Source of the DNA: Desulfobotulus sp. | GTDB lineage: Bacteria > Desulfobacterota > Desulfobacteria > Desulfobacterales > ASO4-4 | NCBI RefSeq assembly: GCF_034006065.1 | Contig: NZ_JAVETM010000001.1 | Location: 293,147-317,146, forward strand | Reading direction: 5' to 3' | DNA length: 24,000 nucleotides | In this document: positions 1-24,000 of the stretch, piece after piece | How positions within the stretch are numbered: the stretch's first letter is position 1 | Layout: each line of letters opens with the position of its first letter | Program-made: the position numbers and the translations under genes | Notes under the pieces: model-generated | What the model was told of the DNA's origin: nothing | Seen by the model: only the letters and a program-made list of their open reading frames with translations | Database searches by the model: none

Positions 1-1
1 A

Positions 2-868
2 AAAATCCCTTACTACTTTTCCGCAGCGGGAAAAACGGGGGCCACGGCTTATGTGGCCGCTGTTCAAGGCGGCATCAACCCCGAGACCGGGGCCCCTCTC
101 AACCCCGCAACGGATCAGGCCGTTATGCAGAAAGCCCAATCCCTTGGGTCCGCCCTTTACATGGATGGCCAACATCTGGAGATGGAAGTCAGCGACGACC
201 TCAACTACTCCTTCAATCTCGGGGTCATGTACAGGCCTACGGAAAGCATCACCTTAGGACTCACCTATCGCAGTGAGACCAAAGCGGAGTTTGAAGGCGA
301 TCTCAAGCGCAATGGCGTTAAAATCGCCAAAGCCAAAATGGATTACAACCATCCCCAGCAGGTGCAGGCCGGGATCCGGTATGCGCCCCACTCCCGTTTT
401 TCCATGGAATTTGACCTCGTATGGACGGAATGGAGCATCAACCAGCGCCAGGTGGAAGATTTTTATCTCTATGCAGGCGGCGTGAGCCAGAGTGCCTATG
501 AGCGCAAGTGGGAGAATACCCGCCAGATCCGTTTTGGCGCAGAATACCTTCTCAATGACGTGGTGTCCCTGCGCTGTGGATACTTCTACGATCCCAGCCC
601 CATTCCTGACGACACCCTGGATCTCATGTGGCCGGATGCGGACAAAAAAACCTACGCCCTGGGCGCAGGCTTTCATTTCGGCAACTTCACCCTGGATACG
701 GTCATTCAGTACACGGCCGTGGAGCAGGATCGCATCGTGGGGGGTGAGTCCAATAACTTCAACAAAAGCTTCAAGGATGTTGCAGACCCCACATCCAATC
801 CCCGCGTTTCCGCCAAAGCCGGTGGCCACCTCCTCGGCGCTGGCCTGACCCTCACCTACAGATTCTGA
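2..868 (+). CDS. Outer-membrane transport protein, OmpP1/FadL/TodX family (3' part; 5' end lies outside the window)
   Basis: The reading frame is open from the window edge, so the GTG at 53 is probably not the real start. It has an alternating beta-strand pattern, a FadL-like block (LRCGYFYDPSPIPDD..PDADKKTYALGAGF) and ends ...LTLTYRF with a terminal aromatic typical of OM barrels. Confidence 0.7.
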   Translation, partial: KIPYYFSAAGKTGATAYVAAVQGGINPETGAPLNPATDQAVMQKAQSLGSALYMDGQHLEMEVSDDLNYSFNLGVMYRPTESITLGLTYRSETKAEFEGDLKRNGVKIAKAKMDYNHPQQVQAGIRYAPHSRFSMEFDLVWTEWSINQRQVEDFYLYAGGVSQSAYERKWENTRQIRFGAEYLLNDVVSLRCGYFYDPSPIPDDTLDLMWPDADKKTYALGAGFHFGNFTLDTVIQYTAVEQDRIVGGESNNFNKSFKDVADPTSNPRVSAKAGGHLLGAGLTLTYRF

Positions 869-904
869 TCCTTAAACAACAGAAAAGCTCTCTTCCTGAT
901 GCCT

Positions 905-933
905 GGGAAGGGCGGGGATCCCCCGCCCTTCCC
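905..933. terminator. GC-rich hairpin between convergent genes (possible bidirectional terminator)
   Basis: GGGAAGGGCGGGG-atc-CCCCGCCCTTCCC is a perfect 13-bp stem. It lies 37 nt after the + strand stop and abuts the - strand stop at 934. There is no clear U-tract on either side. Confidence 0.5.
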
Positions 934-1584
934 CTACCCCAGACCCAGACTGCTCCTGAAGCCCTTCACCTGGTCAATGAAGACCGTCAGTTCCCTCTGG
1001 TATTCCCCCTTTTTCTCCCCGATGGCACCATGGTAACGGTTAAAGGTAGGAAGGGCTCTGGCATAGCTTTTCAGGACTTCCCGCAGGGAGGTTCCATCGG
1101 AAAGCACGGTTTCATCCTCCCCGCCAGGAGAAAAACCATGGGTTCTGACCTCATCTCTGTACCGTTCCACAAGCCCCAGGTGGGCCACGTCCATGGGATT
1201 GATTCTCTGAAAACAGGCCAGATGACCAAAGGCGTTTTCAATGGAAGGCACCAGATCTTCCTGTCCCGCCAGGATGCAGCGCAGAACCTGAGCCTTCAGG
1301 GCCAGGCGTATCCAGGATTCGGGATAGGGTAGGGCACTGCTGTCTGCAACATAACTTTCCTTTTCTTCCAGCACCTGGAAAAAACGCTGCTGCAGAACCG
1401 CAGCCCAGGAAATCAAGCCCCCTCCTGCGGCATACATGGCCTTGGCAAGACCCGGATCTTCTGCTTCCTGCAATGCGGTGAGGGTTTCCACCGCCATGCT
1501 GTCCAGCGAGATCCCCTTTTCTTCTTCGCCTTTGTCCTTTCCCTTCAGCATATTTCCCAGTCTTTTAAACCAGCCTGTTTCCAT
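934..1584 (-). CDS. Hypothetical protein (216 aa), no family recognised
   Basis: ATG at 1584 is preceded by GGAGG about 8 nt upstream on the minus strand. Composition is protein-like with no TM segments. It lies 80 nt downstream of the AI-2E transporter gene on the same strand. Confidence 0.6.
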   Translation of the reverse strand: METGWFKRLGNMLKGKDKGEEEKGISLDSMAVETLTALQEAEDPGLAKAMYAAGGGLISWAAVLQQRFFQVLEEKESYVADSSALPYPESWIRLALKAQVLRCILAGQEDLVPSIENAFGHLACFQRINPMDVAHLGLVERYRDEVRTHGFSPGGEDETVLSDGTSLREVLKSYARALPTFNRYHGAIGEKKGEYQRELTVFIDQVKGFRSSLGLG

Positions 1585-1664
1585 GTCTTCTGCCTCCTTC
1601 CTGTCCAGGTTTTTTTAAAAAACCTCGCCTGCCCTTTCGCGCATCCTGTGTCCCTTTGCGGTCT

Positions 1665-2774
1665 TCAGGCAGCCTGCTCATCATCCGTATGCAGCTTGGG
1701 CCAGGCATTAAAAATCGCCTTCAGCAGGGTGGCCAGGGGAATGGCAAAAAAAACCCCCCAGAAGCCCCAGAGTCCCCCAAAAACCAGTACGGCAAGGATG
1801 ATGGAAACCGGATGCAGATTCACGGCTTCGGAAAAAAGAAGCGGCACCAGTACATTGCCATCCAGAGCCTGGATGATTCCGTAAACCGCCATGACCCACA
1901 GGAAATCGGAACTGATGCCAAACTGGAAAAGCGCAATGAGAGCCACGGGTATGGTGACCACAGCCGCGCCAATATAGGGCACGAGAACGGAAAAACCCAC
2001 CATGAGGGCCAGAAGTTCGGCATAACCAAGCCCCAGCCAGGCAAAGGCCGCCCAGGTGGCGATGGCTACAATGAGTATCTCAATGACCTTGCCCCGGATA
2101 TAATTGGTGATCTGCTCATCCATTTCCCGCCAGACCCGGCTGATCAGAGCCCTTTTTTCGGGCATGAGCGAGGAAACGTAAGACACAAGTTTTTCCTGAT
2201 CCTTGAGCATGAAAAAAACCAGAATGGGCACGAGAATCAGATAGATCAGCCAGGCCACCAGGTTGGGAATGCTCGAAAGGGAAAGCCCCACCAGCCACTG
2301 GCCCAGCTTCCGGAGTTCCCCACTGGCTTCCGTAAAAATCTGGTTCATGTGCTGCTGGGAGAGGAACTGGGGATAGGTTTCCTGCATTTCCACAAACCAG
2401 ACCTGGGCCGCCCGCACCATGCCGGGCAACTCCCGGGTCAGGCTGAGCAGCTGCTGCCAGATGAGAGGCAGAAGCCAGAACAGTACGGCCATCAGACAAC
2501 CGAGAAAGAGGCTAAAAGCCAGAATCACGGCCATGATACGGGGCAGGTGGAGGCGCTGAAGACCTGTGACCACGCCCTGAAGCAGGAAGGCGACCACAAG
2601 AGAAACCAGAAAGGGCGCCAACATGCGGCTGAAAAAAATAATCACAAAGAAAAACCCAGCCAGAAGCAGGGTAAAAATGATGGCTTCCTCATCGGAAAAA
2701 TACCGTCGCATCCATTTTGCGAGCACCTCTTTGAAGAGCATACCCTCTCCCATCCTCACGTTTTCAGAATTCAT
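1665..2774 (-). CDS. AI-2E family transporter (PerM/YhhT-like, UPF0118) integral membrane protein
   Basis: 369 aa with about 8 hydrophobic helices. The characteristic C-terminal region (VLVPYIGA..., ...GLWGFWGVFFAIPLA...) matches my recollection of this family. Confidence 0.85.
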   Translation of the reverse strand: MNSENVRMGEGMLFKEVLAKWMRRYFSDEEAIIFTLLLAGFFFVIIFFSRMLAPFLVSLVVAFLLQGVVTGLQRLHLPRIMAVILAFSLFLGCLMAVLFWLLPLIWQQLLSLTRELPGMVRAAQVWFVEMQETYPQFLSQQHMNQIFTEASGELRKLGQWLVGLSLSSIPNLVAWLIYLILVPILVFFMLKDQEKLVSYVSSLMPEKRALISRVWREMDEQITNYIRGKVIEILIVAIATWAAFAWLGLGYAELLALMVGFSVLVPYIGAAVVTIPVALIALFQFGISSDFLWVMAVYGIIQALDGNVLVPLLFSEAVNLHPVSIILAVLVFGGLWGFWGVFFAIPLATLLKAIFNAWPKLHTDDEQAA

Positions 2775-2995
2775 GGGCGGAATGTCAAAATCCAGCTCCG
2801 GCCATTTCCGGTCCCCATCCGCTGAAGGGCACCCATCGACCGCATGTAGTATCAGATACCAGGGCCGGGGGGCAAGGGGGAGCCATGGCGTCGAAAATCA
2901 GCGCATACGATGCTTTATTTAAACCCAAAAACGCCCGGTTTTTCAATGTTTAAGAATAAAAATCAATGAATCCAGGCATTAAAAATGCCAAAAAT

Positions 2996-3024
2996 TTGAC
3001 ATGCGCCATAAAAACGATTATAAG
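2996..3024 (+). promoter_or_regulatory. Sigma70-type promoter for the proVWX-like operon
   Basis: TTGACA (2996-3001), a 17-nt spacer, then TATAAG (3019-3024). It sits in an AT-rich intergenic region about 80 nt upstream of ATG 3107. Confidence 0.5.
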
Positions 3025-3106
3025 TTCTTTTGCTCTGAATACATATGCCCTGGAAAAGTCCAGACTCCAGGGATTTTCCTTCTCTTTTTTCACAAACAGG
3101 AACCTT

Positions 3107-4333
3107 ATGCCCGAAGCAGAACAGAACATTAAAATACGCATAGAAGGACTCAGCAAAATCTTCGGATCCAGGCATCACATCCCTGAAGCCAGAAAAATGC
3201 TGAAGCAGGGAAAAAGCAAAGAAGAGATTCTCAGAAAAACCGGCTGCGGCGTCGGCCTGTCTGATGTGAACTTTTCCGTGGCAGAAGGCGAGATTCTTGT
3301 GGTCATGGGACTTTCCGGAAGTGGAAAATCCACCCTTGTGCGTTGCATCAACCGTCTCATTGAACCCACGTCAGGCCGCATCTTCATTGATGGGGAGGAC
3401 ATCACCGCCCTGTCTCCGGAAAAGCTGCGCCACATCCGCCTCACCAAGCTCGGCATGGTCTTCCAGAATTTTGCCCTCTTTCCCCACCGTACCGTCTGCC
3501 AGAACGCCGAATATGGTTTGGAAATCCAGGGCATGCCCCAGGAGACAAGAAAAAAAAAAGCCATGATCGCCCTTGAACAGGTTGGACTCAAAGGCTGGGA
3601 GGACCATTATCCCCACAATCTTTCCGGTGGCATGCAGCAGCGTGTGGGGCTGGCCCGGGCTCTCGCCCTGGACCCCGACATCCTCCTCATGGATGAGGCC
3701 TTCAGCGCCCTTGACCCCCTCATCCGATCCGATATGCAGGATGAACTGATCCACCTCCAGCAGAAGCTGCAGAAAACCATCGTCTTCATCAGCCACGACT
3801 TAGATGAGGCCCTCAAGATCGGAGACCGCATTGTTCTGATGAAAGACGGCCAGGTGGTGCAGATCGGCACAGCCGAAGAAATCCTCACCAACCCCGCCAC
3901 TCCCTATGTGGAAAGATTTGTGGAAAACGTTGACATCACCCGCGTACTCACCGCGGAATCCATCATGATCCGGCCCAAGGCCATGGTTTCTCCGGACATG
4001 CACGGACCCAAAACGGCTTTGCGCTTCATGCAGAAAGAAGGATTTTCCCAGATTTTTGTCCATGACAGAAAACACCGGGTGATCGGTATTCTTTCCGCAG
4101 AAGCCGCTTCCGAAGCCGCCCACAGGGGTGAGCGCGATCTGAGCGCTGTCATGCAAAAAGACTTTATCCATGTAACCCCTGAAACACCTGCTGCGGATCT
4201 CATCCCCATACTCGCAGACATTCCCTATCCCCTCCCTGTCTTAGACACCCAAGGCCATATGAAGGGCATCATTATCCGCGGCTCCCTCCTTGCGGCTCTC
4301 GCGGAAAAAGGAAGGAACAGCGACCATGCCTAG
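3107..4333 (+). CDS. proV: Glycine betaine/proline ABC transporter ATP-binding protein with C-terminal tandem CBS domains
   Basis: Walker A GLSGSGKST, signature LSGGMQQRV, Walker B ILLMDEAFSALD and an H-loop (ISHD). The roughly 130-aa CBS-like tail is typical of ProV/OpuAA. Start is moved to ATG 3107 (AGGAA upstream); the 47 residues from 2966 look non-coding and overlap the promoter. Confidence 0.9.
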   Translation: MPEAEQNIKIRIEGLSKIFGSRHHIPEARKMLKQGKSKEEILRKTGCGVGLSDVNFSVAEGEILVVMGLSGSGKSTLVRCINRLIEPTSGRIFIDGEDITALSPEKLRHIRLTKLGMVFQNFALFPHRTVCQNAEYGLEIQGMPQETRKKKAMIALEQVGLKGWEDHYPHNLSGGMQQRVGLARALALDPDILLMDEAFSALDPLIRSDMQDELIHLQQKLQKTIVFISHDLDEALKIGDRIVLMKDGQVVQIGTAEEILTNPATPYVERFVENVDITRVLTAESIMIRPKAMVSPDMHGPKTALRFMQKEGFSQIFVHDRKHRVIGILSAEAASEAAHRGERDLSAVMQKDFIHVTPETPAADLIPILADIPYPLPVLDTQGHMKGIIIRGSLLAALAEKGRNSDHA

Positions 4334-5159
4334 AATTCCCTTGGGCGAATTCATTGAGTCCGCCATCCACTTTCTCGTGACCCATTTTTCCTTTCTCACC
4401 ATTGCCTTTACCCAGGTGATGGAAAGCGTCATTTCTTTTCTTGAAAAGGGCCTTCTCCTTCCGCCGCCCTGGCTGTTTACCCCCATGGCAGCGGGCCTGG
4501 TCTTCTGGCTGACCCGCAAAAGAGGTCTTGCCCTTTTCACCCTGGCAGGTCTTTTTCTCATCTGGAACATGGAACTCTGGACCGCCACCATCAGCACCAT
4601 CACCCTCGTGCTCATCGCCACCCTCGCTGCCCTGGCCATCGGCATTCCCCTCGGCATCCTCGCCGCCCTGAGTCCCAGGGTGAACCGCGTGGTGCAGCCC
4701 GTACTGGATGTCATGCAGACCATGCCAGCCTTTGTCTACCTCATCCCTGCCATTCCCTTTTTCGGGCTGGGTAAGGTGGCGGCCATCTTCGCCACTCTCA
4801 TTTTCTCCATGCCGCCTGCCATACGCCTCACCTGCCTGGGGATTCAGCAGGTTCCCAGGGATCTTGTGGAGTGCGCCGACGCCTTTGGCTCCAACCCCTG
4901 GCAGAAACTCTTCAAACTCCAGCTTCCCATGGCCACGCCCACCATCATGGCCGGGGTCAATCAAACGGTGATGCTCGCCCTTTCCATGGTAGTCATCGCC
5001 GCCATGATCGGTGCAAGGGGACTTGGGGGCGAAGTCTGGCGCGCCATCCAGAGACTTCAGATGGGAAGTGGTTTTGAAGCAGGCATCGGCATTGTCATTG
5101 TGGCCATTATTCTGGATCGCGTGCTCCAGCACCTTGGGGCAAAAAAGCATGGATCATGA
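4326..5159 (+). CDS. proW: Glycine betaine/proline ABC transporter permease
   Basis: Multi-pass membrane protein with an EAA-like loop region (...FGSNPWQKLFKLQLPMA...). ATG 4326 overlaps the proV stop (ATGCCTAG) and is preceded by AAGGAAGG. Confidence 0.85.
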   Translation: MPRIPLGEFIESAIHFLVTHFSFLTIAFTQVMESVISFLEKGLLLPPPWLFTPMAAGLVFWLTRKRGLALFTLAGLFLIWNMELWTATISTITLVLIATLAALAIGIPLGILAALSPRVNRVVQPVLDVMQTMPAFVYLIPAIPFFGLGKVAAIFATLIFSMPPAIRLTCLGIQQVPRDLVECADAFGSNPWQKLFKLQLPMATPTIMAGVNQTVMLALSMVVIAAMIGARGLGGEVWRAIQRLQMGSGFEAGIGIVIVAIILDRVLQHLGAKKHGS

Positions 5160-5182
5160 ACCAAAAAAAAGGAGATTTGCAC

Positions 5183-6040
5183 ATGAAAAACAAAAAGTGG
5201 CTGTCCATCCTGGCTTTTCTGGCCTTTGCCCTGTTTCTGGGCAACGGTACCGCCCTTGCACAGAAGAAAGTGCGCCTTGCTTATGTGGAATGGGATTGCG
5301 CTGCGGCCAGTACCACCCTGGTGCAGGCCGTTCTCCAGGAAAAACTCGGATATGAGGTGGAAATCCTTCCTGTGGCTGCAGCGGCCATGTGGCAGGCCAT
5401 TGCCACGGGCAATGTGGACGGAATGGTCACCGCCTGGCTGCCTGTGACCCATGCGGATTATTATGCCCGCGTCAAAGACCGGGTGGAAGATCTGGGGCCC
5501 ATTGTGGGCGGCGCAAAGCTCGGCTGGGCCGTACCCTCCTATGTGACCATCAATTCCATTGAAGAAATTCAGGCCCATGCGGATCAATTTAAAAACAAGA
5601 TCATTGGCATTGATCCTGGGGCAGGTCTGATGCGTCTCTCCGAACAGGCCATGAAGGATTACAAACTGGACAAGATGGAGCTTTTGGAAGGTAGCGGCGC
5701 CACCATGACCGCAGCCCTGGATACGGCCATCCGCCGCAAGGAGTGGGTGGTGGTCACAGCCTGGTCGCCCCATTGGATGTTCGGAACCTGGGATCTCAAA
5801 TACCTTGACGATCCCAAAGGCGTTCTTGGCGGCGAAGAACAGATTCATACCATTGTCCGGAAAAATCTCAAAAAAGAGATGCCCGAGGTTTATCAGGTGC
5901 TGAAAAATTTTGCCTGGAAAGACCCTGGGCAACTGCAGAGGGTCATGGCCTGGGACCAGGAACCCAGGGCAGACCGCTATGAAAACGCCAAGCGTTTTAT
6001 CCTTGAAAACGAAGCCCAGGTGAATGCCTGGCTGAAATAG
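5183..6040 (+). CDS. proX: Glycine betaine-binding periplasmic substrate-binding protein (OpuAC/ProX type)
   Basis: Signal peptide MKNKKWLSILAFLAFALFLGNGTALA. OpuAC-like core (VEWDCAAAST..., ...TAWLP...) and operon context. AAGGAG lies 7 nt before ATG 5183; the alternative ATG 5156 overlaps the proW stop. Confidence 0.8.
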   Translation: MKNKKWLSILAFLAFALFLGNGTALAQKKVRLAYVEWDCAAASTTLVQAVLQEKLGYEVEILPVAAAAMWQAIATGNVDGMVTAWLPVTHADYYARVKDRVEDLGPIVGGAKLGWAVPSYVTINSIEEIQAHADQFKNKIIGIDPGAGLMRLSEQAMKDYKLDKMELLEGSGATMTAALDTAIRRKEWVVVTAWSPHWMFGTWDLKYLDDPKGVLGGEEQIHTIVRKNLKKEMPEVYQVLKNFAWKDPGQLQRVMAWDQEPRADRYENAKRFILENEAQVNAWLK

Positions 6041-6065
6041 CTTTTTTTATCCATGTCCGCAGAGG

Positions 6066-6091
6066 GGTCGCCTGAAAAGGCGGCCTTTTTT
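6066..6091 (+). terminator. Rho-independent terminator after proX
   Basis: GGTCGCC-tgaaaa-GGCGGCC forms a 7-bp stem (one G.U pair) followed directly by TTTTTT (6086-6091). Confidence 0.7.
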
Positions 6092-6176
6092 CGTTGACAA
6101 AGCCGTCATAAAAGGCTTTTTTATCAGGCTTGTCCTGGGTTCTGACATTCTTCCCACTGATGAAAGGTCTTCCCTC

Positions 6177-6977
6177 ATGGGTCTTCTTGAAATCACCCTC
6201 TTATCCCTCATCCAGGGGCTTACGGAATTTCTGCCCATCTCCTCTTCCGCCCATCTCATCCTGCCCTCGGCTCTGCTGGGCTGGGAAGACCAGGGCCTTG
6301 CCTTTGACATCGCCCTCCATGGGGGAACCCTGCTGGCTGTGGCCTTGTATTTCCAAAAAGACCTCCGGGACCTTGCCATCGGTTGGTTCGGCTCTTTACG
6401 GGGCAGGCAGAGCCTGCACGGCAGGCTGGCCTGGTTTCTGATCTTTGCCACCATTCCCACAGGCCTTGCCGGGCTTCTTTTCAGCGGTATCATTGAAACC
6501 ACCCTGCGCTCCCCCTGGGTCATCGCCATGACTACCCTTTTCTTTGCCGCCCTGCTCTGGTATGCGGACGCCAAAGGAAAACAGGTTCTCGCCATGGAAT
6601 CCCTGGGGCTTCGCCAAGCCCTTACCATTGGTTTCTGTCAGGCCCTCTCCCTTATTCCCGGTACCTCCCGCTCCGGCATTACCATCACAGCCGGTCTCAT
6701 GCTGGGACTGGACCGCCAGAGCGCTGCCCGCTTTTCCTTTCTGCTTTCCATACCCATCACCCTGCTTGTCACCCTTTACCAGGGGTATAAGCTCATGCGT
6801 CACCCGGAAATCTATGATCTGCCCGCCCTTTTCATGGGCGCAGGACTCTCCTTTGTCAGTGCCCTTCTGTGCATCCACTTTTTTCTGAAAATCATTGCCC
6901 GAATGGGGCTCTTTCCCTTTGTGGTTTATCGCCTCACCCTCGGCGCTGGTCTCGTGCTTTTTCTTGTCTTCTTCTGA
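6177..6977 (+). CDS. uppP: Undecaprenyl-diphosphate phosphatase
   Basis: 266 aa polytopic membrane protein with the hallmark N-terminal motif QGLTEFLPISSSAHL and the later PGTSRSG motif of the UppP/BacA family. Confidence 0.9.
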   Translation: MGLLEITLLSLIQGLTEFLPISSSAHLILPSALLGWEDQGLAFDIALHGGTLLAVALYFQKDLRDLAIGWFGSLRGRQSLHGRLAWFLIFATIPTGLAGLLFSGIIETTLRSPWVIAMTTLFFAALLWYADAKGKQVLAMESLGLRQALTIGFCQALSLIPGTSRSGITITAGLMLGLDRQSAARFSFLLSIPITLLVTLYQGYKLMRHPEIYDLPALFMGAGLSFVSALLCIHFFLKIIARMGLFPFVVYRLTLGAGLVLFLVFF

Positions 6978-7410
6978 AGCGTAAAGCCCTGCCACTTCAC
7001 AGTAAATACCTGTACTTAAAGCCGATCCATTCTAAAAAAACAAAGAATGGACCCGGCTTGTCGCTTTACAAACAATGTTCCATGAACTAAAGTGTGTTAG
7101 GGATCATGGGCGGCAATTCATTAAAAAATGCCACGCCCTTTCCCCGCCTCCCCGCTCAGCGCCTGACAAGGATTCCAATACCCGGATTCGATCCAGCGTC
7201 TGTTTTCCTTAAAAAAAAAATTTGGCAAAACCCATCTGCAGGGATTCTGGCCTTGGCCCCAGCCCTTTTCTTCTGAAAACGCGCTTCCCTCTGGCCGGAT
7301 TTCTGCGGATCTTCCAAAACCCTCCAGAAAATTCAGACCCCAAAACCCAAGCGTCGGAATCCGGTTTTTTTCCGACCCCTAAGACCCGCACCCAAAAGAA
7401 GGAATCCGCC

Positions 7411-9135
7411 ATGCTCCATGCCTTCACCATCCGTCAGCGTATGACGGCCATCCTCATCCTTGTGGGGCTCATGCTCATCGGCATGTTCTGGGCCACCTTC
7501 CGTGCGGCCCACACAGCCCGCGACATTGGTACCCGAGAAACCGGCCATGTGATGCTCGAAGACCAGAAAGCCAAAATCCATGTGGCCACCCACTCTCTGG
7601 CCCTCGCCATGGGCAAGGTGGCGCAAGATATCCGGGATCCGGAAGAACGCATCCGGATCTTCCGGTTGATGCTCCAGGACATCCGCTTTGAGGATGACGA
7701 TTCCGGATATTTTTTCCTTTACCGGAATACCACCAACGTGGCCCTGCCCACCCGCCCAGACCTTGTGGGCAAGGATCTGCGGGATGCCAAAGATTCCAAT
7801 GGGGTCTACTATGTTCAGGCCCTGCAGGACGCCGCCCGCCGGGGCGGGGGTTTTGTCGAATATGTTTTTGACAAACCGGGTTTCGGCAACCAGCCCAAGC
7901 TTTCCTATTCCCAGCCCGTACCGGGTACGGATATGTGGCTGGGCACAGGCATCTACATCGATAACATTGCAAGGGAACAGCAGCGCATCGCCACAGACAT
8001 CAATCAGCGGGTCACAACCTACCTCTTCTGGCTCGCTGGCCTTGCCGGAGTTTTTGCCCTCCTCTTTTTCACCGTGGCCATTCTCACCACCCGCGAGGTT
8101 GTGGTTTCATTGAAACGTACGGCAAAACTGCTCCAGCACCTGGCCTCTGGCAACGGAGACCTCACCCACCGCATGCCCGAAGGCCGCAGGGATGAAATCG
8201 GTGAAATGTCCCTCTGGATCAACCGCTTCATCGGGCAGATCCACGGCATCATATCAAGCATCCGGGACCATGCGGAAAACCTCCGAACCGCTTCCTCCTC
8301 CCTGGGCCATGATTCCCAGGCCATGGCCAGAGGCACCGAAGCCTCGGCCACAGGCACCCAGTCTGTCACCCAGGCCGCCTCCACCATGAAAGACAACATG
8401 GGCAGCATTGCTTCGGCCATGGAAGAAACCGCCACCAACACTTCCATGGTGGCCGCAGCCACGGAAGAGATGACCAGCACCATTGATGAGATCGCAAAAA
8501 ATGCCGAAGAAGCCCGGAAAACCACGGGAAAAGCCGTACTGAAAGCTACCGAGACCTCGGAAAAGACCATCCGGCTCGGTGAGATTTCCAGGGAGGTGGG
8601 GAAGGTGACGGAAACCATATCCGAAATTTCCGCCCAGACCAATCTCCTTGCCCTTAACGCCACCATTGAAGCGGCCCGGGCCGGTGAGGCGGGGAAAGGT
8701 TTTGCCGTGGTTGCGGCCGAAATCAAGACCCTGGCCGAACAGACCGCCCGCGCCACAGAAGACATCCGCCGTATCATTACCCAGGCCCAGGCTCTGTCTT
8801 TGGACGTGGAAGAGGATGTGTCTCTGGTCACTGCATCCATTTCCGCCATTGATGACATTGTCAACGCCATTGCCACAGCTGTGGAAGAACAATCCGCAGC
8901 CACCCGGGAAATTTCCGGCAACGTGCTCCAGGCCTCCCAGGGCATCCAGGAAGTCAATGAAAACATGAGCGCCCTGCACCGCCTTGTGGGTGAAATCTAC
9001 AAGGACATTGACGCCGTGCGCAGCGCCACAGCGGACATGAGCGACACGGGCAGGGCCGTGGATACCAGCGCCCAGGATGTGGCCCGCATGGCGGGGGATC
9101 TGGAAAAACTGGTGGGTCGCTTCAAACTGAATTGA
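7411..9135 (+). CDS. Methyl-accepting chemotaxis protein with periplasmic single-Cache (sCache_2-like) sensor, HAMP and MCP signalling domains
   Basis: Domain order is TM1 ([16 protein letters not shown]), a Cache-like block (DDSGYFFLY...GKDL...DSNGVYYVQ...[12 protein letters not shown]...KLSY...[10 protein letters not shown]), TM2, HAMP, then the conserved MCP hairpin (...[37 protein letters not shown]...). Start is moved to ATG 7411 (AAGAAGGAA upstream); the TTG at 7222 adds a low-complexity extension. Confidence 0.9.
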
Positions 9136-9152
9136 TCATTGAAAAAGAGTTG

Positions 9153-9184
9153 AGGGCCATGGGATGCGCCCCTCCCATGGCCCT
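9153..9184 (+). terminator. Hairpin after the MCP gene (probable terminator)
   Basis: AGGGCCATGGGA-tgcgcccc-TCCCATGGCCCT is a 12-bp stem starting 18 nt after the stop. It is followed by a pyrimidine-rich tract with short T runs, not a clean U-tract. Confidence 0.5.
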
Positions 9185-9390
9185 TCTCCCCCTTTTCCCT
9201 TTCCCTTTTCTCCCCAATGCCCTCCGGATTCAGAAATCGTTTCAACAGTAAACACGTGTTACGTGAAAAAACATTTCTATGGCAAAATCCATTTTTTTTA
9301 CACTGCTGAGGAAAAACCCAAGACAATTCAAGTTTTTTATATAAACAAATCAATAATTTATTTTTAAAGAAAAAATTTTTTAAAAAACCC

Positions 9391-9420
9391 TTGACATGAA
9401 AAGTTCATCGGGTGTACCTT
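9391..9420 (+). promoter_or_regulatory. Candidate promoter for module 1 (TTGACA with an A/T-rich UP-like tract)
   Basis: TTGACA at 9391-9396 follows about 60 nt of nearly pure A/T (9330-9388). The best -10 is weak (TACCTT, 9415-9420, 18-nt spacer). It would give a leader of roughly 215 nt containing the aptamer. Confidence 0.35.
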
Positions 9421-9504
9421 GCCTTCCATACAAAACACTGTTTACACAGCAAAGCGGCGACAACGCGGAGACACAGATTTCCGCGACGCATACACCCCGT
9501 GATC

Positions 9505-9598
9505 CGCCTATGTACAAAGCCAAACTCCGGGTAACCGGAGGACGGAAAGCCTACGGGTCCGCAAGATTGTCTTCCGGATGGCCGGGTTACCAAAGGCG
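9505..9598 (+). promoter_or_regulatory. GEMM-I (c-di-GMP-I class) riboswitch aptamer, single copy
   Basis: GCCAAAC-TCCGG-GTAA-CCGGA-GGACGGAAAGCC-TACGG-[GTCCG..CGGAT hairpin]-GGCCGGGTTACC. This has the same block order as the V. cholerae Vc2 aptamer as I recall it (GGCAAACC / GNRA-capped hairpin / GGGACGCAAAGCC / second hairpin / GGGGUUACC). The flanks CGCCT (9505-9509) and AGGCG (9594-9598) can close an outer helix. It sits about 40 nt before the SD AGGAGG and ATG 9641. Confidence 0.75.
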
Positions 9599-9640
9599 AA
9601 CTGCTCTCCAAAACCCTATTTTCACCAGGAGGAAGTTCGT

Positions 9641-10450
9641 ATGAAACGCAATTTCGGCAAAAAACTCATCATCGGCGCGGCCCTCTGCTGCCTTCCCTTC
9701 TCCGCCATGGCTCTGGAAGCTCTGGATGACAGCGCCCTCGGTGGCGTCACCGGTCAGGCCGGTGTGAGCATTGCTCTGGACGATGTGGTGATCTACATGA
9801 AGAGCATTGCAGATGTGACCTACATTGATACGGATGGTTTTGGAGGCGTTGATCGTGCTGGTATCATGATTGAGCACCAGACCGGTGGAGAAAAACTCAT
9901 CACTCTGGGCGCCATTGTGACCGATGATGTTTACGGTATCGATAAACTCAATGCCACATTCAACACCGACAATATCGGTATCCTCTCAAAAGCCGCCATC
10001 AATTCCAAAATGAATGAAATGGCAGCAGCTGCACAGCTTGCCGCCGGAGCTATTGACCAAGCCACATACGATGGCATAGCCGCTGCTGTGGATCCCAATG
10101 CAGTAAATTTTGATCCCACCAACGGATCTACCAGCAACTTTACCAATGGTATCTCCCCCCTGACCATCGATATCGGTGAGGCCGTTGCCCTTACCCAGGG
10201 CTGGACCTACAATACCAATGATACCATCCGAGGTGTAAAAGGCACCCATGTTGCCGGTGTCACAATTGGCCTGCCCACCGTGGAAATCAATACCTACTAC
10301 AACACTGTAGGCGAGCAGAAAGCAATCAAGCTTGTGGAAGTTGGTGATCATGTAGTGAATAAAGGCCACAATGAATTTATCACCATCAGAAAAACCGGTA
10401 ACGCCACCATGGCCATCCTCGGCGGCCGTCTGGAAATCGCTCCCCACTGA
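9641..10450 (+). CDS. Secreted protein, TGQAG-motif family paralog 1 (269 aa); candidate major subunit or cargo
   Basis: AGGAGG lies 8 nt upstream. Signal peptide MKRNFGKKLIIGAALCCLPFSAMA is followed by LEALDDSALGGVTGQAGVSIALDD. The protein is Thr/Asn/Gly/Ala-rich with no Cys after the signal peptide. Its N- and C-terminal segments resemble those of the proteins at 10556 and 18551. Confidence 0.85.
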   Translation: MKRNFGKKLIIGAALCCLPFSAMALEALDDSALGGVTGQAGVSIALDDVVIYMKSIADVTYIDTDGFGGVDRAGIMIEHQTGGEKLITLGAIVTDDVYGIDKLNATFNTDNIGILSKAAINSKMNEMAAAAQLAAGAIDQATYDGIAAAVDPNAVNFDPTNGSTSNFTNGISPLTIDIGEAVALTQGWTYNTNDTIRGVKGTHVAGVTIGLPTVEINTYYNTVGEQKAIKLVEVGDHVVNKGHNEFITIRKTGNATMAILGGRLEIAPH

Positions 10451-10489
10451 TGCAAATCCGGCTTAACCTCCAAGCCTGAATGCCAACGA

Positions 10490-10520
10490 AGCCCCCTCTC
10501 CTGACCGGGGAGGGGGCTTT
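10490..10520 (+). terminator. Strong hairpin with a weak U-tract after the first gene (partial terminator or attenuator)
   Basis: AGCCCCCTCTCC-tgacc-GGGGAGGGGGCT is a 12-bp stem (one G.U pair) followed only by TTT. It lies 40 nt after the stop at 10450 and 36 nt before the next ATG. Confidence 0.5.
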
Positions 10521-10555
10521 GCAACAAAAAAGCCTCGCCGGGGATCGCGACGACC

Positions 10556-11575
10556 ATGAAAATCCTTTGCCTGTTTTTTATCTGCCTCACGTGGCTCAGC
10601 CTCTGCGCCGCGCATCGCAGCGAAGCACTCCAGGCTATGGCGGATACGGATCTGGCCGCATGCACAGGACAGGCGGGCATTTCCATGGCCATTGCGGATC
10701 TGGTGGTCTATCATCATCAGGAAAACATCGCCTTTATCAGCAACCGCAAAATCGATGAAAATACCACTACCCAAACCCCGCTCACCCTCAGCAATACCCA
10801 AAGCCTTCTTACTCTGAATGCGGGCAGAACCGACATCAACGGCAATGGCAAAATTGATCCCATCACCTTGGACATCGGCATGCTTTCCGATCTGGAACGG
10901 CTCTGGAAGGAGCCCAACTGGCTGCCGGAAGATCAGTGGGAAATAATAGATGCCTTGCCCGCCGGTGTACTGGATCGCCCTGTAATCGCCCTTCGCGCTC
11001 CGGACTGGGACAGAAACCTTGAAATCCGCAACAATGGCATTTCCTTGAATGATGTGAATCTCGGTTCTTTCTCCCTTCAGGGCAGTAAGACCCAGGGGTG
11101 GGAGCTTTTTCTTTCCGCAGGCCAGATCATGAAAGTGACTGCCCCTGATGATCCTGATGATCCCAATATCCGCAAAGCGGGTATGGATTTTGAATTCGCC
11201 TTCCAAAAACACATTGAAGCCTTCACCTACAGCCCTTCCGAAAGCCAGACCCTTTCCTTTGACAATCTCTATTTTGCCAAAGACCTGACCTTTTCCGAGA
11301 CCAATGCTTCAGACATCACCGCCTCGGGTTTCTTCCGCCTGGGCAACATGCGGGAGGGCAAACCCCTCTCCATCGATATGGGCGTAACCACCGAAGGCAG
11401 AAGCCAAGCGACCCCTGTCTTAAGGCTGGACCTGAAAGATGCCAGCGGCTCCTTTGCCGTAGCCGGTATCCGGGACATCCAGGGAGCGGAAACCCGCAAC
11501 TTCGGCCCTGTCATTGCCGAAGGAATTCAGATTCATCATATGCGTCTGGAATTCCCCGGTCGGGGGACCCCATGA
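10556..11575 (+). CDS. Secreted protein, TGQAG-motif family paralog 2 (339 aa)
   Basis: Signal peptide MKILCLFFICLTWLSLCAA is followed by ...ALQAMADTDLAACTGQAGISMAIADLVVY. The motif occupies residues 28-39, the same register as in paralogs 1 and 4. There is no obvious SD sequence. Confidence 0.75.
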   Translation: MKILCLFFICLTWLSLCAAHRSEALQAMADTDLAACTGQAGISMAIADLVVYHHQENIAFISNRKIDENTTTQTPLTLSNTQSLLTLNAGRTDINGNGKIDPITLDIGMLSDLERLWKEPNWLPEDQWEIIDALPAGVLDRPVIALRAPDWDRNLEIRNNGISLNDVNLGSFSLQGSKTQGWELFLSAGQIMKVTAPDDPDDPNIRKAGMDFEFAFQKHIEAFTYSPSESQTLSFDNLYFAKDLTFSETNASDITASGFFRLGNMREGKPLSIDMGVTTEGRSQATPVLRLDLKDASGSFAVAGIRDIQGAETRNFGPVIAEGIQIHHMRLEFPGRGTP

Positions 11576-12573
11576 TCTCTGGTCTCACCCCGGAAAGAAG
11601 ACTTTGGCGAAAAAAGGCCCCCTCCCCCAAGGTCCCAGGGACTTTTTTCTGGGCCTTGTTTCTCATGCTTTCCCTGCCGGGTCTCAGCCTGGCCCAAGGG
11701 AATGGGCCTTCGGGTATTTTCGGCTTCTGTGATGGTCTGTTCAAAGAAGAGCAGAAAATCTTTTCCCTGGAAAAAGCCCCCCCCTTTCAAAGCAAAACGC
11801 CACAAAGTCCTTCGGCCATTTCGTCTCTGCCTGCTTCAGAAGAAAAGTCCCATACCTTCGCCCTCACCCAGAGCGAAAACCCGGTCTCTTCTTCCCCTTC
11901 TCCTGATCTTCTTCAGGCCAGCGCCCCCTTACAGGCCCTCTCCGACGGCGAGCTTCAGAACATCACCGCAGGCTCCATTGTGAATTTCACCATGGACGCA
12001 AGCCAGAATCTCGCCCGGATGGATCTGGATATGTACCTTGAAACGCACATGGAAATTGAAAAATTCCGTGCGGGCTATCACAACTACAATCCTGAGACCA
12101 GTCTGGGATGGGATCAGAGCTGGGATAAGGTGCGCTTCTATGGCGGGACTCTGGATGAAGAAAAGAATCCTTCAGATTTTTTCAAAGCCTATGGCCTGAC
12201 CCTTGTGGTGGAATATGAGGGTACAGAGAACAGCCGCAAGATTGCCCGTATTCTCCTGGGTTCCCCCCAGGTTTCGGGTAAAATCGATGCGCAGTTCAAC
12301 CACTTCTCCGGTGTCATCGATCAAGCGGTCAATGCCCATCTGAATGAATCCCAAGACTTAAACCCCTACCGCGTAAATCTTGGGCAGCAGACCCTTACTT
12401 TCAGCCAGGCCAATCAGGGACTTTTCCTCGGCCTGACCTTAAGCGGCGATCGCCCGGGCTTTGGCGTATTTGCGGGAAAACCCCTGGATGGCACAGGCGG
12501 TATTCTGGAAGCAGGCCGCTCAGACTGGTGGACCCAACCGGCGGGAAGCCTCTCCAAAGATTCAGCCCCCTGA
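11572..12573 (+). CDS. Secreted protein with an S/P-rich linker and an internal GG-leader-like motif (TGQAG-family paralog 3, divergent)
   Basis: ATGA start/stop overlap with the upstream gene. Hydrophobic signal ...FFWALFLMLSLPGLSLAQG, then a Ser/Pro-rich stretch of about 80 aa, then LQALSDGELQNITAGSIVNFTMD (residues 123-134). The start codon is uncertain. Confidence 0.65.
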   Translation: MISGLTPERRLWRKKAPSPKVPGTFFWALFLMLSLPGLSLAQGNGPSGIFGFCDGLFKEEQKIFSLEKAPPFQSKTPQSPSAISSLPASEEKSHTFALTQSENPVSSSPSPDLLQASAPLQALSDGELQNITAGSIVNFTMDASQNLARMDLDMYLETHMEIEKFRAGYHNYNPETSLGWDQSWDKVRFYGGTLDEEKNPSDFFKAYGLTLVVEYEGTENSRKIARILLGSPQVSGKIDAQFNHFSGVIDQAVNAHLNESQDLNPYRVNLGQQTLTFSQANQGLFLGLTLSGDRPGFGVFAGKPLDGTGGILEAGRSDWWTQPAGSLSKDSAP

Positions 12574-12684
12574 TCATAAGACTTTACAGCGCTTCCATGG
12601 GCTGCTACAAAGCAAAACATTGTTTCAAACACAAAAAGGCCCATTGAACCCTGATCGCCCCTAACCCGGAGCCTGGATCTCTCC

Positions 12685-13440
12685 ATGCACATCCTCGCCG
12701 CCTTTGTCATATTCCTTGCCTTTGCCAATGGTTTCCATCCCATCTCCGAAGAAAAGGAAAGTCACGCCGTTTTTGTGGTGGATCCGGATCAACGCATTGT
12801 GCTGCGTACCCCTGTGGTAACGGATGAGATCATCCAGTTTCGCCACCTGGTACGCCAGAACTTTGATTATTCCTGCGGGTCTGCGGCCCTGGCCACCCTG
12901 CTCAATGCTGCCATGGGCGAAAATCTCACGGAACGTCAGGTCATCCATGGTCTCATGGAATACGGAGACAAGGAGCAGATTGCCGCACGCAGAGCCTTTT
13001 CCCTTCTGGACATGAAACGCTTCGTCAATGTGCTGGGCTATGACGGCGCAGGCTATAAGGCAAAAATGGAAAACCTGCTCGATCCCCAGTACTGGCCTGC
13101 CATTGTTCCCATCAAAATCTTTGATTACCGTCATTTCGTCGTTTTTCGCGGAGCCTACGGCGGCCATGTCTTCATCGCCGACCCCTGGCGGGGAAACAGC
13201 AGCTACACGGAGGAACAGTTTGCGTCCATGTGGTATGACAATGTCATGTTTCTTGTTTCCAACGGCGAAAAAAAACATCCCAACCTCCTGCGCCTGCGCA
13301 CGGAAGACCTTCGCTATATCGACGAAGACACGGCCCGGTATTTTGTCTTTGACCAGGAAAAACCCTTTAACACCCCAAGGGACACCCAGGTGCCTGTCAA
13401 AGACGGCGTTCCCGCAGGGGGCTATTTTTATAAACCCTAG
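12685..13440 (+). CDS. Periplasmic stand-alone C39-like cysteine peptidase
   Basis: Signal peptide MHILAAFVIFLAFANG. C39 signature RQNFDYSCGSAALATLLN (Q58, C64; Cys codon 12874-12876), then ...DYRHFVVFRG..GHVFIADP (H150, D166). The Q-6-C and H-16-D spacings match what I recall for bacteriocin-processing C39 domains. Confidence 0.8.
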   Translation: MHILAAFVIFLAFANGFHPISEEKESHAVFVVDPDQRIVLRTPVVTDEIIQFRHLVRQNFDYSCGSAALATLLNAAMGENLTERQVIHGLMEYGDKEQIAARRAFSLLDMKRFVNVLGYDGAGYKAKMENLLDPQYWPAIVPIKIFDYRHFVVFRGAYGGHVFIADPWRGNSSYTEEQFASMWYDNVMFLVSNGEKKHPNLLRLRTEDLRYIDEDTARYFVFDQEKPFNTPRDTQVPVKDGVPAGGYFYKP

Positions 13441-13459
13441 AGTCTGAGGTCCGGAGATC

Positions 13460-14521
13460 ATGGTTTTTCGTCTTTTTCTTCTCATTCTTTTCTTCTTCTG
13501 CACAACAGCCCCCTCATGGGCGGAGAACGATCCGGAAATCCGGCTCCTTGAGGAGCGTCTCCAGGAGCTGGAGGCCTCCCTCAAACGCATGCAGGAAGAA
13601 AACGAGGCCCGCAGAACCCTTCAGAGTACAGCCGAAGAAAAGGCGGCTCAGGAAGAGGAAATCCTTTCCGCCGCGGGCAGGGATTACACCCTGATGCGGC
13701 CCGGACGCATGGGATTTGAATACAATTTCCGCTACTCCTACTACAGTTATGACCAGCTTGTGGAAGCCGGAAAAATCGAGCACAAGAGCAATCACAACAT
13801 TGAAAACAGCATGGTGGTGGAATATCCCCTGAAGCCCAATCTCACCCTGAGCGCAGATTTTCCCTTTGTCTTTAAAAGCGACAACAAATCCTCAGATGGC
13901 TCTTCCCGTCAGGTGTCCGATATCGGGGACTTTGTGCTGGGATTTCAGTATCAGCCCCTGAAATCCGGCGGAAAAATACCGACCACCATCCTTTCCCTCC
14001 GCGCCAGCCTGCCCGTGGGCCGCAGCCCCTATGACATCGATCCGGACAAGGAGATGGCCACCAGCTCCGGCACATACAGCCTCACCGCCGGGGCCAACTT
14101 CAGCAAGGTTTTTGATCCCATCATTGCCTATGGTGGACTGAGCTACAGCTATTATCTGCCGGAAAGCACCCGCTACCACGCCAAAGGCGTATCCTCACCG
14201 GAATATGTCTCTGAAGTGAACCGGGGAGAGCAGTTCGGATTCAGCGCCGGGTTTGGTTATGCCCTTTCTTACAGGCTCAACATCAACCTCAGTTATCAGT
14301 ACAGCCTCAGTATGCGCTCCAAATACACCTGGACCACCGATGAGACCCCGGAAAAATGGGAGACCCAGAGCCCCACATCCGCATCCTCAGTTTTCAGTAT
14401 CGGCACGGGCTGGCGCATCAGCAGCAAACGCACCATGAATGTGCGCCTTGGCATCGGCCTTACCAACAATGATCCGGACTTTACCCTGGCCATACGCCTG
14501 CCCTTTGAACTGGTCTTCTGA
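13460..14521 (+). CDS. Outer-membrane beta-barrel protein with an N-terminal coiled-coil segment
   Basis: Signal peptide MVFRLFLLILFFFCTTAPSWA. A charged heptad-like helix of about 55 aa follows (EIRLLEERLQELEASLKRMQEENEARR...EEKAAQEEE), then about 270 aa of alternating amphipathic strands ending ...AIRLPFELVF with a terminal Phe. Confidence 0.75.
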   Translation: MVFRLFLLILFFFCTTAPSWAENDPEIRLLEERLQELEASLKRMQEENEARRTLQSTAEEKAAQEEEILSAAGRDYTLMRPGRMGFEYNFRYSYYSYDQLVEAGKIEHKSNHNIENSMVVEYPLKPNLTLSADFPFVFKSDNKSSDGSSRQVSDIGDFVLGFQYQPLKSGGKIPTTILSLRASLPVGRSPYDIDPDKEMATSSGTYSLTAGANFSKVFDPIIAYGGLSYSYYLPESTRYHAKGVSSPEYVSEVNRGEQFGFSAGFGYALSYRLNINLSYQYSLSMRSKYTWTTDETPEKWETQSPTSASSVFSIGTGWRISSKRTMNVRLGIGLTNNDPDFTLAIRLPFELVF

Positions 14522-14576
14522 TGACAAAAAAAAGAGAGGCATCTTCATATTTTTCTTCAACAAAGAATTTCTTTTC

Positions 14577-16412
14577 ATGGAAACGTGTTTTGTGAAAAAC
14601 CATCCGCGCTGCCGCCCACTCACGAAACGGTCCGGGTTCGATTCAGCCTGCCTCTGGATCGTTGCCCTTGTCCTTTTTTGCCTGGTGCTTCGGCCTTTTT
14701 CCGCCGAAGCCAACTTCAATGAGCAGGTGGCCATCAGCACCAAGGCCATTTCCCTTGCCAATACCGTGACCGCAGACCCGCCGGGACTCATGTCCGTTCA
14801 TTACAACCCCGCAGGTCTCAGTCTTCTGGATGAGGGCAAGGTGTTCAGCAATGGTTTCACCCTGGCTCACATTGTCCGTACGGGACGCTTTCAGGAAGAT
14901 CCGAACTTCCCTGGTTTCATGGACACCTGGGGCCCGGGTAAACCTTACAATCCCGACTTTCCCAATGACCCTGACAGCGACCATGGCGGTCCGGACCCTC
15001 TCCGGGGGACAGAAGGCACAACCTCCGGCAACATTCTTTATGTGCCCTTTTATGGTCCCATCAGCCTCCCCGCCATCCCCGCACCCAACTTAGGTATTTC
15101 CCACAGAAGCCCAGGCTCCCGCTGGACCTTTGCCTATGCCAATTATGCGGCCTACGGCGGAGGGATTGAGCATAAGGATGCGGGCGACCCTTTGCGTTTC
15201 GGATGTAAGTCTTTGTATCTCCAGCACCTTATCTATGCAGCCCCTTCGGTGAGTTACCAGATTTCGGACACCCTTTCCGTGGGCGCCTCCATTGGCATGG
15301 GCCAAACCTCCATGGGCATTGCCATGGACCAGCGTTCTCCCAATGAGCTGGTGGCCCTCACCCGCGTCATCGGTGACGCCACAAGGGATCTTCACATTCC
15401 CGTGGTCTCAGACATGACCTTTCCCGCTCCCTGGCTGGGAGGCGGCCTGGGGCCCTATGAGCATGTGGCGAGCTTCAGGCTGGACATGAGAGACGATTAT
15501 TCCCCCAGTTTCAACCTAGGCCTCCTCTGGCAACCCCATCACCGCTTTTCCTTTGGCCTCGTTTACCAGAGCGAGACCCAGTCTGAAATGACAGGTAACT
15601 ATATTTTTCACTATTCGGAACAATTCCAGCGTCATATTGACTGGAACGGATCCACCTCCTACACCATGCAGGGAGCGGGTATTCTTGGCCTTCCCATCAA
15701 AGGGCTTCCCTTTCAGGCAGGGACGGTCACCACCACCCAGAGGTTTCCCCAGAGGGTGCAGGCGGGAATCATGGTCAAACCCTTTTCCCGCATCAAATGG
15801 CTCTTTGATGTCAACTGGACCAACTGGTCTGTCATCAAGGAAGACCGCCTTCAGTTTGATCAGCGCATCCATCTTCTTCAGCTTGTTAAACTTCTCGGTT
15901 ACACGGGCGGAGAAAGTACGCTTCTAGTGGAGCGCAATCTCAAAGACACCTGGAGCTTCAGCACAGGTCTTGAGTTCATGGTATCCGAGGCCTTAAGTCT
16001 GCGCCTTGGGTATGAAAAGCGGCCCACGTCCTTAAACTATGACCTCTTTGACGCCCTGTATTTTCTTCCGGAAAACAATTTTTACGGCACAGGCGCGGAA
16101 TTACGCTTAAAAAATGGGCTTACCATCGATCTCGGCATGGGGATTCTCATGGCAGATAAGATCAAGGTGGACAACAACCGTTCCACCAACATGAATTCCA
16201 CGGATTTCACGAAGATCGTATACAACCCCTATGCGGGTCTCAACTATGAGCAGGACACCACCATCTACCTTGCCTCCTTTACCATCACCATGCCCCTTGA
16301 GCTGCAGATGGAGCTTTTGGAGCAGAAAAAGGAGATGGCCTTAAAAGCCCTTTCCAAACTCAAAAAACTCTGGCCCTTTGGATCCAGAAAAGAAAGCACA
16401 AAAGCCCAGTGA
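14577..16412 (+). CDS. FadL/OmpP1/TodX-family outer-membrane channel, unusually long (611 aa) with a C-terminal helical tail
   Basis: The N-terminal region after the signal (LWIVALVLFCLVLRPFSAEA) reads ...AISLANTVTADPPGLMSVHYNPAGLSLL, a typical FadL-family opening. Later FadL-like blocks are present (LRLGYEKRPTS..., FYGTGAELRL). After the last strand comes the tail ELQMELLEQKKEMALKALSKLKKLWPF.... The start is uncertain: ATG 14577 has no clear SD, and GTG 14592 is an alternative. Confidence 0.7.
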   Translation: METCFVKNHPRCRPLTKRSGFDSACLWIVALVLFCLVLRPFSAEANFNEQVAISTKAISLANTVTADPPGLMSVHYNPAGLSLLDEGKVFSNGFTLAHIVRTGRFQEDPNFPGFMDTWGPGKPYNPDFPNDPDSDHGGPDPLRGTEGTTSGNILYVPFYGPISLPAIPAPNLGISHRSPGSRWTFAYANYAAYGGGIEHKDAGDPLRFGCKSLYLQHLIYAAPSVSYQISDTLSVGASIGMGQTSMGIAMDQRSPNELVALTRVIGDATRDLHIPVVSDMTFPAPWLGGGLGPYEHVASFRLDMRDDYSPSFNLGLLWQPHHRFSFGLVYQSETQSEMTGNYIFHYSEQFQRHIDWNGSTSYTMQGAGILGLPIKGLPFQAGTVTTTQRFPQRVQAGIMVKPFSRIKWLFDVNWTNWSVIKEDRLQFDQRIHLLQLVKLLGYTGGESTLLVERNLKDTWSFSTGLEFMVSEALSLRLGYEKRPTSLNYDLFDALYFLPENNFYGTGAELRLKNGLTIDLGMGILMADKIKVDNNRSTNMNSTDFTKIVYNPYAGLNYEQDTTIYLASFTITMPLELQMELLEQKKEMALKALSKLKKLWPFGSRKESTKAQ

Positions 16413-16444
16413 ACCTCTCCCAATTCTGAGTCAATGGAGTATGT

Positions 16445-17935
16445 ATGCCTTCTTTCCTCGTACAAGTCTTCTTTGTTTTCCTTGCTCTTGTTCTTCCCGT
16501 CGGCGGTCTTTGTCAGCCCAGCCTGCGCGTTACCGAAGAATTTTTCGGAATGCCCGAATCCGGTATCCAGATTTTCGGCCTCACGGCGGATGACCAGCTC
16601 AGCCATGTGGCCTATGCGGTGCAGGATGAAAAGGGTATGTTCGTTCGCATGGACAAAGAGGAGGGACCTCACTTTGAGTCCATCCGCAAAGGCACCCCGC
16701 TTTTCGGCCCCCAGGGCCATATCATGGTCTACGTAGGCTTCCGACAGGCCAAAAGCCATGTCTGGGTGAATGGGAAGGAAAAGGGGATTTACGATGGCGC
16801 AGACAGTTTTACCTTCAGCCCAACGGGTCAGCATCTGGCCTATCGCGTTGAAGTTAAAGGCCAGGGCCAGGCCGTGGTTTCCGGAGACAAACAAGGACCT
16901 TTTTTCCGGATGGTGGATCCGGAAAGCCTTGTCATGGCCCAGGACGGAGGCCTTGCCTATGTGGGGATGGACCCGGACAGAGGGGCGGTGCTCATGGTCA
17001 ATGGCAGGGAGGCCGGGATTTTTGAGGGGGTGCGGGAGCTACGCTTTTCCCCAGAAGGCCATTTTGCCTGTGCTGTGAAAAAAGATGGCCTGTGGCACCT
17101 TTTTCTGGAAAACACCATGGAAAAAGAAGGGTATGAGGGCATTCAGTACATTGGATTTTCCCCGGACAGTGAGAAAATCGCCCTTGTCATCCTCCGTAAG
17201 GGCAAACTCAGTGTGCGCATGGGAAAGGACACCCACAGATCCTGGGATACGGTGGGGCCTCCCCTCTTTTCTCCGGACAGCCAACGCCTTGCCTATCCCG
17301 CCAAACAGGGTGAGCGCTGGGCCATGGTGGTGGATGGAAAAAGGGGGGATCGCCACGATCTTCTGGGCCCGCCCCTCTTTTCTCCGGACAGTCAGCACAT
17401 CGCCTGGATGGCTGTGGAAAAAGATCACTCTTTTTATGTGGTGAACCACAAAAAACAGCCTGCCTATGAGACTGTGGACGGCTTTGCCTTTCATCCGCAA
17501 AAAGGCTTTGCCTACAGGGCCAGGCAAAAGGAAAAATGGCATCTTGTCACCGAGCTTGGGGAAGGCCAGGCCCATGATGGCGTCACGCCCCCCCTCTTCC
17601 ATGAAAACGGCCGTCTTCTCTTTGGCATTGCCGATGATCATCAGCAGCGGCTGGTGGTGGATGGGGTTCCCGGCCCTCCGGCGGATCAGATCAGCCCTGC
17701 GGTTTACAGTCCAGGAGGCCAGCATGTGGGATGCGCTGTGATTCTCGATAAAAAATGGTACCTGGATATGGATGGCCAGCGCACTCCCATTGAAAATATC
17801 ACCGCCTTTCTCAATCAGGCGCCGGTGCGGTTTATTGATGAAAACACCATGCAGGGGCTGGCTTACCAGCTTCCTGGGCCCCGTTTTCTGAAAATCTCCG
17901 CAACCCTTGAAAATTTCAAGGAAACCATTGAGTGA
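16445..17935 (+). CDS. Secreted beta-propeller-like repeat protein (PD40/TolB-like FSPDG repeats)
   Basis: GGAG lies 5 nt upstream. Signal peptide MPSFLVQVFFVFLALVLPVGGLC. There are about 10 repeats of roughly 40 aa carrying F/YSP(D/E/T/G)(G/S)xxhAY-type motifs (FSPTGQHLAY, FSPEGHFAC, FSPDSEKIAL, FSPDSQRLAY, FSPDSQHIAW, YSPGGQHVGC). Confidence 0.7.
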   Translation: MPSFLVQVFFVFLALVLPVGGLCQPSLRVTEEFFGMPESGIQIFGLTADDQLSHVAYAVQDEKGMFVRMDKEEGPHFESIRKGTPLFGPQGHIMVYVGFRQAKSHVWVNGKEKGIYDGADSFTFSPTGQHLAYRVEVKGQGQAVVSGDKQGPFFRMVDPESLVMAQDGGLAYVGMDPDRGAVLMVNGREAGIFEGVRELRFSPEGHFACAVKKDGLWHLFLENTMEKEGYEGIQYIGFSPDSEKIALVILRKGKLSVRMGKDTHRSWDTVGPPLFSPDSQRLAYPAKQGERWAMVVDGKRGDRHDLLGPPLFSPDSQHIAWMAVEKDHSFYVVNHKKQPAYETVDGFAFHPQKGFAYRARQKEKWHLVTELGEGQAHDGVTPPLFHENGRLLFGIADDHQQRLVVDGVPGPPADQISPAVYSPGGQHVGCAVILDKKWYLDMDGQRTPIENITAFLNQAPVRFIDENTMQGLAYQLPGPRFLKISATLENFKETIE

Positions 17936-17952
17936 AAAATCGGGTTTTTCAT

Positions 17953-17981
17953 TTGACCCTTGCATCTTTTTTTCATAAAGT
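17953..17981 (+). promoter_or_regulatory. Candidate sigma70-type promoter for module 2
   Basis: TTGACC (17953-17958), a 17-nt T-rich spacer, then TAAAGT (17976-17981). It would give a leader of about 560 nt containing the inverted repeat and all five aptamers. A second TTGACA at 18039-18044 has no acceptable -10. Confidence 0.35.
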
Positions 17982-18065
17982 GATCTTTGTTCACCATCCA
18001 GACAAAAAAAAGATCCGCGAGGCAGCGTTTTTTGATCTTTGACATCGGGAAAGGTTTCGCACGCA

Positions 18066-18119
18066 CCATGTGTGGCGCTGAAGAACCCCCTATTGCCGGG
18101 GCTTCAGCGCCACACATGG
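18066..18119. repeat. Perfect 18-bp inverted repeat (long hairpin or palindromic operator)
   Basis: CCATGTGTGGCGCTGAAG (18066-18083) is the exact reverse complement of CTTCAGCGCCACACATGG (18102-18119). Inside the 18-nt loop, CCCC/GGGG can add 4 more pairs. No U-tract follows on either strand. Confidence 0.8.
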
Positions 18120-18145
18120 AGGTAAAGGGGTCGTCGAAGCGATGC

Positions 18146-18207
18146 GCCAAACCATGGGCAACCATGGGACGGAAAGCCACGGGTCCCACAGGGACAGCCG
18201 GGCCGCC
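18146..18207 (+). promoter_or_regulatory. GEMM-I-like riboswitch aptamer, tandem unit R1
   Basis: GCCAAAC-CATGG-GCAA-CCATG-GGACGGAAAGCC-ACGG-[GTCCC-aca-GGGAC]-AGCCGGGCCGCC. It has a GNRA loop (GCAA) and is nearly identical to R4. Confidence 0.75.
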
Positions 18208-18218
18208 TCAATCCTCAA

Positions 18219-18290
18219 GCCAAACCGGAGGTAACTCCGGGACGGAAAGCCACGGATCCAGAACTTTACATCTGGACAGCCGGGTTGCAC
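18219..18290 (+). promoter_or_regulatory. GEMM-I-like riboswitch aptamer, tandem unit R2
   Basis: GCCAAAC-CGGAG-GTAA-CTCCG-GGACGGAAAGCC-ACGG-[ATCCAGA-actttaca-TCTGGAC]-AGCCGGGTTGCA. Both stems differ from R1 by compensatory changes. Confidence 0.75.
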
Positions 18291-18294
18291 CAAA

Positions 18295-18360
18295 GCCAAA
18301 CCGGGGGTAACCCCGGGACGGAAAGTCACGGATCCGCATGGTGCGGATGGCCGGGCCGCC
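18295..18360 (+). promoter_or_regulatory. GEMM-I-like riboswitch aptamer, tandem unit R3
   Basis: GCCAAAC-CGGGG-GTAA-CCCCG-GGACGGAAAGTC-ACGG-[ATCCGCA-tgg-TGCGGAT]-GGCCGGGCCGCC. It has its own second-hairpin sequence and is followed by a separate hairpin at 18360-18378. Confidence 0.7.
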
Positions 18361-18378
18361 TGCCGGAATTTCCGGCAG
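18360..18378 (+). promoter_or_regulatory. Hairpin immediately 3' of aptamer R3 (possible internal expression platform)
   Basis: CTGCCGG-aattt-CCGGCAG is a perfect 7-bp stem. Its left arm starts at the last nucleotide of R3, and it is followed by ATTTCA, which is not a convincing U-tract. Confidence 0.4.
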
Positions 18379-18384
18379 ATTTCA

Positions 18385-18446
18385 GCCAAACCATGGGCAA
18401 CCATGGGACGGAAAGCCACGGGTCCCACAGGGACAGCCGGGCCGCC
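18385..18446 (+). promoter_or_regulatory. GEMM-I-like riboswitch aptamer, tandem unit R4 (copy of R1)
   Basis: It has the same 62-nt sequence as R1 as far as I can align by eye and lies 239 nt downstream of R1. Confidence 0.75.
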
Positions 18447-18456
18447 TCCTTCTCAA

Positions 18457-18527
18457 GCCAAACCGGGGGTAACTCCGGGACGGAAAGCCACGGGTCCAGA
18501 ACTTTACATCTGGACAGCCGGGTTGCC
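18457..18527 (+). promoter_or_regulatory. GEMM-I-like riboswitch aptamer, tandem unit R5 (copy of R2)
   Basis: GCCAAAC-CGGGG-GTAA-CTCCG-GGACGGAAAGCC-ACGG-[GTCCAGA-actttaca-TCTGGAC]-AGCCGGGTTGCC. It differs from R2 at two stem positions. Its end lies 10 nt before the SD AAAGGAG and 23 nt before ATG 18551. Confidence 0.75.
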
Positions 18528-18550
18528 TGTAGTACAGAAAGGAGTCTTCC

Positions 18551-19021
18551 ATGAGCAAGCTTCGTTTCCTCCTGGTTTTCTGCACCATGACGGCAATCAC
18601 CCTGTCCACGGCCTCTGCCGGACTGATTGCCATGACAGAAACCGAAATGCATCATGTGACCGCCCAGGCTGGTGTTTTCATCGATGTGGACAAGGTCCGC
18701 TTTGATTCCGAAATGAAAACCCTTAGTTACGGCAGCGATGCCACCGGATGGATCAGCCTCAATGACGTGAGGATTTCCACCTTCGTCAACAGCGGCAAAC
18801 CCATTGAGGTGGGCATGGTTACCGAATACAACCCCTACGAGGGCCGTACCATGGAAATGATGAAAATCGACTTTACGGATGTGGAAATCCGCATGGACGA
18901 ACTTCTCATCGGCTCCATCCGCGTGGGTCCCCGTCCGGGGGAAGGGCCAAGCTTCGGGAGCATCGGCATCACCGGGTTTCACGCAAACATGTCAGGGAAC
19001 GTGCGCATATGGACCCGCTGA
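18551..19021 (+). CDS. Small secreted protein, TGQAG-motif family paralog 4 (156 aa)
   Basis: AAAGGAG lies 6-7 nt upstream. Signal peptide MSKLRFLLVFCTMTAITLSTASA is followed by GLIAMTETEMHHVTAQAGVFIDVD, with the motif at residues 28-39. Its C-terminus (...GFHANMSGNVRIWTR) resembles that of paralog 1 (...GNATMAILGGRLEIAPH). Confidence 0.85.
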   Translation: MSKLRFLLVFCTMTAITLSTASAGLIAMTETEMHHVTAQAGVFIDVDKVRFDSEMKTLSYGSDATGWISLNDVRISTFVNSGKPIEVGMVTEYNPYEGRTMEMMKIDFTDVEIRMDELLIGSIRVGPRPGEGPSFGSIGITGFHANMSGNVRIWTR

Positions 19022-19197
19022 GGTTCTGTGCCTGGACGCACCCCTTTACCTCCTCCTTTTTCCCCATGTCAGAAGTGCTGGAAATACCAAAGTACCGCAT
19101 CCTTTCCATGCCATTCCAACCCTTCTCCCTTTCCCGATCTGACCCATAACCCCTTTTTAGGCGGCACCCCATGCCCCGGAAACCGCAGGATTGTCCC

Positions 19198-20061
19198 ATG
19201 CAACCCGCTTTTATCTTGATTTTGTTGCTTTTTCCATTTTGGTTTTCCCCTGTTTCGGCCCAGGCCGCGCCCTTCCTTGCGCCCGGTCAGATCACCGGAA
19301 CAGCCGGGCCCGCGGATCCGCCGGAACAAGGGCTTGCAAAGGGCATGGTCAGCCTTTCCCTCTTTACCCAGAAAAATGAATCGCCCCTGGGAAGGGAACG
19401 TTTTGCATGGATAGATCCGGAGGATGAAAACCAGGAAGAACGCCACAGAGCACGAAAATGGCGCTCCATCTATGACATGCAGGGTCTGAGCCTGAGGGGT
19501 GCCTATGCCTTTTCTGCAGTCTCCGCCTATTTCCTGGTTGGGATGGCGCAAACGGACATCACCTTTTCCTACAGGGATGAAACCAGAAAATATCAGTCTT
19601 CCAGCGCTTTTTATGACGAAAGCACCCGCTTCCGGGATGAAAGCCATCTTTTTTTCGGTGGTGGTCTCACCGCAGCCATGGCCCGCTGGCAACCCAATCC
19701 CGATACACGCATCGCCCTGGATGCGGATCTTTCTTATCGCTACCACGCCTTAAACCCCGAAGACCAGAACAGTCGAAGCTGGAGTTCTGTACTCCACGAA
19801 ATCCAAGGAGCCATGACCTTAGGCCTCATGATGGAAAAATGGACACCCTTCACAGGCCTTCGCATCAGCCACATCAGCGGCCAAATGACCTATGAGGACA
19901 AAAAAGAGGGGATCAGGGTCAGCAAAAGCATTGAGGCGGGAAAGGATATTGGCTATACCTTCGGCATTCGCTACCGCGCCCTGCCCTGGCTGGATCTGAC
20001 CCTTGCCTCCCGCTACGGGGATGAAAGCGGATATCACCTGGAATGCGCCTTTGTTTTCTGA
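19198..20061 (+). CDS. Small outer-membrane beta-barrel protein (about 287 aa)
   Basis: AGGA lies 7 nt before ATG 19198; the alternative ATG 19171 has a poorer SD. Signal peptide MQPAFILILLLFPFWFSPVSAQA, alternating-strand pattern, and a C-terminus of ...GYHLECAFVF with terminal Phe. Confidence 0.7.
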   Translation: MQPAFILILLLFPFWFSPVSAQAAPFLAPGQITGTAGPADPPEQGLAKGMVSLSLFTQKNESPLGRERFAWIDPEDENQEERHRARKWRSIYDMQGLSLRGAYAFSAVSAYFLVGMAQTDITFSYRDETRKYQSSSAFYDESTRFRDESHLFFGGGLTAAMARWQPNPDTRIALDADLSYRYHALNPEDQNSRSWSSVLHEIQGAMTLGLMMEKWTPFTGLRISHISGQMTYEDKKEGIRVSKSIEAGKDIGYTFGIRYRALPWLDLTLASRYGDESGYHLECAFVF

Positions 20062-20086
20062 CTGTCCCCAAAGGAGAATCCCAACC

Positions 20087-22237
20087 ATGCAAACTCTTTC
20101 CGGCAAAATACGGTATTTATCCGGATTTCTGCTGATTTTCTGTTTCTGCACCGGCGCCTTTGCCCAGGCAAAGATCAGCGGAGTGCTGCGCTGGCCAGGC
20201 AGCAGCATACGATCGGTCACAGGCAACAGCGACCATCTCATTCACACCCATGGCAATCTTCTACGGATATTTCAGAGAACGGATGACACGCTTCTTGCCG
20301 CCGTCCCCATCGCCCTTCAGGAAGGCCTGCGCGGCCTTGCCCATGCGCCGGATCAGAATCGTATTTACCTGGCCTGTGGCACGGATGGTCTGCGCATCCT
20401 CAACCTTGAAAATCCCACACACCCTGTGGTGACAGCCTACGACATCAATCCGCAAAATGCCGGAAAAAAAGACGCAAGTGGCCGGTATATCGCCCATACC
20501 TTTGCCCCCATGGGCCTCTTTTACCTGGAAAAACGCCTCTATGTGGCGGATTTCATGTATGGCCTCCGGGTTTTTGATGTCAGCATTCCCGAAGAGCCGA
20601 AGGAAATCGCAGCATATCGCCAGGGCACTGGGGATGCATCCGGCGGTTATCTCCAGGTTTTTGTGCACCGGGAAGCAGGACGGACCCTGATCTCGGTTCT
20701 GGATAAATACCACGGCCTCCACCTTTTCGATGCAGCGGACCAGCAGGCCGGAGACGCTGAAAAAAAATGGACGCCCGCAGCTAGCTTTGATATGCGTTCC
20801 AAAACCTATTATGGTCAGATTTCCCTGGTCACTGGCCTCTTTGCAGAAGGTCCCAGGGTTTTTGTAACAGACGAGGAAAACGGGCTGACCATCCTCCACC
20901 TTTTCAATGAATCCCAGCAGAGGGACTCTTTAAAAATTGTCAAGGAGGGCCAGTGTAAAACCCCTGGAAAGGCCATGGACCTTGTTGTGGATACCCATCT
21001 TCAGCGGGCTTTCATCGCAGACACGGAAAAAGGCCTTTCCGTTGTGGGTCTTGAATCCCTCTTTGACAATGATCCCGCAACCCGTGTGCAGGACAGCGAC
21101 TTCAAAGGCGCAGAAAGCCGCGCGGATGATCTCGGGGGCAGCCACAGCCTCTGGAAAGATCCCATGGAAAATGCCCTCTACCTTGCTTCCTATGCCAAAG
21201 ATCTCAGTCGTATCCGTCTCGGGTCGCCGCAGATAGAAAAAACCTTTCCGCCAGCTCTGGATTTTCGCCAGATCCAACGGCAAGGATCCACCCTCATCCT
21301 TTCGGACCACGGTCATTTAAGGGGGTTTCGCGTCATGGACATCACCCATATGCTTGAGCCAGATTCCGATGCAGCCTATTTTCCAAGGCAACTGGCGGAA
21401 AAAGGAACCCAGGCCCCGGCCCAGGCTCTCCGGGTTTCCGGAAACCGCCTTTTCACCGCAGAAGGGCCAAAGGGCCTGGGCGTCTATGATCTCACGGATC
21501 CGGCTGCGCCCCTTTTTCTTGCCCAGATTACAGCCCAGGAAATTCCGGGGCTTGACGATGTGCGGGATGTGGTCATCCGCGATGCCCTCGCTTTCTGCCT
21601 CATTCAGGGAAAGGGGATTGCGGTTCTTGATCTGGCCAATCCCGCTCAGCCTGTGCAGAAAAACCTGATTTCCGAGTACGACCAGGCCGTGGGACTTTTT
21701 CTGGATGCCAGCACCCTCTGGATCGCAGACAGACAAAAGGGACTTGTCGCCCTTTCCGTTACCCATCCTGAAACGCCCGAAAAAATCCGTAGCCTGGCCC
21801 TCACAGCCCCCCAAGCTCTCTGGGCGGATGAAACGCGGGTTCTTGTGGCCGAAGGACCCCATGGGCTTTTTGTTTATGAAAAAACAAGCGGCCTTTCTTC
21901 CCAGGTGGCCCTGAAGGACGGGGCCGAAGCTGCCCATGTTTTTGGCCTGAATCATTTTGCCTTTGTGTCCTGTGGGCAAAAGGGCGTGCAGATGATCGAC
22001 CTCACAGCCTCCCAAGGTCCTGAGACCGTAGCCTCGCTGGACAGCTATGGAAAAACCCTTGCTGGCTTAGGGCTCAACCAGGATCTGTACATGGCGGAAG
22101 CCACAGGTGGGCTTGCGGTTTTGCGCTTTGTACTCGGAGACGAAGCCTCCCCAGCCCCCCTGCCCAGCATCCGGACCAGTTCATCTTCCTGCTTTCTGGA
22201 CAGCCTGATTCATGGGAAAAAGGGGATCCGGCCATGA
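20087..22237 (+). CDS. LVIVD-repeat beta-propeller protein, secreted (716 aa)
   Basis: AGGAG lies about 10 nt upstream of ATG 20087. Signal peptide MQTLSGKIRYLSGFLLIFCFCTGAFAQA. LVIVD-type units recur: LYVADFMYGLRVFDVSIPEEPKEI, AFIADTEKGLSVVGL, LFTAEGPKGLGVYDLTDPAAP, AFCLIQGKGIAVLDLANPAQP, LWIADRQKGLVALSVTHPETPEKI, VLVAEGPHGLFVYE, AFVSCGQKGVQMIDLT, LYMAEATGGLAVLRF. Confidence 0.8.
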   Translation: MQTLSGKIRYLSGFLLIFCFCTGAFAQAKISGVLRWPGSSIRSVTGNSDHLIHTHGNLLRIFQRTDDTLLAAVPIALQEGLRGLAHAPDQNRIYLACGTDGLRILNLENPTHPVVTAYDINPQNAGKKDASGRYIAHTFAPMGLFYLEKRLYVADFMYGLRVFDVSIPEEPKEIAAYRQGTGDASGGYLQVFVHREAGRTLISVLDKYHGLHLFDAADQQAGDAEKKWTPAASFDMRSKTYYGQISLVTGLFAEGPRVFVTDEENGLTILHLFNESQQRDSLKIVKEGQCKTPGKAMDLVVDTHLQRAFIADTEKGLSVVGLESLFDNDPATRVQDSDFKGAESRADDLGGSHSLWKDPMENALYLASYAKDLSRIRLGSPQIEKTFPPALDFRQIQRQGSTLILSDHGHLRGFRVMDITHMLEPDSDAAYFPRQLAEKGTQAPAQALRVSGNRLFTAEGPKGLGVYDLTDPAAPLFLAQITAQEIPGLDDVRDVVIRDALAFCLIQGKGIAVLDLANPAQPVQKNLISEYDQAVGLFLDASTLWIADRQKGLVALSVTHPETPEKIRSLALTAPQALWADETRVLVAEGPHGLFVYEKTSGLSSQVALKDGAEAAHVFGLNHFAFVSCGQKGVQMIDLTASQGPETVASLDSYGKTLAGLGLNQDLYMAEATGGLAVLRFVLGDEASPAPLPSIRTSSSSCFLDSLIHGKKGIRP

Positions 22238-23862
22238 AAAAACGCTACCTTCTTCCAGGGATTCTGGGACTTGCCCTCATTGCCCTTTTCGCCATAATCC
22301 CCTTTCTCAAGGCAGAAAAAGAAACCTCTCCCTTGCTGCTGACTGCGGATGCCCAGTATCTTTCTCCTCCCCAGCCTAAGGTTTTTCTGATCGAACCAGT
22401 CCCAGCACCCGCGCCTCTGCCCACGGAGATCCTGCTTTCCCATGAAGAAAACCAAAGGCTCGCCGCACAGGAAGCCCTGGATTCCCAGCAGGGGGAAAGT
22501 CTTCCCACGGAAGCCCTTTTTTCTGCCCCTGAAAACCTTGACAGCAAACCAGAGCCATCATTGCCCCCTGTTTCCCATGCTGCGGATGCAGCCGGGGTCC
22601 CCAAAGACAGGAACACAGCAACCAACCTTTTACGCGGCATTGATATTCAGACGGAATCCAGAGATATTCGGGTGCAGGTTCTTGCGGAAAAGAGTTTTCA
22701 CCGGATCCGGGCCTTTACCCTCCAAAACCCCGCACGCCTGGTCCTGGATATCTGGGATCTGCAATCGCCCTTTACCACGGAACAACGTCAGACAGCCAGC
22801 GCTCCCATCCTTCAGATCCGACACTTTGCCCACCCAGACCGGGTTCGCCTGGTCCTTGATATGGAAGAAGACTGGTCCGGCCATTACTCCACCCAAAGCC
22901 TGGAAAAGGGTCTTGAAATTCGTCTGGGCAAGGATCCAGCCCAGGATTCTCCGGAAACCCTCCCCCAAGAAAGGGAAACCTCAGTCTCCGTTCTTCCGCC
23001 CCAAAGCCCTGTCCCTCTCCCAGGGGAAATCCAAAGCAAAATGATTTCTGCGCCCACAGCCCCTTCCGAAGAAGCAGACAGGATTTTCAGCGAAAAAAAA
23101 AGCACGCGTGAGCCTCTTTTTGACGAAAAAATCGAAGAGTCCAGCCTGGAAGAAAAGGATACCGCAGAAAGGGAAAATGAATCCCAAGATTTTTCCGAAC
23201 CTGAAAGTCCCCAGATTTCAGAAAAAGAACGGGAAAGGGATCAGATCCAGAAACGCCTCGCCCTTCTTCTGGCTCAGGAATTCTGGCTGGAACCCAGGGA
23301 TCTTCTCATGCGCATCCAGGCCCTGGGATCCGAGGGGAAAACCGCCTTACCCATTATCCTGGAAGTTCTTGAGAAAAAAAACCATCCCTACGCCCAATAC
23401 CGGTTCACCCAGATTGCGGCCATGGAGGCCCTCGCAGCCATTCAACCGGAGCCCCAGGAGGTGGAAGCCCTGCTCGCTTCCTATCTTTCCGAGCGTCATT
23501 TCATGCTGCGTAAAACAGCGGTCAGGACCCTGGGGCTGATCGGGGCCCAAGGTGATCTCGCCTACCAGGCCCTGTGTCAGGCCGCGAAATCAGATCCTTC
23601 GGCTCCCGTCCGGGAAGCGGCAAGCACAGCACTGGGACGGACGGGCGGAGCTCTCCGGGAAGAAGGTTTTCAGGTATTGCTGGAAAGATGCAAAGACAAA
23701 AGCAGCCATGTACGCCTTGCCGCAGTACGGGTACTCTCCGGGGTTCGGGAAAAACGCCCCGAAGCCTCCCAGGCTCTGAATCAGGCCAGAGAAGATCTCA
23801 ATGAAAAGGTACGCCACCTCGCGGTTCTGGCGCTCGAAGAGGACAGGGTTTCCCGACAGTGA
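22234..23862 (+). CDS. Membrane-anchored AMIN-domain protein with an acidic linker and C-terminal HEAT-like repeats
   Basis: ATGA overlap with the upstream stop. N-terminal anchor LLPGILGLALIALFAIIPFL. AMIN-like block (IRVQVLAEKSFHRIRAFTLQNPARLVLDIWDL...ILQIRHFAHPDRVRLVLDM...LEIRLG), then an E/S/P-rich linker, then repeated ...VR.AA..ALG... helices (VREAASTALGRTG, VRLAAVRVLSGV, VRHLAVLALEE). Confidence 0.75.
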   Translation: MKKRYLLPGILGLALIALFAIIPFLKAEKETSPLLLTADAQYLSPPQPKVFLIEPVPAPAPLPTEILLSHEENQRLAAQEALDSQQGESLPTEALFSAPENLDSKPEPSLPPVSHAADAAGVPKDRNTATNLLRGIDIQTESRDIRVQVLAEKSFHRIRAFTLQNPARLVLDIWDLQSPFTTEQRQTASAPILQIRHFAHPDRVRLVLDMEEDWSGHYSTQSLEKGLEIRLGKDPAQDSPETLPQERETSVSVLPPQSPVPLPGEIQSKMISAPTAPSEEADRIFSEKKSTREPLFDEKIEESSLEEKDTAERENESQDFSEPESPQISEKERERDQIQKRLALLLAQEFWLEPRDLLMRIQALGSEGKTALPIILEVLEKKNHPYAQYRFTQIAAMEALAAIQPEPQEVEALLASYLSERHFMLRKTAVRTLGLIGAQGDLAYQALCQAAKSDPSAPVREAASTALGRTGGALREEGFQVLLERCKDKSSHVRLAAVRVLSGVREKRPEASQALNQAREDLNEKVRHLAVLALEEDRVSRQ

Positions 23863-23874
23863 GCTGCGAAAAAC

Positions 23875-24000
23875 TCAGAAAAAAACCTCAACCCCCACCT
23901 TCAGATTCCGCCCCGGCATGGGATAGACAGAGCCGGAATACGCCGCCAGGGCGTAGGAAGCATCCCAGAGGTTGTTCACTTCCAGAAAAAAAGCCAGAGG
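23875..24000 (-). CDS. TonB-dependent receptor or OM barrel, C-terminal 41 codons (gene continues beyond the window end)
   Basis: The minus-strand translation reads ...PLAFFLEVNNLWDASYALAAYSGSVYPMPGRNLKVGVEVFF*, a classic TonB-dependent receptor terminal strand motif (NLxDxxY ... PGRN.....F). It is not in the ORF track because no start codon lies in the window. Confidence 0.65.
   Translation of the reverse strand, partial: PLAFFLEVNNLWDASYALAAYSGSVYPMPGRNLKVGVEVFF

Follow-up and report, generated by a model that had tools for sequence, protein, structure and literature searches.

The window, the whole 24,000-nt stretch of Desulfobotulus sp. DNA that was analysed, carries + strand ORFs that span 9641-23862 uninterrupted by any minus-strand gene, whatever its family. 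The original prediction of 12 co-directional genes held for direction but not for number, as 11 substantial genes were found; the sole addition by a gene caller run on the same contig was a 46-aa ORF that overlaps the g8 end. The tight junctions that it had described were borne out by the ORF coordinates, with 4-nt start/stop overlaps at 11572-11575 and 22234-22237 and gaps of 19 nt (13440 to 13460), 32 nt (16412 to 16445) and 25 nt (20061 to 20087). The genes are as follows:

9641..10450, + strand: g1, DUF6160 (FilA-type) subunit, 269 aa (PF19657, 46.3 bits vs cutoff 27)
10556..11575, + strand: g2, second DUF6160 subunit, 339 aa (PF19657, 29.6 bits vs cutoff 27)
11572..12573, + strand: g3, exported protein of a non-DUF6160 family, 333 aa
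12685..13440, + strand: g4, periplasmic C39 cysteine peptidase, FilB/FapD homologue (NCBIfam)
13460..14521, + strand: g5, outer-membrane barrel, FilC/FapF homologue (NCBIfam)
14577..16412, + strand: g6, FadL-family barrel, FilD homologue, 611 aa (Pfam, NCBIfam)
16445..17935, + strand: g7, exported repeat protein with weak PD40 and TmcD-like repeats
18551..19021, + strand: g8, small DUF6160 subunit, 156 aa (PF19657, 40.3 bits)
19198..20061, + strand: g9, probable small outer-membrane barrel, 287 aa (Pfam OMP_b-brl 2.5e-4, below cutoff)
20087..22237, + strand: g10, exported LVIVD-repeat protein, 716 aa (Pfam LVIVD, 42.6 bits vs cutoff 20.2)
22234..23862, + strand: g11, AMIN + HEAT-repeat protein, 542 aa (Pfam AMIN 2.5e-9, HEAT_2 9e-19)

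It had been proposed that every product carries a signal peptide or membrane anchor. In a crude hydropathy scan, used instead of a signal-peptide predictor, all 11 products showed a single N-terminal hydrophobic segment and none (0/11) a TM-like segment beyond it. Consistent with the proposed envelope-only content, family profile searches found no ATPase, regulator or cytoplasmic enzyme domain among the locus products, and they reproduced the predicted C39 (g4), FadL/Toluene_X (g6), LVIVD (g10) and AMIN+HEAT (g11) assignments.

Triad, subunits and accessory proteins

The original prediction stated that these parts match no nameable system, which proved wrong. The Fil system has a C39 peptidase (FilB), a FapF-like channel (FilC) and a FadL-like barrel (FilD), and g4, g5 and g6 correspond to these three proteins in the same order. 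Against NCBIfam, g4 matched FilB (2.3e-61) and FapD (4.6e-34), g5 matched FilC (2.4e-52) and FapF (1.3e-26), g6 matched FilD (5.9e-90) and g1 matched FilA (E 2.5e-8), with all Fil and Fap scores of the locus far under the curated cutoffs; the proteins are therefore distant Fil/Fap homologues. A genuine filABCDEF locus (L083) was recovered by g4 homology, and direct comparison with it gave 1e-53, 2e-48 and 2e-73 for g4, g5 and g6. The putative catalytic residues of g4 (Q58, C64, H150 and D166) are invariant, and its family profile matches the double-glycine-motif protease domains 6mpz and 4ry2. Residues 146-349 of g5 match the PDB FapF entries 5o65 and 5o67 (E 8e-19), and its E/L/K/R-rich N-terminal segment appears coiled-coil-like by eye. 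The g6 ORF opens at 14439, with the start placed at 14577 by the gene caller, and matches Pfam Toluene_X (5.7e-34); a further FadL-family gene lies at window 53-868. Homologues of FilE and FilF are absent at this locus, and the Fap subunit families gave no matches there. On sequence grounds, the locus is a sulfate-reducer-type relative of the little-studied Acinetobacter Fil, which is in turn related to Pseudomonas Fap amyloid secretion; FapD and FapF of Fap are the next closest relatives.

Three paralogs of g1 had been expected. The DUF6160 family does join g1, g2 and g8, the last also by profile alignment (hhalign probability 90%, E 1.5e-6), but the g3 alignment to the DUF6160 profile is limited to a 24-aa motif (E 0.28), and paralogy is not supported for g3. 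No Pfam or NCBIfam family matched g3. In related loci, g2-like genes come after g1-like genes, and all 14 g3 homologues carry the motif. In g1 the motif follows the signal peptide (LDDSALGGVTGQAG) and in g3 a Pro/Ser-rich linker (LSDGELQNITAG); g2 carries MADTDLAACTGQAG and g8 carries MTETEMHHVTAQAG. The pattern common to all subunit classes, [LM]-x-[DE]-x-[ED]-[LM]-x-x-[VI]-T-[GA]-Q-A-G, is conserved across 116 ORFs and is predicted to be helical in the AF2 model of g1 (pLDDT 84). This model matched no PDB fold, hence no solved relative shows a fibre-forming fold. C39 domains cleave leaders of the pattern L-S-x-x-E-L-x-x-I-x-G-G, and one motif instance scored 14.3 bits against the double-glycine leader model TIGR01847, below its cutoff of 15.7. 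On these comparisons, the motif is a candidate signal by which g4, the periplasmic C39 peptidase, would recognise its substrates.

The PD40-like propeller proposed for g7 was matched only weakly (PD40 24 bits; TmcD_fam 1.6e-22, far under its cutoff). Homologues of g7 occur in 16/33 Desulfobacterota loci; those of g9 come after g7 or g8 in L006, L010, L014 and L089, and those of g10 adjoin the system in L008, L010, L012 and L014. We consider g7, g9 and g10 Desulfobacterota-specific accessories of the system. The co-directional g11, whose start overlaps the g10 stop, had no homologue in any related locus and is not conserved with the system.

Aptamers of the g1 and g8 leaders

Six c-di-GMP-I aptamers were found where they had been predicted, a single one ahead of g1 and a tandem of five ahead of g8. 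The features of the two leaders are as follows:

9509..9594, + strand: c-di-GMP-I aptamer R0, g1 leader (RF01051, 58.7 bits vs gathering score 35)
17953..17981, + strand: promoter-like site ahead of module 2 (TTGACC, 17 nt, TAAAGT); a consensus scan match alone, 9/12 positions
18066..18118, + strand: hairpin with a perfect 18-bp stem, located after the promoter-like site and before the array (-45.1 kcal/mol, z -5.5)
18137..18531, + strand: five-aptamer c-di-GMP-I array (Rfam 57.1, 60.7, 52.6, 48.6 and 62.5 bits for A1-A5)
18137-18211, 18209-18292, 18286-18364, 18372-18447 and 18448-18531, + strand: array members A1, A2, A3, A4 and A5
18362-18380: small hairpin separating A3 from A4
18446..18545, + strand: A5 closing helix, in which the anti-SD CUCCU (18446-18450) pairs with the g8 Shine-Dalgarno AGGAG (18540-18544)

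Rfam gathering scores were reached by 3/6 aptamers, and the other three scored 48.6-57.1 bits against same-clan variant models. R0 has the P1 helix CGCCU/AGGCG, and eight other loci carry an aptamer at its orthologous position ahead of g1-like genes. G20, A47 and C92 are present in R0 and in all of A1-A5; the six aptamers share 40 invariant columns, and in each array member the match to own-model R1 was full-length. The structure is supported by covariation: over 49 related aptamers, 96% of cells were paired and 12 pairs showed double changes, values that 0/500 shuffles reached. A1-A2 is a near-duplicate of A4-A5. The array was identical through the fourth aptamer in an independent assembly of another sample, and it is therefore not an assembly artefact; the 18-bp-stem hairpin was found in contigs of this organism only.

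No terminators or expression platforms were found between the array aptamers. At A5, each base of the anti-SD/SD helix was predicted to pair with a probability of 0.72-0.92, and pairing to this flank took up 0.90 of the SD. A CCUCCU flank precedes the last aptamer in nearly all arrays found, and the same pairing was predicted in most other arrays. When the P1 3' strand was blocked, SD accessibility rose in 6/9 related g1-type leaders, while that of the window's own g1 leader stayed at 0.19. The array anatomy suggests repression by the ligand, presumably c-di-GMP. High c-di-GMP is usually linked with matrix production, and ligand repression in the array would run counter to this usual link.

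Gene neighbourhood and interpretation

The order of subunits, C39 peptidase, FilC-like and FilD-like proteins recurs across 80 genomes, in which the g4-g5-g6 triad is almost invariant. The expectation that the families co-occur elsewhere was confirmed for g1-g10 and failed for g11: the triad g4-g5-g6 was present in 24/28 Desulfobacterota and 43/43 gammaproteobacterial loci with room, and g7, g8, g9 and g10 recur beside it. Riboswitches were restricted to Desulfobacterota loci (12/33), always directly upstream of subunit genes, with 0/47 in gammaproteobacterial loci (Rfam likewise gave 0 in 7 of these). Aptamers directly upstream of subunit genes were also found in 21 metagenome loci, and multi-aptamer arrays preceded g8-like genes in 18 of them; there, runs of 4-6 aptamers that lack separate expression platforms are found repeatedly ahead of g8-like genes.

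Homology and gene neighbourhood thus support the predicted envelope-only, c-di-GMP-riboswitch-gated export of subunits through outer-membrane barrels, of the Fap/curli kind. The locus probably encodes a Fil/Fap-kind outer-membrane secretion and assembly system for extracellular fibre subunits, with subunit synthesis tied to c-di-GMP. In the proposed mechanism, g3 and the DUF6160 proteins g1, g2 and g8 would cross the inner membrane via Sec, each exposing the common helical motif, which g4 would recognise and probably cleave. The subunits would then exit through the FapF-like channel g5 with its coiled-coil-like N-terminal segment, the FadL-like barrel g6 would be a second outer-membrane component, and g7, g9 and g10 would serve as lineage-specific accessories. 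The riboswitches would act on translation, through the single aptamer of the g1 leader and the five of the g8 leader, and in the array the last aptamer alone would touch the ribosome-binding site, via its anti-SD/SD closing helix. We infer surface localisation and this regulation for Desulfobotulus sp. itself.

The array might instead not work as a multi-sensor, having arisen by recent duplication, with regulation by the last copy alone and the rest decaying or neutral. The near-identity of A1-A2 and A4-A5 fits this account, as do internal aptamers lacking a P1 partner or an expression platform of their own, but 4-6-aptamer arrays with differing sequences recur in many divergent lineages, compensatory changes keep the helices intact, and every member retains A47 and C92, with position 20 mostly G and sometimes A. 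Array members within one locus also differ from each other (e.g. L034), and we regard this account as unlikely. It is quite unlikely that the two halves are unrelated, with module 1 Fil-like and module 2 (the array and g8-g11) a separate downstream surface-protein operon. It is true that g7 and g8 lie 615 nt apart, with a promoter-like site in between, that none of the related loci has a g11 homologue, and that g9 and g10 occur in few of the 33 Desulfobacterota loci; yet g8 shares the DUF6160 family and the leader motif, and an array with a g8-like gene directly follows the FilD-like gene or g7 in L007, L034, L087, L088, L089, L098 and L105. L089 repeats the order g7, array, g8, g9; L006, L010 and L014 have g9 and g10 after g7 without a break; and an LVIVD-repeat gene comes after a riboswitch and small DUF6160 gene in both L008 and L012.

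We also considered a device for contact with, or uptake of, hydrophobic substrates, having the FadL-like barrel as its core and DUF6160 proteins as non-polymerising, substrate-binding or surface-coating factors. Both g6 and FilD belong to the FadL family, another member of which is encoded at window 53-868, and many of the carriers are known to degrade lipids or hydrocarbons (Marinobacter, Oleiphilaceae, Acinetobacter, Smithella and Desulfatiferula olefinivorans); the presumed Fil fibres of Tol 5 were seen on triacylglycerol (PMC3498257). Against this, the FapF-like channel and C39 peptidase serve secretion in the only studied relative (PMC5557850), and c-di-GMP control suits surface structures more than nutrient uptake. 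This reading appears very unlikely, although hydrophobic uptake and fibre export are compatible with each other.

Comparison with known systems

The export system most resembles Acinetobacter Fil ('Fil fimbriae' or 'type III pilus'), which has the same order of DUF6160 subunit, signal-peptide C39 protein, FapF-like channel and FadL-like barrel. In Acinetobacter Tol 5, FilA has been put forward as a candidate subunit of surface fibres (PMC3498257, PMC11784438), and the Fil fibres themselves are just 'deduced' there (PMC3498257). Biofilm of A. baumannii shows induction of FilC and FilF (PMC8792954). In contrast to Fil, the places of FilE and FilF are taken here by g7, g9 and g10, several subunit classes (g1, g2, g3 and g8) replace one annotated FilA, and c-di-GMP riboswitches are present, with none in the 47 gammaproteobacterial loci.

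The Pseudomonas Fap functional-amyloid system (fapABCDEF) likewise combines a periplasmic C39 peptidase (FapD) with a channel bearing an N-terminal coiled-coil region (FapF). FapD is periplasmic, secretion needs its catalytic Cys, and Fap proteins, once exported by Sec, are secreted independently of ATP (PMC5557850). The present locus differs in lacking FapA, FapB, FapC or FapE-like repeat subunits, in its additional FadL-like barrel, in DUF6160 subunits with no PDB fold match for the g1 model, and in the leader-like motif on these subunits. Canonical C39 recognition sequences are reportedly lacking in Fap proteins (PMC5557850). The motif goes beyond the searchable literature, where the target of the Fap C39 peptidase is not known. 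It closely tracks the L-S-x-x-E-L-x-x-I-x-G-G pattern of PCAT/LahT double-glycine leaders, but has Q at -1, then A-G, where those leaders have a second G, and unlike them it comes after a Sec signal peptide. The C39 protein here is a free periplasmic member of the peptidase family that in PCAT/LahT forms a cytoplasmic domain of a bacteriocin ABC transporter.

The array finds its nearest counterpart in the Bacillus thuringiensis Bc3-5 triple tandem, which also places several class-I aptamers in one 5' leader of a surface/adhesion gene (PMC4759541, PMC9481103) and whose three riboswitches are each reportedly complete (PMC4759541). Five aptamers are present in the window and four to six in its relatives. 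Array spacing here is 71-99 nt, which leaves no room for one expression platform per aptamer, and the internal members are without P1; the platform is the SD-sequestering closing helix on the last aptamer. G20 and A20 aptamers are mixed in some arrays of relatives, unlike in Bc3-5. A 2022 survey of tandem aptamers listed 347 doublets, 12 triplets and nothing longer (PMC9481103); the array described here exceeds those in the searchable literature, and five aptamers represent a record length.

Organization, Fil homology and conservation of the locus

The window contains 11 substantial co-directional ORFs (g1 to g11) from 9641 to 23862, one fewer than the 12 genes of the original prediction; the gene caller on the contig adds just a 46-aa ORF. 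The predicted tight junctions were confirmed: start and stop codons overlap by 4 nt at 11572 and 22234, and the short gaps measure 19, 32 and 25 nt. In a crude hydropathy scan, each product shows a single hydrophobic segment, at its N terminus, and nothing TM-like after it, in agreement with all of them being exported or anchored, and the envelope-only description also held, as Pfam/NCBIfam-type family searches of the window products detected no ATPase, regulator or cytoplasmic enzyme domain. The 5′ neighbours are unrelated. At the left edge of the window stands the 3′ end of a second outer-membrane gene of the FadL/TodX family (53–868), apart from the locus; genes for an OpuA-type ABC transporter, UppP/BacA and a chemoreceptor are the others. 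A strong terminator-like hairpin of 12 pairs (9153–9184), 3′ of the chemoreceptor gene, bounds the transcription unit on its left side and is followed by an AT-rich stretch and then by TTGACA at 9391, with a poor −10 element. The window derives from a metagenome contig, and only some 150 nt separate the locus from the end of that contig; the view therefore stops at g11.

To the original reading, the parts list matched no system that could be named. The NCBIfam searches revealed otherwise: the nearest families of g4 (C39 peptidase), g5 (FilC/FapF-like barrel) and g6 (FadL-like barrel) are FilB (2.3e-61), FilC (2.4e-52) and FilD (5.9e-90) of the Acinetobacter "putative pilus system Fil". Their scores (208, 179 and 302 bits) fall under the curated cutoffs of 475, 630 and 970, so g4, g5 and g6 are homologues, not equivalogs. 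Comparison with FilB, FilC and FilD of Acinetobacter soli gave 1e-53 for g4, 2e-48 for g5 and 2e-73 for g6. FilB-FilC-FilD homologues are adjacent and in this order here and in 67/71 related loci with room. Additionally, g1, g2 and g8 matched DUF6160 (PF19657; 46.3, 29.6 and 40.3 bits, cutoff 27), and of these FilA-type genes g1 and g2 stand upstream of the machinery; the NCBIfam FilA model itself gave no more than 33.7 bits (cutoff 220).

With an alignment of g4 homologues as the query against GTDB species genomes, at least 595 stretches were confirmed as relatives. Eighty loci were taken, 33 from Desulfobacterota and 47 from Gammaproteobacteria (Marinobacter, Acinetobacter, Pseudomonas, Kistimonas and Oleiphilaceae), and their six-frame ORFs were compared with the window proteins. 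In this set, g5 and g6 homologues adjoin g4 in 24/28 Desulfobacterota and 43/43 gammaproteobacterial loci with room. Of the Desulfobacterota loci with room, 21/26 have DUF6160 genes on the upstream side, and homologues of g7 (weak PD40) were found in 16 of all 33. Homologues of g9 (small barrel) and/or g10 (LVIVD) follow g7 in L006, L010 and L014, a riboswitch and a small DUF6160 gene precede a g10 homologue in L008 and L012, and g8-like genes are present in L007, L031 and L034. Co-occurrence of the families across genomes, which the original prediction had proposed as a check, thus held for g1 to g10 in the related loci. Membership of g11 (AMIN+HEAT) in the conserved set was ruled out, its homologue being near none of the related loci searched. 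One DUF6160 homologue (P0143) is labelled Chilomastix cuspidata in EukProt; most likely it is a bacterial sequence that contaminated the transcriptome of a eukaryote.

The c-di-GMP-I aptamers and their arrays

c-di-GMP-I aptamers in the window (Rfam)
9509–9594, + strand: single aptamer (R0) before g1
within 18137–18531, + strand: five tandem aptamers (A1 to A5) before g8

When the six aptamers were tested with RF01051 (GEMM-I), three passed the gathering score and the other three scored 48.6–57.1 bits; Rfam lists each of the latter solely as a match to variant models from this clan, which have higher thresholds. The Rfam gathering output holds 2/5 array members, and clan competition gives the others to RF03167 and RF03168. 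Given this competition and the higher variant thresholds, surveys from standard Rfam output would under-count arrays. The six aptamers share 40 invariant columns, including the ligand-contact nucleotides G20, A47 and C92 (numbered as in the Vc2 structure). Their sequences indicate the ordinary c-di-GMP type, with the pocket-adjoining G-C pair flipped to C-G. The c-di-GMP-I-GGC variant (RF03167), which has G at the A47 equivalent, scores high, but its consensus reads ...ACGCGAA... against ...ACGGAAA... in the window, with A in 6/6, which rules it out; the score reflects general likeness within the clan. The "UAU" variant label was likewise ruled out, the variant-defining position being A as in the parent class, and so was cGAMP specificity of the window aptamers, which have G20 in 6/6, A20 being found in relatives' arrays only.

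Helices P1b and P2 are kept by compensatory change: among 49 distinct aptamers, drawn from this locus and its relatives, pairing extends to 96.1% of cells and 12 pairs are double-changed. None of 500 shuffles reached these values, and slid controls were 23–49% paired. Our own covariance model, built from the six window aptamers, placed aptamers on the same strand and immediately 5′ of a gene of the g1, g2, g8 or g10 type in 12/33 Desulfobacterota loci and found aptamers in 0/47 gammaproteobacterial loci. Similarly, Rfam returned no c-di-GMP-I aptamers on seven representative Fil loci.

Within the window array, A1-A2 is a near-duplicate of A4-A5, on either side of A3. An assembly artefact was ruled out on two grounds: a second, independent assembly, made from a different sample, agrees exactly over 559 nt, A4 included, before its contig ends, and many other lineages carry arrays. 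A Syntrophaceae MAG (L034) carries four tandem aptamers before a g8-like gene, and a metagenome scan for at least three tandem cores yielded 21 loci with 3–6 aptamers each at a spacing of 71–99 nt. A small DUF6160 gene immediately follows the array in 18/21 of these loci, and the longer contigs show g4-g5-g6 upstream or the window's own order of g7-array-g8-g9. The longest array among the loci examined has six tandem c-di-GMP-I-type aptamers before a small DUF6160 gene (L094, 146–617). Five-aptamer arrays with a 71–74-nt period in L099 (113–475) and L102 (7373–7735) precede a secreted non-DUF6160 protein (L102, 7740–8324), so long arrays are not confined to the DUF6160 family. A systematic survey of c-di-GMP-I recorded 347 doublets, 12 triplets and nothing longer (PMC9481103), and no report of arrays longer than triplets was found in our literature search. 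Up to six aptamers on one ribosome-binding site therefore exceed the record of that survey, and they raise the question of how serial aptamers without P1 communicate.

An A at position 20, a change associated with cGAMP selectivity (PMC9481103, PMC6456294), was present in 10/69 distinct cores. Many arrays contain one A20 member (L034 10298–10375; L085, L087, L088, L090, L093, L097, L101 and L105 (second aptamer)), as do L092, L094, L098, L100 and L103. From this 3′,3′-cGAMP-linked change, some arrays may integrate two cyclic dinucleotides. The window array is also accompanied by hairpins. A small GC-rich one (18362–18380, CUGCCGG AAUUU CCGGCAG), without a U-tail, lies between A3 and A4, where the duplicated units A1-A2 and A4-A5 adjoin. 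Another (18066–18118), whose stem of 18 bp is perfect (−45 kcal/mol, z −5.5) and which has no U-run after it, lies between a promoter-like site and the array and occurs solely in this organism's own contigs.

No intrinsic terminator follows any window aptamer, so control is most likely translational; terminator-like matches in the aptamer regions were rejected as minus-strand readings of P1b hairpins. The internal array aptamers are separated by 4–24-nt linkers that offer no strand to complete a P1 helix. Ahead of the last aptamer, the linker sequence is nearly always CCUCCU, which is predicted to pair with the Shine-Dalgarno (SD) sequence AAAGGAG 10–25 nt past the aptamer (pairing probability 0.90 in the window, about 0.2 to 0.99 in other arrays), so that the closing helix of the last aptamer would be the anti-SD:SD pairing itself. 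In studied aptamers, ligand stabilises P1; if it stabilised this closing helix in the same way, c-di-GMP would repress g8. In relatives' g1-type leaders, the 3′ strand of P1 (CUCUGG) doubles as anti-SD, and blocking it in folding predictions raised SD accessibility in 6/9 of them, suggesting that c-di-GMP activates in these six. The same blocking changed nothing for R0 and gave no ON/OFF call there, the SD of the window g1 leader lying in a separate hairpin in either case (accessibility 0.19). The two subunit classes may be regulated oppositely.

A leader-like motif and the C39 peptidase

The motif [LM]-x-[DE]-x-[ED]-[LM]-x-x-[VI]-T-[GA]-Q-A-G is common to g1, g2, g8 and g3. It stands directly after the signal peptide in the first three and after an extra Pro/Ser-rich linker in g3. 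An iterated HMM recovered it in 116 ORFs of related loci, where conservation is strong at T, G/A, Q and G, and 14/14 g3-like proteins carry it although g3 is otherwise unrelated to DUF6160. The motif is the sole alignable part between them, so the idea that g3 is paralogous to DUF6160 was rejected. For g1, AlphaFold (pLDDT 84.2) models the motif as a helix and the remainder as beta-rich with inserted helices; comparison of the model with solved structures gave no meaningful match.

The motif parallels the double-glycine leader consensus, L-S-x-x-E-L-x-x-I-x-G-G, except that position −1 is Q in the motif and G in the leaders. One motif instance scored 14.3 bits with the double-glycine leader model TIGR01847, just under its cutoff of 15.7. 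The g4-homologue profile, in turn, matches double-glycine-motif protease domains (6mpz; PCAT1, 4ry2), with Q58, C64, H150 and D166 invariant. Because the only enzyme of the system belongs to a family that cleaves such leaders, we infer from these sequence likenesses that the motif is the recognition signal of g4, and it is probably the cleavage signal as well. Our literature search found no Edman N-terminus of FilA. The motif offers a concrete and cheap handle on a question of the Fap field, namely the substrate of its essential C39 peptidase in the periplasm.

Two features deserve follow-up, the long arrays of aptamers and the motif that resembles a leader. We tentatively read them together, with rather more doubt than confidence, as a new riboswitch architecture of 4–6 aptamers and a post-signal-peptide recognition/cleavage signal for C39 peptidases in Fil/Fap-type systems. 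In such an array, individual aptamers would have neither platforms nor P1, and the final aptamer alone would close over the ribosome-binding site. The whole would act as a single multi-site sensor of c-di-GMP, and of cGAMP where A20 members occur, so that translation of one fibre-subunit class would respond in a threshold-like manner. If this is true, the motif of every subunit class names the substrate signal of the periplasmic C39 peptidases in these systems.

Comparison with Fil, Fap and curli

Fil shares with the window the DUF6160 subunit family, which is that of FilA, and differs from it in having FilE and FilF. No window protein matched FilE or FilF in NCBIfam, and when g1 to g11 were searched by phmmer with the two A. 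soli proteins (best E 0.14), no equivalents were found among g7 to g11. The A. soli locus (L083) is a bona fide filABCDEF above all NCBIfam cutoffs, and its FilE and FilF show no similarity to g7–g11. FilA has been detected as a fibre protein of the cell surface in Acinetobacter sp. Tol 5, in which "Fil fimbriae" were deduced from fibres appearing on triacylglycerol (PMC3498257, PMC11784438), and FilC and FilF are up in A. baumannii biofilm (PMC8792954). Many genomes with Fil-like loci (L038–L084, L026–L036, P0077) belong to lipid or hydrocarbon degraders, among them Marinobacter, Oleiphilaceae, Acinetobacter, Smithella and Desulfatiferula olefinivorans. Tol 5 bears its presumed Fil fibres on triacylglycerol, and a link to hydrophobic substrates is possible.

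Fap models were second-best, with g4 matching FapD (4.6e-34, 117.6 bits) and g5 matching FapF (1.3e-26, 93.4 bits). The homology is clear; the scores stay well under the equivalog cutoffs (330 and 700) and are exceeded by those of FilB and FilC. g5 also matched the FapF crystal-structure sequences in the PDB (E 8e-19). FapF forms a trimeric channel that has a coiled coil in the periplasm, and Fap secretion depends on the catalytic cysteine of FapD, a C39 protease of the periplasm whose target is unknown (PMC5557850). In Pfam and NCBIfam, g1, g2, g3 and g8 matched no Fap subunit family (FapA and the repeat-containing FapB, FapC and FapE), and family searches found no curli-related family (type VIII secretion; CsgG, CsgA/CsgB) among the 11 products.

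All Fil and Fap scores lie far under the curated cutoffs, so the locus represents a distant lineage of the same kind, outside the narrow Acinetobacter family. The central reading of the original prediction, a c-di-GMP-linked, ATP-independent outer-membrane system for secreted subunits, is right in kind, and the locus is a variant of the Fil/Fap kind, not an unnamed system. These results indicate that Fil/Fap-type secretion, a barely explored route of outer-membrane export with at least 595 such stretches across GTDB species genomes, is widespread in Desulfobacterota, where it has its own accessory set and predicted RNA-level c-di-GMP wiring.

Follow-up and report, generated by a model that had tools for sequence, protein, structure and literature searches.

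What signal does the structured RNA in front of the gene at 9641 perceive, and by what means might it control the operon that this gene opens? The window examined here, a stretch of 24,000 nucleotides of DNA from a Desulfobotulus species, carries at 9505-9598 an element that an earlier note had read as the sixth aptamer of a variant class, the other five forming an array ahead of a second gene at 18551. Class I c-di-GMP riboswitches (c-di-GMP-I, or GEMM-I) are a very well-known class of regulatory RNA. Taken alone, the element is one more of their number, and its value is contextual. What is less ordinary is its strong association with DUF6160 genes related to the Fil and Fap fibre systems, the use of the ligand-contacting nucleotide C92 as part of an anti-Shine-Dalgarno (anti-SD) strand in the expression platform, and the presence of the neighbouring five-aptamer array.

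The identity of the element can be settled with the most certainty. An Rfam cmscan search matches the c-di-GMP-I family (RF01051) at 9509-9594 over model positions 1-87, with 58.7 bits and an E-value of 2.5e-9, where the gathering score of the family is 35 bits. The covariance-model check that the earlier note had recommended thus returns a complete, full-length c-di-GMP-I (GEMM-I) aptamer on the + strand at 9505-9598. All elements of the architecture proposed there, namely the helices CTCCGG/CCGGAG and GTCCG/CGGAT and the 3' block GGGTTACC, lie exactly where they had been placed, and the closing helix suspected there, CGCCT/AGGCG in DNA letters, is present as well. This closing helix (CGCCU/AGGCG, 9505-9509 and 9594-9598, + strand) has a calculated duplex energy of -6.6 to -9.4 kcal/mol. 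Inside it, and on the same strand throughout, the segment AAAGCCAAAC includes the G at 9519, and alignment to the Rfam model assigns G20, C21 and C22 to 9519, 9520 and 9521. The first hairpin, CUCCGG-GUAA-CCGGAG, occupies 9525-9530 and 9535-9540 with its tetraloop at 9531-9534, and covariation supports it, with changes on both sides in five of its six pairs across 29 related aptamers. The segment GACGGAAAGCC is read directly from the sequence at 9541-9551; the Rfam model and the aptamer alignments locate G45 and G46, followed by A47 (9546), at 9544-9546. According to the model alignment, C21 (9520) pairs with G46 (9545) and C22 (9521) with G45 (9544). The second helix, delineated by RNAalifold and pair counts, consists of an outer part GCC/GGU (9549-9551 and 9585-9587), a middle part CGG/CCG (9554-9556 and 9582-9584) and a core GUCCG/CGGAU (9557-9561 and 9575-9579). 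The block GGGTTACC, again read from the sequence, spans 9584-9591, and both the Rfam model and the alignment of the six aptamers of the window put C92 and C93 at 9590 and 9591. In the Rfam alignment the second hairpin is without the canonical 11-nt tetraloop receptor, with gaps at the CUAA and uAu positions of the model.

The nucleotides expected to hold the ligand are all in place. In the Vc2 structure, G20 contacts G-alpha of the ligand (PMC6140456, PMC4744006), A47 is the intercalating contact (PMC4744006) and C92 is the Watson-Crick partner of G-beta (PMC6140456). These three residues, together with the C21-G46 pair and C22, are invariant in all six aptamers of the window, the alignment of which has a numbering that happens to coincide with that of Vc2. 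Across the 29 related aptamers, G20 as well as C21 and C22 with their partners G46 and G45 are likewise invariant (29/29). Standard pairs fill 96.9% of the pair cells of that alignment versus 27-52% after sliding of the partner columns, and in 10 of its 20 pairs both sides have changed. Double-change cells number 85, compared with 27.7 +/- 4.7 in shuffled alignments, and none of 500 shuffles reaches 85. The RF01051 E-value and this covariation place the aptamer far above chance, and we regard 9505-9598 with high confidence as what its sequence indicates, a genuine and ordinary class I c-di-GMP riboswitch aptamer. That it might be a decayed or accidental look-alike with no regulatory role is extremely improbable. 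Besides the E-value, the aptamer is kept in the related leaders L043 and L044 while the flanking leader sequence diverges, the downstream proteins there being 60% (P0003, L043) and 52% (P0004, L044) identical to the 9641 protein, and the arrangement of aptamer and DUF6160 gene recurs across the family. On such evidence the look-alike reading appears already effectively refuted.

All six aptamers of the window depart from the Rfam consensus in one systematic respect. Beside the pocket they carry C21-G46 (GCC...GACGG) in place of G21-C46 (GGC...GACGC), so that in the target aptamer the canonical pair is absent and C9520 pairs with G9545. The flip replaces two upper-case, highly conserved consensus positions directly beside G20 and A47, and 29 of 29 DUF6160-associated aptamers carry it. 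Both observations could be taken to mean that it marks a true variant of specificity or affinity, one that binds another cyclic or linear dinucleotide or responds to c-di-GMP at a very different threshold. We consider this very unlikely, given that G20, A47 and C92 are intact, that exchanging G-C for C-G is isosteric, and that A20, the signature of cyclic AMP-GMP (cGAMP) recognition (PMC6140456), is absent from the target. The distribution of the flip speaks against it as well. A pattern scan with GCCAMAC-N5-GNRA-N6-GNCGGAAAGCC over one genome per species, for which we calculate about 4 chance matches, finds at least 120 stretches with at least 128 cores. Among the matches listed, the hosts are mostly Thermodesulfobacteriota. 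Also among the matches listed are Sulfurovum, Sulfuricurvum, Thiomicrorhabdus, Stutzerimonas stutzeri, Photobacterium, Glaciecola, Methylococcaceae and Nitrosomonadales, as well as Planctomycetes, Omnitrophota, Acidobacteria, Poribacteria, Zixibacteria, Sumerlaeota and a Bacillota MAG. All 18 pattern loci that were sampled reach the Rfam gathering threshold of a family of the c-di-GMP-I clan; neither G21-C46 nor the tetraloop receptor is a universal requirement of the family. A profile HMM of the FilA-like subfamily is too narrow for the genes that follow the listed cores, and Pfam was therefore applied to 97 downstream ORFs, whose assignment to the cores is approximate. It returns PEP-CTERM proteins (9), DUF6160 (3), cadherin-like adhesins and trypsin/PDZ proteases, and further PilZ, pilin-like proteins and cytochromes. 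The subtype hence precedes typical c-di-GMP-I targets (PEP-CTERM proteins, adhesins, PilZ proteins, pilins) in many phyla. Since the flip is this widespread and stands upstream of the usual gene types, it is best viewed as a common subtype at the sequence level whose pocket is canonical, neither specific to one gene nor obviously altered in ligand. Of the "variant class" in the earlier note, the kinship with the array units holds; a separate class does not, as the flip is the only systematic difference, is widespread and leaves the pocket intact.

Two named relatives of the family were considered and set aside. The Rfam "GGC" variant (RF03167, c-di-GMP-I-GGC) resembles the target in overall architecture. 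Its consensus, GACGCGAAG, keeps G21-C46 and has a G at position 47, the latter presumably being the feature that the label "GGC" denotes. With 55.4 bits the target stays under the 59-bit cut-off of this model; it has A at position 47 and carries the pair 21-46 in flipped form. The cGAMP riboswitches of the GEMM-Ib subclass, such as Gs1761 of Geobacter, share the fold and come from hosts formerly grouped as Deltaproteobacteria, but their defining A20 (PMC6140456) is replaced in the target by G9519. Of the defining features that were tested, the element appears to have those of c-di-GMP-I and to lack those of both subclasses. Several sister aptamers are assigned to RF03167 through the Rfam competition among related families. 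Flipped-pair aptamers often receive the "GGC" label in Rfam in spite of a canonical binding pocket, a pitfall for annotation. A20 is carried by five aptamers of related DUF6160 loci (L030, L033, L038, L039 and the one at 1248-1330 of L035).

The gene that follows the aptamer, at 9641-10450 on the + strand, is the first of module 1 and encodes a secreted DUF6160/FilA-like protein of 269 amino acids, as judged by Pfam and NCBIfam. An alignment of 32 homologues, which begin with MK, supports its start codon. A start at 9578, within the aptamer and used in L041 and L042, is a gene-calling artefact, the homologues beginning at the MKR start. The window has matches among metagenome contigs, and homologues of the protein come from Desulfobacterales MAGs. 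Pfam detects DUF6160 above its 27-bit cut-off in the products of 9641 (46.3 bits, E 5.4e-12), 10556 (29.6 bits, E 9e-7) and 18551 (40.3 bits, E 4e-10). The earlier description of the 9641 and 18551 genes as paralogs stands for this shared N-terminal domain, which Pfam recognizes and which hhalign aligns over 72 N-terminal columns with an E-value of 3.6e-5. It does not extend to the whole proteins, for which BLASTP gives no significant pairwise match.

Module 1 shares the gene order of the putative Fil pilus (filA-D) and of Fap functional-amyloid export (NCBIfam NF050077-80, NF058616, NF058560), that is, FilA, FilB/FapD, FilC/FapF and FilD. NCBIfam identifies two FilA-like genes (9641 and 10556), a FilB/FapD-like C39 peptidase (12685), a FilC/FapF-like outer-membrane channel (13460) and a FilD/FadL-like protein (14439), within an operon that extends over 9641-17935. 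The E-values are significant (2.5e-8 for the 9641 protein against pilus_FilA, under the cut-off), but the scores fall well short of the NCBIfam cut-offs, at 33.7 of 220 for FilA, 207.6 of 475 for FilB, 178.5 of 630 for FilC and 301.7 of 970 for FilD. The module 1 proteins are accordingly best described as apparent distant relatives of Fil/Fap and not as members by the NCBI criterion. The AF2 model of the first protein (pLDDT 78.9) has no solved structural neighbour in a Foldseek search, the best match having an E-value of 0.035 and a TM-score below 0.2.

The earlier note had argued for a real regulatory link from the repetition of RNA and gene within one locus, and the comparison with other loci strengthens this argument considerably. 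A profile of 32 homologues retrieves 38 metagenomic DUF6160 loci, about 35 of them with enough upstream sequence, and in about 26 of these roughly 35 independent loci Rfam finds, 35-50 nt ahead of the DUF6160 start codon, an aptamer that reaches its threshold, often one for each paralog. In 26 of 26 leaders examined, 40-56 nt separate C92 from the AUG, and all 26 of their aptamers carry C21-G46 and C92. Two or three aptamers each occur in L012, L015, L016, L018, L035 and L038, and in L015, L016, L035 and L038 every extra aptamer precedes a further DUF6160 paralog. The cultured Desulfothermus okinawensis (L127) has a single aptamer followed by a 9641-like gene. A Syntrophaceae MAG (L110) has an 18551-like short gene behind three pattern cores, of which Rfam confirms two at threshold, and another such gene follows a double tandem in a Desulfobacteraceae MAG (L142). 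Judged from these genomes, the link between aptamer and DUF6160 gene is real and conserved. The literature searched holds nothing relevant on DUF6160, on filA or on this association.

For the aptamer to act on this operon it must be transcribed as part of the leader. The upstream gene, coding for an MCP, stops at 9135, and a GC-rich hairpin with a T/C-rich tail comes after it at 9153-9184, which makes a separate promoter for the operon probable. A candidate of the sigma-70 type on the + strand consists of TTGACA at 9391-9396, an 18-nt spacer and TACCTT at 9415-9420. The consensus promoter scan makes no call at 9391-9420, and the -10 hexamer matches at only three of six positions. An A-rich block precedes TTGACA, and the A-tract/promoter block is kept in L043 and L044 while the neighbouring sequence varies. 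From this conservation we infer that transcription may start near 9427, which would place the aptamer inside the leader. Between the two lies a leader hairpin (CGCGGA/UCCGCG, 9453-9458 and 9469-9474, + strand) that has no Rfam match and is preserved by compensatory changes, its stem reading CGUGAA/UUCACG in L043 and CAUGAAG/CUUCAUG in L044.

Downstream of the aptamer, as the earlier note had observed, there is no terminator: none of the sites on the + strand at 9100-9800 is terminator-like. Instead, the leader is predicted to fold over its ribosome binding site. The SD sequence AGGAGGA (9627-9633, + strand) ends 7 nt before the ATG at 9641 and is kept in the relatives. Folding places it within a hairpin at 9596-9640 on the same strand, in which G9596-U9602 pair with A9634-U9640 (GCGAACU/AGUUCGU) and U9605-C9609 with G9628-G9632, closing an 18-nt loop at 9610-9627. 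The pairing of CTCTCC with GGAGGA, which had been offered only as speculative, proves to be the core of this larger conserved hairpin. The minimum free energy structures of the leader in isolation and of 9500-9660 both contain this hairpin, which is present in every fold; its z-score is only -1.98. It shares three nucleotides, 9596-9598, with the 3' strand of the closing helix. Its calculated energy is -13.1 kcal/mol alone and -5.8 kcal/mol once the closing helix takes these three. A converse arrangement was also considered, in which CUCUCC at 9604-9609 invades GGAGGA at 9537-9542 as an OFF switch. It was rejected because a very stable GNRA hairpin would have to melt and because the homologues show nothing comparable.

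Among the closest leaders, the window clade offers only three distinct sequences with a single compensatory change in the SD hairpin. The hairpin is kept in L043 and in L044, U9602-A9634 becoming G-U in the latter, and the stretch from aptamer to start codon is identical in L001, L002, L045 and L046 over the sequence covered. In this clade the junction after C92 reads CCAAAGGCG, and the anti-SD is the internal UCUCC at 9605-9609, outside the aptamer. When the bound state is mimicked by removing the 3' strand of the aptamer, the probability that the SD is unpaired barely changes in the window, L043 and L044 (0.00 to 0.02).

In the distant homologues the coupling is clearer. Analogous SD hairpins occur in 22 further leaders, and in the distant ones the hairpin starts at C92 itself (CCUCUGG...), so that C92, C93, U, C and U pair with the GGAGG of the SD. 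RNAalifold reports no structure for a MAFFT alignment of the platforms, in which the SD blocks are misaligned; the platform was judged by per-sequence folds, z-scores and an arm-swap test. The mean z-score of the platform hairpin is -3.19, with values below -2 in 18 of 25 leaders. C93 pairs with a G in or beside the SD in 20 of the 25, and C92 does so in 18. Hairpins built from their own arms reach -14.8 kcal/mol, versus -9.5 kcal/mol for arms swapped between leaders. The upper stem varies between clades and stays complementary (GGCAGGUUGG/CUAACCUGUC, GGUAAGAUU/AAUCUUAUC, GGUAAAUUU/AAAUUUACU), with several pair types at homologous positions. In most distant leaders the same bound-state mimic raises the unpaired probability of the SD, for instance from 0.10 to 0.77 in L004, from 0.00 to 0.75 in L019 and from 0.08 to 0.85 in L035. 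As C92, C93 and the strand of the closing helix are also needed for ligand contact and closing, a bound aptamer must release the SD in these homologues. The platform documented here is compact: the ligand-contacting C92, along with the closing-helix 3' strand, serves a second time as the anti-SD. The platform of the window looks like a derived version of this design with weaker coupling.

These observations are probably best explained by a class I c-di-GMP riboswitch, located in the leader of a Fil/Fap-like secreted-fibre operon, that acts as a translational ON switch at initiation. In the unliganded RNA, the downstream hairpin at 9596-9640 would take the 3' strand of the 5-bp closing helix, bury the SD and abut the start codon, and translation would be blocked. 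Binding of c-di-GMP, a biofilm signal, would lock the closing helix and deprive the hairpin of its three basal pairs, weakening it from about -13 to about -6 kcal/mol, after which ribosomes could open it and translation would be ON; transcriptional polarity on the long operon may be a secondary effect. The translational ON assignment draws on the missing terminator, on the overlap of SD hairpin and closing helix, and on the C92-based hairpin of the homologues. Within the window, given that SD accessibility hardly changes, the proposed switch depends on the calculated weakening of about 7 kcal/mol and not on full release. Our confidence is moderate for translational control as such, and moderate to low for the ON direction in this particular leader.

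The opposite polarity would follow if c-di-GMP stabilized the sequestration of the SD, for example if the closing helix stacked coaxially on the residual hairpin at 9599-9637, and turned translation OFF. Such stacking is geometrically possible, as G9598, the end of the closing helix, adjoins A9599, the start of the residual hairpin; the SD is paired in both modelled states of the window clade; and OFF polarity has been reported for Vc2/tfoY (bioRxiv 10.1101/617340). We nevertheless hold this polarity to be unlikely here, since in at least 20 distant homologues the anti-SD consists of C92 and C93 together with the closing-helix 3' strand and must leave the SD when ligand binds, and since closing the helix costs the window hairpin the three basal pairs and the 7 kcal/mol discussed above. 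It would also seem more natural for c-di-GMP to induce a matrix or fibre operon than to repress it. Alternatively, the aptamer might act mainly on the transcript, the ligand governing Rho termination or RNase access and thereby the mRNA level, with the SD hairpin constitutive. The nearly constant calculated accessibility of the SD in the window and the want of an intrinsic terminator would both suit such a mechanism, the length of the operon (9641-17935) makes polarity effects plausible, and the same preprint reports that Vc2 controls RNA stability (bioRxiv 10.1101/617340). Still, the tight spacing of 40-56 nt between C92 and the AUG and the pairing of C92/C93 with the SD across the family point to translation, and no C-rich, G-poor stretch fit for Rho loading is evident. 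A mechanism acting chiefly on the transcript is thus also improbable, and the translational ON switch remains the reading that we prefer.

Viewed against characterized riboswitches, the element has familiar and unfamiliar sides. With Vc2 of Vibrio cholerae, the type example of RF01051, it shares the two covarying hairpins with a closing helix, the GNRA tetraloop, G20, A47 and C92, and probably a place in a 5' leader. The inter-helix C44-G83 pair has matching nucleotides too, in C9543 and, probably, G9581. It differs from Vc2 in its C21-G46 pair and in being without the 11-nt tetraloop receptor; moreover, its SD hairpin predicts ON, whereas Vc2 is reported as OFF (bioRxiv 10.1101/617340). A functional parallel is offered by Vc1 upstream of gbpA in V. 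cholerae, an experimentally supported case of a c-di-GMP-I aptamer controlling a secreted or surface colonisation factor (PMC4744006). Both aptamers stand before a gene for a secreted or surface factor; the host, the downstream gene and the expression platform are different. For the DUF6160/Fil-Fap-like operons, c-di-GMP would be the regulatory input they gain from this assignment, pointing to a contribution to surface fibres or biofilm matrix among Desulfobacterales and other anaerobes.

The five-aptamer array is the more unusual feature of the locus than the single aptamer. A permissive Rfam scan locates its units at 18137-18211, 18209-18292, 18286-18364, 18386-18444 and 18448-18531, and all five share C21-G46, G20, A47 and C92 with the aptamer at 9505-9598. 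Tandem c-di-GMP-I riboswitches have been described, including the triple tandem Bc3-5 (PMC4759541), and a survey of them lists only doublets (347) and triplets (12) (PMC9481103), numbers of units that the array exceeds. Like these tandems, the target locus carries multiple such aptamers upstream of a surface-protein gene. Unlike them, the aptamer at 9505-9598 is a singlet, and the array consists of five units without individual expression platforms. One may speculate, as a tentative and rather doubtful extension, that the two DUF6160 fibre modules are gated by the same sensor at different copy number. One aptamer with a loosely coupled SD hairpin would give a graded response and five fused aptamers on one platform a steep response with a high threshold, the surface structures being deployed in sequence as c-di-GMP rises. 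The aptamers would then mark a widely distributed and previously unrecognised Fil/Fap-like fibre regulon of sulfate reducers and their relatives, controlled by c-di-GMP and in some species by cGAMP. As the counterpart of a five-aptamer array in the same locus, the single aptamer is useful for testing how the number of aptamers relates to the response.

At window positions 18137-18531, five c-di-GMP-I aptamers follow directly on one another, upstream of the short DUF6160 gene at 18551; a published survey of c-di-GMP-I tandems records doublets (347) and triplets (12) only (PMC9481103). Units 4 and 5 of this array closely resemble units 1 and 2, and the space between units is too small to accommodate individual expression platforms. 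The Shine-Dalgarno AGG (18540-18542) can pair with C92-C93-U (18526-18528; Vc2 numbering throughout) of the last unit only. Multi-aptamer leaders are recurrent on short genes of the 18551 type, as two further loci place such leaders ahead of short, 18551-like proteins (phmmer E 6e-9 and 1e-8). In Syntrophaceae UBA6087 (L110, 3836-4099), the leader holds three flipped-pair cores, in which C21-G46 replaces G21-C46 beside the canonical pocket, and two of the three pass the Rfam threshold; in a Desulfobacteraceae MAG (L142, 2937-3272), it is a double tandem of aptamers. Through competition among related families, Rfam assigns many flipped-pair aptamers, including that at window 18448-18531, to RF03167, the 'GGC' variant. 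Aptamers labelled in this manner have A at position 47 and a canonical pocket, and the RF03167 label is likely a source of mis-annotation.

Five aptamers in DUF6160 leaders of comparison loci carry A in place of G at the ligand contact, position 20 (L030 316-399, L033 356-444, L038 1829-1915, L039 206-295 and L035 1248-1330), which is the signature of GEMM-Ib RNAs that sense cGAMP or are bispecific. The last of these loci, L035, combines one A20 aptamer with two G20 aptamers. Elsewhere in the core, position 24 (9523 in the window) co-varies between loci with position 43 (9542) in the alignment of related aptamers, CCACAC occurring with G[C/U]CGG and CCAAAC with G[A/G]CGG; both positions are unpaired, and their covariation suggests a non-canonical contact.

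Upstream of the single aptamer at 9505-9598, the leader contains a conserved hairpin (9453-9474, CGCGGA/UCCGCG) that has no match in Rfam and whose arms change together in two diverged relatives, to CGUGAA/UUCACG in L043 and CAUGAAG/CUUCAUG in L044. Farther upstream, 3' of the MCP gene (stop at 9135), a GC-rich hairpin of 12 bp (9153-9184) followed by a T/C-rich run is a probable terminator setting that gene apart from the riboswitch-controlled operon.

Module 1 (9641-17935) carries genes for proteins like FilA, FilB, FilC and FilD, a set related to the Fap system of amyloid export that includes a FapD-like peptidase and a FapF-like channel; at 16445 it also encodes a beta-propeller protein that has a TmcD-like match. 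The products of module 2 (18551-23862) are the short DUF6160 protein, a beta-barrel protein, a protein with LVIVD repeats and one of AMIN/HEAT type. The DUF6160/FilA-like protein encoded at 9641-10450 in module 1 was modelled with AlphaFold2 (mean pLDDT 78.9), and a Foldseek search with this model found no solved structural neighbour (top match E 0.035, TM <0.2). One DUF6160 homologue (P0023) is a EukProt entry filed under the eukaryote Chilomastix cuspidata, most likely reflecting bacterial contamination of that transcriptome.

Follow-up and report, generated by a model that had tools for sequence, protein, structure and literature searches.

The cluster lies in a window of 24,000 nucleotides (the whole stretch of DNA that was analysed) and runs in the order P1-P2-P3, FilB, FilC, FilD, X, P4, outer-membrane protein and LVIVD protein (Table 1). 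P1, P2 and P4 all lie above the Pfam gathering score of 27 bits for DUF6160, so the family tentatively named in the sequence-only reading of this DNA was the right one. P1 is probably the major subunit, and P2, P3 and P4 are probably minor or specialised subunits; 99 homologs of P1 were found. The start of P3 overlaps the stop of P2 by 4 nt. In the case of P3, the Pfam profile search gave no match to DUF6160 and only residues 120-163 align with the family in hhalign (probability 84%, E 7e-6). Since this homology is restricted to the N-terminal ~40 residues, the description of the four proteins as paralogs holds for P1, P2 and P4 but extends to P3 for the N-terminal module only. A C-terminal segment had also been ascribed to all of them. 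It is common to P1 (...LGGRLEIAPH) and P4 (...SGNVRIWTR) as G-x-hydrophobic-x-I-x-x-H/R, widely kept as ...EIAPH, whereas P2 (...RLEFPGRGTP) has the C-terminus of its own subfamily (FGPxAIDGIxVHRL / EFPGRG, kept in many loci) and P3 has neither type.

Table 1. Features of the cluster with their positions in the window and the assignments on which they rest
Feature	Position	Strand	Length	Leader-like segment	Basis
c-di-GMP-I (GEMM-I) riboswitch aptamer, P1 leader	9509..9594	+			Rfam RF01051, 58.7 bits (gathering score 35)
P1, DUF6160 subunit	9641..10450	+	269 aa	residues 25-39 (nt 9713-9757)	Pfam DUF6160, E 5.4e-12, 46.3 bits
P2, DUF6160 subunit	10556..11575	+	339 aa	residues 25-39 (nt 10628-10672)	Pfam DUF6160, E 8.7e-7, 29.6 bits
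P3	11572..12573	+	333 aa	residues 120-134 (nt 11929-11973)	no Pfam family; 31 orthologs in related loci
FilB-like stand-alone C39 cysteine peptidase	12685..13440	+	251 aa		Pfam Peptidase_C39, E 4e-15
FilC/FapF-like outer-membrane barrel	13460..14521	+			NCBIfam FilC 2.4e-52, FapF 1.3e-26
FilD-like protein, OmpP1/FadL/TodX family, outer membrane	14574..16412	+			Pfam Toluene_X 5.7e-34, NCBIfam FilD 5.9e-90
X, conserved exported accessory protein, PD40/TmcD-like repeats	16445..17935	+			weak PD40 and TmcD_fam matches
Five tandem c-di-GMP-I-class aptamers before P4 (18137-18211, 18209-18292, 18286-18364, 18386-18444, 18448-18531)	18137..18531	+			Rfam RF03167, RF01051, RF03168
P4, minimal DUF6160 subunit	18551..19021	+	156 aa	residues 24/25-39 (nt 18623-18667)	Pfam DUF6160, E 3.9e-10, 40.3 bits
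Small outer-membrane beta-barrel protein	19171..20061	+			weak OMP_b-brl match
LVIVD-repeat beta-propeller protein, distal cluster end	20003..22237	+			Pfam LVIVD 5e-11

The FilB-like protein matches the NCBIfam models of FilB (2.3e-61) and FapD (4.6e-34), and its hydrophobic N-terminal signal or anchor predicts an exported, periplasm-facing protein. Its profile matches LahT150 (6MPZ) at 1e-11 and also PCAT1. All of 20 homologs keep Q58, C64, H150 and D166, which points to an active enzyme in need of a substrate, and we regard FilB as the putative leader peptidase of the subunits. The sequence-only reading had not cited this peptidase of the same operon. FilC, the putative secretion channel, has a coiled-coil segment near the N-terminus in addition to its signal peptide, and its residues 146-349 match the FapF crystal structures 5O65/5O67 in phmmer (E 8e-19). 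For FilD, an alternative start lies upstream at 14439.

The c-di-GMP-I riboswitches are predicted to control the P1 and P4 subunit genes. In the array before P4, two aptamers exceed the gathering score and three were found at 48.6-57.1 bits (E 1e-9 to 1e-12). A riboswitch occupies the same position before P1-like genes of four related loci (L005, L010, L013, L018), and L010, which is syntenic with the window gene for gene, has three tandem aptamers at the place equivalent to the P4 array.

Distribution of the cluster

We compared 80 related loci, all of them collected via FilB. The cluster recurs in Desulfobacterota, Geomonas, Smithella, Kistimonas and Acinetobacter, the last with true FilABCD. 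FilB, FilC and FilD are adjacent in 58 of the 62 loci with enough flank. Of the 66 loci that extend 3 kb or more upstream, 53 have an ORF bearing the N-terminal motif described below; the 13 without an adjacent motif-bearing gene count against reading the motif as a leader. Orthologs of X come after FilD in many loci, followed downstream by orthologs of P4 in L010, L055, L059, L011, L025 and L042. The small beta-barrel protein has orthologs in the corresponding position in L005, L010, L013, L018 and L052, and the LVIVD protein has them in 13 of the 80 loci.

The conserved motif at the N-terminus of the subunits

The signal peptides of P1-P4, which were assigned by eye together with their AxA-type sites, have a basic or short n-region followed by a hydrophobic core; the sites across the four proteins read AMA/L, SEA/L, ASA/G and SLA/Q (the slash marks the cut). 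In P1, where the signal peptide comprises residues 1-24, and likewise in P2 and P4, the site is followed by [LM]xx[LM]x[DE]xx[LM]xxVT[GA]Q. The translations confirm that the core of this motif, described earlier as placed after a Sec signal, occupies residues 28-39 in P1 (LDDSALGGVTGQ, nt 9722-9757), P2 (MADTDLAACTGQ) and P4 (MTETEMHHVTAQ). The span 9722-18667, to which that description was attached, starts at codon 28 of P1 and ends at codon 39 of P4. In P3, LQALSDGELQNITAG lies behind the signal peptide and a further ~80 aa of S/P-rich linker, residues 120-135 reading LQALSDGELQNITAGS. Most of the 31 P3 orthologs have LSDxELxxITG[EQSA]GFSxF straight after the signal peptide. Here, P3 and two orthologs, in which the motif lies 25-95 residues downstream of the signal peptide, indicate that it works as an internal site.

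Peptides of 24 residues spanning the motif match the DUF6160 profile by themselves at positions 24-46 (E 4e-7 to 3e-4). A scan of the ORFs of these 80 loci for TGQxG[VILM]x[IVLMF] gave 71 matches up to residue 130 and a single match in all of the later sequence (289,097 residues), a distribution that marks the motif as non-random. In a logo of 69 unique sequences, numbered from an assumed cut after Q, T and Q are present in 100% and G/A in 99%; the hydrophobic positions are -4 (V/I/A/M, 92%), -7 (L/M, 97%), -12 (M/I/L/V, 97%) and -15 (L/M, 77%), the last directly preceded by the AxA site. The hydrophobic alignment to double-glycine leaders that had been proposed is thus borne out, since C39 domains read the leader positions -4, -7, -12 and -15 (LahT150 study, PMC6363468).

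In the AlphaFold2 model of P1 (pLDDT 80.8), residues 30-37 form a helix and the beta strands begin at residue 42; residues 30-39 of P4 are helical as well in a model of low confidence (pLDDT 65.7). The P1 helix is modelled with a pLDDT of ~60, below the protein body, although no other part of the sequence is better conserved, a combination that is typical of a partner-binding linear motif. Eight natural proteins contain two or three tandem DUF6160 units joined head to tail. In these, the leader-like segment (HMM positions 1-18) is present once, after the signal peptide, while internal units mostly start at HMM positions 19-23, and in all eight an invariant G stands three residues after the ...EIAPH of the preceding unit. 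The single copy, together with the start of internal units at the G that follows Q, places the segment outside the fold as an N-terminal extension.

A proposed second leader or a retained element

We read the region as a Fil-type surface-fibre system, distantly related to Acinetobacter FilABCD and akin to Pseudomonas Fap amyloid secretion. The conserved 15-residue helix resembles a double-glycine leader and a protease of the leader-cutting type is encoded nearby, so that the helix is probably the recognition site of FilB. The full reading, in which fibre subunits carry a second leader that is cut by FilB after Sec export, stands in our judgement at an even balance. Each precursor would be exported by Sec and cut by signal peptidase I at the AxA site, exposing a second leader of 15 residues, [LM]-x-x-[LMIV]-[ST]-[DE]-x-x-[LM]-x-x-[VI]-T-[GA]-Q, as an amphipathic helix. 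Periplasm-facing FilB would bind this helix through its hydrophobic residues and cut at T-[GA]-Q or beside it, so that the mature N-terminus would be x-G-V-S-I. The mature subunit would then exit via the FapF-like FilC with participation of the FadL-like FilD and stack head to tail, its processed N-terminus beside the ...EIAPH C-terminus of its neighbour, and the riboswitches would set the amount of subunit. What we infer here is that FilB cuts the motif, which bond it breaks, whether cutting comes before export, and that the subunits polymerise head to tail. If true, the motif would be the long-sought recognition site of a periplasmic leader protease. The earlier suggestion of polymerising subunits fits with FilA as a reported fimbrial subunit (PMC3498257) and with the head-to-tail natural fusions.

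A retained outer-membrane targeting signal, comparable to the N-terminal 22 residues of CsgA and docking on FilC, FilD or X, is a rather unlikely explanation. FilB would then cut something else, such as the periplasmic linker of FilC, or P3 only. The motif stands at the mature N-terminus, it is kept across subunit classes and a single copy suffices in the tandem-unit proteins, as expected of a targeting signal. Conservation also runs through the putative cut site and beyond it (xGVSIAxDD), which counts against a leader, the same being expected of a retained N-terminal structural or targeting element. For Fap, Rouse et al. discussed whether FapE has a sequence that targets it to FapF, and also whether FapD might cut FapF itself. 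However, targeting leaves the exact -4/-7/-12 register match to C39 domains unexplained, the run of small residues in T-[GA]-Q / x-G resembles a protease site, and the motif of P3 is internal. Targeting and cleavage would moreover be compatible, as in PCAT substrates, whose double-glycine leaders serve for both.

That the DUF6160 fold or polymer interface simply begins with the motif, as a donor strand or helix, and that the leader likeness is coincidental, we consider improbable. This would agree with the place of the motif inside the Pfam model and with the loose double-glycine pattern, which arises by chance in 23% of other ORFs and weighs against the leader reading. No curated double-glycine-leader HMM matched either, the best being Lactococcin with the P3 consensus as query (E 0.18). 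The internal units of the tandem-unit proteins are nevertheless entirely without the motif, its conservation contrasts with its being the lowest-confidence part of the P1 model, and P3-like proteins have it on an otherwise unrelated body. Binding of a periplasmic chaperone or regulator (X or a FapA-like protein) that would keep the subunits unfolded before export, with no proteolysis, is very improbable: X is conserved beside FilD, and FapA of Fap, reported to be unprocessed, has a similar internal motif, ELSDGDFANISSGAGIS, but X is missing from Acinetobacter and Kistimonas loci that keep the motif, and FilB, through which all loci were retrieved, is present in each and known to read such helices. 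The leader reading also has to accommodate the -2/-1 pair, which is GQ, AQ or AG in the window, GR in FapE and variable among P3-like proteins. As it is never GG, GA or GS in the window, the S1 pocket of FilB would need to be unlike that of the C39 enzymes known so far. The sequence-only reading is partly supported overall: the likeness to double-glycine leaders gains from the register, the periplasm-facing C39 peptidase of the same operon and the tandem-unit boundary, and lacks the GG and a leader HMM match.

Comparison with known systems

In curli (type VIII), Sec-exported CsgA is directed by its N22 segment to the outer-membrane channel CsgG. The window may resemble it by analogy, in an N-terminal mature segment of an exported fibre subunit; curli differs in having no peptidase, in keeping N22 in mature CsgA and in having no sequence or family relationship to the window.

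The double-glycine leaders of bacteriocins, ComC and lanthipeptides, read by PCAT/AMS C39 domains such as LahT150 and PCAT1, share with the motif an amphipathic helix with hydrophobic -4, -7 and -12 (and -15), Ser/Thr at -11, small residues around the cut and a cognate C39 peptidase with the Q/C/H/D set encoded alongside. In contrast, the segment of the window lies behind a Sec signal and would be read in the periplasm instead of the cytoplasm, FilB stands alone without a fused ABC transporter, and what the leader precedes is a fibre subunit of 130-300 residues rather than a peptide. Position -1 is Gln (Arg in FapE) and not Gly, Ala or Ser, and the acidic residue is found at -10, not -8.

With Pseudomonas Fap (FapA-F), the window shares a periplasmic stand-alone C39 peptidase (FapD), a FapF-type barrel behind a coiled coil and Sec-exported substrates. 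FapE begins with ELSDGELAQLRGRY-type sequences straight after the signal peptide; this likeness is statistically weak, with HMM scores that are not significant and an hhalign probability of 44%. FapD resides in the periplasm, secretion depends on its catalytic Cys, and mature FapE is without its N-terminus (PMC5557850). The first observed FapE peptide begins at residue 72, far past the motif (PMC5557850), which counts against the leader reading. Unlike Fap, the window encodes an additional FadL-like FilD but no amyloid-repeat proteins of the FapB/C kind (no PF27129 match), a folded alpha/beta structure is predicted for its subunits (P1 model), and its FilB and FilC fall under the FapD and FapF cut-offs.

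FilA is the reported monomer of the long curved Fil fimbriae of Acinetobacter sp. Tol 5 (PMC3498257); no mechanism for Fil was found in the published literature. The true Acinetobacter FilABCD locus (L079) exceeds all cut-offs of the NCBIfam models of FilA-FilD (NF050077-NF050080), whereas the window proteins are far under them (33.7/220, 207.6/475, 178.5/630 and 302/970). Acinetobacter has one adjacent FilA-like gene, compared with four subunit classes and the X, outer-membrane and LVIVD proteins in the window, and the Rfam search found no c-di-GMP riboswitch in L079, in contrast to the subunit genes of the window. The order of DUF6160 subunit(s), C39 peptidase, FapF-like barrel and FadL-like protein is the same in both, and so is the N-terminal motif, FilA of L079 reading AMA/MQAMDDASLGATTGQDGINIG.

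Motif and protein families

Our analysis points to a candidate recognition site of the C39 peptidases FapD and FilB, a leader-like helix of 15 residues that starts from the signal-peptidase site and ends in T-[GA]-Q. This candidate motif is kept from Desulfobacterota to the FilA protein of Acinetobacter and has a visible counterpart in FapE, which makes the question of the FapD/FilB substrate directly testable.

Translation of the four exported proteins P1 to P4 placed the motifs where the sequence-only reading had put them. Judged by eye, each protein carries a Sec-type signal peptide with an AxA-like site (AMA-L, SEA-L, ASA-G and SLA-Q for P1 to P4, cut at the hyphen), and the motif of P1, P2 and P4 therefore begins one residue past the predicted signal-peptidase cut. 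The position behind a Sec signal, also claimed from the sequence, is shared by all four proteins and by the 99 homologs of P1. These homologs stem nearly all from Desulfobacterota metagenomes and have near-superimposable N-termini (...ASALExMxDxxMxxVTGQAGVSIAVDDVVIY). With 859 representatives of the P1-family profile among 1.84 billion proteins, the family is real but not large.

P1, P2 and P4 (46.3, 29.6 and 40.3 bits) score above the gathering threshold of 27 bits of Pfam DUF6160 (PF19657), a family which the sequence-only reading had named tentatively, and rightly. Motif peptides alone again gave DUF6160 matches at profile positions 24-46; much of the signal of the family therefore comes from the motif. 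P3 matched no Pfam family, and its family consensus reached only E 0.04 against DUF6160. The presumed paralogy of the four proteins thus stands for P1, P2 and P4, whereas P3 has only about 40 N-terminal residues in common with DUF6160 (hhalign). The P3-like proteins form a conserved family of their own, comprising the window protein and 31 orthologs (e.g. L013 9087-9950 and L010 9214-9981, from related loci), for which Pfam and NCBIfam hold no model; their genes are usually the first or last among the subunit genes. The motif in this family reads LSDxELxxITGxGFSxFT ... GWDQxW, with the form LSDxELxxITG[EQSA]GFSxF behind the signal peptide. Since it is joined here to bodies unrelated to DUF6160, the N-terminal module is portable.

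In a Foldseek search of the PDB, no structure resembled the P1 model in a meaningful way (best TM 0.18), and the AF2 model of P4 (pLDDT 65.7) is too uncertain for a fold search. A DUF6160 protein of 375 aa attributed to the eukaryote Chilomastix cuspidata (P0023, EukProt) is probably a bacterial contamination of the transcriptome.

Features of the window and of related loci (L-numbers denote loci from other genomes, with positions counted on these)
Feature	Position	Strand	Sequence or score
c-di-GMP-I aptamer before P1	9509-9594	+	58.7 (gathering 35)
P1, 12-residue core	residues 28-39 of gene 9641-10450		LDDSALGGVTGQ
P2, 12-residue core	residues 28-39 of gene 10556-11575		MADTDLAACTGQ
P3, motif behind signal peptide and S/P-rich linker	residues 120-135 of gene 11572-12573		LQALSDGELQNITAGS
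FilB, stand-alone C39 cysteine peptidase, 251 residues, N-terminal hydrophobic signal/anchor	12685-13440		NCBIfam FilB 2e-61, FapD 5e-34
Barrel related to FilC and FapF	13460-14521		FapF crystal structures E 8e-19
FadL/TodX-family protein	14574-16412		FilD 6e-90
X, PD40/TmcD-like protein	16445-17935		
c-di-GMP-I-class aptamer before P4	18209-18292	+	60.7 (gathering 35)
c-di-GMP-I-class aptamer before P4	18448-18531	+	62.5 (gathering 59)
P4, 12-residue core	residues 28-39 of gene 18551-19021		MTETEMHHVTAQ
Small outer-membrane barrel	19171-20061		
LVIVD propeller	20003-22237		
AMIN/HEAT-like protein, adjoining the genes of X, barrel and propeller	22234-23862		
Aptamers, L010	7202-7297, 8171-8250, 15614-15941		
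Aptamers, L018	4957-5045, 6939-7029		
Aptamer, L005	7178-7260		
Aptamer, L013	7348-7444		
Motif-bearing Fap-locus proteins, L082	5946-6698, 2546-2980		
Motif-bearing Fap-locus proteins, L086	5251-5979, 2612-3052		
Motif-bearing Fap-locus proteins, L081	6978-7766, 3298-3648		
Motif-bearing Fap-locus protein, L083	5043-5849		
Leader-core peptide, candidate FilB substrate			LEALDDSALGGVTGQAGVSIALDD
FapE N-terminal peptide			ETFKPIELKDHELATLRGRYVMPG

Peptidase, gene cluster and riboswitches

The gene order subunit, C39 peptidase, FapF-like barrel and FadL-like protein was found at 9641-16412. FilB exceeds the Peptidase_C39 threshold (PF03412, 56.2 vs 22 bits), and its profile matches the double-glycine proteases LahT150 and PCAT1. 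Q58, C64, H150 and D166 are invariant in the peptidase family (catalytic Cys and His, oxyanion Gln, and Asp). As in FapF, a coiled-coil segment lies behind the signal peptide of the barrel protein.

A peptidase scan of a one-genome-per-species collection yielded at least 592 FilB-type loci, the best 80 of which were examined. Of the 62 loci with enough flank, 58 have FilB, FilC and FilD as neighbours, in the gene order of the window; among the 66 whose upstream sequence spans 3 kb or more, 53 hold one to five motif-bearing ORFs. The set extends to Geomonas, Smithella, Kistimonas, Litoribrevibacter and Acinetobacter; the locus of Desulforapulum autotrophicum (L010) follows the gene order of the window throughout, including a P4-like gene behind X. 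The Acinetobacter control locus (L079) exceeds the NCBIfam cut-offs of FilA, FilB, FilC and FilD alike; the signal-peptidase site and motif of the FilA encoded there read AMA-MQAMDDASLGATTGQDGINIG. Some loci encode FilB-FilC-FilD with no motif-bearing gene found within 10 kb by HMM and regex, namely L074-L076, L078 and L080 of Marinobacter as well as L034, L045, L047 and L068. Either their substrates are encoded elsewhere, or these are too divergent for the HMM and regex used.

In several Desulfobacterales loci the cluster is accompanied by X, the small outer-membrane barrel and the LVIVD propeller. Upstream of the cluster (53-868, 2966-6040, 7222-9135), where genes were assigned from translations only, we observed a second FadL-like outer-membrane gene, truncated at the edge of the window, as well as genes for a ProVWX-type glycine-betaine ABC transporter, UppP and a methyl-accepting chemotaxis protein.

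The repeats between 17935 and 18551 are five tandem c-di-GMP-I-class aptamers (18137-18531, + strand) in front of the gene for P4 (156 aa), a row that is, to our knowledge, unusual. Besides the two listed in the table, three more score 48.6-57.1 bits against the best-scoring variant models, under the thresholds of those models. The families concerned are RF01051, RF03167 (GGC variant) and RF03168 (UAU variant) of Rfam clan CL00126, and the mixture of variants may reflect different ligands or cooperative switching. In related Desulfobacterales loci, aptamers precede genes resembling those of P1, P2 and P4, and the P4-like gene of Desulforapulum autotrophicum has three of them in tandem; L011, L030 and the Acinetobacter locus had none at gathering score. 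Aptamers before subunit genes are in keeping with a fibre for biofilm or adhesion that cyclic dinucleotides switch.

Leader-like properties and proposed processing

A logo of 69 unique motif sequences, counted back from a supposed cut after Q, showed T and Q at 100% and G/A at 99%. Hydrophobic residues occupy -4 (V/I/A/M, 92%), -7 (L/M, 97%), -12 (M/I/L/V, 97%) and -15 (L/M, 77%), with S/T at -11 (64%) and D/E at -10 (80%), and the AxA signal-peptidase site lies directly before -15. The register -4/-7/-12 is the one that C39 domains read (PMC6363468). The likeness to a double-glycine leader proposed from the sequence stands for the hydrophobic positions on a predicted amphipathic helix, but fails for the final pair and for the curated leader models. 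Instead of Gly-Gly, Gly-Ala or Gly-Ser at -2/-1 the window proteins have GQ, GQ, AQ and AG, and Q follows G/A in 100% of the family sequences of the logo. The motif also lies behind a Sec signal and not, as in classical leaders, at the extreme N-terminus of a cytoplasmic precursor. Scanned against NCBIfam and Pfam with E up to 10, the motif peptides matched DUF6160, FilA and FapE and no curated leader model, with Lactococcin (E 0.18) as the sole exception. The loose hydrophobic pattern occurs by chance in 23% of unrelated ORFs, and the likeness counts only when combined with the peptidase encoded nearby, the predicted helix and the boundary seen in the fusions.

AF2 predicts a helix at residues 30-37 of P1 and 30-39 of P4, with strands from residue 42; the P1 helix is modelled with lower confidence (about 60) than the remaining protein, though its sequence is the most conserved. 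The motif of the window P3 and of two orthologs is separated from the signal peptide by 25-95 residues and can therefore act as an internal site. Eight natural chains consist of three (P0358, P0369, P0410, P0425) or two (P0385, P0386, P0431, P0423) DUF6160 units. In all eight the leader-like part (HMM positions 1-18) is present once, behind the single signal peptide, and in most of them the internal units start at HMM positions 19-23. An invariant G stands three residues past the preceding ...EIAPH in each of the eight, giving the joint ...EIAPH-xxx-G(V/I/M)D(I/L)xxDD. In these chains the unit boundary is this G, two residues past Q, which is consistent with the cut implied by the alignment in the sequence-only reading. 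The chains also demonstrate that a head-to-tail arrangement of units is possible, and this suggests head-to-tail packing. The AF2 helix, the portability, the internal position in P3 and the single copy in the fusions put the segment outside the folded subunit; the single copy is the most telling of these observations.

The most likely mechanism, to which we give about an even chance, would begin with Sec export of the precursor and cleavage by signal peptidase. The second leader, now exposed, would bind FilB, which would cut at or next to T-[GA]-Q; FilC, with FilD, would export the mature subunit, and the subunits would assemble head to tail. Conservation runs beyond the putative cut (xGVSIAxDD). 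We read this stretch as the first strand of the mature unit, while a retained N-terminal element would look alike; a retained targeting signal of the CsgA-N22 type seems unlikely. That the motif is a plain structural element appears decidedly improbable, and a role as chaperone-binding site is hardly to be expected. We also considered that FilB might use the invariant Gln as a substrate, in the manner of a transglutaminase or a sortase-like ligase. This was dropped, since the subunits have no invariant Lys and an acyl-enzyme formed by the cut would bear the leader alone.

Relation to Fap, Fil and PCAT systems

Periplasmic C39 peptidases are essential for secretion of the Fap amyloid, and the question of which substrate and sequence they recognise dates from 2017. 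FapD is periplasmic and its Cys is required for FapC secretion (Rouse et al., PMC5557850). FapE is the only Fap protein found to lose its N-terminus, the FapD substrate site being left open there (PMC5557850), and a paper of 2025 goes no further than to say that FapD "modifies Fap proteins". In the peptide table of Rouse et al., FapE coverage starts at residue 72 (PMC5557850), which is compatible with a cut at the motif and does not place the cut there.

The FapE N-terminus was readable in each of five retrieved fap sequences, four from intact operons and one from a frameshifted assembly. Behind the signal peptide it reads ETFKPIELKDHELATLRGRY, SEMFRPTELSDGELAQLRGRY or ...RQLSDNELGVQRGRF, the similar motif directly behind the signal being ELKDHELATLRGRY, ELSDGELAQLRGRY or QLSDNELGVQRGRF. 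FapA carries an internal ELSDGDFANISSGAGIS and a small Halomonas ORF a similar NDGALDQIRGRF. By eye, the FapE and FapA motifs match ALSDGELQNITAG of the window P3. HMMs of the N-termini of DUF6160 and P3 gave no significant scores against Fap proteins, other than a marginal FapA match (E 0.007 among 13 sequences), and hhalign of FapE with P3 reached only 44% probability. The parallel is statistically weak and is to be taken as a lead, not as demonstrated homology.

With somewhat less than an even chance, Fil and Fap might share a hitherto undescribed two-leader export pathway: a Sec signal would be followed by a double-glycine-type leader, read and removed by a periplasmic C39 peptidase that works together with a FapF-type channel in the outer membrane, the periplasmic equivalent of a PCAT transporter. 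Removal would free the N-terminal strand for head-to-tail fibres under c-di-GMP control, and hydrophobic-[ST]-[DE]-x-x-[LM]-x-x-hydrophobic-x-[GA]-x would be the recognition site of FapD too. A Fap-like amyloid was dropped for the window, as its subunits have no Q/N-rich repeats and are predicted to be folded.

The families DUF6160 and FilA-D are already catalogued. In the literature searched, neither the motif nor a link between it and the peptidase is described, and work on DUF6160, Fil pili and periplasmic C39 peptidases with FadL or pilus yielded nothing on the mechanism. C39/double-glycine processing is known from cytoplasmic, ABC-transporter-coupled export. If FilB cuts at the motif, folded fibre subunits are processed in this way in the periplasm as well; Fil and Fap substrates would become predictable from genomes, and the peptidase would be a possible target in biofilms of Acinetobacter and Pseudomonas. 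The riboswitches tie the fibre to cyclic-dinucleotide signalling.

In Acinetobacter sp. Tol 5, FilA is reported to be the subunit of the Fil fimbriae, which are long and curved (PMC3498257). Compared with the Acinetobacter equivalogs FilA, FilB, FilC and FilD, the window proteins score 33.7/220, 207.6/475, 178.5/630 and 302.1/970, all under the cut-offs; they are homologous to Fil proteins without belonging to the same named families. The window is not a Fap system, since FapB/FapC repeats (PF27129), which are present in true fap operons, gave no match in any window protein. FilB and FilC show clear sequence homology to FapD and FapF, but are not equivalogs by the NCBIfam Fap cut-offs (FapD 117.6 vs 330, FapF 93.4 vs 700). 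The motif differs from a classical double-glycine leader in having no GG and in following a Sec signal. The cluster thus belongs to the Fil kind, as a distant member with a more elaborate make-up. It would work as Fil and Fap systems do and, in handling the leader, as PCAT does.

Follow-up and report, generated by a model that had tools for sequence, protein, structure and literature searches.

A putative Fap-related, Fil-type export gene cluster with c-di-GMP riboswitches in a sulfate-reducer-like bacterium

The closest described systems to the gene cluster considered here are the Fap amyloid exporter of Pseudomonas and the Fil fimbriae of Acinetobacter. In the former, the peptidase FapD is periplasmic and its active-site cysteine is needed for secretion (PMC5557850), while an R-h-x-x-h-E trimerisation motif has been reported for the outer-membrane barrel FapF (PMC6173795). 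The substrate of FapD has been a standing question since the 2017 FapF structure paper (PMC5557850), and the Fil-type branch offers a conserved candidate site. Regarding the latter, the fimbriae of Acinetobacter sp. Tol 5 were deduced, and FilA, identified by Edman degradation (PMC3498257), is their deduced subunit (PMC3498257; PMC11784438). Within the CC-licensed PMC papers and bioRxiv preprints searched, no account of the Fil mechanism or of a link between Fil and Fap was found; the Fil class is known but mechanistically little studied, and the locus described here is a variant of it. Fil fimbriae of Acinetobacter include FilF, a vaccine candidate. In the literature covered, the locus joins three things that have been treated separately, i.e., the Fap exporter, the Acinetobacter Fil fimbriae, and the many unannotated clusters of DUF6160, C39, "transporter" and FadL genes that sulfate reducers and syntrophs carry.

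The window, namely the whole stretch of 24,000 nucleotides of Desulfobotulus sp. that was analysed, carries this locus on its forward strand. As judged from sequence, it is a Fap-related, Fil-type export gene cluster, putatively switched by c-di-GMP, of a sulfate-reducer-like host. It is placed in the FilABCD-type "putative pilus" branch, the sister of Fap, and reads as a distant variant of the Acinetobacter Fil fimbriae, with the Pseudomonas Fap amyloid exporter as a cousin. Most likely, four surface proteins with a common bacteriocin-like leader are processed and exported by a stand-alone, probably periplasmic C39 protease, a FapF-like pore and a FadL-like barrel. We think it rather probable that the products of the locus form a two-step, Sec-dependent system of the Fil/Fap class, by which surface-fibre or matrix proteins are exported over the outer membrane and assembled, a reading built on homologies, fold, catalytic residues, leader conservation, synteny and riboswitches, all established in the locus. 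Promoter and terminator scans of the window gave counts no better than those of shuffled sequence, and for this reason the operon limits are drawn from gene spacing and riboswitch positions only. The features are as follows.

9509–9594, forward strand: c-di-GMP-I riboswitch aptamer (Rfam RF01051, 58.7 bits against a gathering score of 35, E 2.5e-9)
9641–10450, forward strand: cargo paralog 1, 269 aa, Sec signal peptide ending in ..SAMA and followed by LE, leader LDDSALGGVTGQAGVS (DUF6160, E 1.2e-11; pilus_FilA, E 2e-8, 33.9 bits against a cut-off of 220)
10556–11575, forward strand: cargo paralog 2, 339 aa, signal peptide, leader MADTDLAACTGQAGIS (DUF6160, E 8.7e-7, over residues 11–47 only; motif scan)
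11572–12573, forward strand: cargo paralog 3, "A3 type", 333 aa, leader LQALSDGELQNITAG followed by S, after a Ser/Pro-rich spacer of ~80 aa (motif scan)
12685–13440, forward strand: stand-alone C39 cysteine peptidase, FilB/FapD-like, with a hydrophobic N-terminus (Pfam, NCBIfam, catalytic set, identity to FilB)
13460–14521, forward strand: FapF/FilC-like outer-membrane protein with signal peptide, coiled coil (~27–54), helix (58–72) and barrel (83–353) (profiles, PDB, AF2)
14577–16412, forward strand: FadL/TodX-family outer-membrane barrel, FilD-like (Pfam Toluene_X, E 7.5e-34; NCBIfam pilus_FilD, E 7.6e-90)
16445–17935, forward strand: secreted repeat protein, 496 aa, TolB/PD40-like blades (weak PD40 and TmcD_fam matches)
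18209–18292, forward strand: c-di-GMP-I riboswitch aptamer, first of a tandem pair (Rfam RF01051, 60.7 bits against a gathering score of 35)
18448–18531, forward strand: c-di-GMP-I-GGC riboswitch aptamer, second of the tandem pair (Rfam RF03167, 62.5 bits against a gathering score of 59)
18551–19021, forward strand: cargo paralog 4, 156 aa, signal peptide, leader MTETEMHHVTAQAGVF (DUF6160, E 3.9e-10, in a scan against Pfam only)
19171–20061, forward strand: small outer-membrane beta-barrel protein (weak OMP_b-brl match)
20087–22237, forward strand: secreted LVIVD-repeat (beta-propeller) protein, syntenic (Pfam LVIVD, E 5e-11)
22234–23862, forward strand: AMIN-domain and HEAT-repeat protein (Pfam AMIN, E 2.5e-9; HEAT_2, E 9e-19)

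The open reading frames of the peptidase (12685–13440) and of the barrel (13460–14521) are confirmed on the forward strand, with 19 nt between them. The peptidase, 251 aa long and without an ABC-transporter part, matches Pfam Peptidase_C39 (PF03412; E 4e-15, 56.2 bits against a gathering score of 22), and its residues Q58, C64, H150 and D166 are kept without exception in the 121 aligned homologs, which confirms the stand-alone enzyme with a complete catalytic set seen in the preliminary description. Homologs are abundant (1671 matches at E<=1e-5) and extend to the C39 domain of PCAT1 (PDB 4ry2/7n87; E 8.5e-6), which has the same catalytic residues. The NCBIfam model FilB is matched with E 2.3e-61 (207.6 bits against a cut-off of 475), C39_FapD with E 4.6e-34 (117.6 bits against 330), and identity to A. 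baumannii FilB is 44% (E 3e-54); on these scores the enzyme is a relative and not an equivalog. The protein starts with a hydrophobic stretch, MHILAAFVIFLAFANG, for which the conserved pattern is MH[IV]L.AF.I. A signal peptide was first assigned to it; the absence of K/R from the n-region is atypical for one, and therefore it may be either a cleaved signal peptide or a signal anchor, and the periplasmic location is one that we infer.

The barrel protein (353 aa) begins with MVFRLFLLILFFFCTTAPSWA, followed by EN, which reads as a Sec signal peptide, and ends in ...PFELVF. Its AF2 model (pLDDT 87.9), predicted for the monomer, has helices at residues 25–54 and 58–72 and a barrel at 83–352. The signal peptide and the barrel of ~270 aa with a final Phe are thus as first described, whereas the coiled coil of ~55 aa had to be divided. 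Its heptads are real and kept in 64 homologs (hydrophobics at 30/34/37/41/44, Asn48, Leu54), but the coiled coil proper takes up ~25–30 aa and the remainder is a second, very conserved helix (EEEK....ILSAAGR), spanning residues 58–72 and a candidate for the plug. The stretch R33-L-Q-E-L-E38 fits the trimerisation motif of FapF, with R33 not conserved across the family; the protein would probably form a trimer held by the N-terminal coiled coil. In a sequence search of the PDB, the FapF structures (5o65) are the only solid matches (E 8e-19), the next, at E about 0.4, being noise, and FapF chains are the top 18 Foldseek matches of the model (E 4.5e-23, TM 0.80–0.89). Among the NCBIfam models, FilC reaches E 2.4e-52 (178.5 bits against a cut-off of 630) and FapF E 1.3e-26 (93.4 bits, far below the equivalog cut-off of 700). 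A. baumannii FilC is 30% identical (E 3e-41), and 149 homologs match at E<=1e-5. The profile searches proposed earlier, with Peptidase_C39 and FapF-family models, found their targets, and the FapD/FapF-like nature first ascribed to the pair is upheld by NCBIfam C39_FapD and FapF and by the PDB and fold matches.

The pair is closer to FilB/FilC than to FapD/FapF, and therefore the "different substrate family" first suggested for a Fap-like module becomes the FilA/DUF6160 family, already listed by NCBI under the name of a "putative pilus system". The GG-motif paralogs proposed as cargo are indeed of DUF6160 type and share a leader. The leader, LxDxxLxxVTGQAGVS, stands behind a Sec signal peptide in the genes at 9641, 10556, 11572 and 18551, with the spacer intervening at 11572. 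It is nearly invariant in 99 cargo homologs, where it immediately follows the signal peptide, and a leader-only profile matches 122 cluster representatives, the leader starting at residues 19–24 in nearly all of them. In paralog 3, which has no Pfam or NCBIfam family match, the order is signal peptide, spacer and then the most canonical double-glycine-like leader of the set; this leader aligns gap-free with the others, and in 27 syntenic A3-type homologs it lies directly behind the signal peptide. Paralog 1, whose ATG at 9641 is preceded by AGGAGG, gave an AF2 model (pLDDT 87.2) with no significant fold match in the PDB, solved fibre and pilin structures included; the model is least confident in the leader region (pLDDT 61–63), where a helix is predicted at residues 30–38. 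The similarity of A. baumannii FilA to the window cargo is confined to the N-terminal 31–33 aa (E 3e-4), so that the leader is kept while the bodies of the cargo differ. Conservation equal to that of the leader is also seen in the strand behind it (VSIAVDDVVIY) and at the C-terminal end (LEIAPH).

Bacteriocin double-glycine leaders are of the LSxxELxxIxGG type and are cleaved after GG, GA or AG. Counted from the position after G-Q or A-G, the leaders of the window carry hydrophobic residues at -4, -7, -12 and -15; that of paralog 3, LSDGELQNITAG followed by S, is a full match to the double-glycine type, and the other three keep the same spacing with G-Q and then A-G. This spacing would place the cut after G-Q, as cuts after T-G or A-G break the canonical arrangement; we know of no C39 enzyme with Gln at P1. 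Bacteriocin-leader models searched against the cargo matched none at E<=0.1, save one A3-type homolog (type-2 lantibiotic model, E 1.3e-4). From its sequence features, the shared leader is a candidate substrate site of the peptidase. As a separate matter, the A3-type cargo was considered as a FapE homolog and rejected: the NCBIfam FapE model matched 0 of 28 A3-type proteins, and hhalign aligned a leader-like stretch only (E 0.075).

The peptidase might instead act on the machinery, at the junction of helix and barrel or on an accessory protein, with the N-terminus of the cargo serving as a signal that targets it to the barrel or as a polymerisation strand. For Fap, Rouse et al. (PMC5557850) noted no canonical C39 site in the subunits and favoured FapE or FapF, the latter in its linker, over the main subunit as the target of FapD. 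An invariant ..ILSAAG73R.. lies just ahead of the barrel in the window protein, the presumed P1 of most cargo leaders, Gln, is atypical for C39, and the equal conservation of VSIAVDDVVIY, LEIAPH and the leader fits self-assembly signals. However, Gly73 is absent from Acinetobacter FilC (...FTSNERQYSL), so that cleavage at this point is not common to the whole family. Moreover, the leader combines an amphipathic helix with the small-residue motif typical of C39 substrates, is fully canonical in the A3 type, and co-occurs with the peptidase: of 63 peptidase-bearing loci, 33 have a strict-motif cargo no more than 8 kb away, versus 1 of 17 peptidase-less ones (Fisher p = 5.8e-4). The sole peptidase-less exception (L006) is cut at its 5' end; among the thirty peptidase-bearing loci with no strict-motif cargo in 8 kb, many contigs are short, and variant motifs exist. 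All considered, we regard a machinery target as unlikely, albeit worth keeping in mind, and the leader of the cargo as the better candidate.

The third gene of the presumed export module encodes the FadL-like protein, for which ATG 14577 is a more likely start than 14439. It scores 301.7 bits with pilus_FilD (cut-off 970), is 29% identical to A. baumannii FilD (E 4e-51), and in 79 of 80 related loci its gene comes after that of the barrel; it is part of the conserved core. In 63 of the 80 loci the peptidase and barrel genes are adjacent, in the order B-C-D. Further downstream, the PD40-like repeat protein (gene "E") recurs in many related loci and shows no similarity to FilE or FilF by NCBIfam or BLASTP; indeed, no relative of these two was found among the window proteins (pilus_FilE/pilus_FilF at E<=0.1; BLASTP; phmmer), while the A. 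baumannii Fil proteins used as positive controls pass the NCBIfam cut-offs, including those of the FilE and FilF models. The small outer-membrane protein gene is syntenic in the Desulfoluna-type loci L001–L006, L008, L009 and L027. The LVIVD frame opens at 20003, with ATG 20087 as its likely start, and the AMIN/HEAT gene, whose membership in the system is uncertain, ends the second transcription unit.

The riboswitches tie the cargo genes to c-di-GMP. The first aptamer (9509–9594) lies upstream of the gene for cargo paralog 1, at a distance of 46 nt, and its counterpart position is occupied in L001, L003, L004, L009 and L027. The first aptamer of the tandem pair scores 81.7 bits with R1, a model built in this analysis, and the second lies 20 nt upstream of cargo paralog 4. 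Also in related Desulfobacterota loci, c-di-GMP-I riboswitches precede cargo genes: arrays of up to five aptamers occur, and 26 of 37 arrays are placed 15–48 nt upstream of a leader-bearing ORF. Such gene-by-gene control suggests that the product is a major structure of the biofilm or cell surface in these anaerobes.

A second alternative is that hydrophobic compounds are taken up through the two barrels (COG4313/MetA-type plus FadL/TodX), with the peptidase and DUF6160 genes separate in function. The best Pfam label of the first barrel is Phenol_MetA_deg (PF13557; 27.8 bits) and the next gene is of the Toluene_X/FadL type. The label is that of a superfamily, however, as a bona fide Aeromonas FapF carries the same one (29.2 bits), and the second-best fold family, the COG4313 channel 4rl8 (E 1e-13, TM 0.7), is ten orders of magnitude weaker than FapF, which is also the sole solid sequence match in the PDB. 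A MetA-type barrel with no coiled coil had been named beforehand as the outcome that would overturn the FapF assignment; what emerged is a FapF-like protein by both fold and sequence, with conserved heptads in its periplasmic coiled coil, a FapF feature. Fourteen loci, mostly Smithella or Syntrophaceae MAGs and three labelled only delta proteobacteria, keep the barrel and FadL genes with neither peptidase nor cargo nearby, so that the two barrels may have a protease-independent function. Several host lineages of related loci are hydrocarbon or fatty-acid degraders, which suits an uptake role. The Fil fimbriae of Tol 5, in turn, appear on triacylglycerol-grown cells (PMC3498257). Nevertheless, the cargo, peptidase, barrel and FadL genes keep a fixed order both in 63 loci and in Acinetobacter, which speaks for a single system, and control by c-di-GMP points to surface structures and not to catabolism, making uptake an improbable reading.

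It is more improbable still that the locus is a genuine Fap amyloid operon whose subunits have diverged past recognition, even though the FapD and FapF models match and Fap has been reported once in Deltaproteobacteria (PMC3792158). Scores with the Fil models are about double those with the Fap models (207.6 versus 117.6 bits for the peptidase, 178.5 versus 93.4 bits for the barrel), and the cargo model resembles no solved fibre or pilin structure. Among 39 proteins scanned against NCBIfam, including ten window proteins and, in a second scan, paralog 3 again with 27 A3-type homologs, no FapA, FapB, FapC or FapE was matched. The Aeromonas fap operon used as a control yielded FapB, FapC, FapD, FapE and FapF, in the order D-E-F and with no FadL gene, versus peptidase-barrel-FadL in the window; the FapA model was silent in the control as in the window. 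The lack of FapB/FapC-like subunits noted at the outset is accordingly borne out. Lastly, inactive C39-like domains exist (PMC5557850), but a non-catalytic chaperone domain, of the kind found in certain ABC transporters of type 1 secretion, is scarcely credible for a protein in which C64, H150, D166 and Q58 are all present and invariant.

In the export system that we favour, high c-di-GMP would turn on the cargo genes via the riboswitches in their 5' leaders, and the four cargo proteins would cross the inner membrane by Sec. Signal peptidase would then expose, at or near the new N-terminus, an amphipathic leader of ~15 residues, [LM]xDxx[LM]xx[VA]T[GA]Q(A)G, which the periplasm-facing C39 peptidase may recognise and cut at or beside the invariant T-G-Q-A-G. 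This cut could license the cargo for export, unmask the conserved beta-strand VSIAVDDVVIY, or both. The FapF-like barrel, a probable trimer gated by the pre-barrel helix, would pass the unfolded cargo outward over the outer membrane, where it may form fibres, and the FadL-like barrel would be an obligatory partner, as an anchor, a second channel or a lipid-facing gate. In a broader and tentative view, which we hold as conceivable rather than probable, Fil and Fap would both be branches of a single pathway of outer-membrane secretion, widespread and unclassified. Cargo would be addressed to it by a bacteriocin-like leader directly behind the Sec signal peptide, and removal of this leader by a periplasmic C39 protease would license passage through a trimeric FapF-type barrel. 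The cargo bodies would be interchangeable (DUF6160, A3-type, FilA, perhaps FapE, the N-terminus of which has a weak, non-significant leader-like match), and Desulfobacterota would have wired the pathway gene by gene to c-di-GMP via single or tandem riboswitches. A portable leader together with a three-gene export module could serve surface display.

Among known systems, the COG4313/Phenol_MetA_deg channels (PDB 4rl8) share the barrel superfamily, but their match is much weaker than that of FapF and their genomic context differs; to our knowledge, they have no periplasmic coiled coil. The bacteriocin ABC exporters, such as PCAT1, have a peptidase of the same family, and their leaders have a hydrophobic spacing similar to that of the window leader, which is predicted to be helical. 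In the window, however, the peptidase lacks a fused ABC transporter and is presumably periplasmic, the leader stands behind a Sec signal peptide and has Gln at P1 in most cargo, and the putative substrates are proteins of 150–600 aa and not small peptides. With Fap of Pseudomonas (FapD; FapF, PDB 5o65) the locus has in common a stand-alone C39 peptidase, probably exported, and a barrel of the 12-strand type that is preceded by an N-terminal coiled coil and a further helix, the folds matching at TM 0.84–0.89 with 23% identity. It differs in having no gene between peptidase and barrel, a FadL-like partner, cargo that is not repeat-built, and a barrel protein with no long disordered linker, strand 1 beginning ~10 residues past the second helix.

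The closest likeness is to the Acinetobacter Fil cluster (filABCDEF; NF050077–NF050081, NF033645), which has the same order of subunit(s), C39 peptidase, FapF-like barrel and FadL-like barrel; A. baumannii FilA is also a DUF6160 protein, with the same leader, there MQSMDDAALSAATGQDGI, behind a signal peptide ending in ...NAMA. The window proteins nonetheless stay far below the NCBIfam cut-offs (207.6 versus 475, 178.5 versus 630 and 301.7 versus 970 bits), and the four cargo paralogs have bodies with no BLAST similarity to FilA past the leader. The window further adds conserved genes for the PD40-like repeat protein, the small outer-membrane protein and the LVIVD protein, has c-di-GMP riboswitches where none was detected in the Acinetobacter locus, and belongs to a Desulfobacterota-like host as opposed to the Gammaproteobacteria.

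The peptidase and the adjacent coiled-coil barrel protein belong to a longer run of genes, which also includes secreted paralogs, referred to here as the cargo, and is accompanied by c-di-GMP-I aptamers. The features are as follows:

9641 to at least 20061, forward strand: gene run including the peptidase and barrel genes, from the ORFs of the window
9509-9594, forward strand: c-di-GMP-I aptamer, above the Rfam gathering score, 46 nt 5' of cargo 1
9641, 10556 and 11572, forward strand: genes of three secreted cargo paralogs upstream of the peptidase, with a fourth at 18551; three of the four are Pfam DUF6160 proteins
12685-13440, forward strand: stand-alone Peptidase_C39 protein of 251 aa (Pfam E 4e-15, above the gathering score)
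13460-14521, forward strand: FapF-like barrel protein of 353 aa, its ORF beginning 19 nt past the peptidase gene
18209-18292 and 18448-18531, forward strand: tandem c-di-GMP-I aptamers, above the Rfam gathering score, ending 20 nt before cargo 4

The peptidase has no ABC-transporter part, and Q58, C64, H150 and D166 are invariant in all 121 aligned homologs, so the preliminary description was right both about a stand-alone C39 enzyme and about these four residues and their positions. The signal peptide proposed there holds in part: a conserved hydrophobic segment, MHILAAFVIFLAFANG, forms the N-terminus, with no basic n-region. The protein is probably exported, and either a cleaved signal or a membrane anchor would fit. 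When compared with NCBIfam models, the peptidase scores better as FilB (E 2.3e-61, 207.6 bits), from the "putative pilus" system Fil of Acinetobacter, than as FapD (E 4.6e-34, 117.6 bits), from the functional-amyloid exporter Fap of Pseudomonas. Likewise, the barrel protein scores better as FilC (E 2.4e-52, 178.5 bits) than as FapF (E 1.3e-26, 93.4 bits). The earlier idea of a FapD/FapF-like pair is therefore upheld, with all four scores below the curated cut-offs, and for this reason the two proteins are to be regarded as relatives, and not equivalogs, of these families.

The barrel protein begins with a typical signal peptide (..APSWA|EN) and ends in ...FELVF. Its AlphaFold2 model, based on a 64-homolog alignment (pLDDT 87.9), shows two helices (25-54 and 58-72) followed by a barrel (83-352). 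Positions 30/34/37/41/44 are hydrophobic in the homologs, with Asn48 and Leu54 conserved, so that the heptad coiled coil is real and spans about 25-30 residues; the signal peptide and the ~270-aa barrel ending in Phe had been recognized before, but the coiled coil is shorter than the ~55 aa then assigned to it. The second helix, EEEK....ILSAAGR, is extremely conserved and lies, as a separate element, C-terminal to the coiled coil. Two of the checks proposed at the outset, a FapF-family HMM and a model of the barrel, lead to FapF, by NCBIfam, PDB sequence and PDB fold: FapF crystal structures are the only solid matches in the PDB sequence search (E 8e-19), and FapF chains take the first 18 places in the fold search (E 4.5e-23 to 2e-19, 23% identity, TM 0.80-0.89 when normalized to FapF), followed by the COG4313 channel 4rl8 at E 1e-13 and then by autotransporter barrels. 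The Pfam label Phenol_MetA_deg on the barrel (27.8 bits) contradicts nothing, because it is also assigned to the control, a FapF encoded in an Aeromonas fap operon (29.2 bits). The R-h-x-x-h-E trimerization motif of the FapF coiled coil (PMC6173795) is matched by R33-L-Q-E-L-E38, although R33 is not conserved across the 64 homologs. Many barrel homologs, for instance in Desulfosarcina widdelii, are 470-570 aa long with an N-terminal peptidoglycan-binding SPOR domain, PF05036 (P0006, P0015, P0016, P0025, P0029, P0040 and others), which suggests that some versions are tethered to the cell wall.

The neighboring GG-motif paralogs, put forward earlier as cargo candidates, are indeed four secreted proteins with a common leader. 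Among 99 homologs of the 9641 protein, ..A.A|LE marks the end of the signal peptide, and directly after it comes [LM]xDxx[LM]xx[VA]TGQAGVSIA[VL]DD[IV]VIYQ, with Q39, G41, V42, I44 and D47 invariant, and this segment aligns gap-free across all four paralogs (leader-region peptide LEALDDSALGGVTGQAGVSIALDD; paralog 3 peptide PLQALSDGELQNITAGSIVNFTMD). Relative to the bond that follows G-Q, positions -4, -7, -12 and -15 are hydrophobic, the spacing of the double-glycine leaders of class II bacteriocins and lantibiotics, and the leader of paralog 3, LSDGELQNITAG|S, is fully canonical. Paralog 3 (11572-12573) carries a Ser/Pro-rich spacer of ~80 residues between signal peptide and leader; in the 27 homologs found in synteny, the signal peptide is immediately followed by the leader, and A3-type homologs of other loci have it adjoining the signal peptide, with T-[GA]-x-G-F. 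A. baumannii FilA reads ..NAMA|MQSMDDAALSAATGQDGI and resembles the cargo over its first ~32 residues only. A leader-only profile run against 1.84 billion proteins retrieved 122 cluster representatives of 55-621 aa (a single outlier has 3107 aa), and the match starts at residues 19-24 in nearly all of them. In its AF2 model (pLDDT 87.2), the 9641 product has a helix at 30-38 and the lowest confidence at 21-40. A PDB fold search with its body gave no significant match (best E 0.03, TM<0.2), and therefore it is not FapC-, curli- or pilin-like as far as solved structures go. The C-terminus of the family is almost invariant, ...ILGG.LEIAPH with a final His (10426-10450 in the 9641 gene), and that of A. 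baumannii FilA is ...TITISGH (7528-7554 of the fil locus L081); in the cargo, conserved strands at the N- and C-terminal ends enclose a part that varies, the layout of self-assembling subunits. One DUF6160 protein, P0263 (375 aa, half of it aligning with the cargo at 50% identity), is a EukProt entry from the eukaryote Chilomastix cuspidata, most likely a bacterial contamination of that transcriptome.

Scanning one genome per species gave 80 related loci, nearly all Desulfobacterota-type (Desulfoluna, Desulfosarcina, Desulfatitalea, Smithella, Geomonas etc.), with one labeled Thermodesulfovibrionales, and the window proteins were mapped onto their ORFs. The FadL gene follows the barrel gene in 79/80 loci, the peptidase gene is immediately 5' of the barrel gene in 63, and in many loci these genes are preceded by cargo paralogs and followed by the gene of the 496-aa repeat protein. 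The complete window order (A1-A2-A3-peptidase-barrel-FadL-repeat protein-OMP-LVIVD) recurs in L001-L005, L008, L009 and L027. Of the 63 loci with a peptidase, 33 have strict-motif cargo within 8 kb, vs 1 of the 17 without (Fisher p = 5.8e-4), that single locus being cut at its 5' end. In 14 loci, L007 (7692-10996), L010, L011, L014, L015, L017-L020, L022, L023, L028, L044 and L067, mostly from Smithella/Syntrophaceae MAGs and three labeled merely delta proteobacteria, the barrel and FadL genes form an isolated pair among unrelated genes, with no C39 peptidase or leader-bearing cargo within 8 kb; either the genes of their partners lie elsewhere or the two barrels work independently of the protease. 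The window contains a second FadL/TodX-family gene (53-868; Toluene_X, E 3e-34), which runs off its 5' end and is separated from the locus by genes for an AI-2E transporter, a glycine-betaine ABC system, BacA/UppP and a Cache-domain chemoreceptor.

Rfam finds 19 further c-di-GMP-I aptamers in eight related loci. A custom covariance model, built from these aptamers, finds 67; they are spread over 26 sequences out of the 81 of Desulfobacterota type that were searched (window plus 80 loci), and none is found in Acinetobacter or Fap-type loci. Of 37 arrays, 26 end 15-48 nt 5' of an ORF encoding a signal peptide and leader. The head-to-tail arrays reach an unusual length of up to four or five units (L027 12631-13028; L053 2777-3138; L054 13031-13378; L006 5672-6067; L038 8796-9153), and this control of the cargo, riboswitch by riboswitch, is one main point of interest.

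Homology and fold, the catalytic residues, the conserved leader, the synteny and the riboswitches are observations. The most likely sequence of events would be the following. The cargo genes would be switched on by c-di-GMP, and the cargo exported by Sec, with signal peptidase exposing the leader; the peptidase, presumably facing the periplasm, would cut at or beside T-G-Q-A-G; the cargo would then leave through the FapF-like barrel, probably a trimer held by the coiled coil, with helix 58-72 as a candidate plug and the FadL-like barrel as a putative obligatory partner. The peptidase topology, trimerization, leader cleavage, transport direction and fiber formation are inferred from the work on FapD/FapF (PMC5557850) and from the fimbriae of the Fil type whose existence was deduced in Acinetobacter sp. 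Tol 5 (PMC3498257; PMC11784438). The weak points of this mechanism are the barrel-plus-FadL pairs without peptidase and, for the cleavage, the Gln at the presumed P1, the lack of any leader HMM match to the cargo, and the published view that the target of FapD may be FapE or FapF, not the main subunit (PMC5557850). Aeromonas caviae FapE (L083 8599-9246) has PELADGELAHLRGRYVSSHGISYFGIE after its signal peptide, which hhalign aligns with the A3-type cargo leader (LSDGELQNITA-----GSIVNF) without significance (E 0.075); this leader-like stretch is reminiscent of a published finding that FapE in vivo lacks its ~70 N-terminal residues. For periplasmic C39 proteases of this class, the cargo offers a concrete, testable candidate substrate, another main point of interest.

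The remaining question is to which branch the locus belongs. Dueholm et al. (PMC3792158) had seen FapD and FapF HMMs match numerous proteins not encoded in fap operons, and inferred that the two are part of larger families; among CC-licensed PMC papers and bioRxiv preprints, no follow-up of that study and no paper on the Fil assembly mechanism was found. The locus is no member of Fap, because FapA/B/C/E are missing from the window, in agreement with the early remark that FapB/FapC subunits are absent, and because the gene order differs. Control loci from Aeromonas, Cupriavidus and Polymorphobacter, which came from the search that gave the fil locus, are built differently: the peptidase is separated by one gene from a barrel of greater length, and a FadL-like gene was not detected. 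The Aeromonas one scores as FapB, FapC, FapD, FapE and FapF in NCBIfam. The window therefore falls into the Fil-type branch. The gene following the barrel (14577-16412) encodes a FadL/TodX-family barrel matching FilD (E 7.6e-90), and the window proteins share 44%, 30% and 29% identity with A. baumannii FilB, FilC and FilD. The fil locus used as reference (L081, NZ_CP104448.1 1797573-1814148), whose FilA-F proteins all pass the NCBIfam cut-offs, is filed under "plasmid", yet this replicon is chromosome-sized (4.09 Mb); its filD has an in-frame stop, the ORF at 9920-11086 going on in the same frame to about 11590. Since no FilE or FilF counterpart is found in the window, either with NCBIfam models or by comparison with the A. 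baumannii proteins, and all scores are below the cut-offs, the locus is only a distant member of Fil. It has in common with Fap the probable working principle, a presumably periplasmic C39 protease and a coiled-coil barrel, and its gene order and leader are identical in kind to those of Fil.

Follow-up and report, generated by a model that had tools for sequence, protein, structure and literature searches.

Five tandem c-di-GMP-I class aptamers and a predicted shared translational platform in one leader of Desulfobotulus sp.

Introduction

Tandem riboswitches are the textbook example of "digital" gene control by RNA alone, and tandem examples are most numerous in the c-di-GMP-I class. The fold of this class consists of two adjacent hairpins with covariation in both and a second hairpin of variable length; the first comprises a 2-bp and a 6-bp stem around a 3-nt internal loop and is capped by a GNRA tetraloop, and the joiner between the hairpins is "virtually always AAA" (Weinberg 2007). 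A G/A position determines the selectivity for c-di-GMP versus cGAMP (PMC9481103). In the largest survey, which counts 347 doublets and 12 triplets, no higher arrangement appears (Sherlock et al. 2022, PMC9481103), and one natural triplet, Bc3-5 from Bacillus thuringiensis, has been characterized (Zhou et al. 2016, PMC4759541). Both papers agree with the preliminary description of the locus studied here, which had cited tandem pairs and one characterized natural triplet. Our literature search for arrays of more than three aptamers returned none, and the supplements of PMC12452182 held no match; the "four tandem" and "five tandem" of the Geobacter metallireducens genome paper are heptanucleotide repeats, not riboswitches.

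Here, we analyzed a stretch of 24,000 nucleotides from Desulfobotulus sp. (the window), whose plus strand carries five GEMM-I (c-di-GMP-I) aptamers, U1 to U5, in one leader at 18146-18526.

Results

The five aptamers follow each other with periods of 73, 76, 90, and 72 nt. Unit cores were bounded by the equivalents of G20 and C92, and all five share the reading GCCAAAC, a 6-bp stem capped by GCAA or GUAA, GGACGGAAAG(C/U)C, ACGG plus a variable hairpin, and GCCGGG(UU/CC)GC. Scores below refer to the Rfam models RF01051 and RF03167 and to our own flank-trimmed model, R2.

18146-18206, plus strand: aptamer U1, GCAA loop, short P2; RF01051 47.3 bits when scanned alone, R2 79.2 bits
18207-18218, plus strand: linker 1, CTCAATCCTCAA, 12 nt, G-free, without a platform
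18219-18288, plus strand: aptamer U2, GUAA loop; RF01051 60.7 bits
18289-18294, plus strand: linker 2, ACCAAA, 6 nt
18295-18359, plus strand: aptamer U3, GUAA loop, its own P2 (ATCCGCA/TGCGGAT); RF01051 50.1 bits, R2 84.6 bits
18360-18384, plus strand: linker 3, CTG-CCGGAATTTCCGG-CAG-ATTTCA, 25 nt, resembling the 3' tail in degenerate form
18385-18445, plus strand: aptamer U4, identical to U1; RF01051 49.1 bits
18446-18456, plus strand: last linker, CTCCTTCTCAA, 11 nt, with CUCCUU (18446-18451) as the predicted anti-Shine-Dalgarno (anti-SD) sequence
18457-18526, plus strand: aptamer U5, GUAA loop, within the predicted anti-SD:SD helix; RF03167 62.5 bits, R2 84.3 bits

A gathering scan of the whole window (gathering scores of 35 bits for RF01051 and 59 bits for RF03167) reported only U2 and U5 of the array. 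U1, U3, and U4 were absent because Infernal discards a match that overlaps a better one, and in the array the unpaired flanks of the models overlap by 2 to 7 nt. Scanned without their neighbors, these three units exceeded the RF01051 gathering score. Such a scan was therefore rejected as a unit counter: it reports two of five units, and a permissive version lost U2 through overlap. Our own model R1, which included the flanks, suffered overlap losses too and was replaced by R2. Since overlap removal hides tightly packed repeats, existing surveys may give array sizes that are too low. The E values of the aptamer matches (1e-9 to 1e-14) place them far beyond chance. The preliminary description had proposed counting RF01051 matches as a check; U1 to U4 pass this model, U5 passes RF03167, and a single aptamer elsewhere in the window scores 58.7 bits with RF01051 (9509-9594). 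Its central claim of five c-di-GMP-I class aptamers in tandem in one leader was thereby upheld, as all five reach the gathering score of one model or the other. Judged by sequence, all five are almost certainly genuine c-di-GMP-class aptamers. We rejected the ligand specificity of the c-di-GMP-I-GGC variant (RF03167), since the units read GACGGAAAG, with A and not G at the variant column (consensus GACGCGAAgCc in RF03167 versus GACGCAAAgCc in RF01051). U1 (57.1 bits) and U3 (52.6 bits) remain below the RF03167 gathering score, and array units score well with this model only because they share its short, receptor-less second hairpin.

The window units form the two hairpins of the class. Their proposed pairing leaves 96 to 97.5% of cells paired, compared to 20 to 50% when the partners are slid by 1 to 3 columns. 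Seven pairs in the aptamer hairpins change on both sides, and the compensatory P1 and P2 substitutions quoted in the first reading were all present. The GNRA loops are GCAA and GUAA in the window and also GUGA, GCGA, and GAAA in relatives, and the joiner GACGG-AAA-G(C/U)C does not vary among the six window aptamers and the four Desulfosudis units. In each unit, a G precedes the 2-bp stem, an A follows GACGG, and a C lies two nt past the second hairpin; we take these letters to be G20, A47, and C92 of Vc2, on the basis of the Rfam alignment and the Vc2 crystal-structure numbering. Thus assigned, the canonical c-di-GMP letters occur in all five window units. The A20 signature of 3',3'-cGAMP-binding GEMM-Ib aptamers is absent from the window units, which all have G; 8 distinct units in the arrays of relatives carry it. 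Across array units overall, A47 is invariant, C92 is found in 93/96, and G20 is found in 85/96.

U1 has the same sequence as U4 across 64 nt (100% identity), and U2 agrees with U5 to 97% across 75 nt (the P2 of U2 has an A-C mismatch at the position of a G-C pair in U5), relations that the first reading had missed. The array thus reads [U1-U2]-U3-[U4-U5] and contains only three distinct unit types; independent support for the aptamer structure beyond these three was supplied by the arrays of relatives. Two short contigs carry two units only, as would be expected if misassembly had turned a leader of two or three units into one of five. We regard such an artifact as extremely improbable, since five units were recovered in four independent assemblies (L001 to L004) from different samples and assemblers, the five-unit assemblies include two alleles differing in the U5 loop, and U3, with the junctions on either side, is unique in sequence. 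Moreover, short-read unitigs stop precisely 30 nt short of where the repeated segments end, which matches a true repeat, and relatives carry 4 to at least 7 units that are not identical copies.

Among 24 metagenome contigs, 23 carry 4 to at least 7 units, six-unit arrays included, and one carries three. The closest array with a named host is a four-unit array in a Desulfosudis MAG (DYJD01000008.1); Desulfosudis oleivorans is a cultured relative. Five aptamers in one leader, called exceptional in the preliminary description, are therefore exceptional against the literature, where three is the maximum, but not against sequence space, where 4, 5, 6, and at least 7 units recur in metagenomes and four were seen in the Desulfosudis MAG. 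All but two of the full-length units in arrays score 55 to 92 bits. Nearly all arrays sit 5' of an orthologous gene whose product is small, secreted, and DUF6160/FilA-like; for arrays ranging from 3 to at least 7 units, these proteins share 27 to 46% identity, and synteny is conserved. A generic triple-core pattern search of genome contigs had low specificity, being dominated by periodic repeats such as those of Lysinibacillus, and does not constitute a census; the four-unit Desulfosudis array and compact c-di-GMP-I triplets of Clostridia and Chloroflexota (L014, L019, L021, L026, L083, L090, and L120) were among the matches listed.

Across 42 distinct short linkers, the G content is 2%, versus 34% in the cores. 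In characterized members, a helix built from the flanks of the aptamer itself closes the junction, a feature that lies outside the RF01051 model; with G-free linkers of 6 to 12 nt, the internal units have neither such a helix nor a platform of their own. The ligand reportedly stacks on the closing helix in solved c-di-GMP-I structures (Smith et al. 2009). The ligand affinity of the internal units is thus uncertain. U5 is enclosed by the predicted anti-SD:SD helix instead of a closing helix of its own. No terminator-like site was found on the plus strand between 17850 and 18650. The linker 3 hairpin (18360-18378) was considered as an intrinsic terminator and rejected, because it is followed by ATTTCA and no U-tract, fails the scan, and has homologs that lack U-tracts as well. 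The leader contains only one SD, which lies after U5.

This anatomy bears on the published mechanism for tandem c-di-GMP-I riboswitches, the pseudo-cooperative, "more digital" Bc3-5 model, under which the leader would contain five complete riboswitches in series. That model needs one platform per aptamer, whereas the gaps here (12, 6, 25, and 11 nt) comprise G-free spacers of 6 to 12 nt and one 25-nt hairpin without a U-tract, and terminators are lacking on the plus strand; contradicted by the anatomy, it is very improbable. A glycine-type arrangement is what we found, with a single anti-SD/SD element at the array 3' end, and the leader probably uses one shared translational platform in which the last linker would act as the anti-SD. 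The very steep or multi-threshold response suggested in the preliminary description is not implied by the array anatomy in the way that it is for known tandem riboswitches, since known digital behavior needs a platform per aptamer and this leader has a single platform and internal units without a closing helix.

The array 3' end continues as follows:

18527-18537, plus strand: small tail hairpin, CTGTAGTACAG, with a CUG...CAG closure that is conserved and an interior that is free in sequence and length among arrays
18538-18544, plus strand: Shine-Dalgarno sequence AAAGGAG, 6 nt upstream of the ATG
18551-19021, plus strand: regulated gene for a 156-aa secreted DUF6160 protein (Pfam PF19657, 40.3 bits)

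The anti-SD CUCCUU follows C92 of U4 directly, and 5 nt separate its end from G20 of U5. Last linkers start with CUCC or CUUCC in 21/22 non-redundant arrays, compared to 7/61 other linkers (Fisher P = 9e-13), an enrichment to which shared ancestry could contribute in part; the anti-SD is kept in 8 of 9 lineages with less than 50% protein identity. All 22 arrays have AAAGGAG or AAGGGAG with a spacer of 5 to 7 nt to the ATG. Folding predicted pairing of the SD with the last linker at a probability of at least 0.87 in 20 of the 22 arrays and of 0.99 in the window, and the helix also appeared in the unconstrained fold of the entire leader. The exceptions are L142, whose last linker has no anti-SD, and L133, with a pairing probability of 0.13. 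Helix energies of -1.7 to -7.1 kcal/mol (-4.1 kcal/mol in the window; L142 is an outlier at -13.6 kcal/mol) span the range of a tunable element. Because SD and anti-SD hardly vary, covariation lends the helix no support. Nearest-neighbor folding already forms it without ligand, and a ligand-dependent change is assumed in the model below.

We propose a compact riboswitch of five aptamers and one platform that represses translation at high c-di-GMP, a proposal to which we give an even chance as a whole, direction included. Five aptamers on short, G-free, unstructured linkers lie in the 5' UTR of a FilA-like (DUF6160) subunit gene, and by prediction only the array 3' end is wired to gene expression. 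There, the anti-SD:SD helix would enclose U5 at the usual position of the closing helix and adjoin the ligand pocket of U4. Binding of c-di-GMP may stabilize this marginal helix (about -4 kcal/mol), bury the ribosome-binding site, and lower translation. The upstream units, lacking a helix, may shift or sharpen the response or keep the leader folded.

For the OFF direction taken separately, the balance is likewise even. The product of the regulated gene is a putative FilA-like pilus or fiber subunit, judged by sequence similarity; a profile of the DUF6160 family matched PDB entry 9xfv, "bacteria pilus (like)," weakly (E = 0.07), and a literature search on the Fil pilus yielded nothing relevant. 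c-di-GMP is commonly expected to induce adhesive structures. A surface-fiber subunit repressed by c-di-GMP is contrary to this expectation and counts against the OFF model.

The sign could also be the opposite, in that ligand bound to U4 and/or U5 would clash with the anti-SD:SD helix and high c-di-GMP would free the SD and turn the subunit on. We consider this rather unlikely. In its favor, pilus- or fiber-like outputs are usually c-di-GMP induced, the helix is predicted without ligand, as for a default OFF state that ligand relieves, and the anti-SD starts one nt past C92 of U4 and in some arrays (e.g., with CTCCTAT) leaves only 2 nt to G20 of the last unit. However, the ligand stabilizes the junction-flanking helix in characterized c-di-GMP-I aptamers, and a spacing of 2 to 7 nt between anti-SD and G20 argues against a precise steric clash.

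Relatives also shed light on the origin of the array. The long third linker is shared by the five-unit arrays L133, L136, L138, and L153, in which the period pattern of about 73, 75, 92, and 72 nt recurs; the L136 protein is 44 to 46% identical to that of the window. In view of this shared pattern, a recent one-off duplication was rejected as the origin of the five units, and homogenization better explains the identity of U1 and U4. No positional orthology of units was found between arrays, and units are more similar within than between arrays. Linker 3 of the window resembles the 3' tail in having a CUG...CAG hairpin followed by a decayed SD; arrays hold such internal decayed tail copies, and CUCC linkers precede the units that these copies follow. 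The array may thus have evolved by duplication and homogenization of modules comprising an aptamer, an anti-SD linker, an aptamer, and a tail, which would account for U1 equaling U4, the similarity of U2 and U5, and the decayed tail copy past U3.

The same repeats raise the question of whether the last one or two aptamers alone regulate, the upstream units being passengers of slippage or recombination that gene conversion keeps similar. The near identity of U1 with U4 and U2 with U5, the variation from 3 to at least 7 units among relatives, the lack of positional orthology, and the restriction of the anti-SD to the last linker would all agree with this, and the two-unit contigs L008 and L010 match an exact deletion across the 239-nt repeat. 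On the other hand, every unit of every array keeps the full aptamer consensus, no degenerate units were seen even though internal tail copies decay, and arrays of at least 4 units persist across lineages with 24 to 46% protein identity. Passenger units appear improbable.

The leader 5' of the array contains further elements:

17953-17981, plus strand: sigma-70-like promoter match, TTGACC-17-TAAAGT, the sole match in the leader (1 versus 0.2 expected) and a consensus match only
18036-18044, plus strand: conserved motif TCTTTGACA, recurring 5' of the first aptamer in divergent arrays
18066-18119, plus strand: leader hairpin with perfect 18-bp arms, CCATGTGTGGCGCTGAAG / CTTCAGCGCCACACATGG
18121-18130, plus strand: conserved motif GGTAAA(A)G(G/A) between the leader hairpin and U1

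The promoter match would imply that the 5' UTR is about 560 nt long. The window shares CTTTGA(C/A)A with L136, L142, and L057 and with L135/L147/L150/L132/L140. The position of the leader hairpin and its CCATG...CATGG closure are conserved in relatives, while the stem sequences differ. This conserved hairpin and the motifs ahead of unit 1, seen in several lineages, together with five to seven sites of high-affinity type per RNA that have no individual platforms, could indicate that the array acts mainly at another level, through c-di-GMP-dependent mRNA stability or processing, as a high-capacity c-di-GMP sponge, or as a trans-acting RNA, with SD pairing being secondary. The Vc2 riboswitch reportedly controls the stability of an upstream RNA, which we counted in favor of this possibility. 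Against it, the arrays lie strictly in cis, directly 5' of one gene family, the anti-SD/SD arrangement is conserved, and there is no terminator to release a separate RNA; an action mainly elsewhere is decidedly improbable.

The window also contains a single aptamer of the same class:

9519-9590, plus strand: single c-di-GMP-I aptamer within the RF01051 match noted above

It is closed by a canonical helix (CGCCU/AGGCG), has a hairpin of its own that buries the SD, and precedes a paralogous DUF6160 operon (gene at 9641-10450; Pfam, NCBIfam).

Discussion

Against a record of three aptamers with a terminator each, this leader presents five, and its family up to at least seven, with what is predicted to be one ribosome-binding-site switch. 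We tentatively suggest, while considering it rather doubtful in its entirety, that these arrays represent a distinct architecture, in which helix-less aptamer beads on G-free linkers would undergo ligand-dependent higher-order assembly, a single SD-sequestering helix would set an ultrasensitive threshold at which a surface fiber is started or stopped, and relatives with mixed G20/A20 units would integrate c-di-GMP and 3',3'-cGAMP. If such an architecture holds true, standard Infernal/Rfam pipelines undercount these arrays, which would explain that nothing above a triplet has been reported. Leaders with 1, 3, 4, 5, 6, and at least 7 units form a natural titration series that allows the dose response to be studied against aptamer number, as well as binding without a closing helix. 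The leader is also a candidate c-di-GMP receptor for a little-studied Fil/Fap-like fiber system of sulfate-reducing and hydrocarbon-degrading bacteria.

Compared with the canonical single c-di-GMP-I aptamers such as Vc2, the array units have the same two-hairpin fold, GNRA loop, AAA joiner, and ligand-contacting letters, and they likewise occupy 5' UTRs ahead of genes of the surface or motility type. Canonical aptamers, the singleton of the window included, close their junction with their own flanks, which the internal array units cannot do; the last unit would borrow the anti-SD:SD helix in place of the canonical closing helix. The Geobacter GEMM-Ib aptamers and the Desulfobacca acetoxidans series share the fold and belong to the former delta-proteobacteria (PMC9481103), but the members of the latter series are individual riboswitches with terminators, scattered across 7 kb (PMC9481103). 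The compact triplets of Clostridia and Chloroflexota resemble the array in having linkers of about 8 to 13 nt, too short for a platform of their own, but they comprise three units only (even with filters off), belong to another aptamer subtype, and score 35 to 57 bits on R2.

Bc3-5 and the tandems of the Sherlock survey correspond to the array in aptamer class, head-to-tail arrangement, and location in one 5' UTR, and in both cases repetition presumably reshapes the response to c-di-GMP. Bc3-5 comprises three complete riboswitches that act as transcriptional ON switches with a terminator each, whereas the array comprises five aptamers (at least seven in relatives), G-free linkers, no terminators, and one SD-based platform at its 3' end. 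In combining several like aptamers with one expression platform, the array is closer to the glycine riboswitch. Glycine aptamers, however, come in pairs with defined inter-aptamer contacts, and glycine quadruplets are two complete riboswitches in series, while the family described here ranges from 3 to at least 7 units.

Five tandem c-di-GMP-I aptamers in a single leader

The preliminary description placed five c-di-GMP-I aptamers in tandem in one leader, and this finding is real and correctly identified.

18146-18526, + strand: five-aptamer array, a 61-70-nt element repeated head to tail
18551-19021, + strand: putative array-controlled gene, whose 156-aa product has a signal peptide and a DUF6160 domain

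In each unit (U1 to U5), GCCAAAC is followed by a 6-bp stem capped by a GCAA or GUAA loop, by GGACGGAAAG(C/U)C, by ACGG with a variable hairpin, and by GCCGGG(UU/CC)GC. The start-to-start periods are 73, 76, 90, and 72 nt, and the gaps between units measure 12, 6, 25, and 11 nt. A scan of the whole window with Rfam at gathering thresholds listed two of the five units, U2 (c-di-GMP-I model RF01051, 60.7 bits) and U5 (c-di-GMP-I-GGC model RF03167, 62.5 bits), as well as a separate lone aptamer at 9509-9594 (58.7 bits). When the units were scanned without their neighbors, U1, U3, and U4 scored 47.3, 50.1, and 49.1 bits; thus, U1 to U4 exceed the RF01051 gathering score of 35, and all five units reach gathering scores (47.3-62.5 bits). 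Infernal retains only the best among overlapping matches, and the 87-position model has unpaired flanks that overlap by 2-7 nt between adjacent units of the window. The loss of three units is therefore a software effect of overlap removal and tight packing. Our own covariance model that included flanks left three of its own training sequences unreported, and its flank-trimmed version (65 positions) reported all five window units. Overlap removal thus hides tightly packed aptamers, and published tandem-riboswitch counts may be underestimates.

The proposed compensatory changes were also borne out: 96-97.5% of the secondary structure was paired, compared to 20-50% in slid controls, and seven pairs showed changes on both sides. 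Coordinates and stems quoted previously proved accurate upon rereading of the sequence. U1 and U4 share 100% identity over 64 nt, and U2 and U5 share 97% over 75 nt; the array therefore reads [U1-U2]-U3-[U4-U5], and independent support within the window amounts to three unit types plus the lone aptamer. The identical five-unit set was present in four assemblies from different samples, as two alleles differing in the U5 loop. Several short-read unitigs begin exactly 30 nt short of where the repeated segments end (18419 and 18497), which is the expected behavior of a k=31 graph at a true repeat. An assembly artifact was ruled out by these four assemblies and by the unitig starts. Two short contigs, L008 (2031-2174) and L010 (806-947), contain only two units, a U1/U4 copy followed by the U4-U5 linker and U5, an exact match to deletion or assembler collapse across the 239-nt repeat. 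Their U5 loops are of the type found in another assembly (L002) and of the window type, respectively.

Predicted ligand class

All five units carry a G before the 2-bp stem, an A directly after GACGG, and a C two nt past the second hairpin, positions which we take, from the Rfam alignment and the Vc2 structures, to be G20, A47, and C92 of Vc2, the canonical c-di-GMP set. The GGC variant model was the top scorer for U1, U3, and U5; this assignment was rejected, as the variant consensus has a G where the window units have the A. The model scores best because it shares a short, receptor-less second hairpin with the units, a feature in line with the remark that a tetraloop receptor is almost always absent from GEMMs with a GYRA loop (Weinberg et al. 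2007). The predicted class of the units is canonical c-di-GMP-I and not the GGC variant.

G versus A at the G20-equivalent distinguishes c-di-GMP from c-AMP-GMP sensors (PMC9481103). The window units have G in 5/5, and related arrays have A in 8 distinct units (unit 2 of L132/L134/L135/L137/L140/L146/L150/L152; unit 5 of L141; the last unit of L139, L147, and L149) and C in 3 (unit 2 of L149; units 4 and 7 of L154). Since A is the published signature of the 3′,3′-cGAMP-selective GEMM-Ib, a single leader may respond to two second messengers in some of the related arrays.

A family of high-order arrays

The largest survey of c-di-GMP-I lists 347 doublets, 12 triplets, and nothing higher (PMC9481103), and Bc3-5 is the sole characterized c-di-GMP-I triplet (PMC4759541), in agreement with the pairs and single triple cited in the preliminary description. 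One third of delta-proteobacterial GEMMs were reported in tandem, with counts not given (Weinberg et al. 2007), and open-literature searches found no report of c-di-GMP-I arrays larger than a triplet. The claim that five units are exceptional therefore holds against the literature, with its maximum of three, but not against sequence space, where relatives have four to at least seven units. A subtype-specific pattern scan of metagenomes, which like our other collection scan was pattern-based and incomplete, yielded 24 contigs, on which the trimmed model counted three (n=1), four (n=11), five (n=9), at least six (n=1, contig end), seven (n=1), and at least seven units (n=1, contig cut). The proteins downstream fall into nine lineages sharing <50% identity. 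Synteny was kept at 27-60% protein identity (C39 peptidase, outer-membrane proteins, array, small DUF6160 gene). The array of the window thus belongs to a family of high-order arrays, apparently undescribed before.

Among the matches listed from a generic-pattern, and also noisy, scan of 185,579 species genomes, a Desulfosudis oleivorans MAG had four closely related units ahead of a DUF6160-like gene, and compact triplets occurred in Clostridia and Chloroflexota, with three units even when filters were off. Platform-less packing therefore extends beyond the DUF6160 clade, and arrays there stop at three. Compact triplets with 8-13-nt linkers (L014, L019, L021, L026, L083, L090, and L120) were hosted by Lachnospiraceae, Oscillospiraceae, Clostridiales, and Chloroflexota genomes; L013, L071, and L113 are also triplets, each with a weaker middle unit. 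In two metagenome contigs (L148, 122-470; L151, 7371-7719), arrays of five unusually short units (62 nt, GCGA/GUGA loops, 71-74-nt period) stand ahead of an unrelated 191-aa secreted protein, not DUF6160, and retain the CUCC last linker and the AAAGGAG Shine-Dalgarno sequence (SD). About 550 nt upstream of its array, L151 carries one further aptamer, which lies alone on the other strand (6759-6821, -).

A gene cluster with two c-di-GMP leaders

53-868: FadL/TodX-type outer-membrane protein fragment (second)
2966-6040: glycine-betaine-type ABC transporter
6177-6977: BacA/UppP
7222-9135: dCache/HAMP methyl-accepting chemotaxis protein, directly upstream of the first putative riboswitch-controlled operon
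9519-9590, + strand: single c-di-GMP-I aptamer with closing helix CGCCU/AGGCG

The single aptamer is followed by two larger DUF6160 paralogues and a stand-alone C39 peptidase. Next are two beta-barrel proteins of the outer membrane, one FadL/TodX-like and one MetA-like, and a 496-aa protein; then come the array with its small DUF6160 gene and beta-barrel-like, LVIVD-repeat, and AMIN/HEAT proteins. With NCBIfam, the C39 protein matched "pilus system C39 peptidase FilB" at 208 bits and, at 118 bits, the amyloid maturation peptidase FapD, and one DUF6160 paralogue weakly matched "pilus system protein FilA," all below curated cut-offs. A profile of the array-associated proteins gave a weak, motif-consistent match (E=0.07) to PDB 9xfv, "bacteria pilus (like)," a 173-aa subunit in 25 chains. 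The cluster most likely encodes a Fil/Fap-like extracellular fiber system, with the single-aptamer leader serving the large subunits and machinery and the five-unit array the small subunit. The two leaders differ: the single aptamer (leader region, 9440-9660) has a canonical closing helix, unlike the internal array units, and its platform is a separate 12-bp SD-burying hairpin, CGAACUG.CUCUCC...GGAGG.AAGUUCG. Thus, one fiber gene cluster has two c-di-GMP leaders of different order.

Past the signal peptide, the DUF6160 proteins (18551-19021, 9641-10450, 10556-11575; orthologues in L131-L154) share M(T/S)xL(S/T)(D/E)xEL..V(T)(G/A)QAGI, a motif reminiscent of double-glycine leaders (LSxxELxxIxGG). 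The stand-alone FilB/FapD-like C39 peptidase is encoded in the same cluster (12685-13440), and motif and peptidase together suggest that the fiber subunits are processed in the periplasm or outside the cell. The 496-aa protein (16445-17935), encoded immediately ahead of the array, partially matches the TmcD family (80 bits, against a cut-off of 440) and weakly matches PD40/TolB beta-propellers; in L136, too, a homologue with 33% identity lies ahead of the five-unit array.

Linkers, predicted anti-SD, and tail

18036-18130: conserved leader module ahead of the first aptamer
18066-18119, + strand: leader hairpin, with perfect 18-bp arms
18360-18384, + strand: probable decayed tail copy, CUGCCGGAAUUUCCGGCAG-AUUUCA

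The leader module (also in L136, L142, L057, L135, L147, L150, L132, and L140) has the order CTTTGA(C/A)A, 13-20 nt, a long hairpin, and GGTAAA(A)G(G/A). Its hairpin is closed by CCATG...CATGG or CGATGG...CCATCG, and stem sequences differ. No sigma-70 -10 element was found at the right distance from the module, and a scan of the + strand of the leader found no terminator-like site.

G content was 2% in 42 distinct short linkers, compared to 34% in the aptamer cores. G-free linkers cannot pair mutually, leaving the internal units without the closing helix that characterized c-di-GMP-I aptamers form from their own flanks. The 3′ end has a conserved order: last linker, last aptamer, a CUG...CAG hairpin whose interior is free in sequence and length, AAAGGAG/AAGGGAG, 5-7 nt, and ATG. 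CUCC/CUUCC begins the last linker in 21/22 non-redundant arrays versus 7/61 other linkers (Fisher p=9e-13), and this predicted anti-SD occurs in 8/9 lineages. Most of the seven non-last CUCC linkers precede a unit followed by a decayed tail copy (e.g., CUGUAACAGUUAACAG-AAGACG), which shows array growth by duplication of [...anti-SD-aptamer-tail] modules, the internal SD decaying afterwards. Unit identity within an array (about 70-100%) usually exceeds that between arrays (76-89%), where no positional diagonal was seen; judging from these comparisons, arrays are homogenized or re-duplicated within lineages, with the overall layout persisting.

Proposed mechanism and comparison with known systems

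The predicted pairing of the last-linker CUCC(U) with the SD had a probability of at least 0.87 in 20/22 arrays and of 0.99 in the window, without covariation support, and was present also in unconstrained folds of the whole leader. The predicted helix surrounds the last aptamer at the closing-helix position and begins one nt past C92 of the penultimate aptamer. Its energy of -1.7 to -7.1 kcal/mol (window, -4.1; exception, L142) would be marginal enough for ligand binding to tip. Solved structures of c-di-GMP-I aptamers have the ligand stacked on the closing helix, which it stabilizes; on this basis, c-di-GMP binding to U5, and perhaps U4, would lock the SD away. We give such translational repression at high c-di-GMP roughly an even chance. 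Activation, which the biology would favor since the target resembles a surface-fiber subunit, seems rather unlikely. U1 to U3 could add occupancy that sharpens or shifts the threshold, or could provide cooperative packing, mRNA stabilization, or ligand buffering. It can be said that U1 to U3 are under selection, because the full consensus is intact in all units of all arrays, whereas non-functional tail copies decay.

The aptamer class and the idea of tandem sensing are already known. The order of five, reaching at least seven in relatives, is unreported, as is the architecture, in which G-free linkers join internal units that lack closing helices and one SD platform is predicted. The very steep or multi-threshold response suggested initially is possible; however, it does not follow from precedent, because the digital behavior known from tandem riboswitches depends on one platform per aptamer, whereas the array of the window has a single predicted SD platform at its 3′ end.
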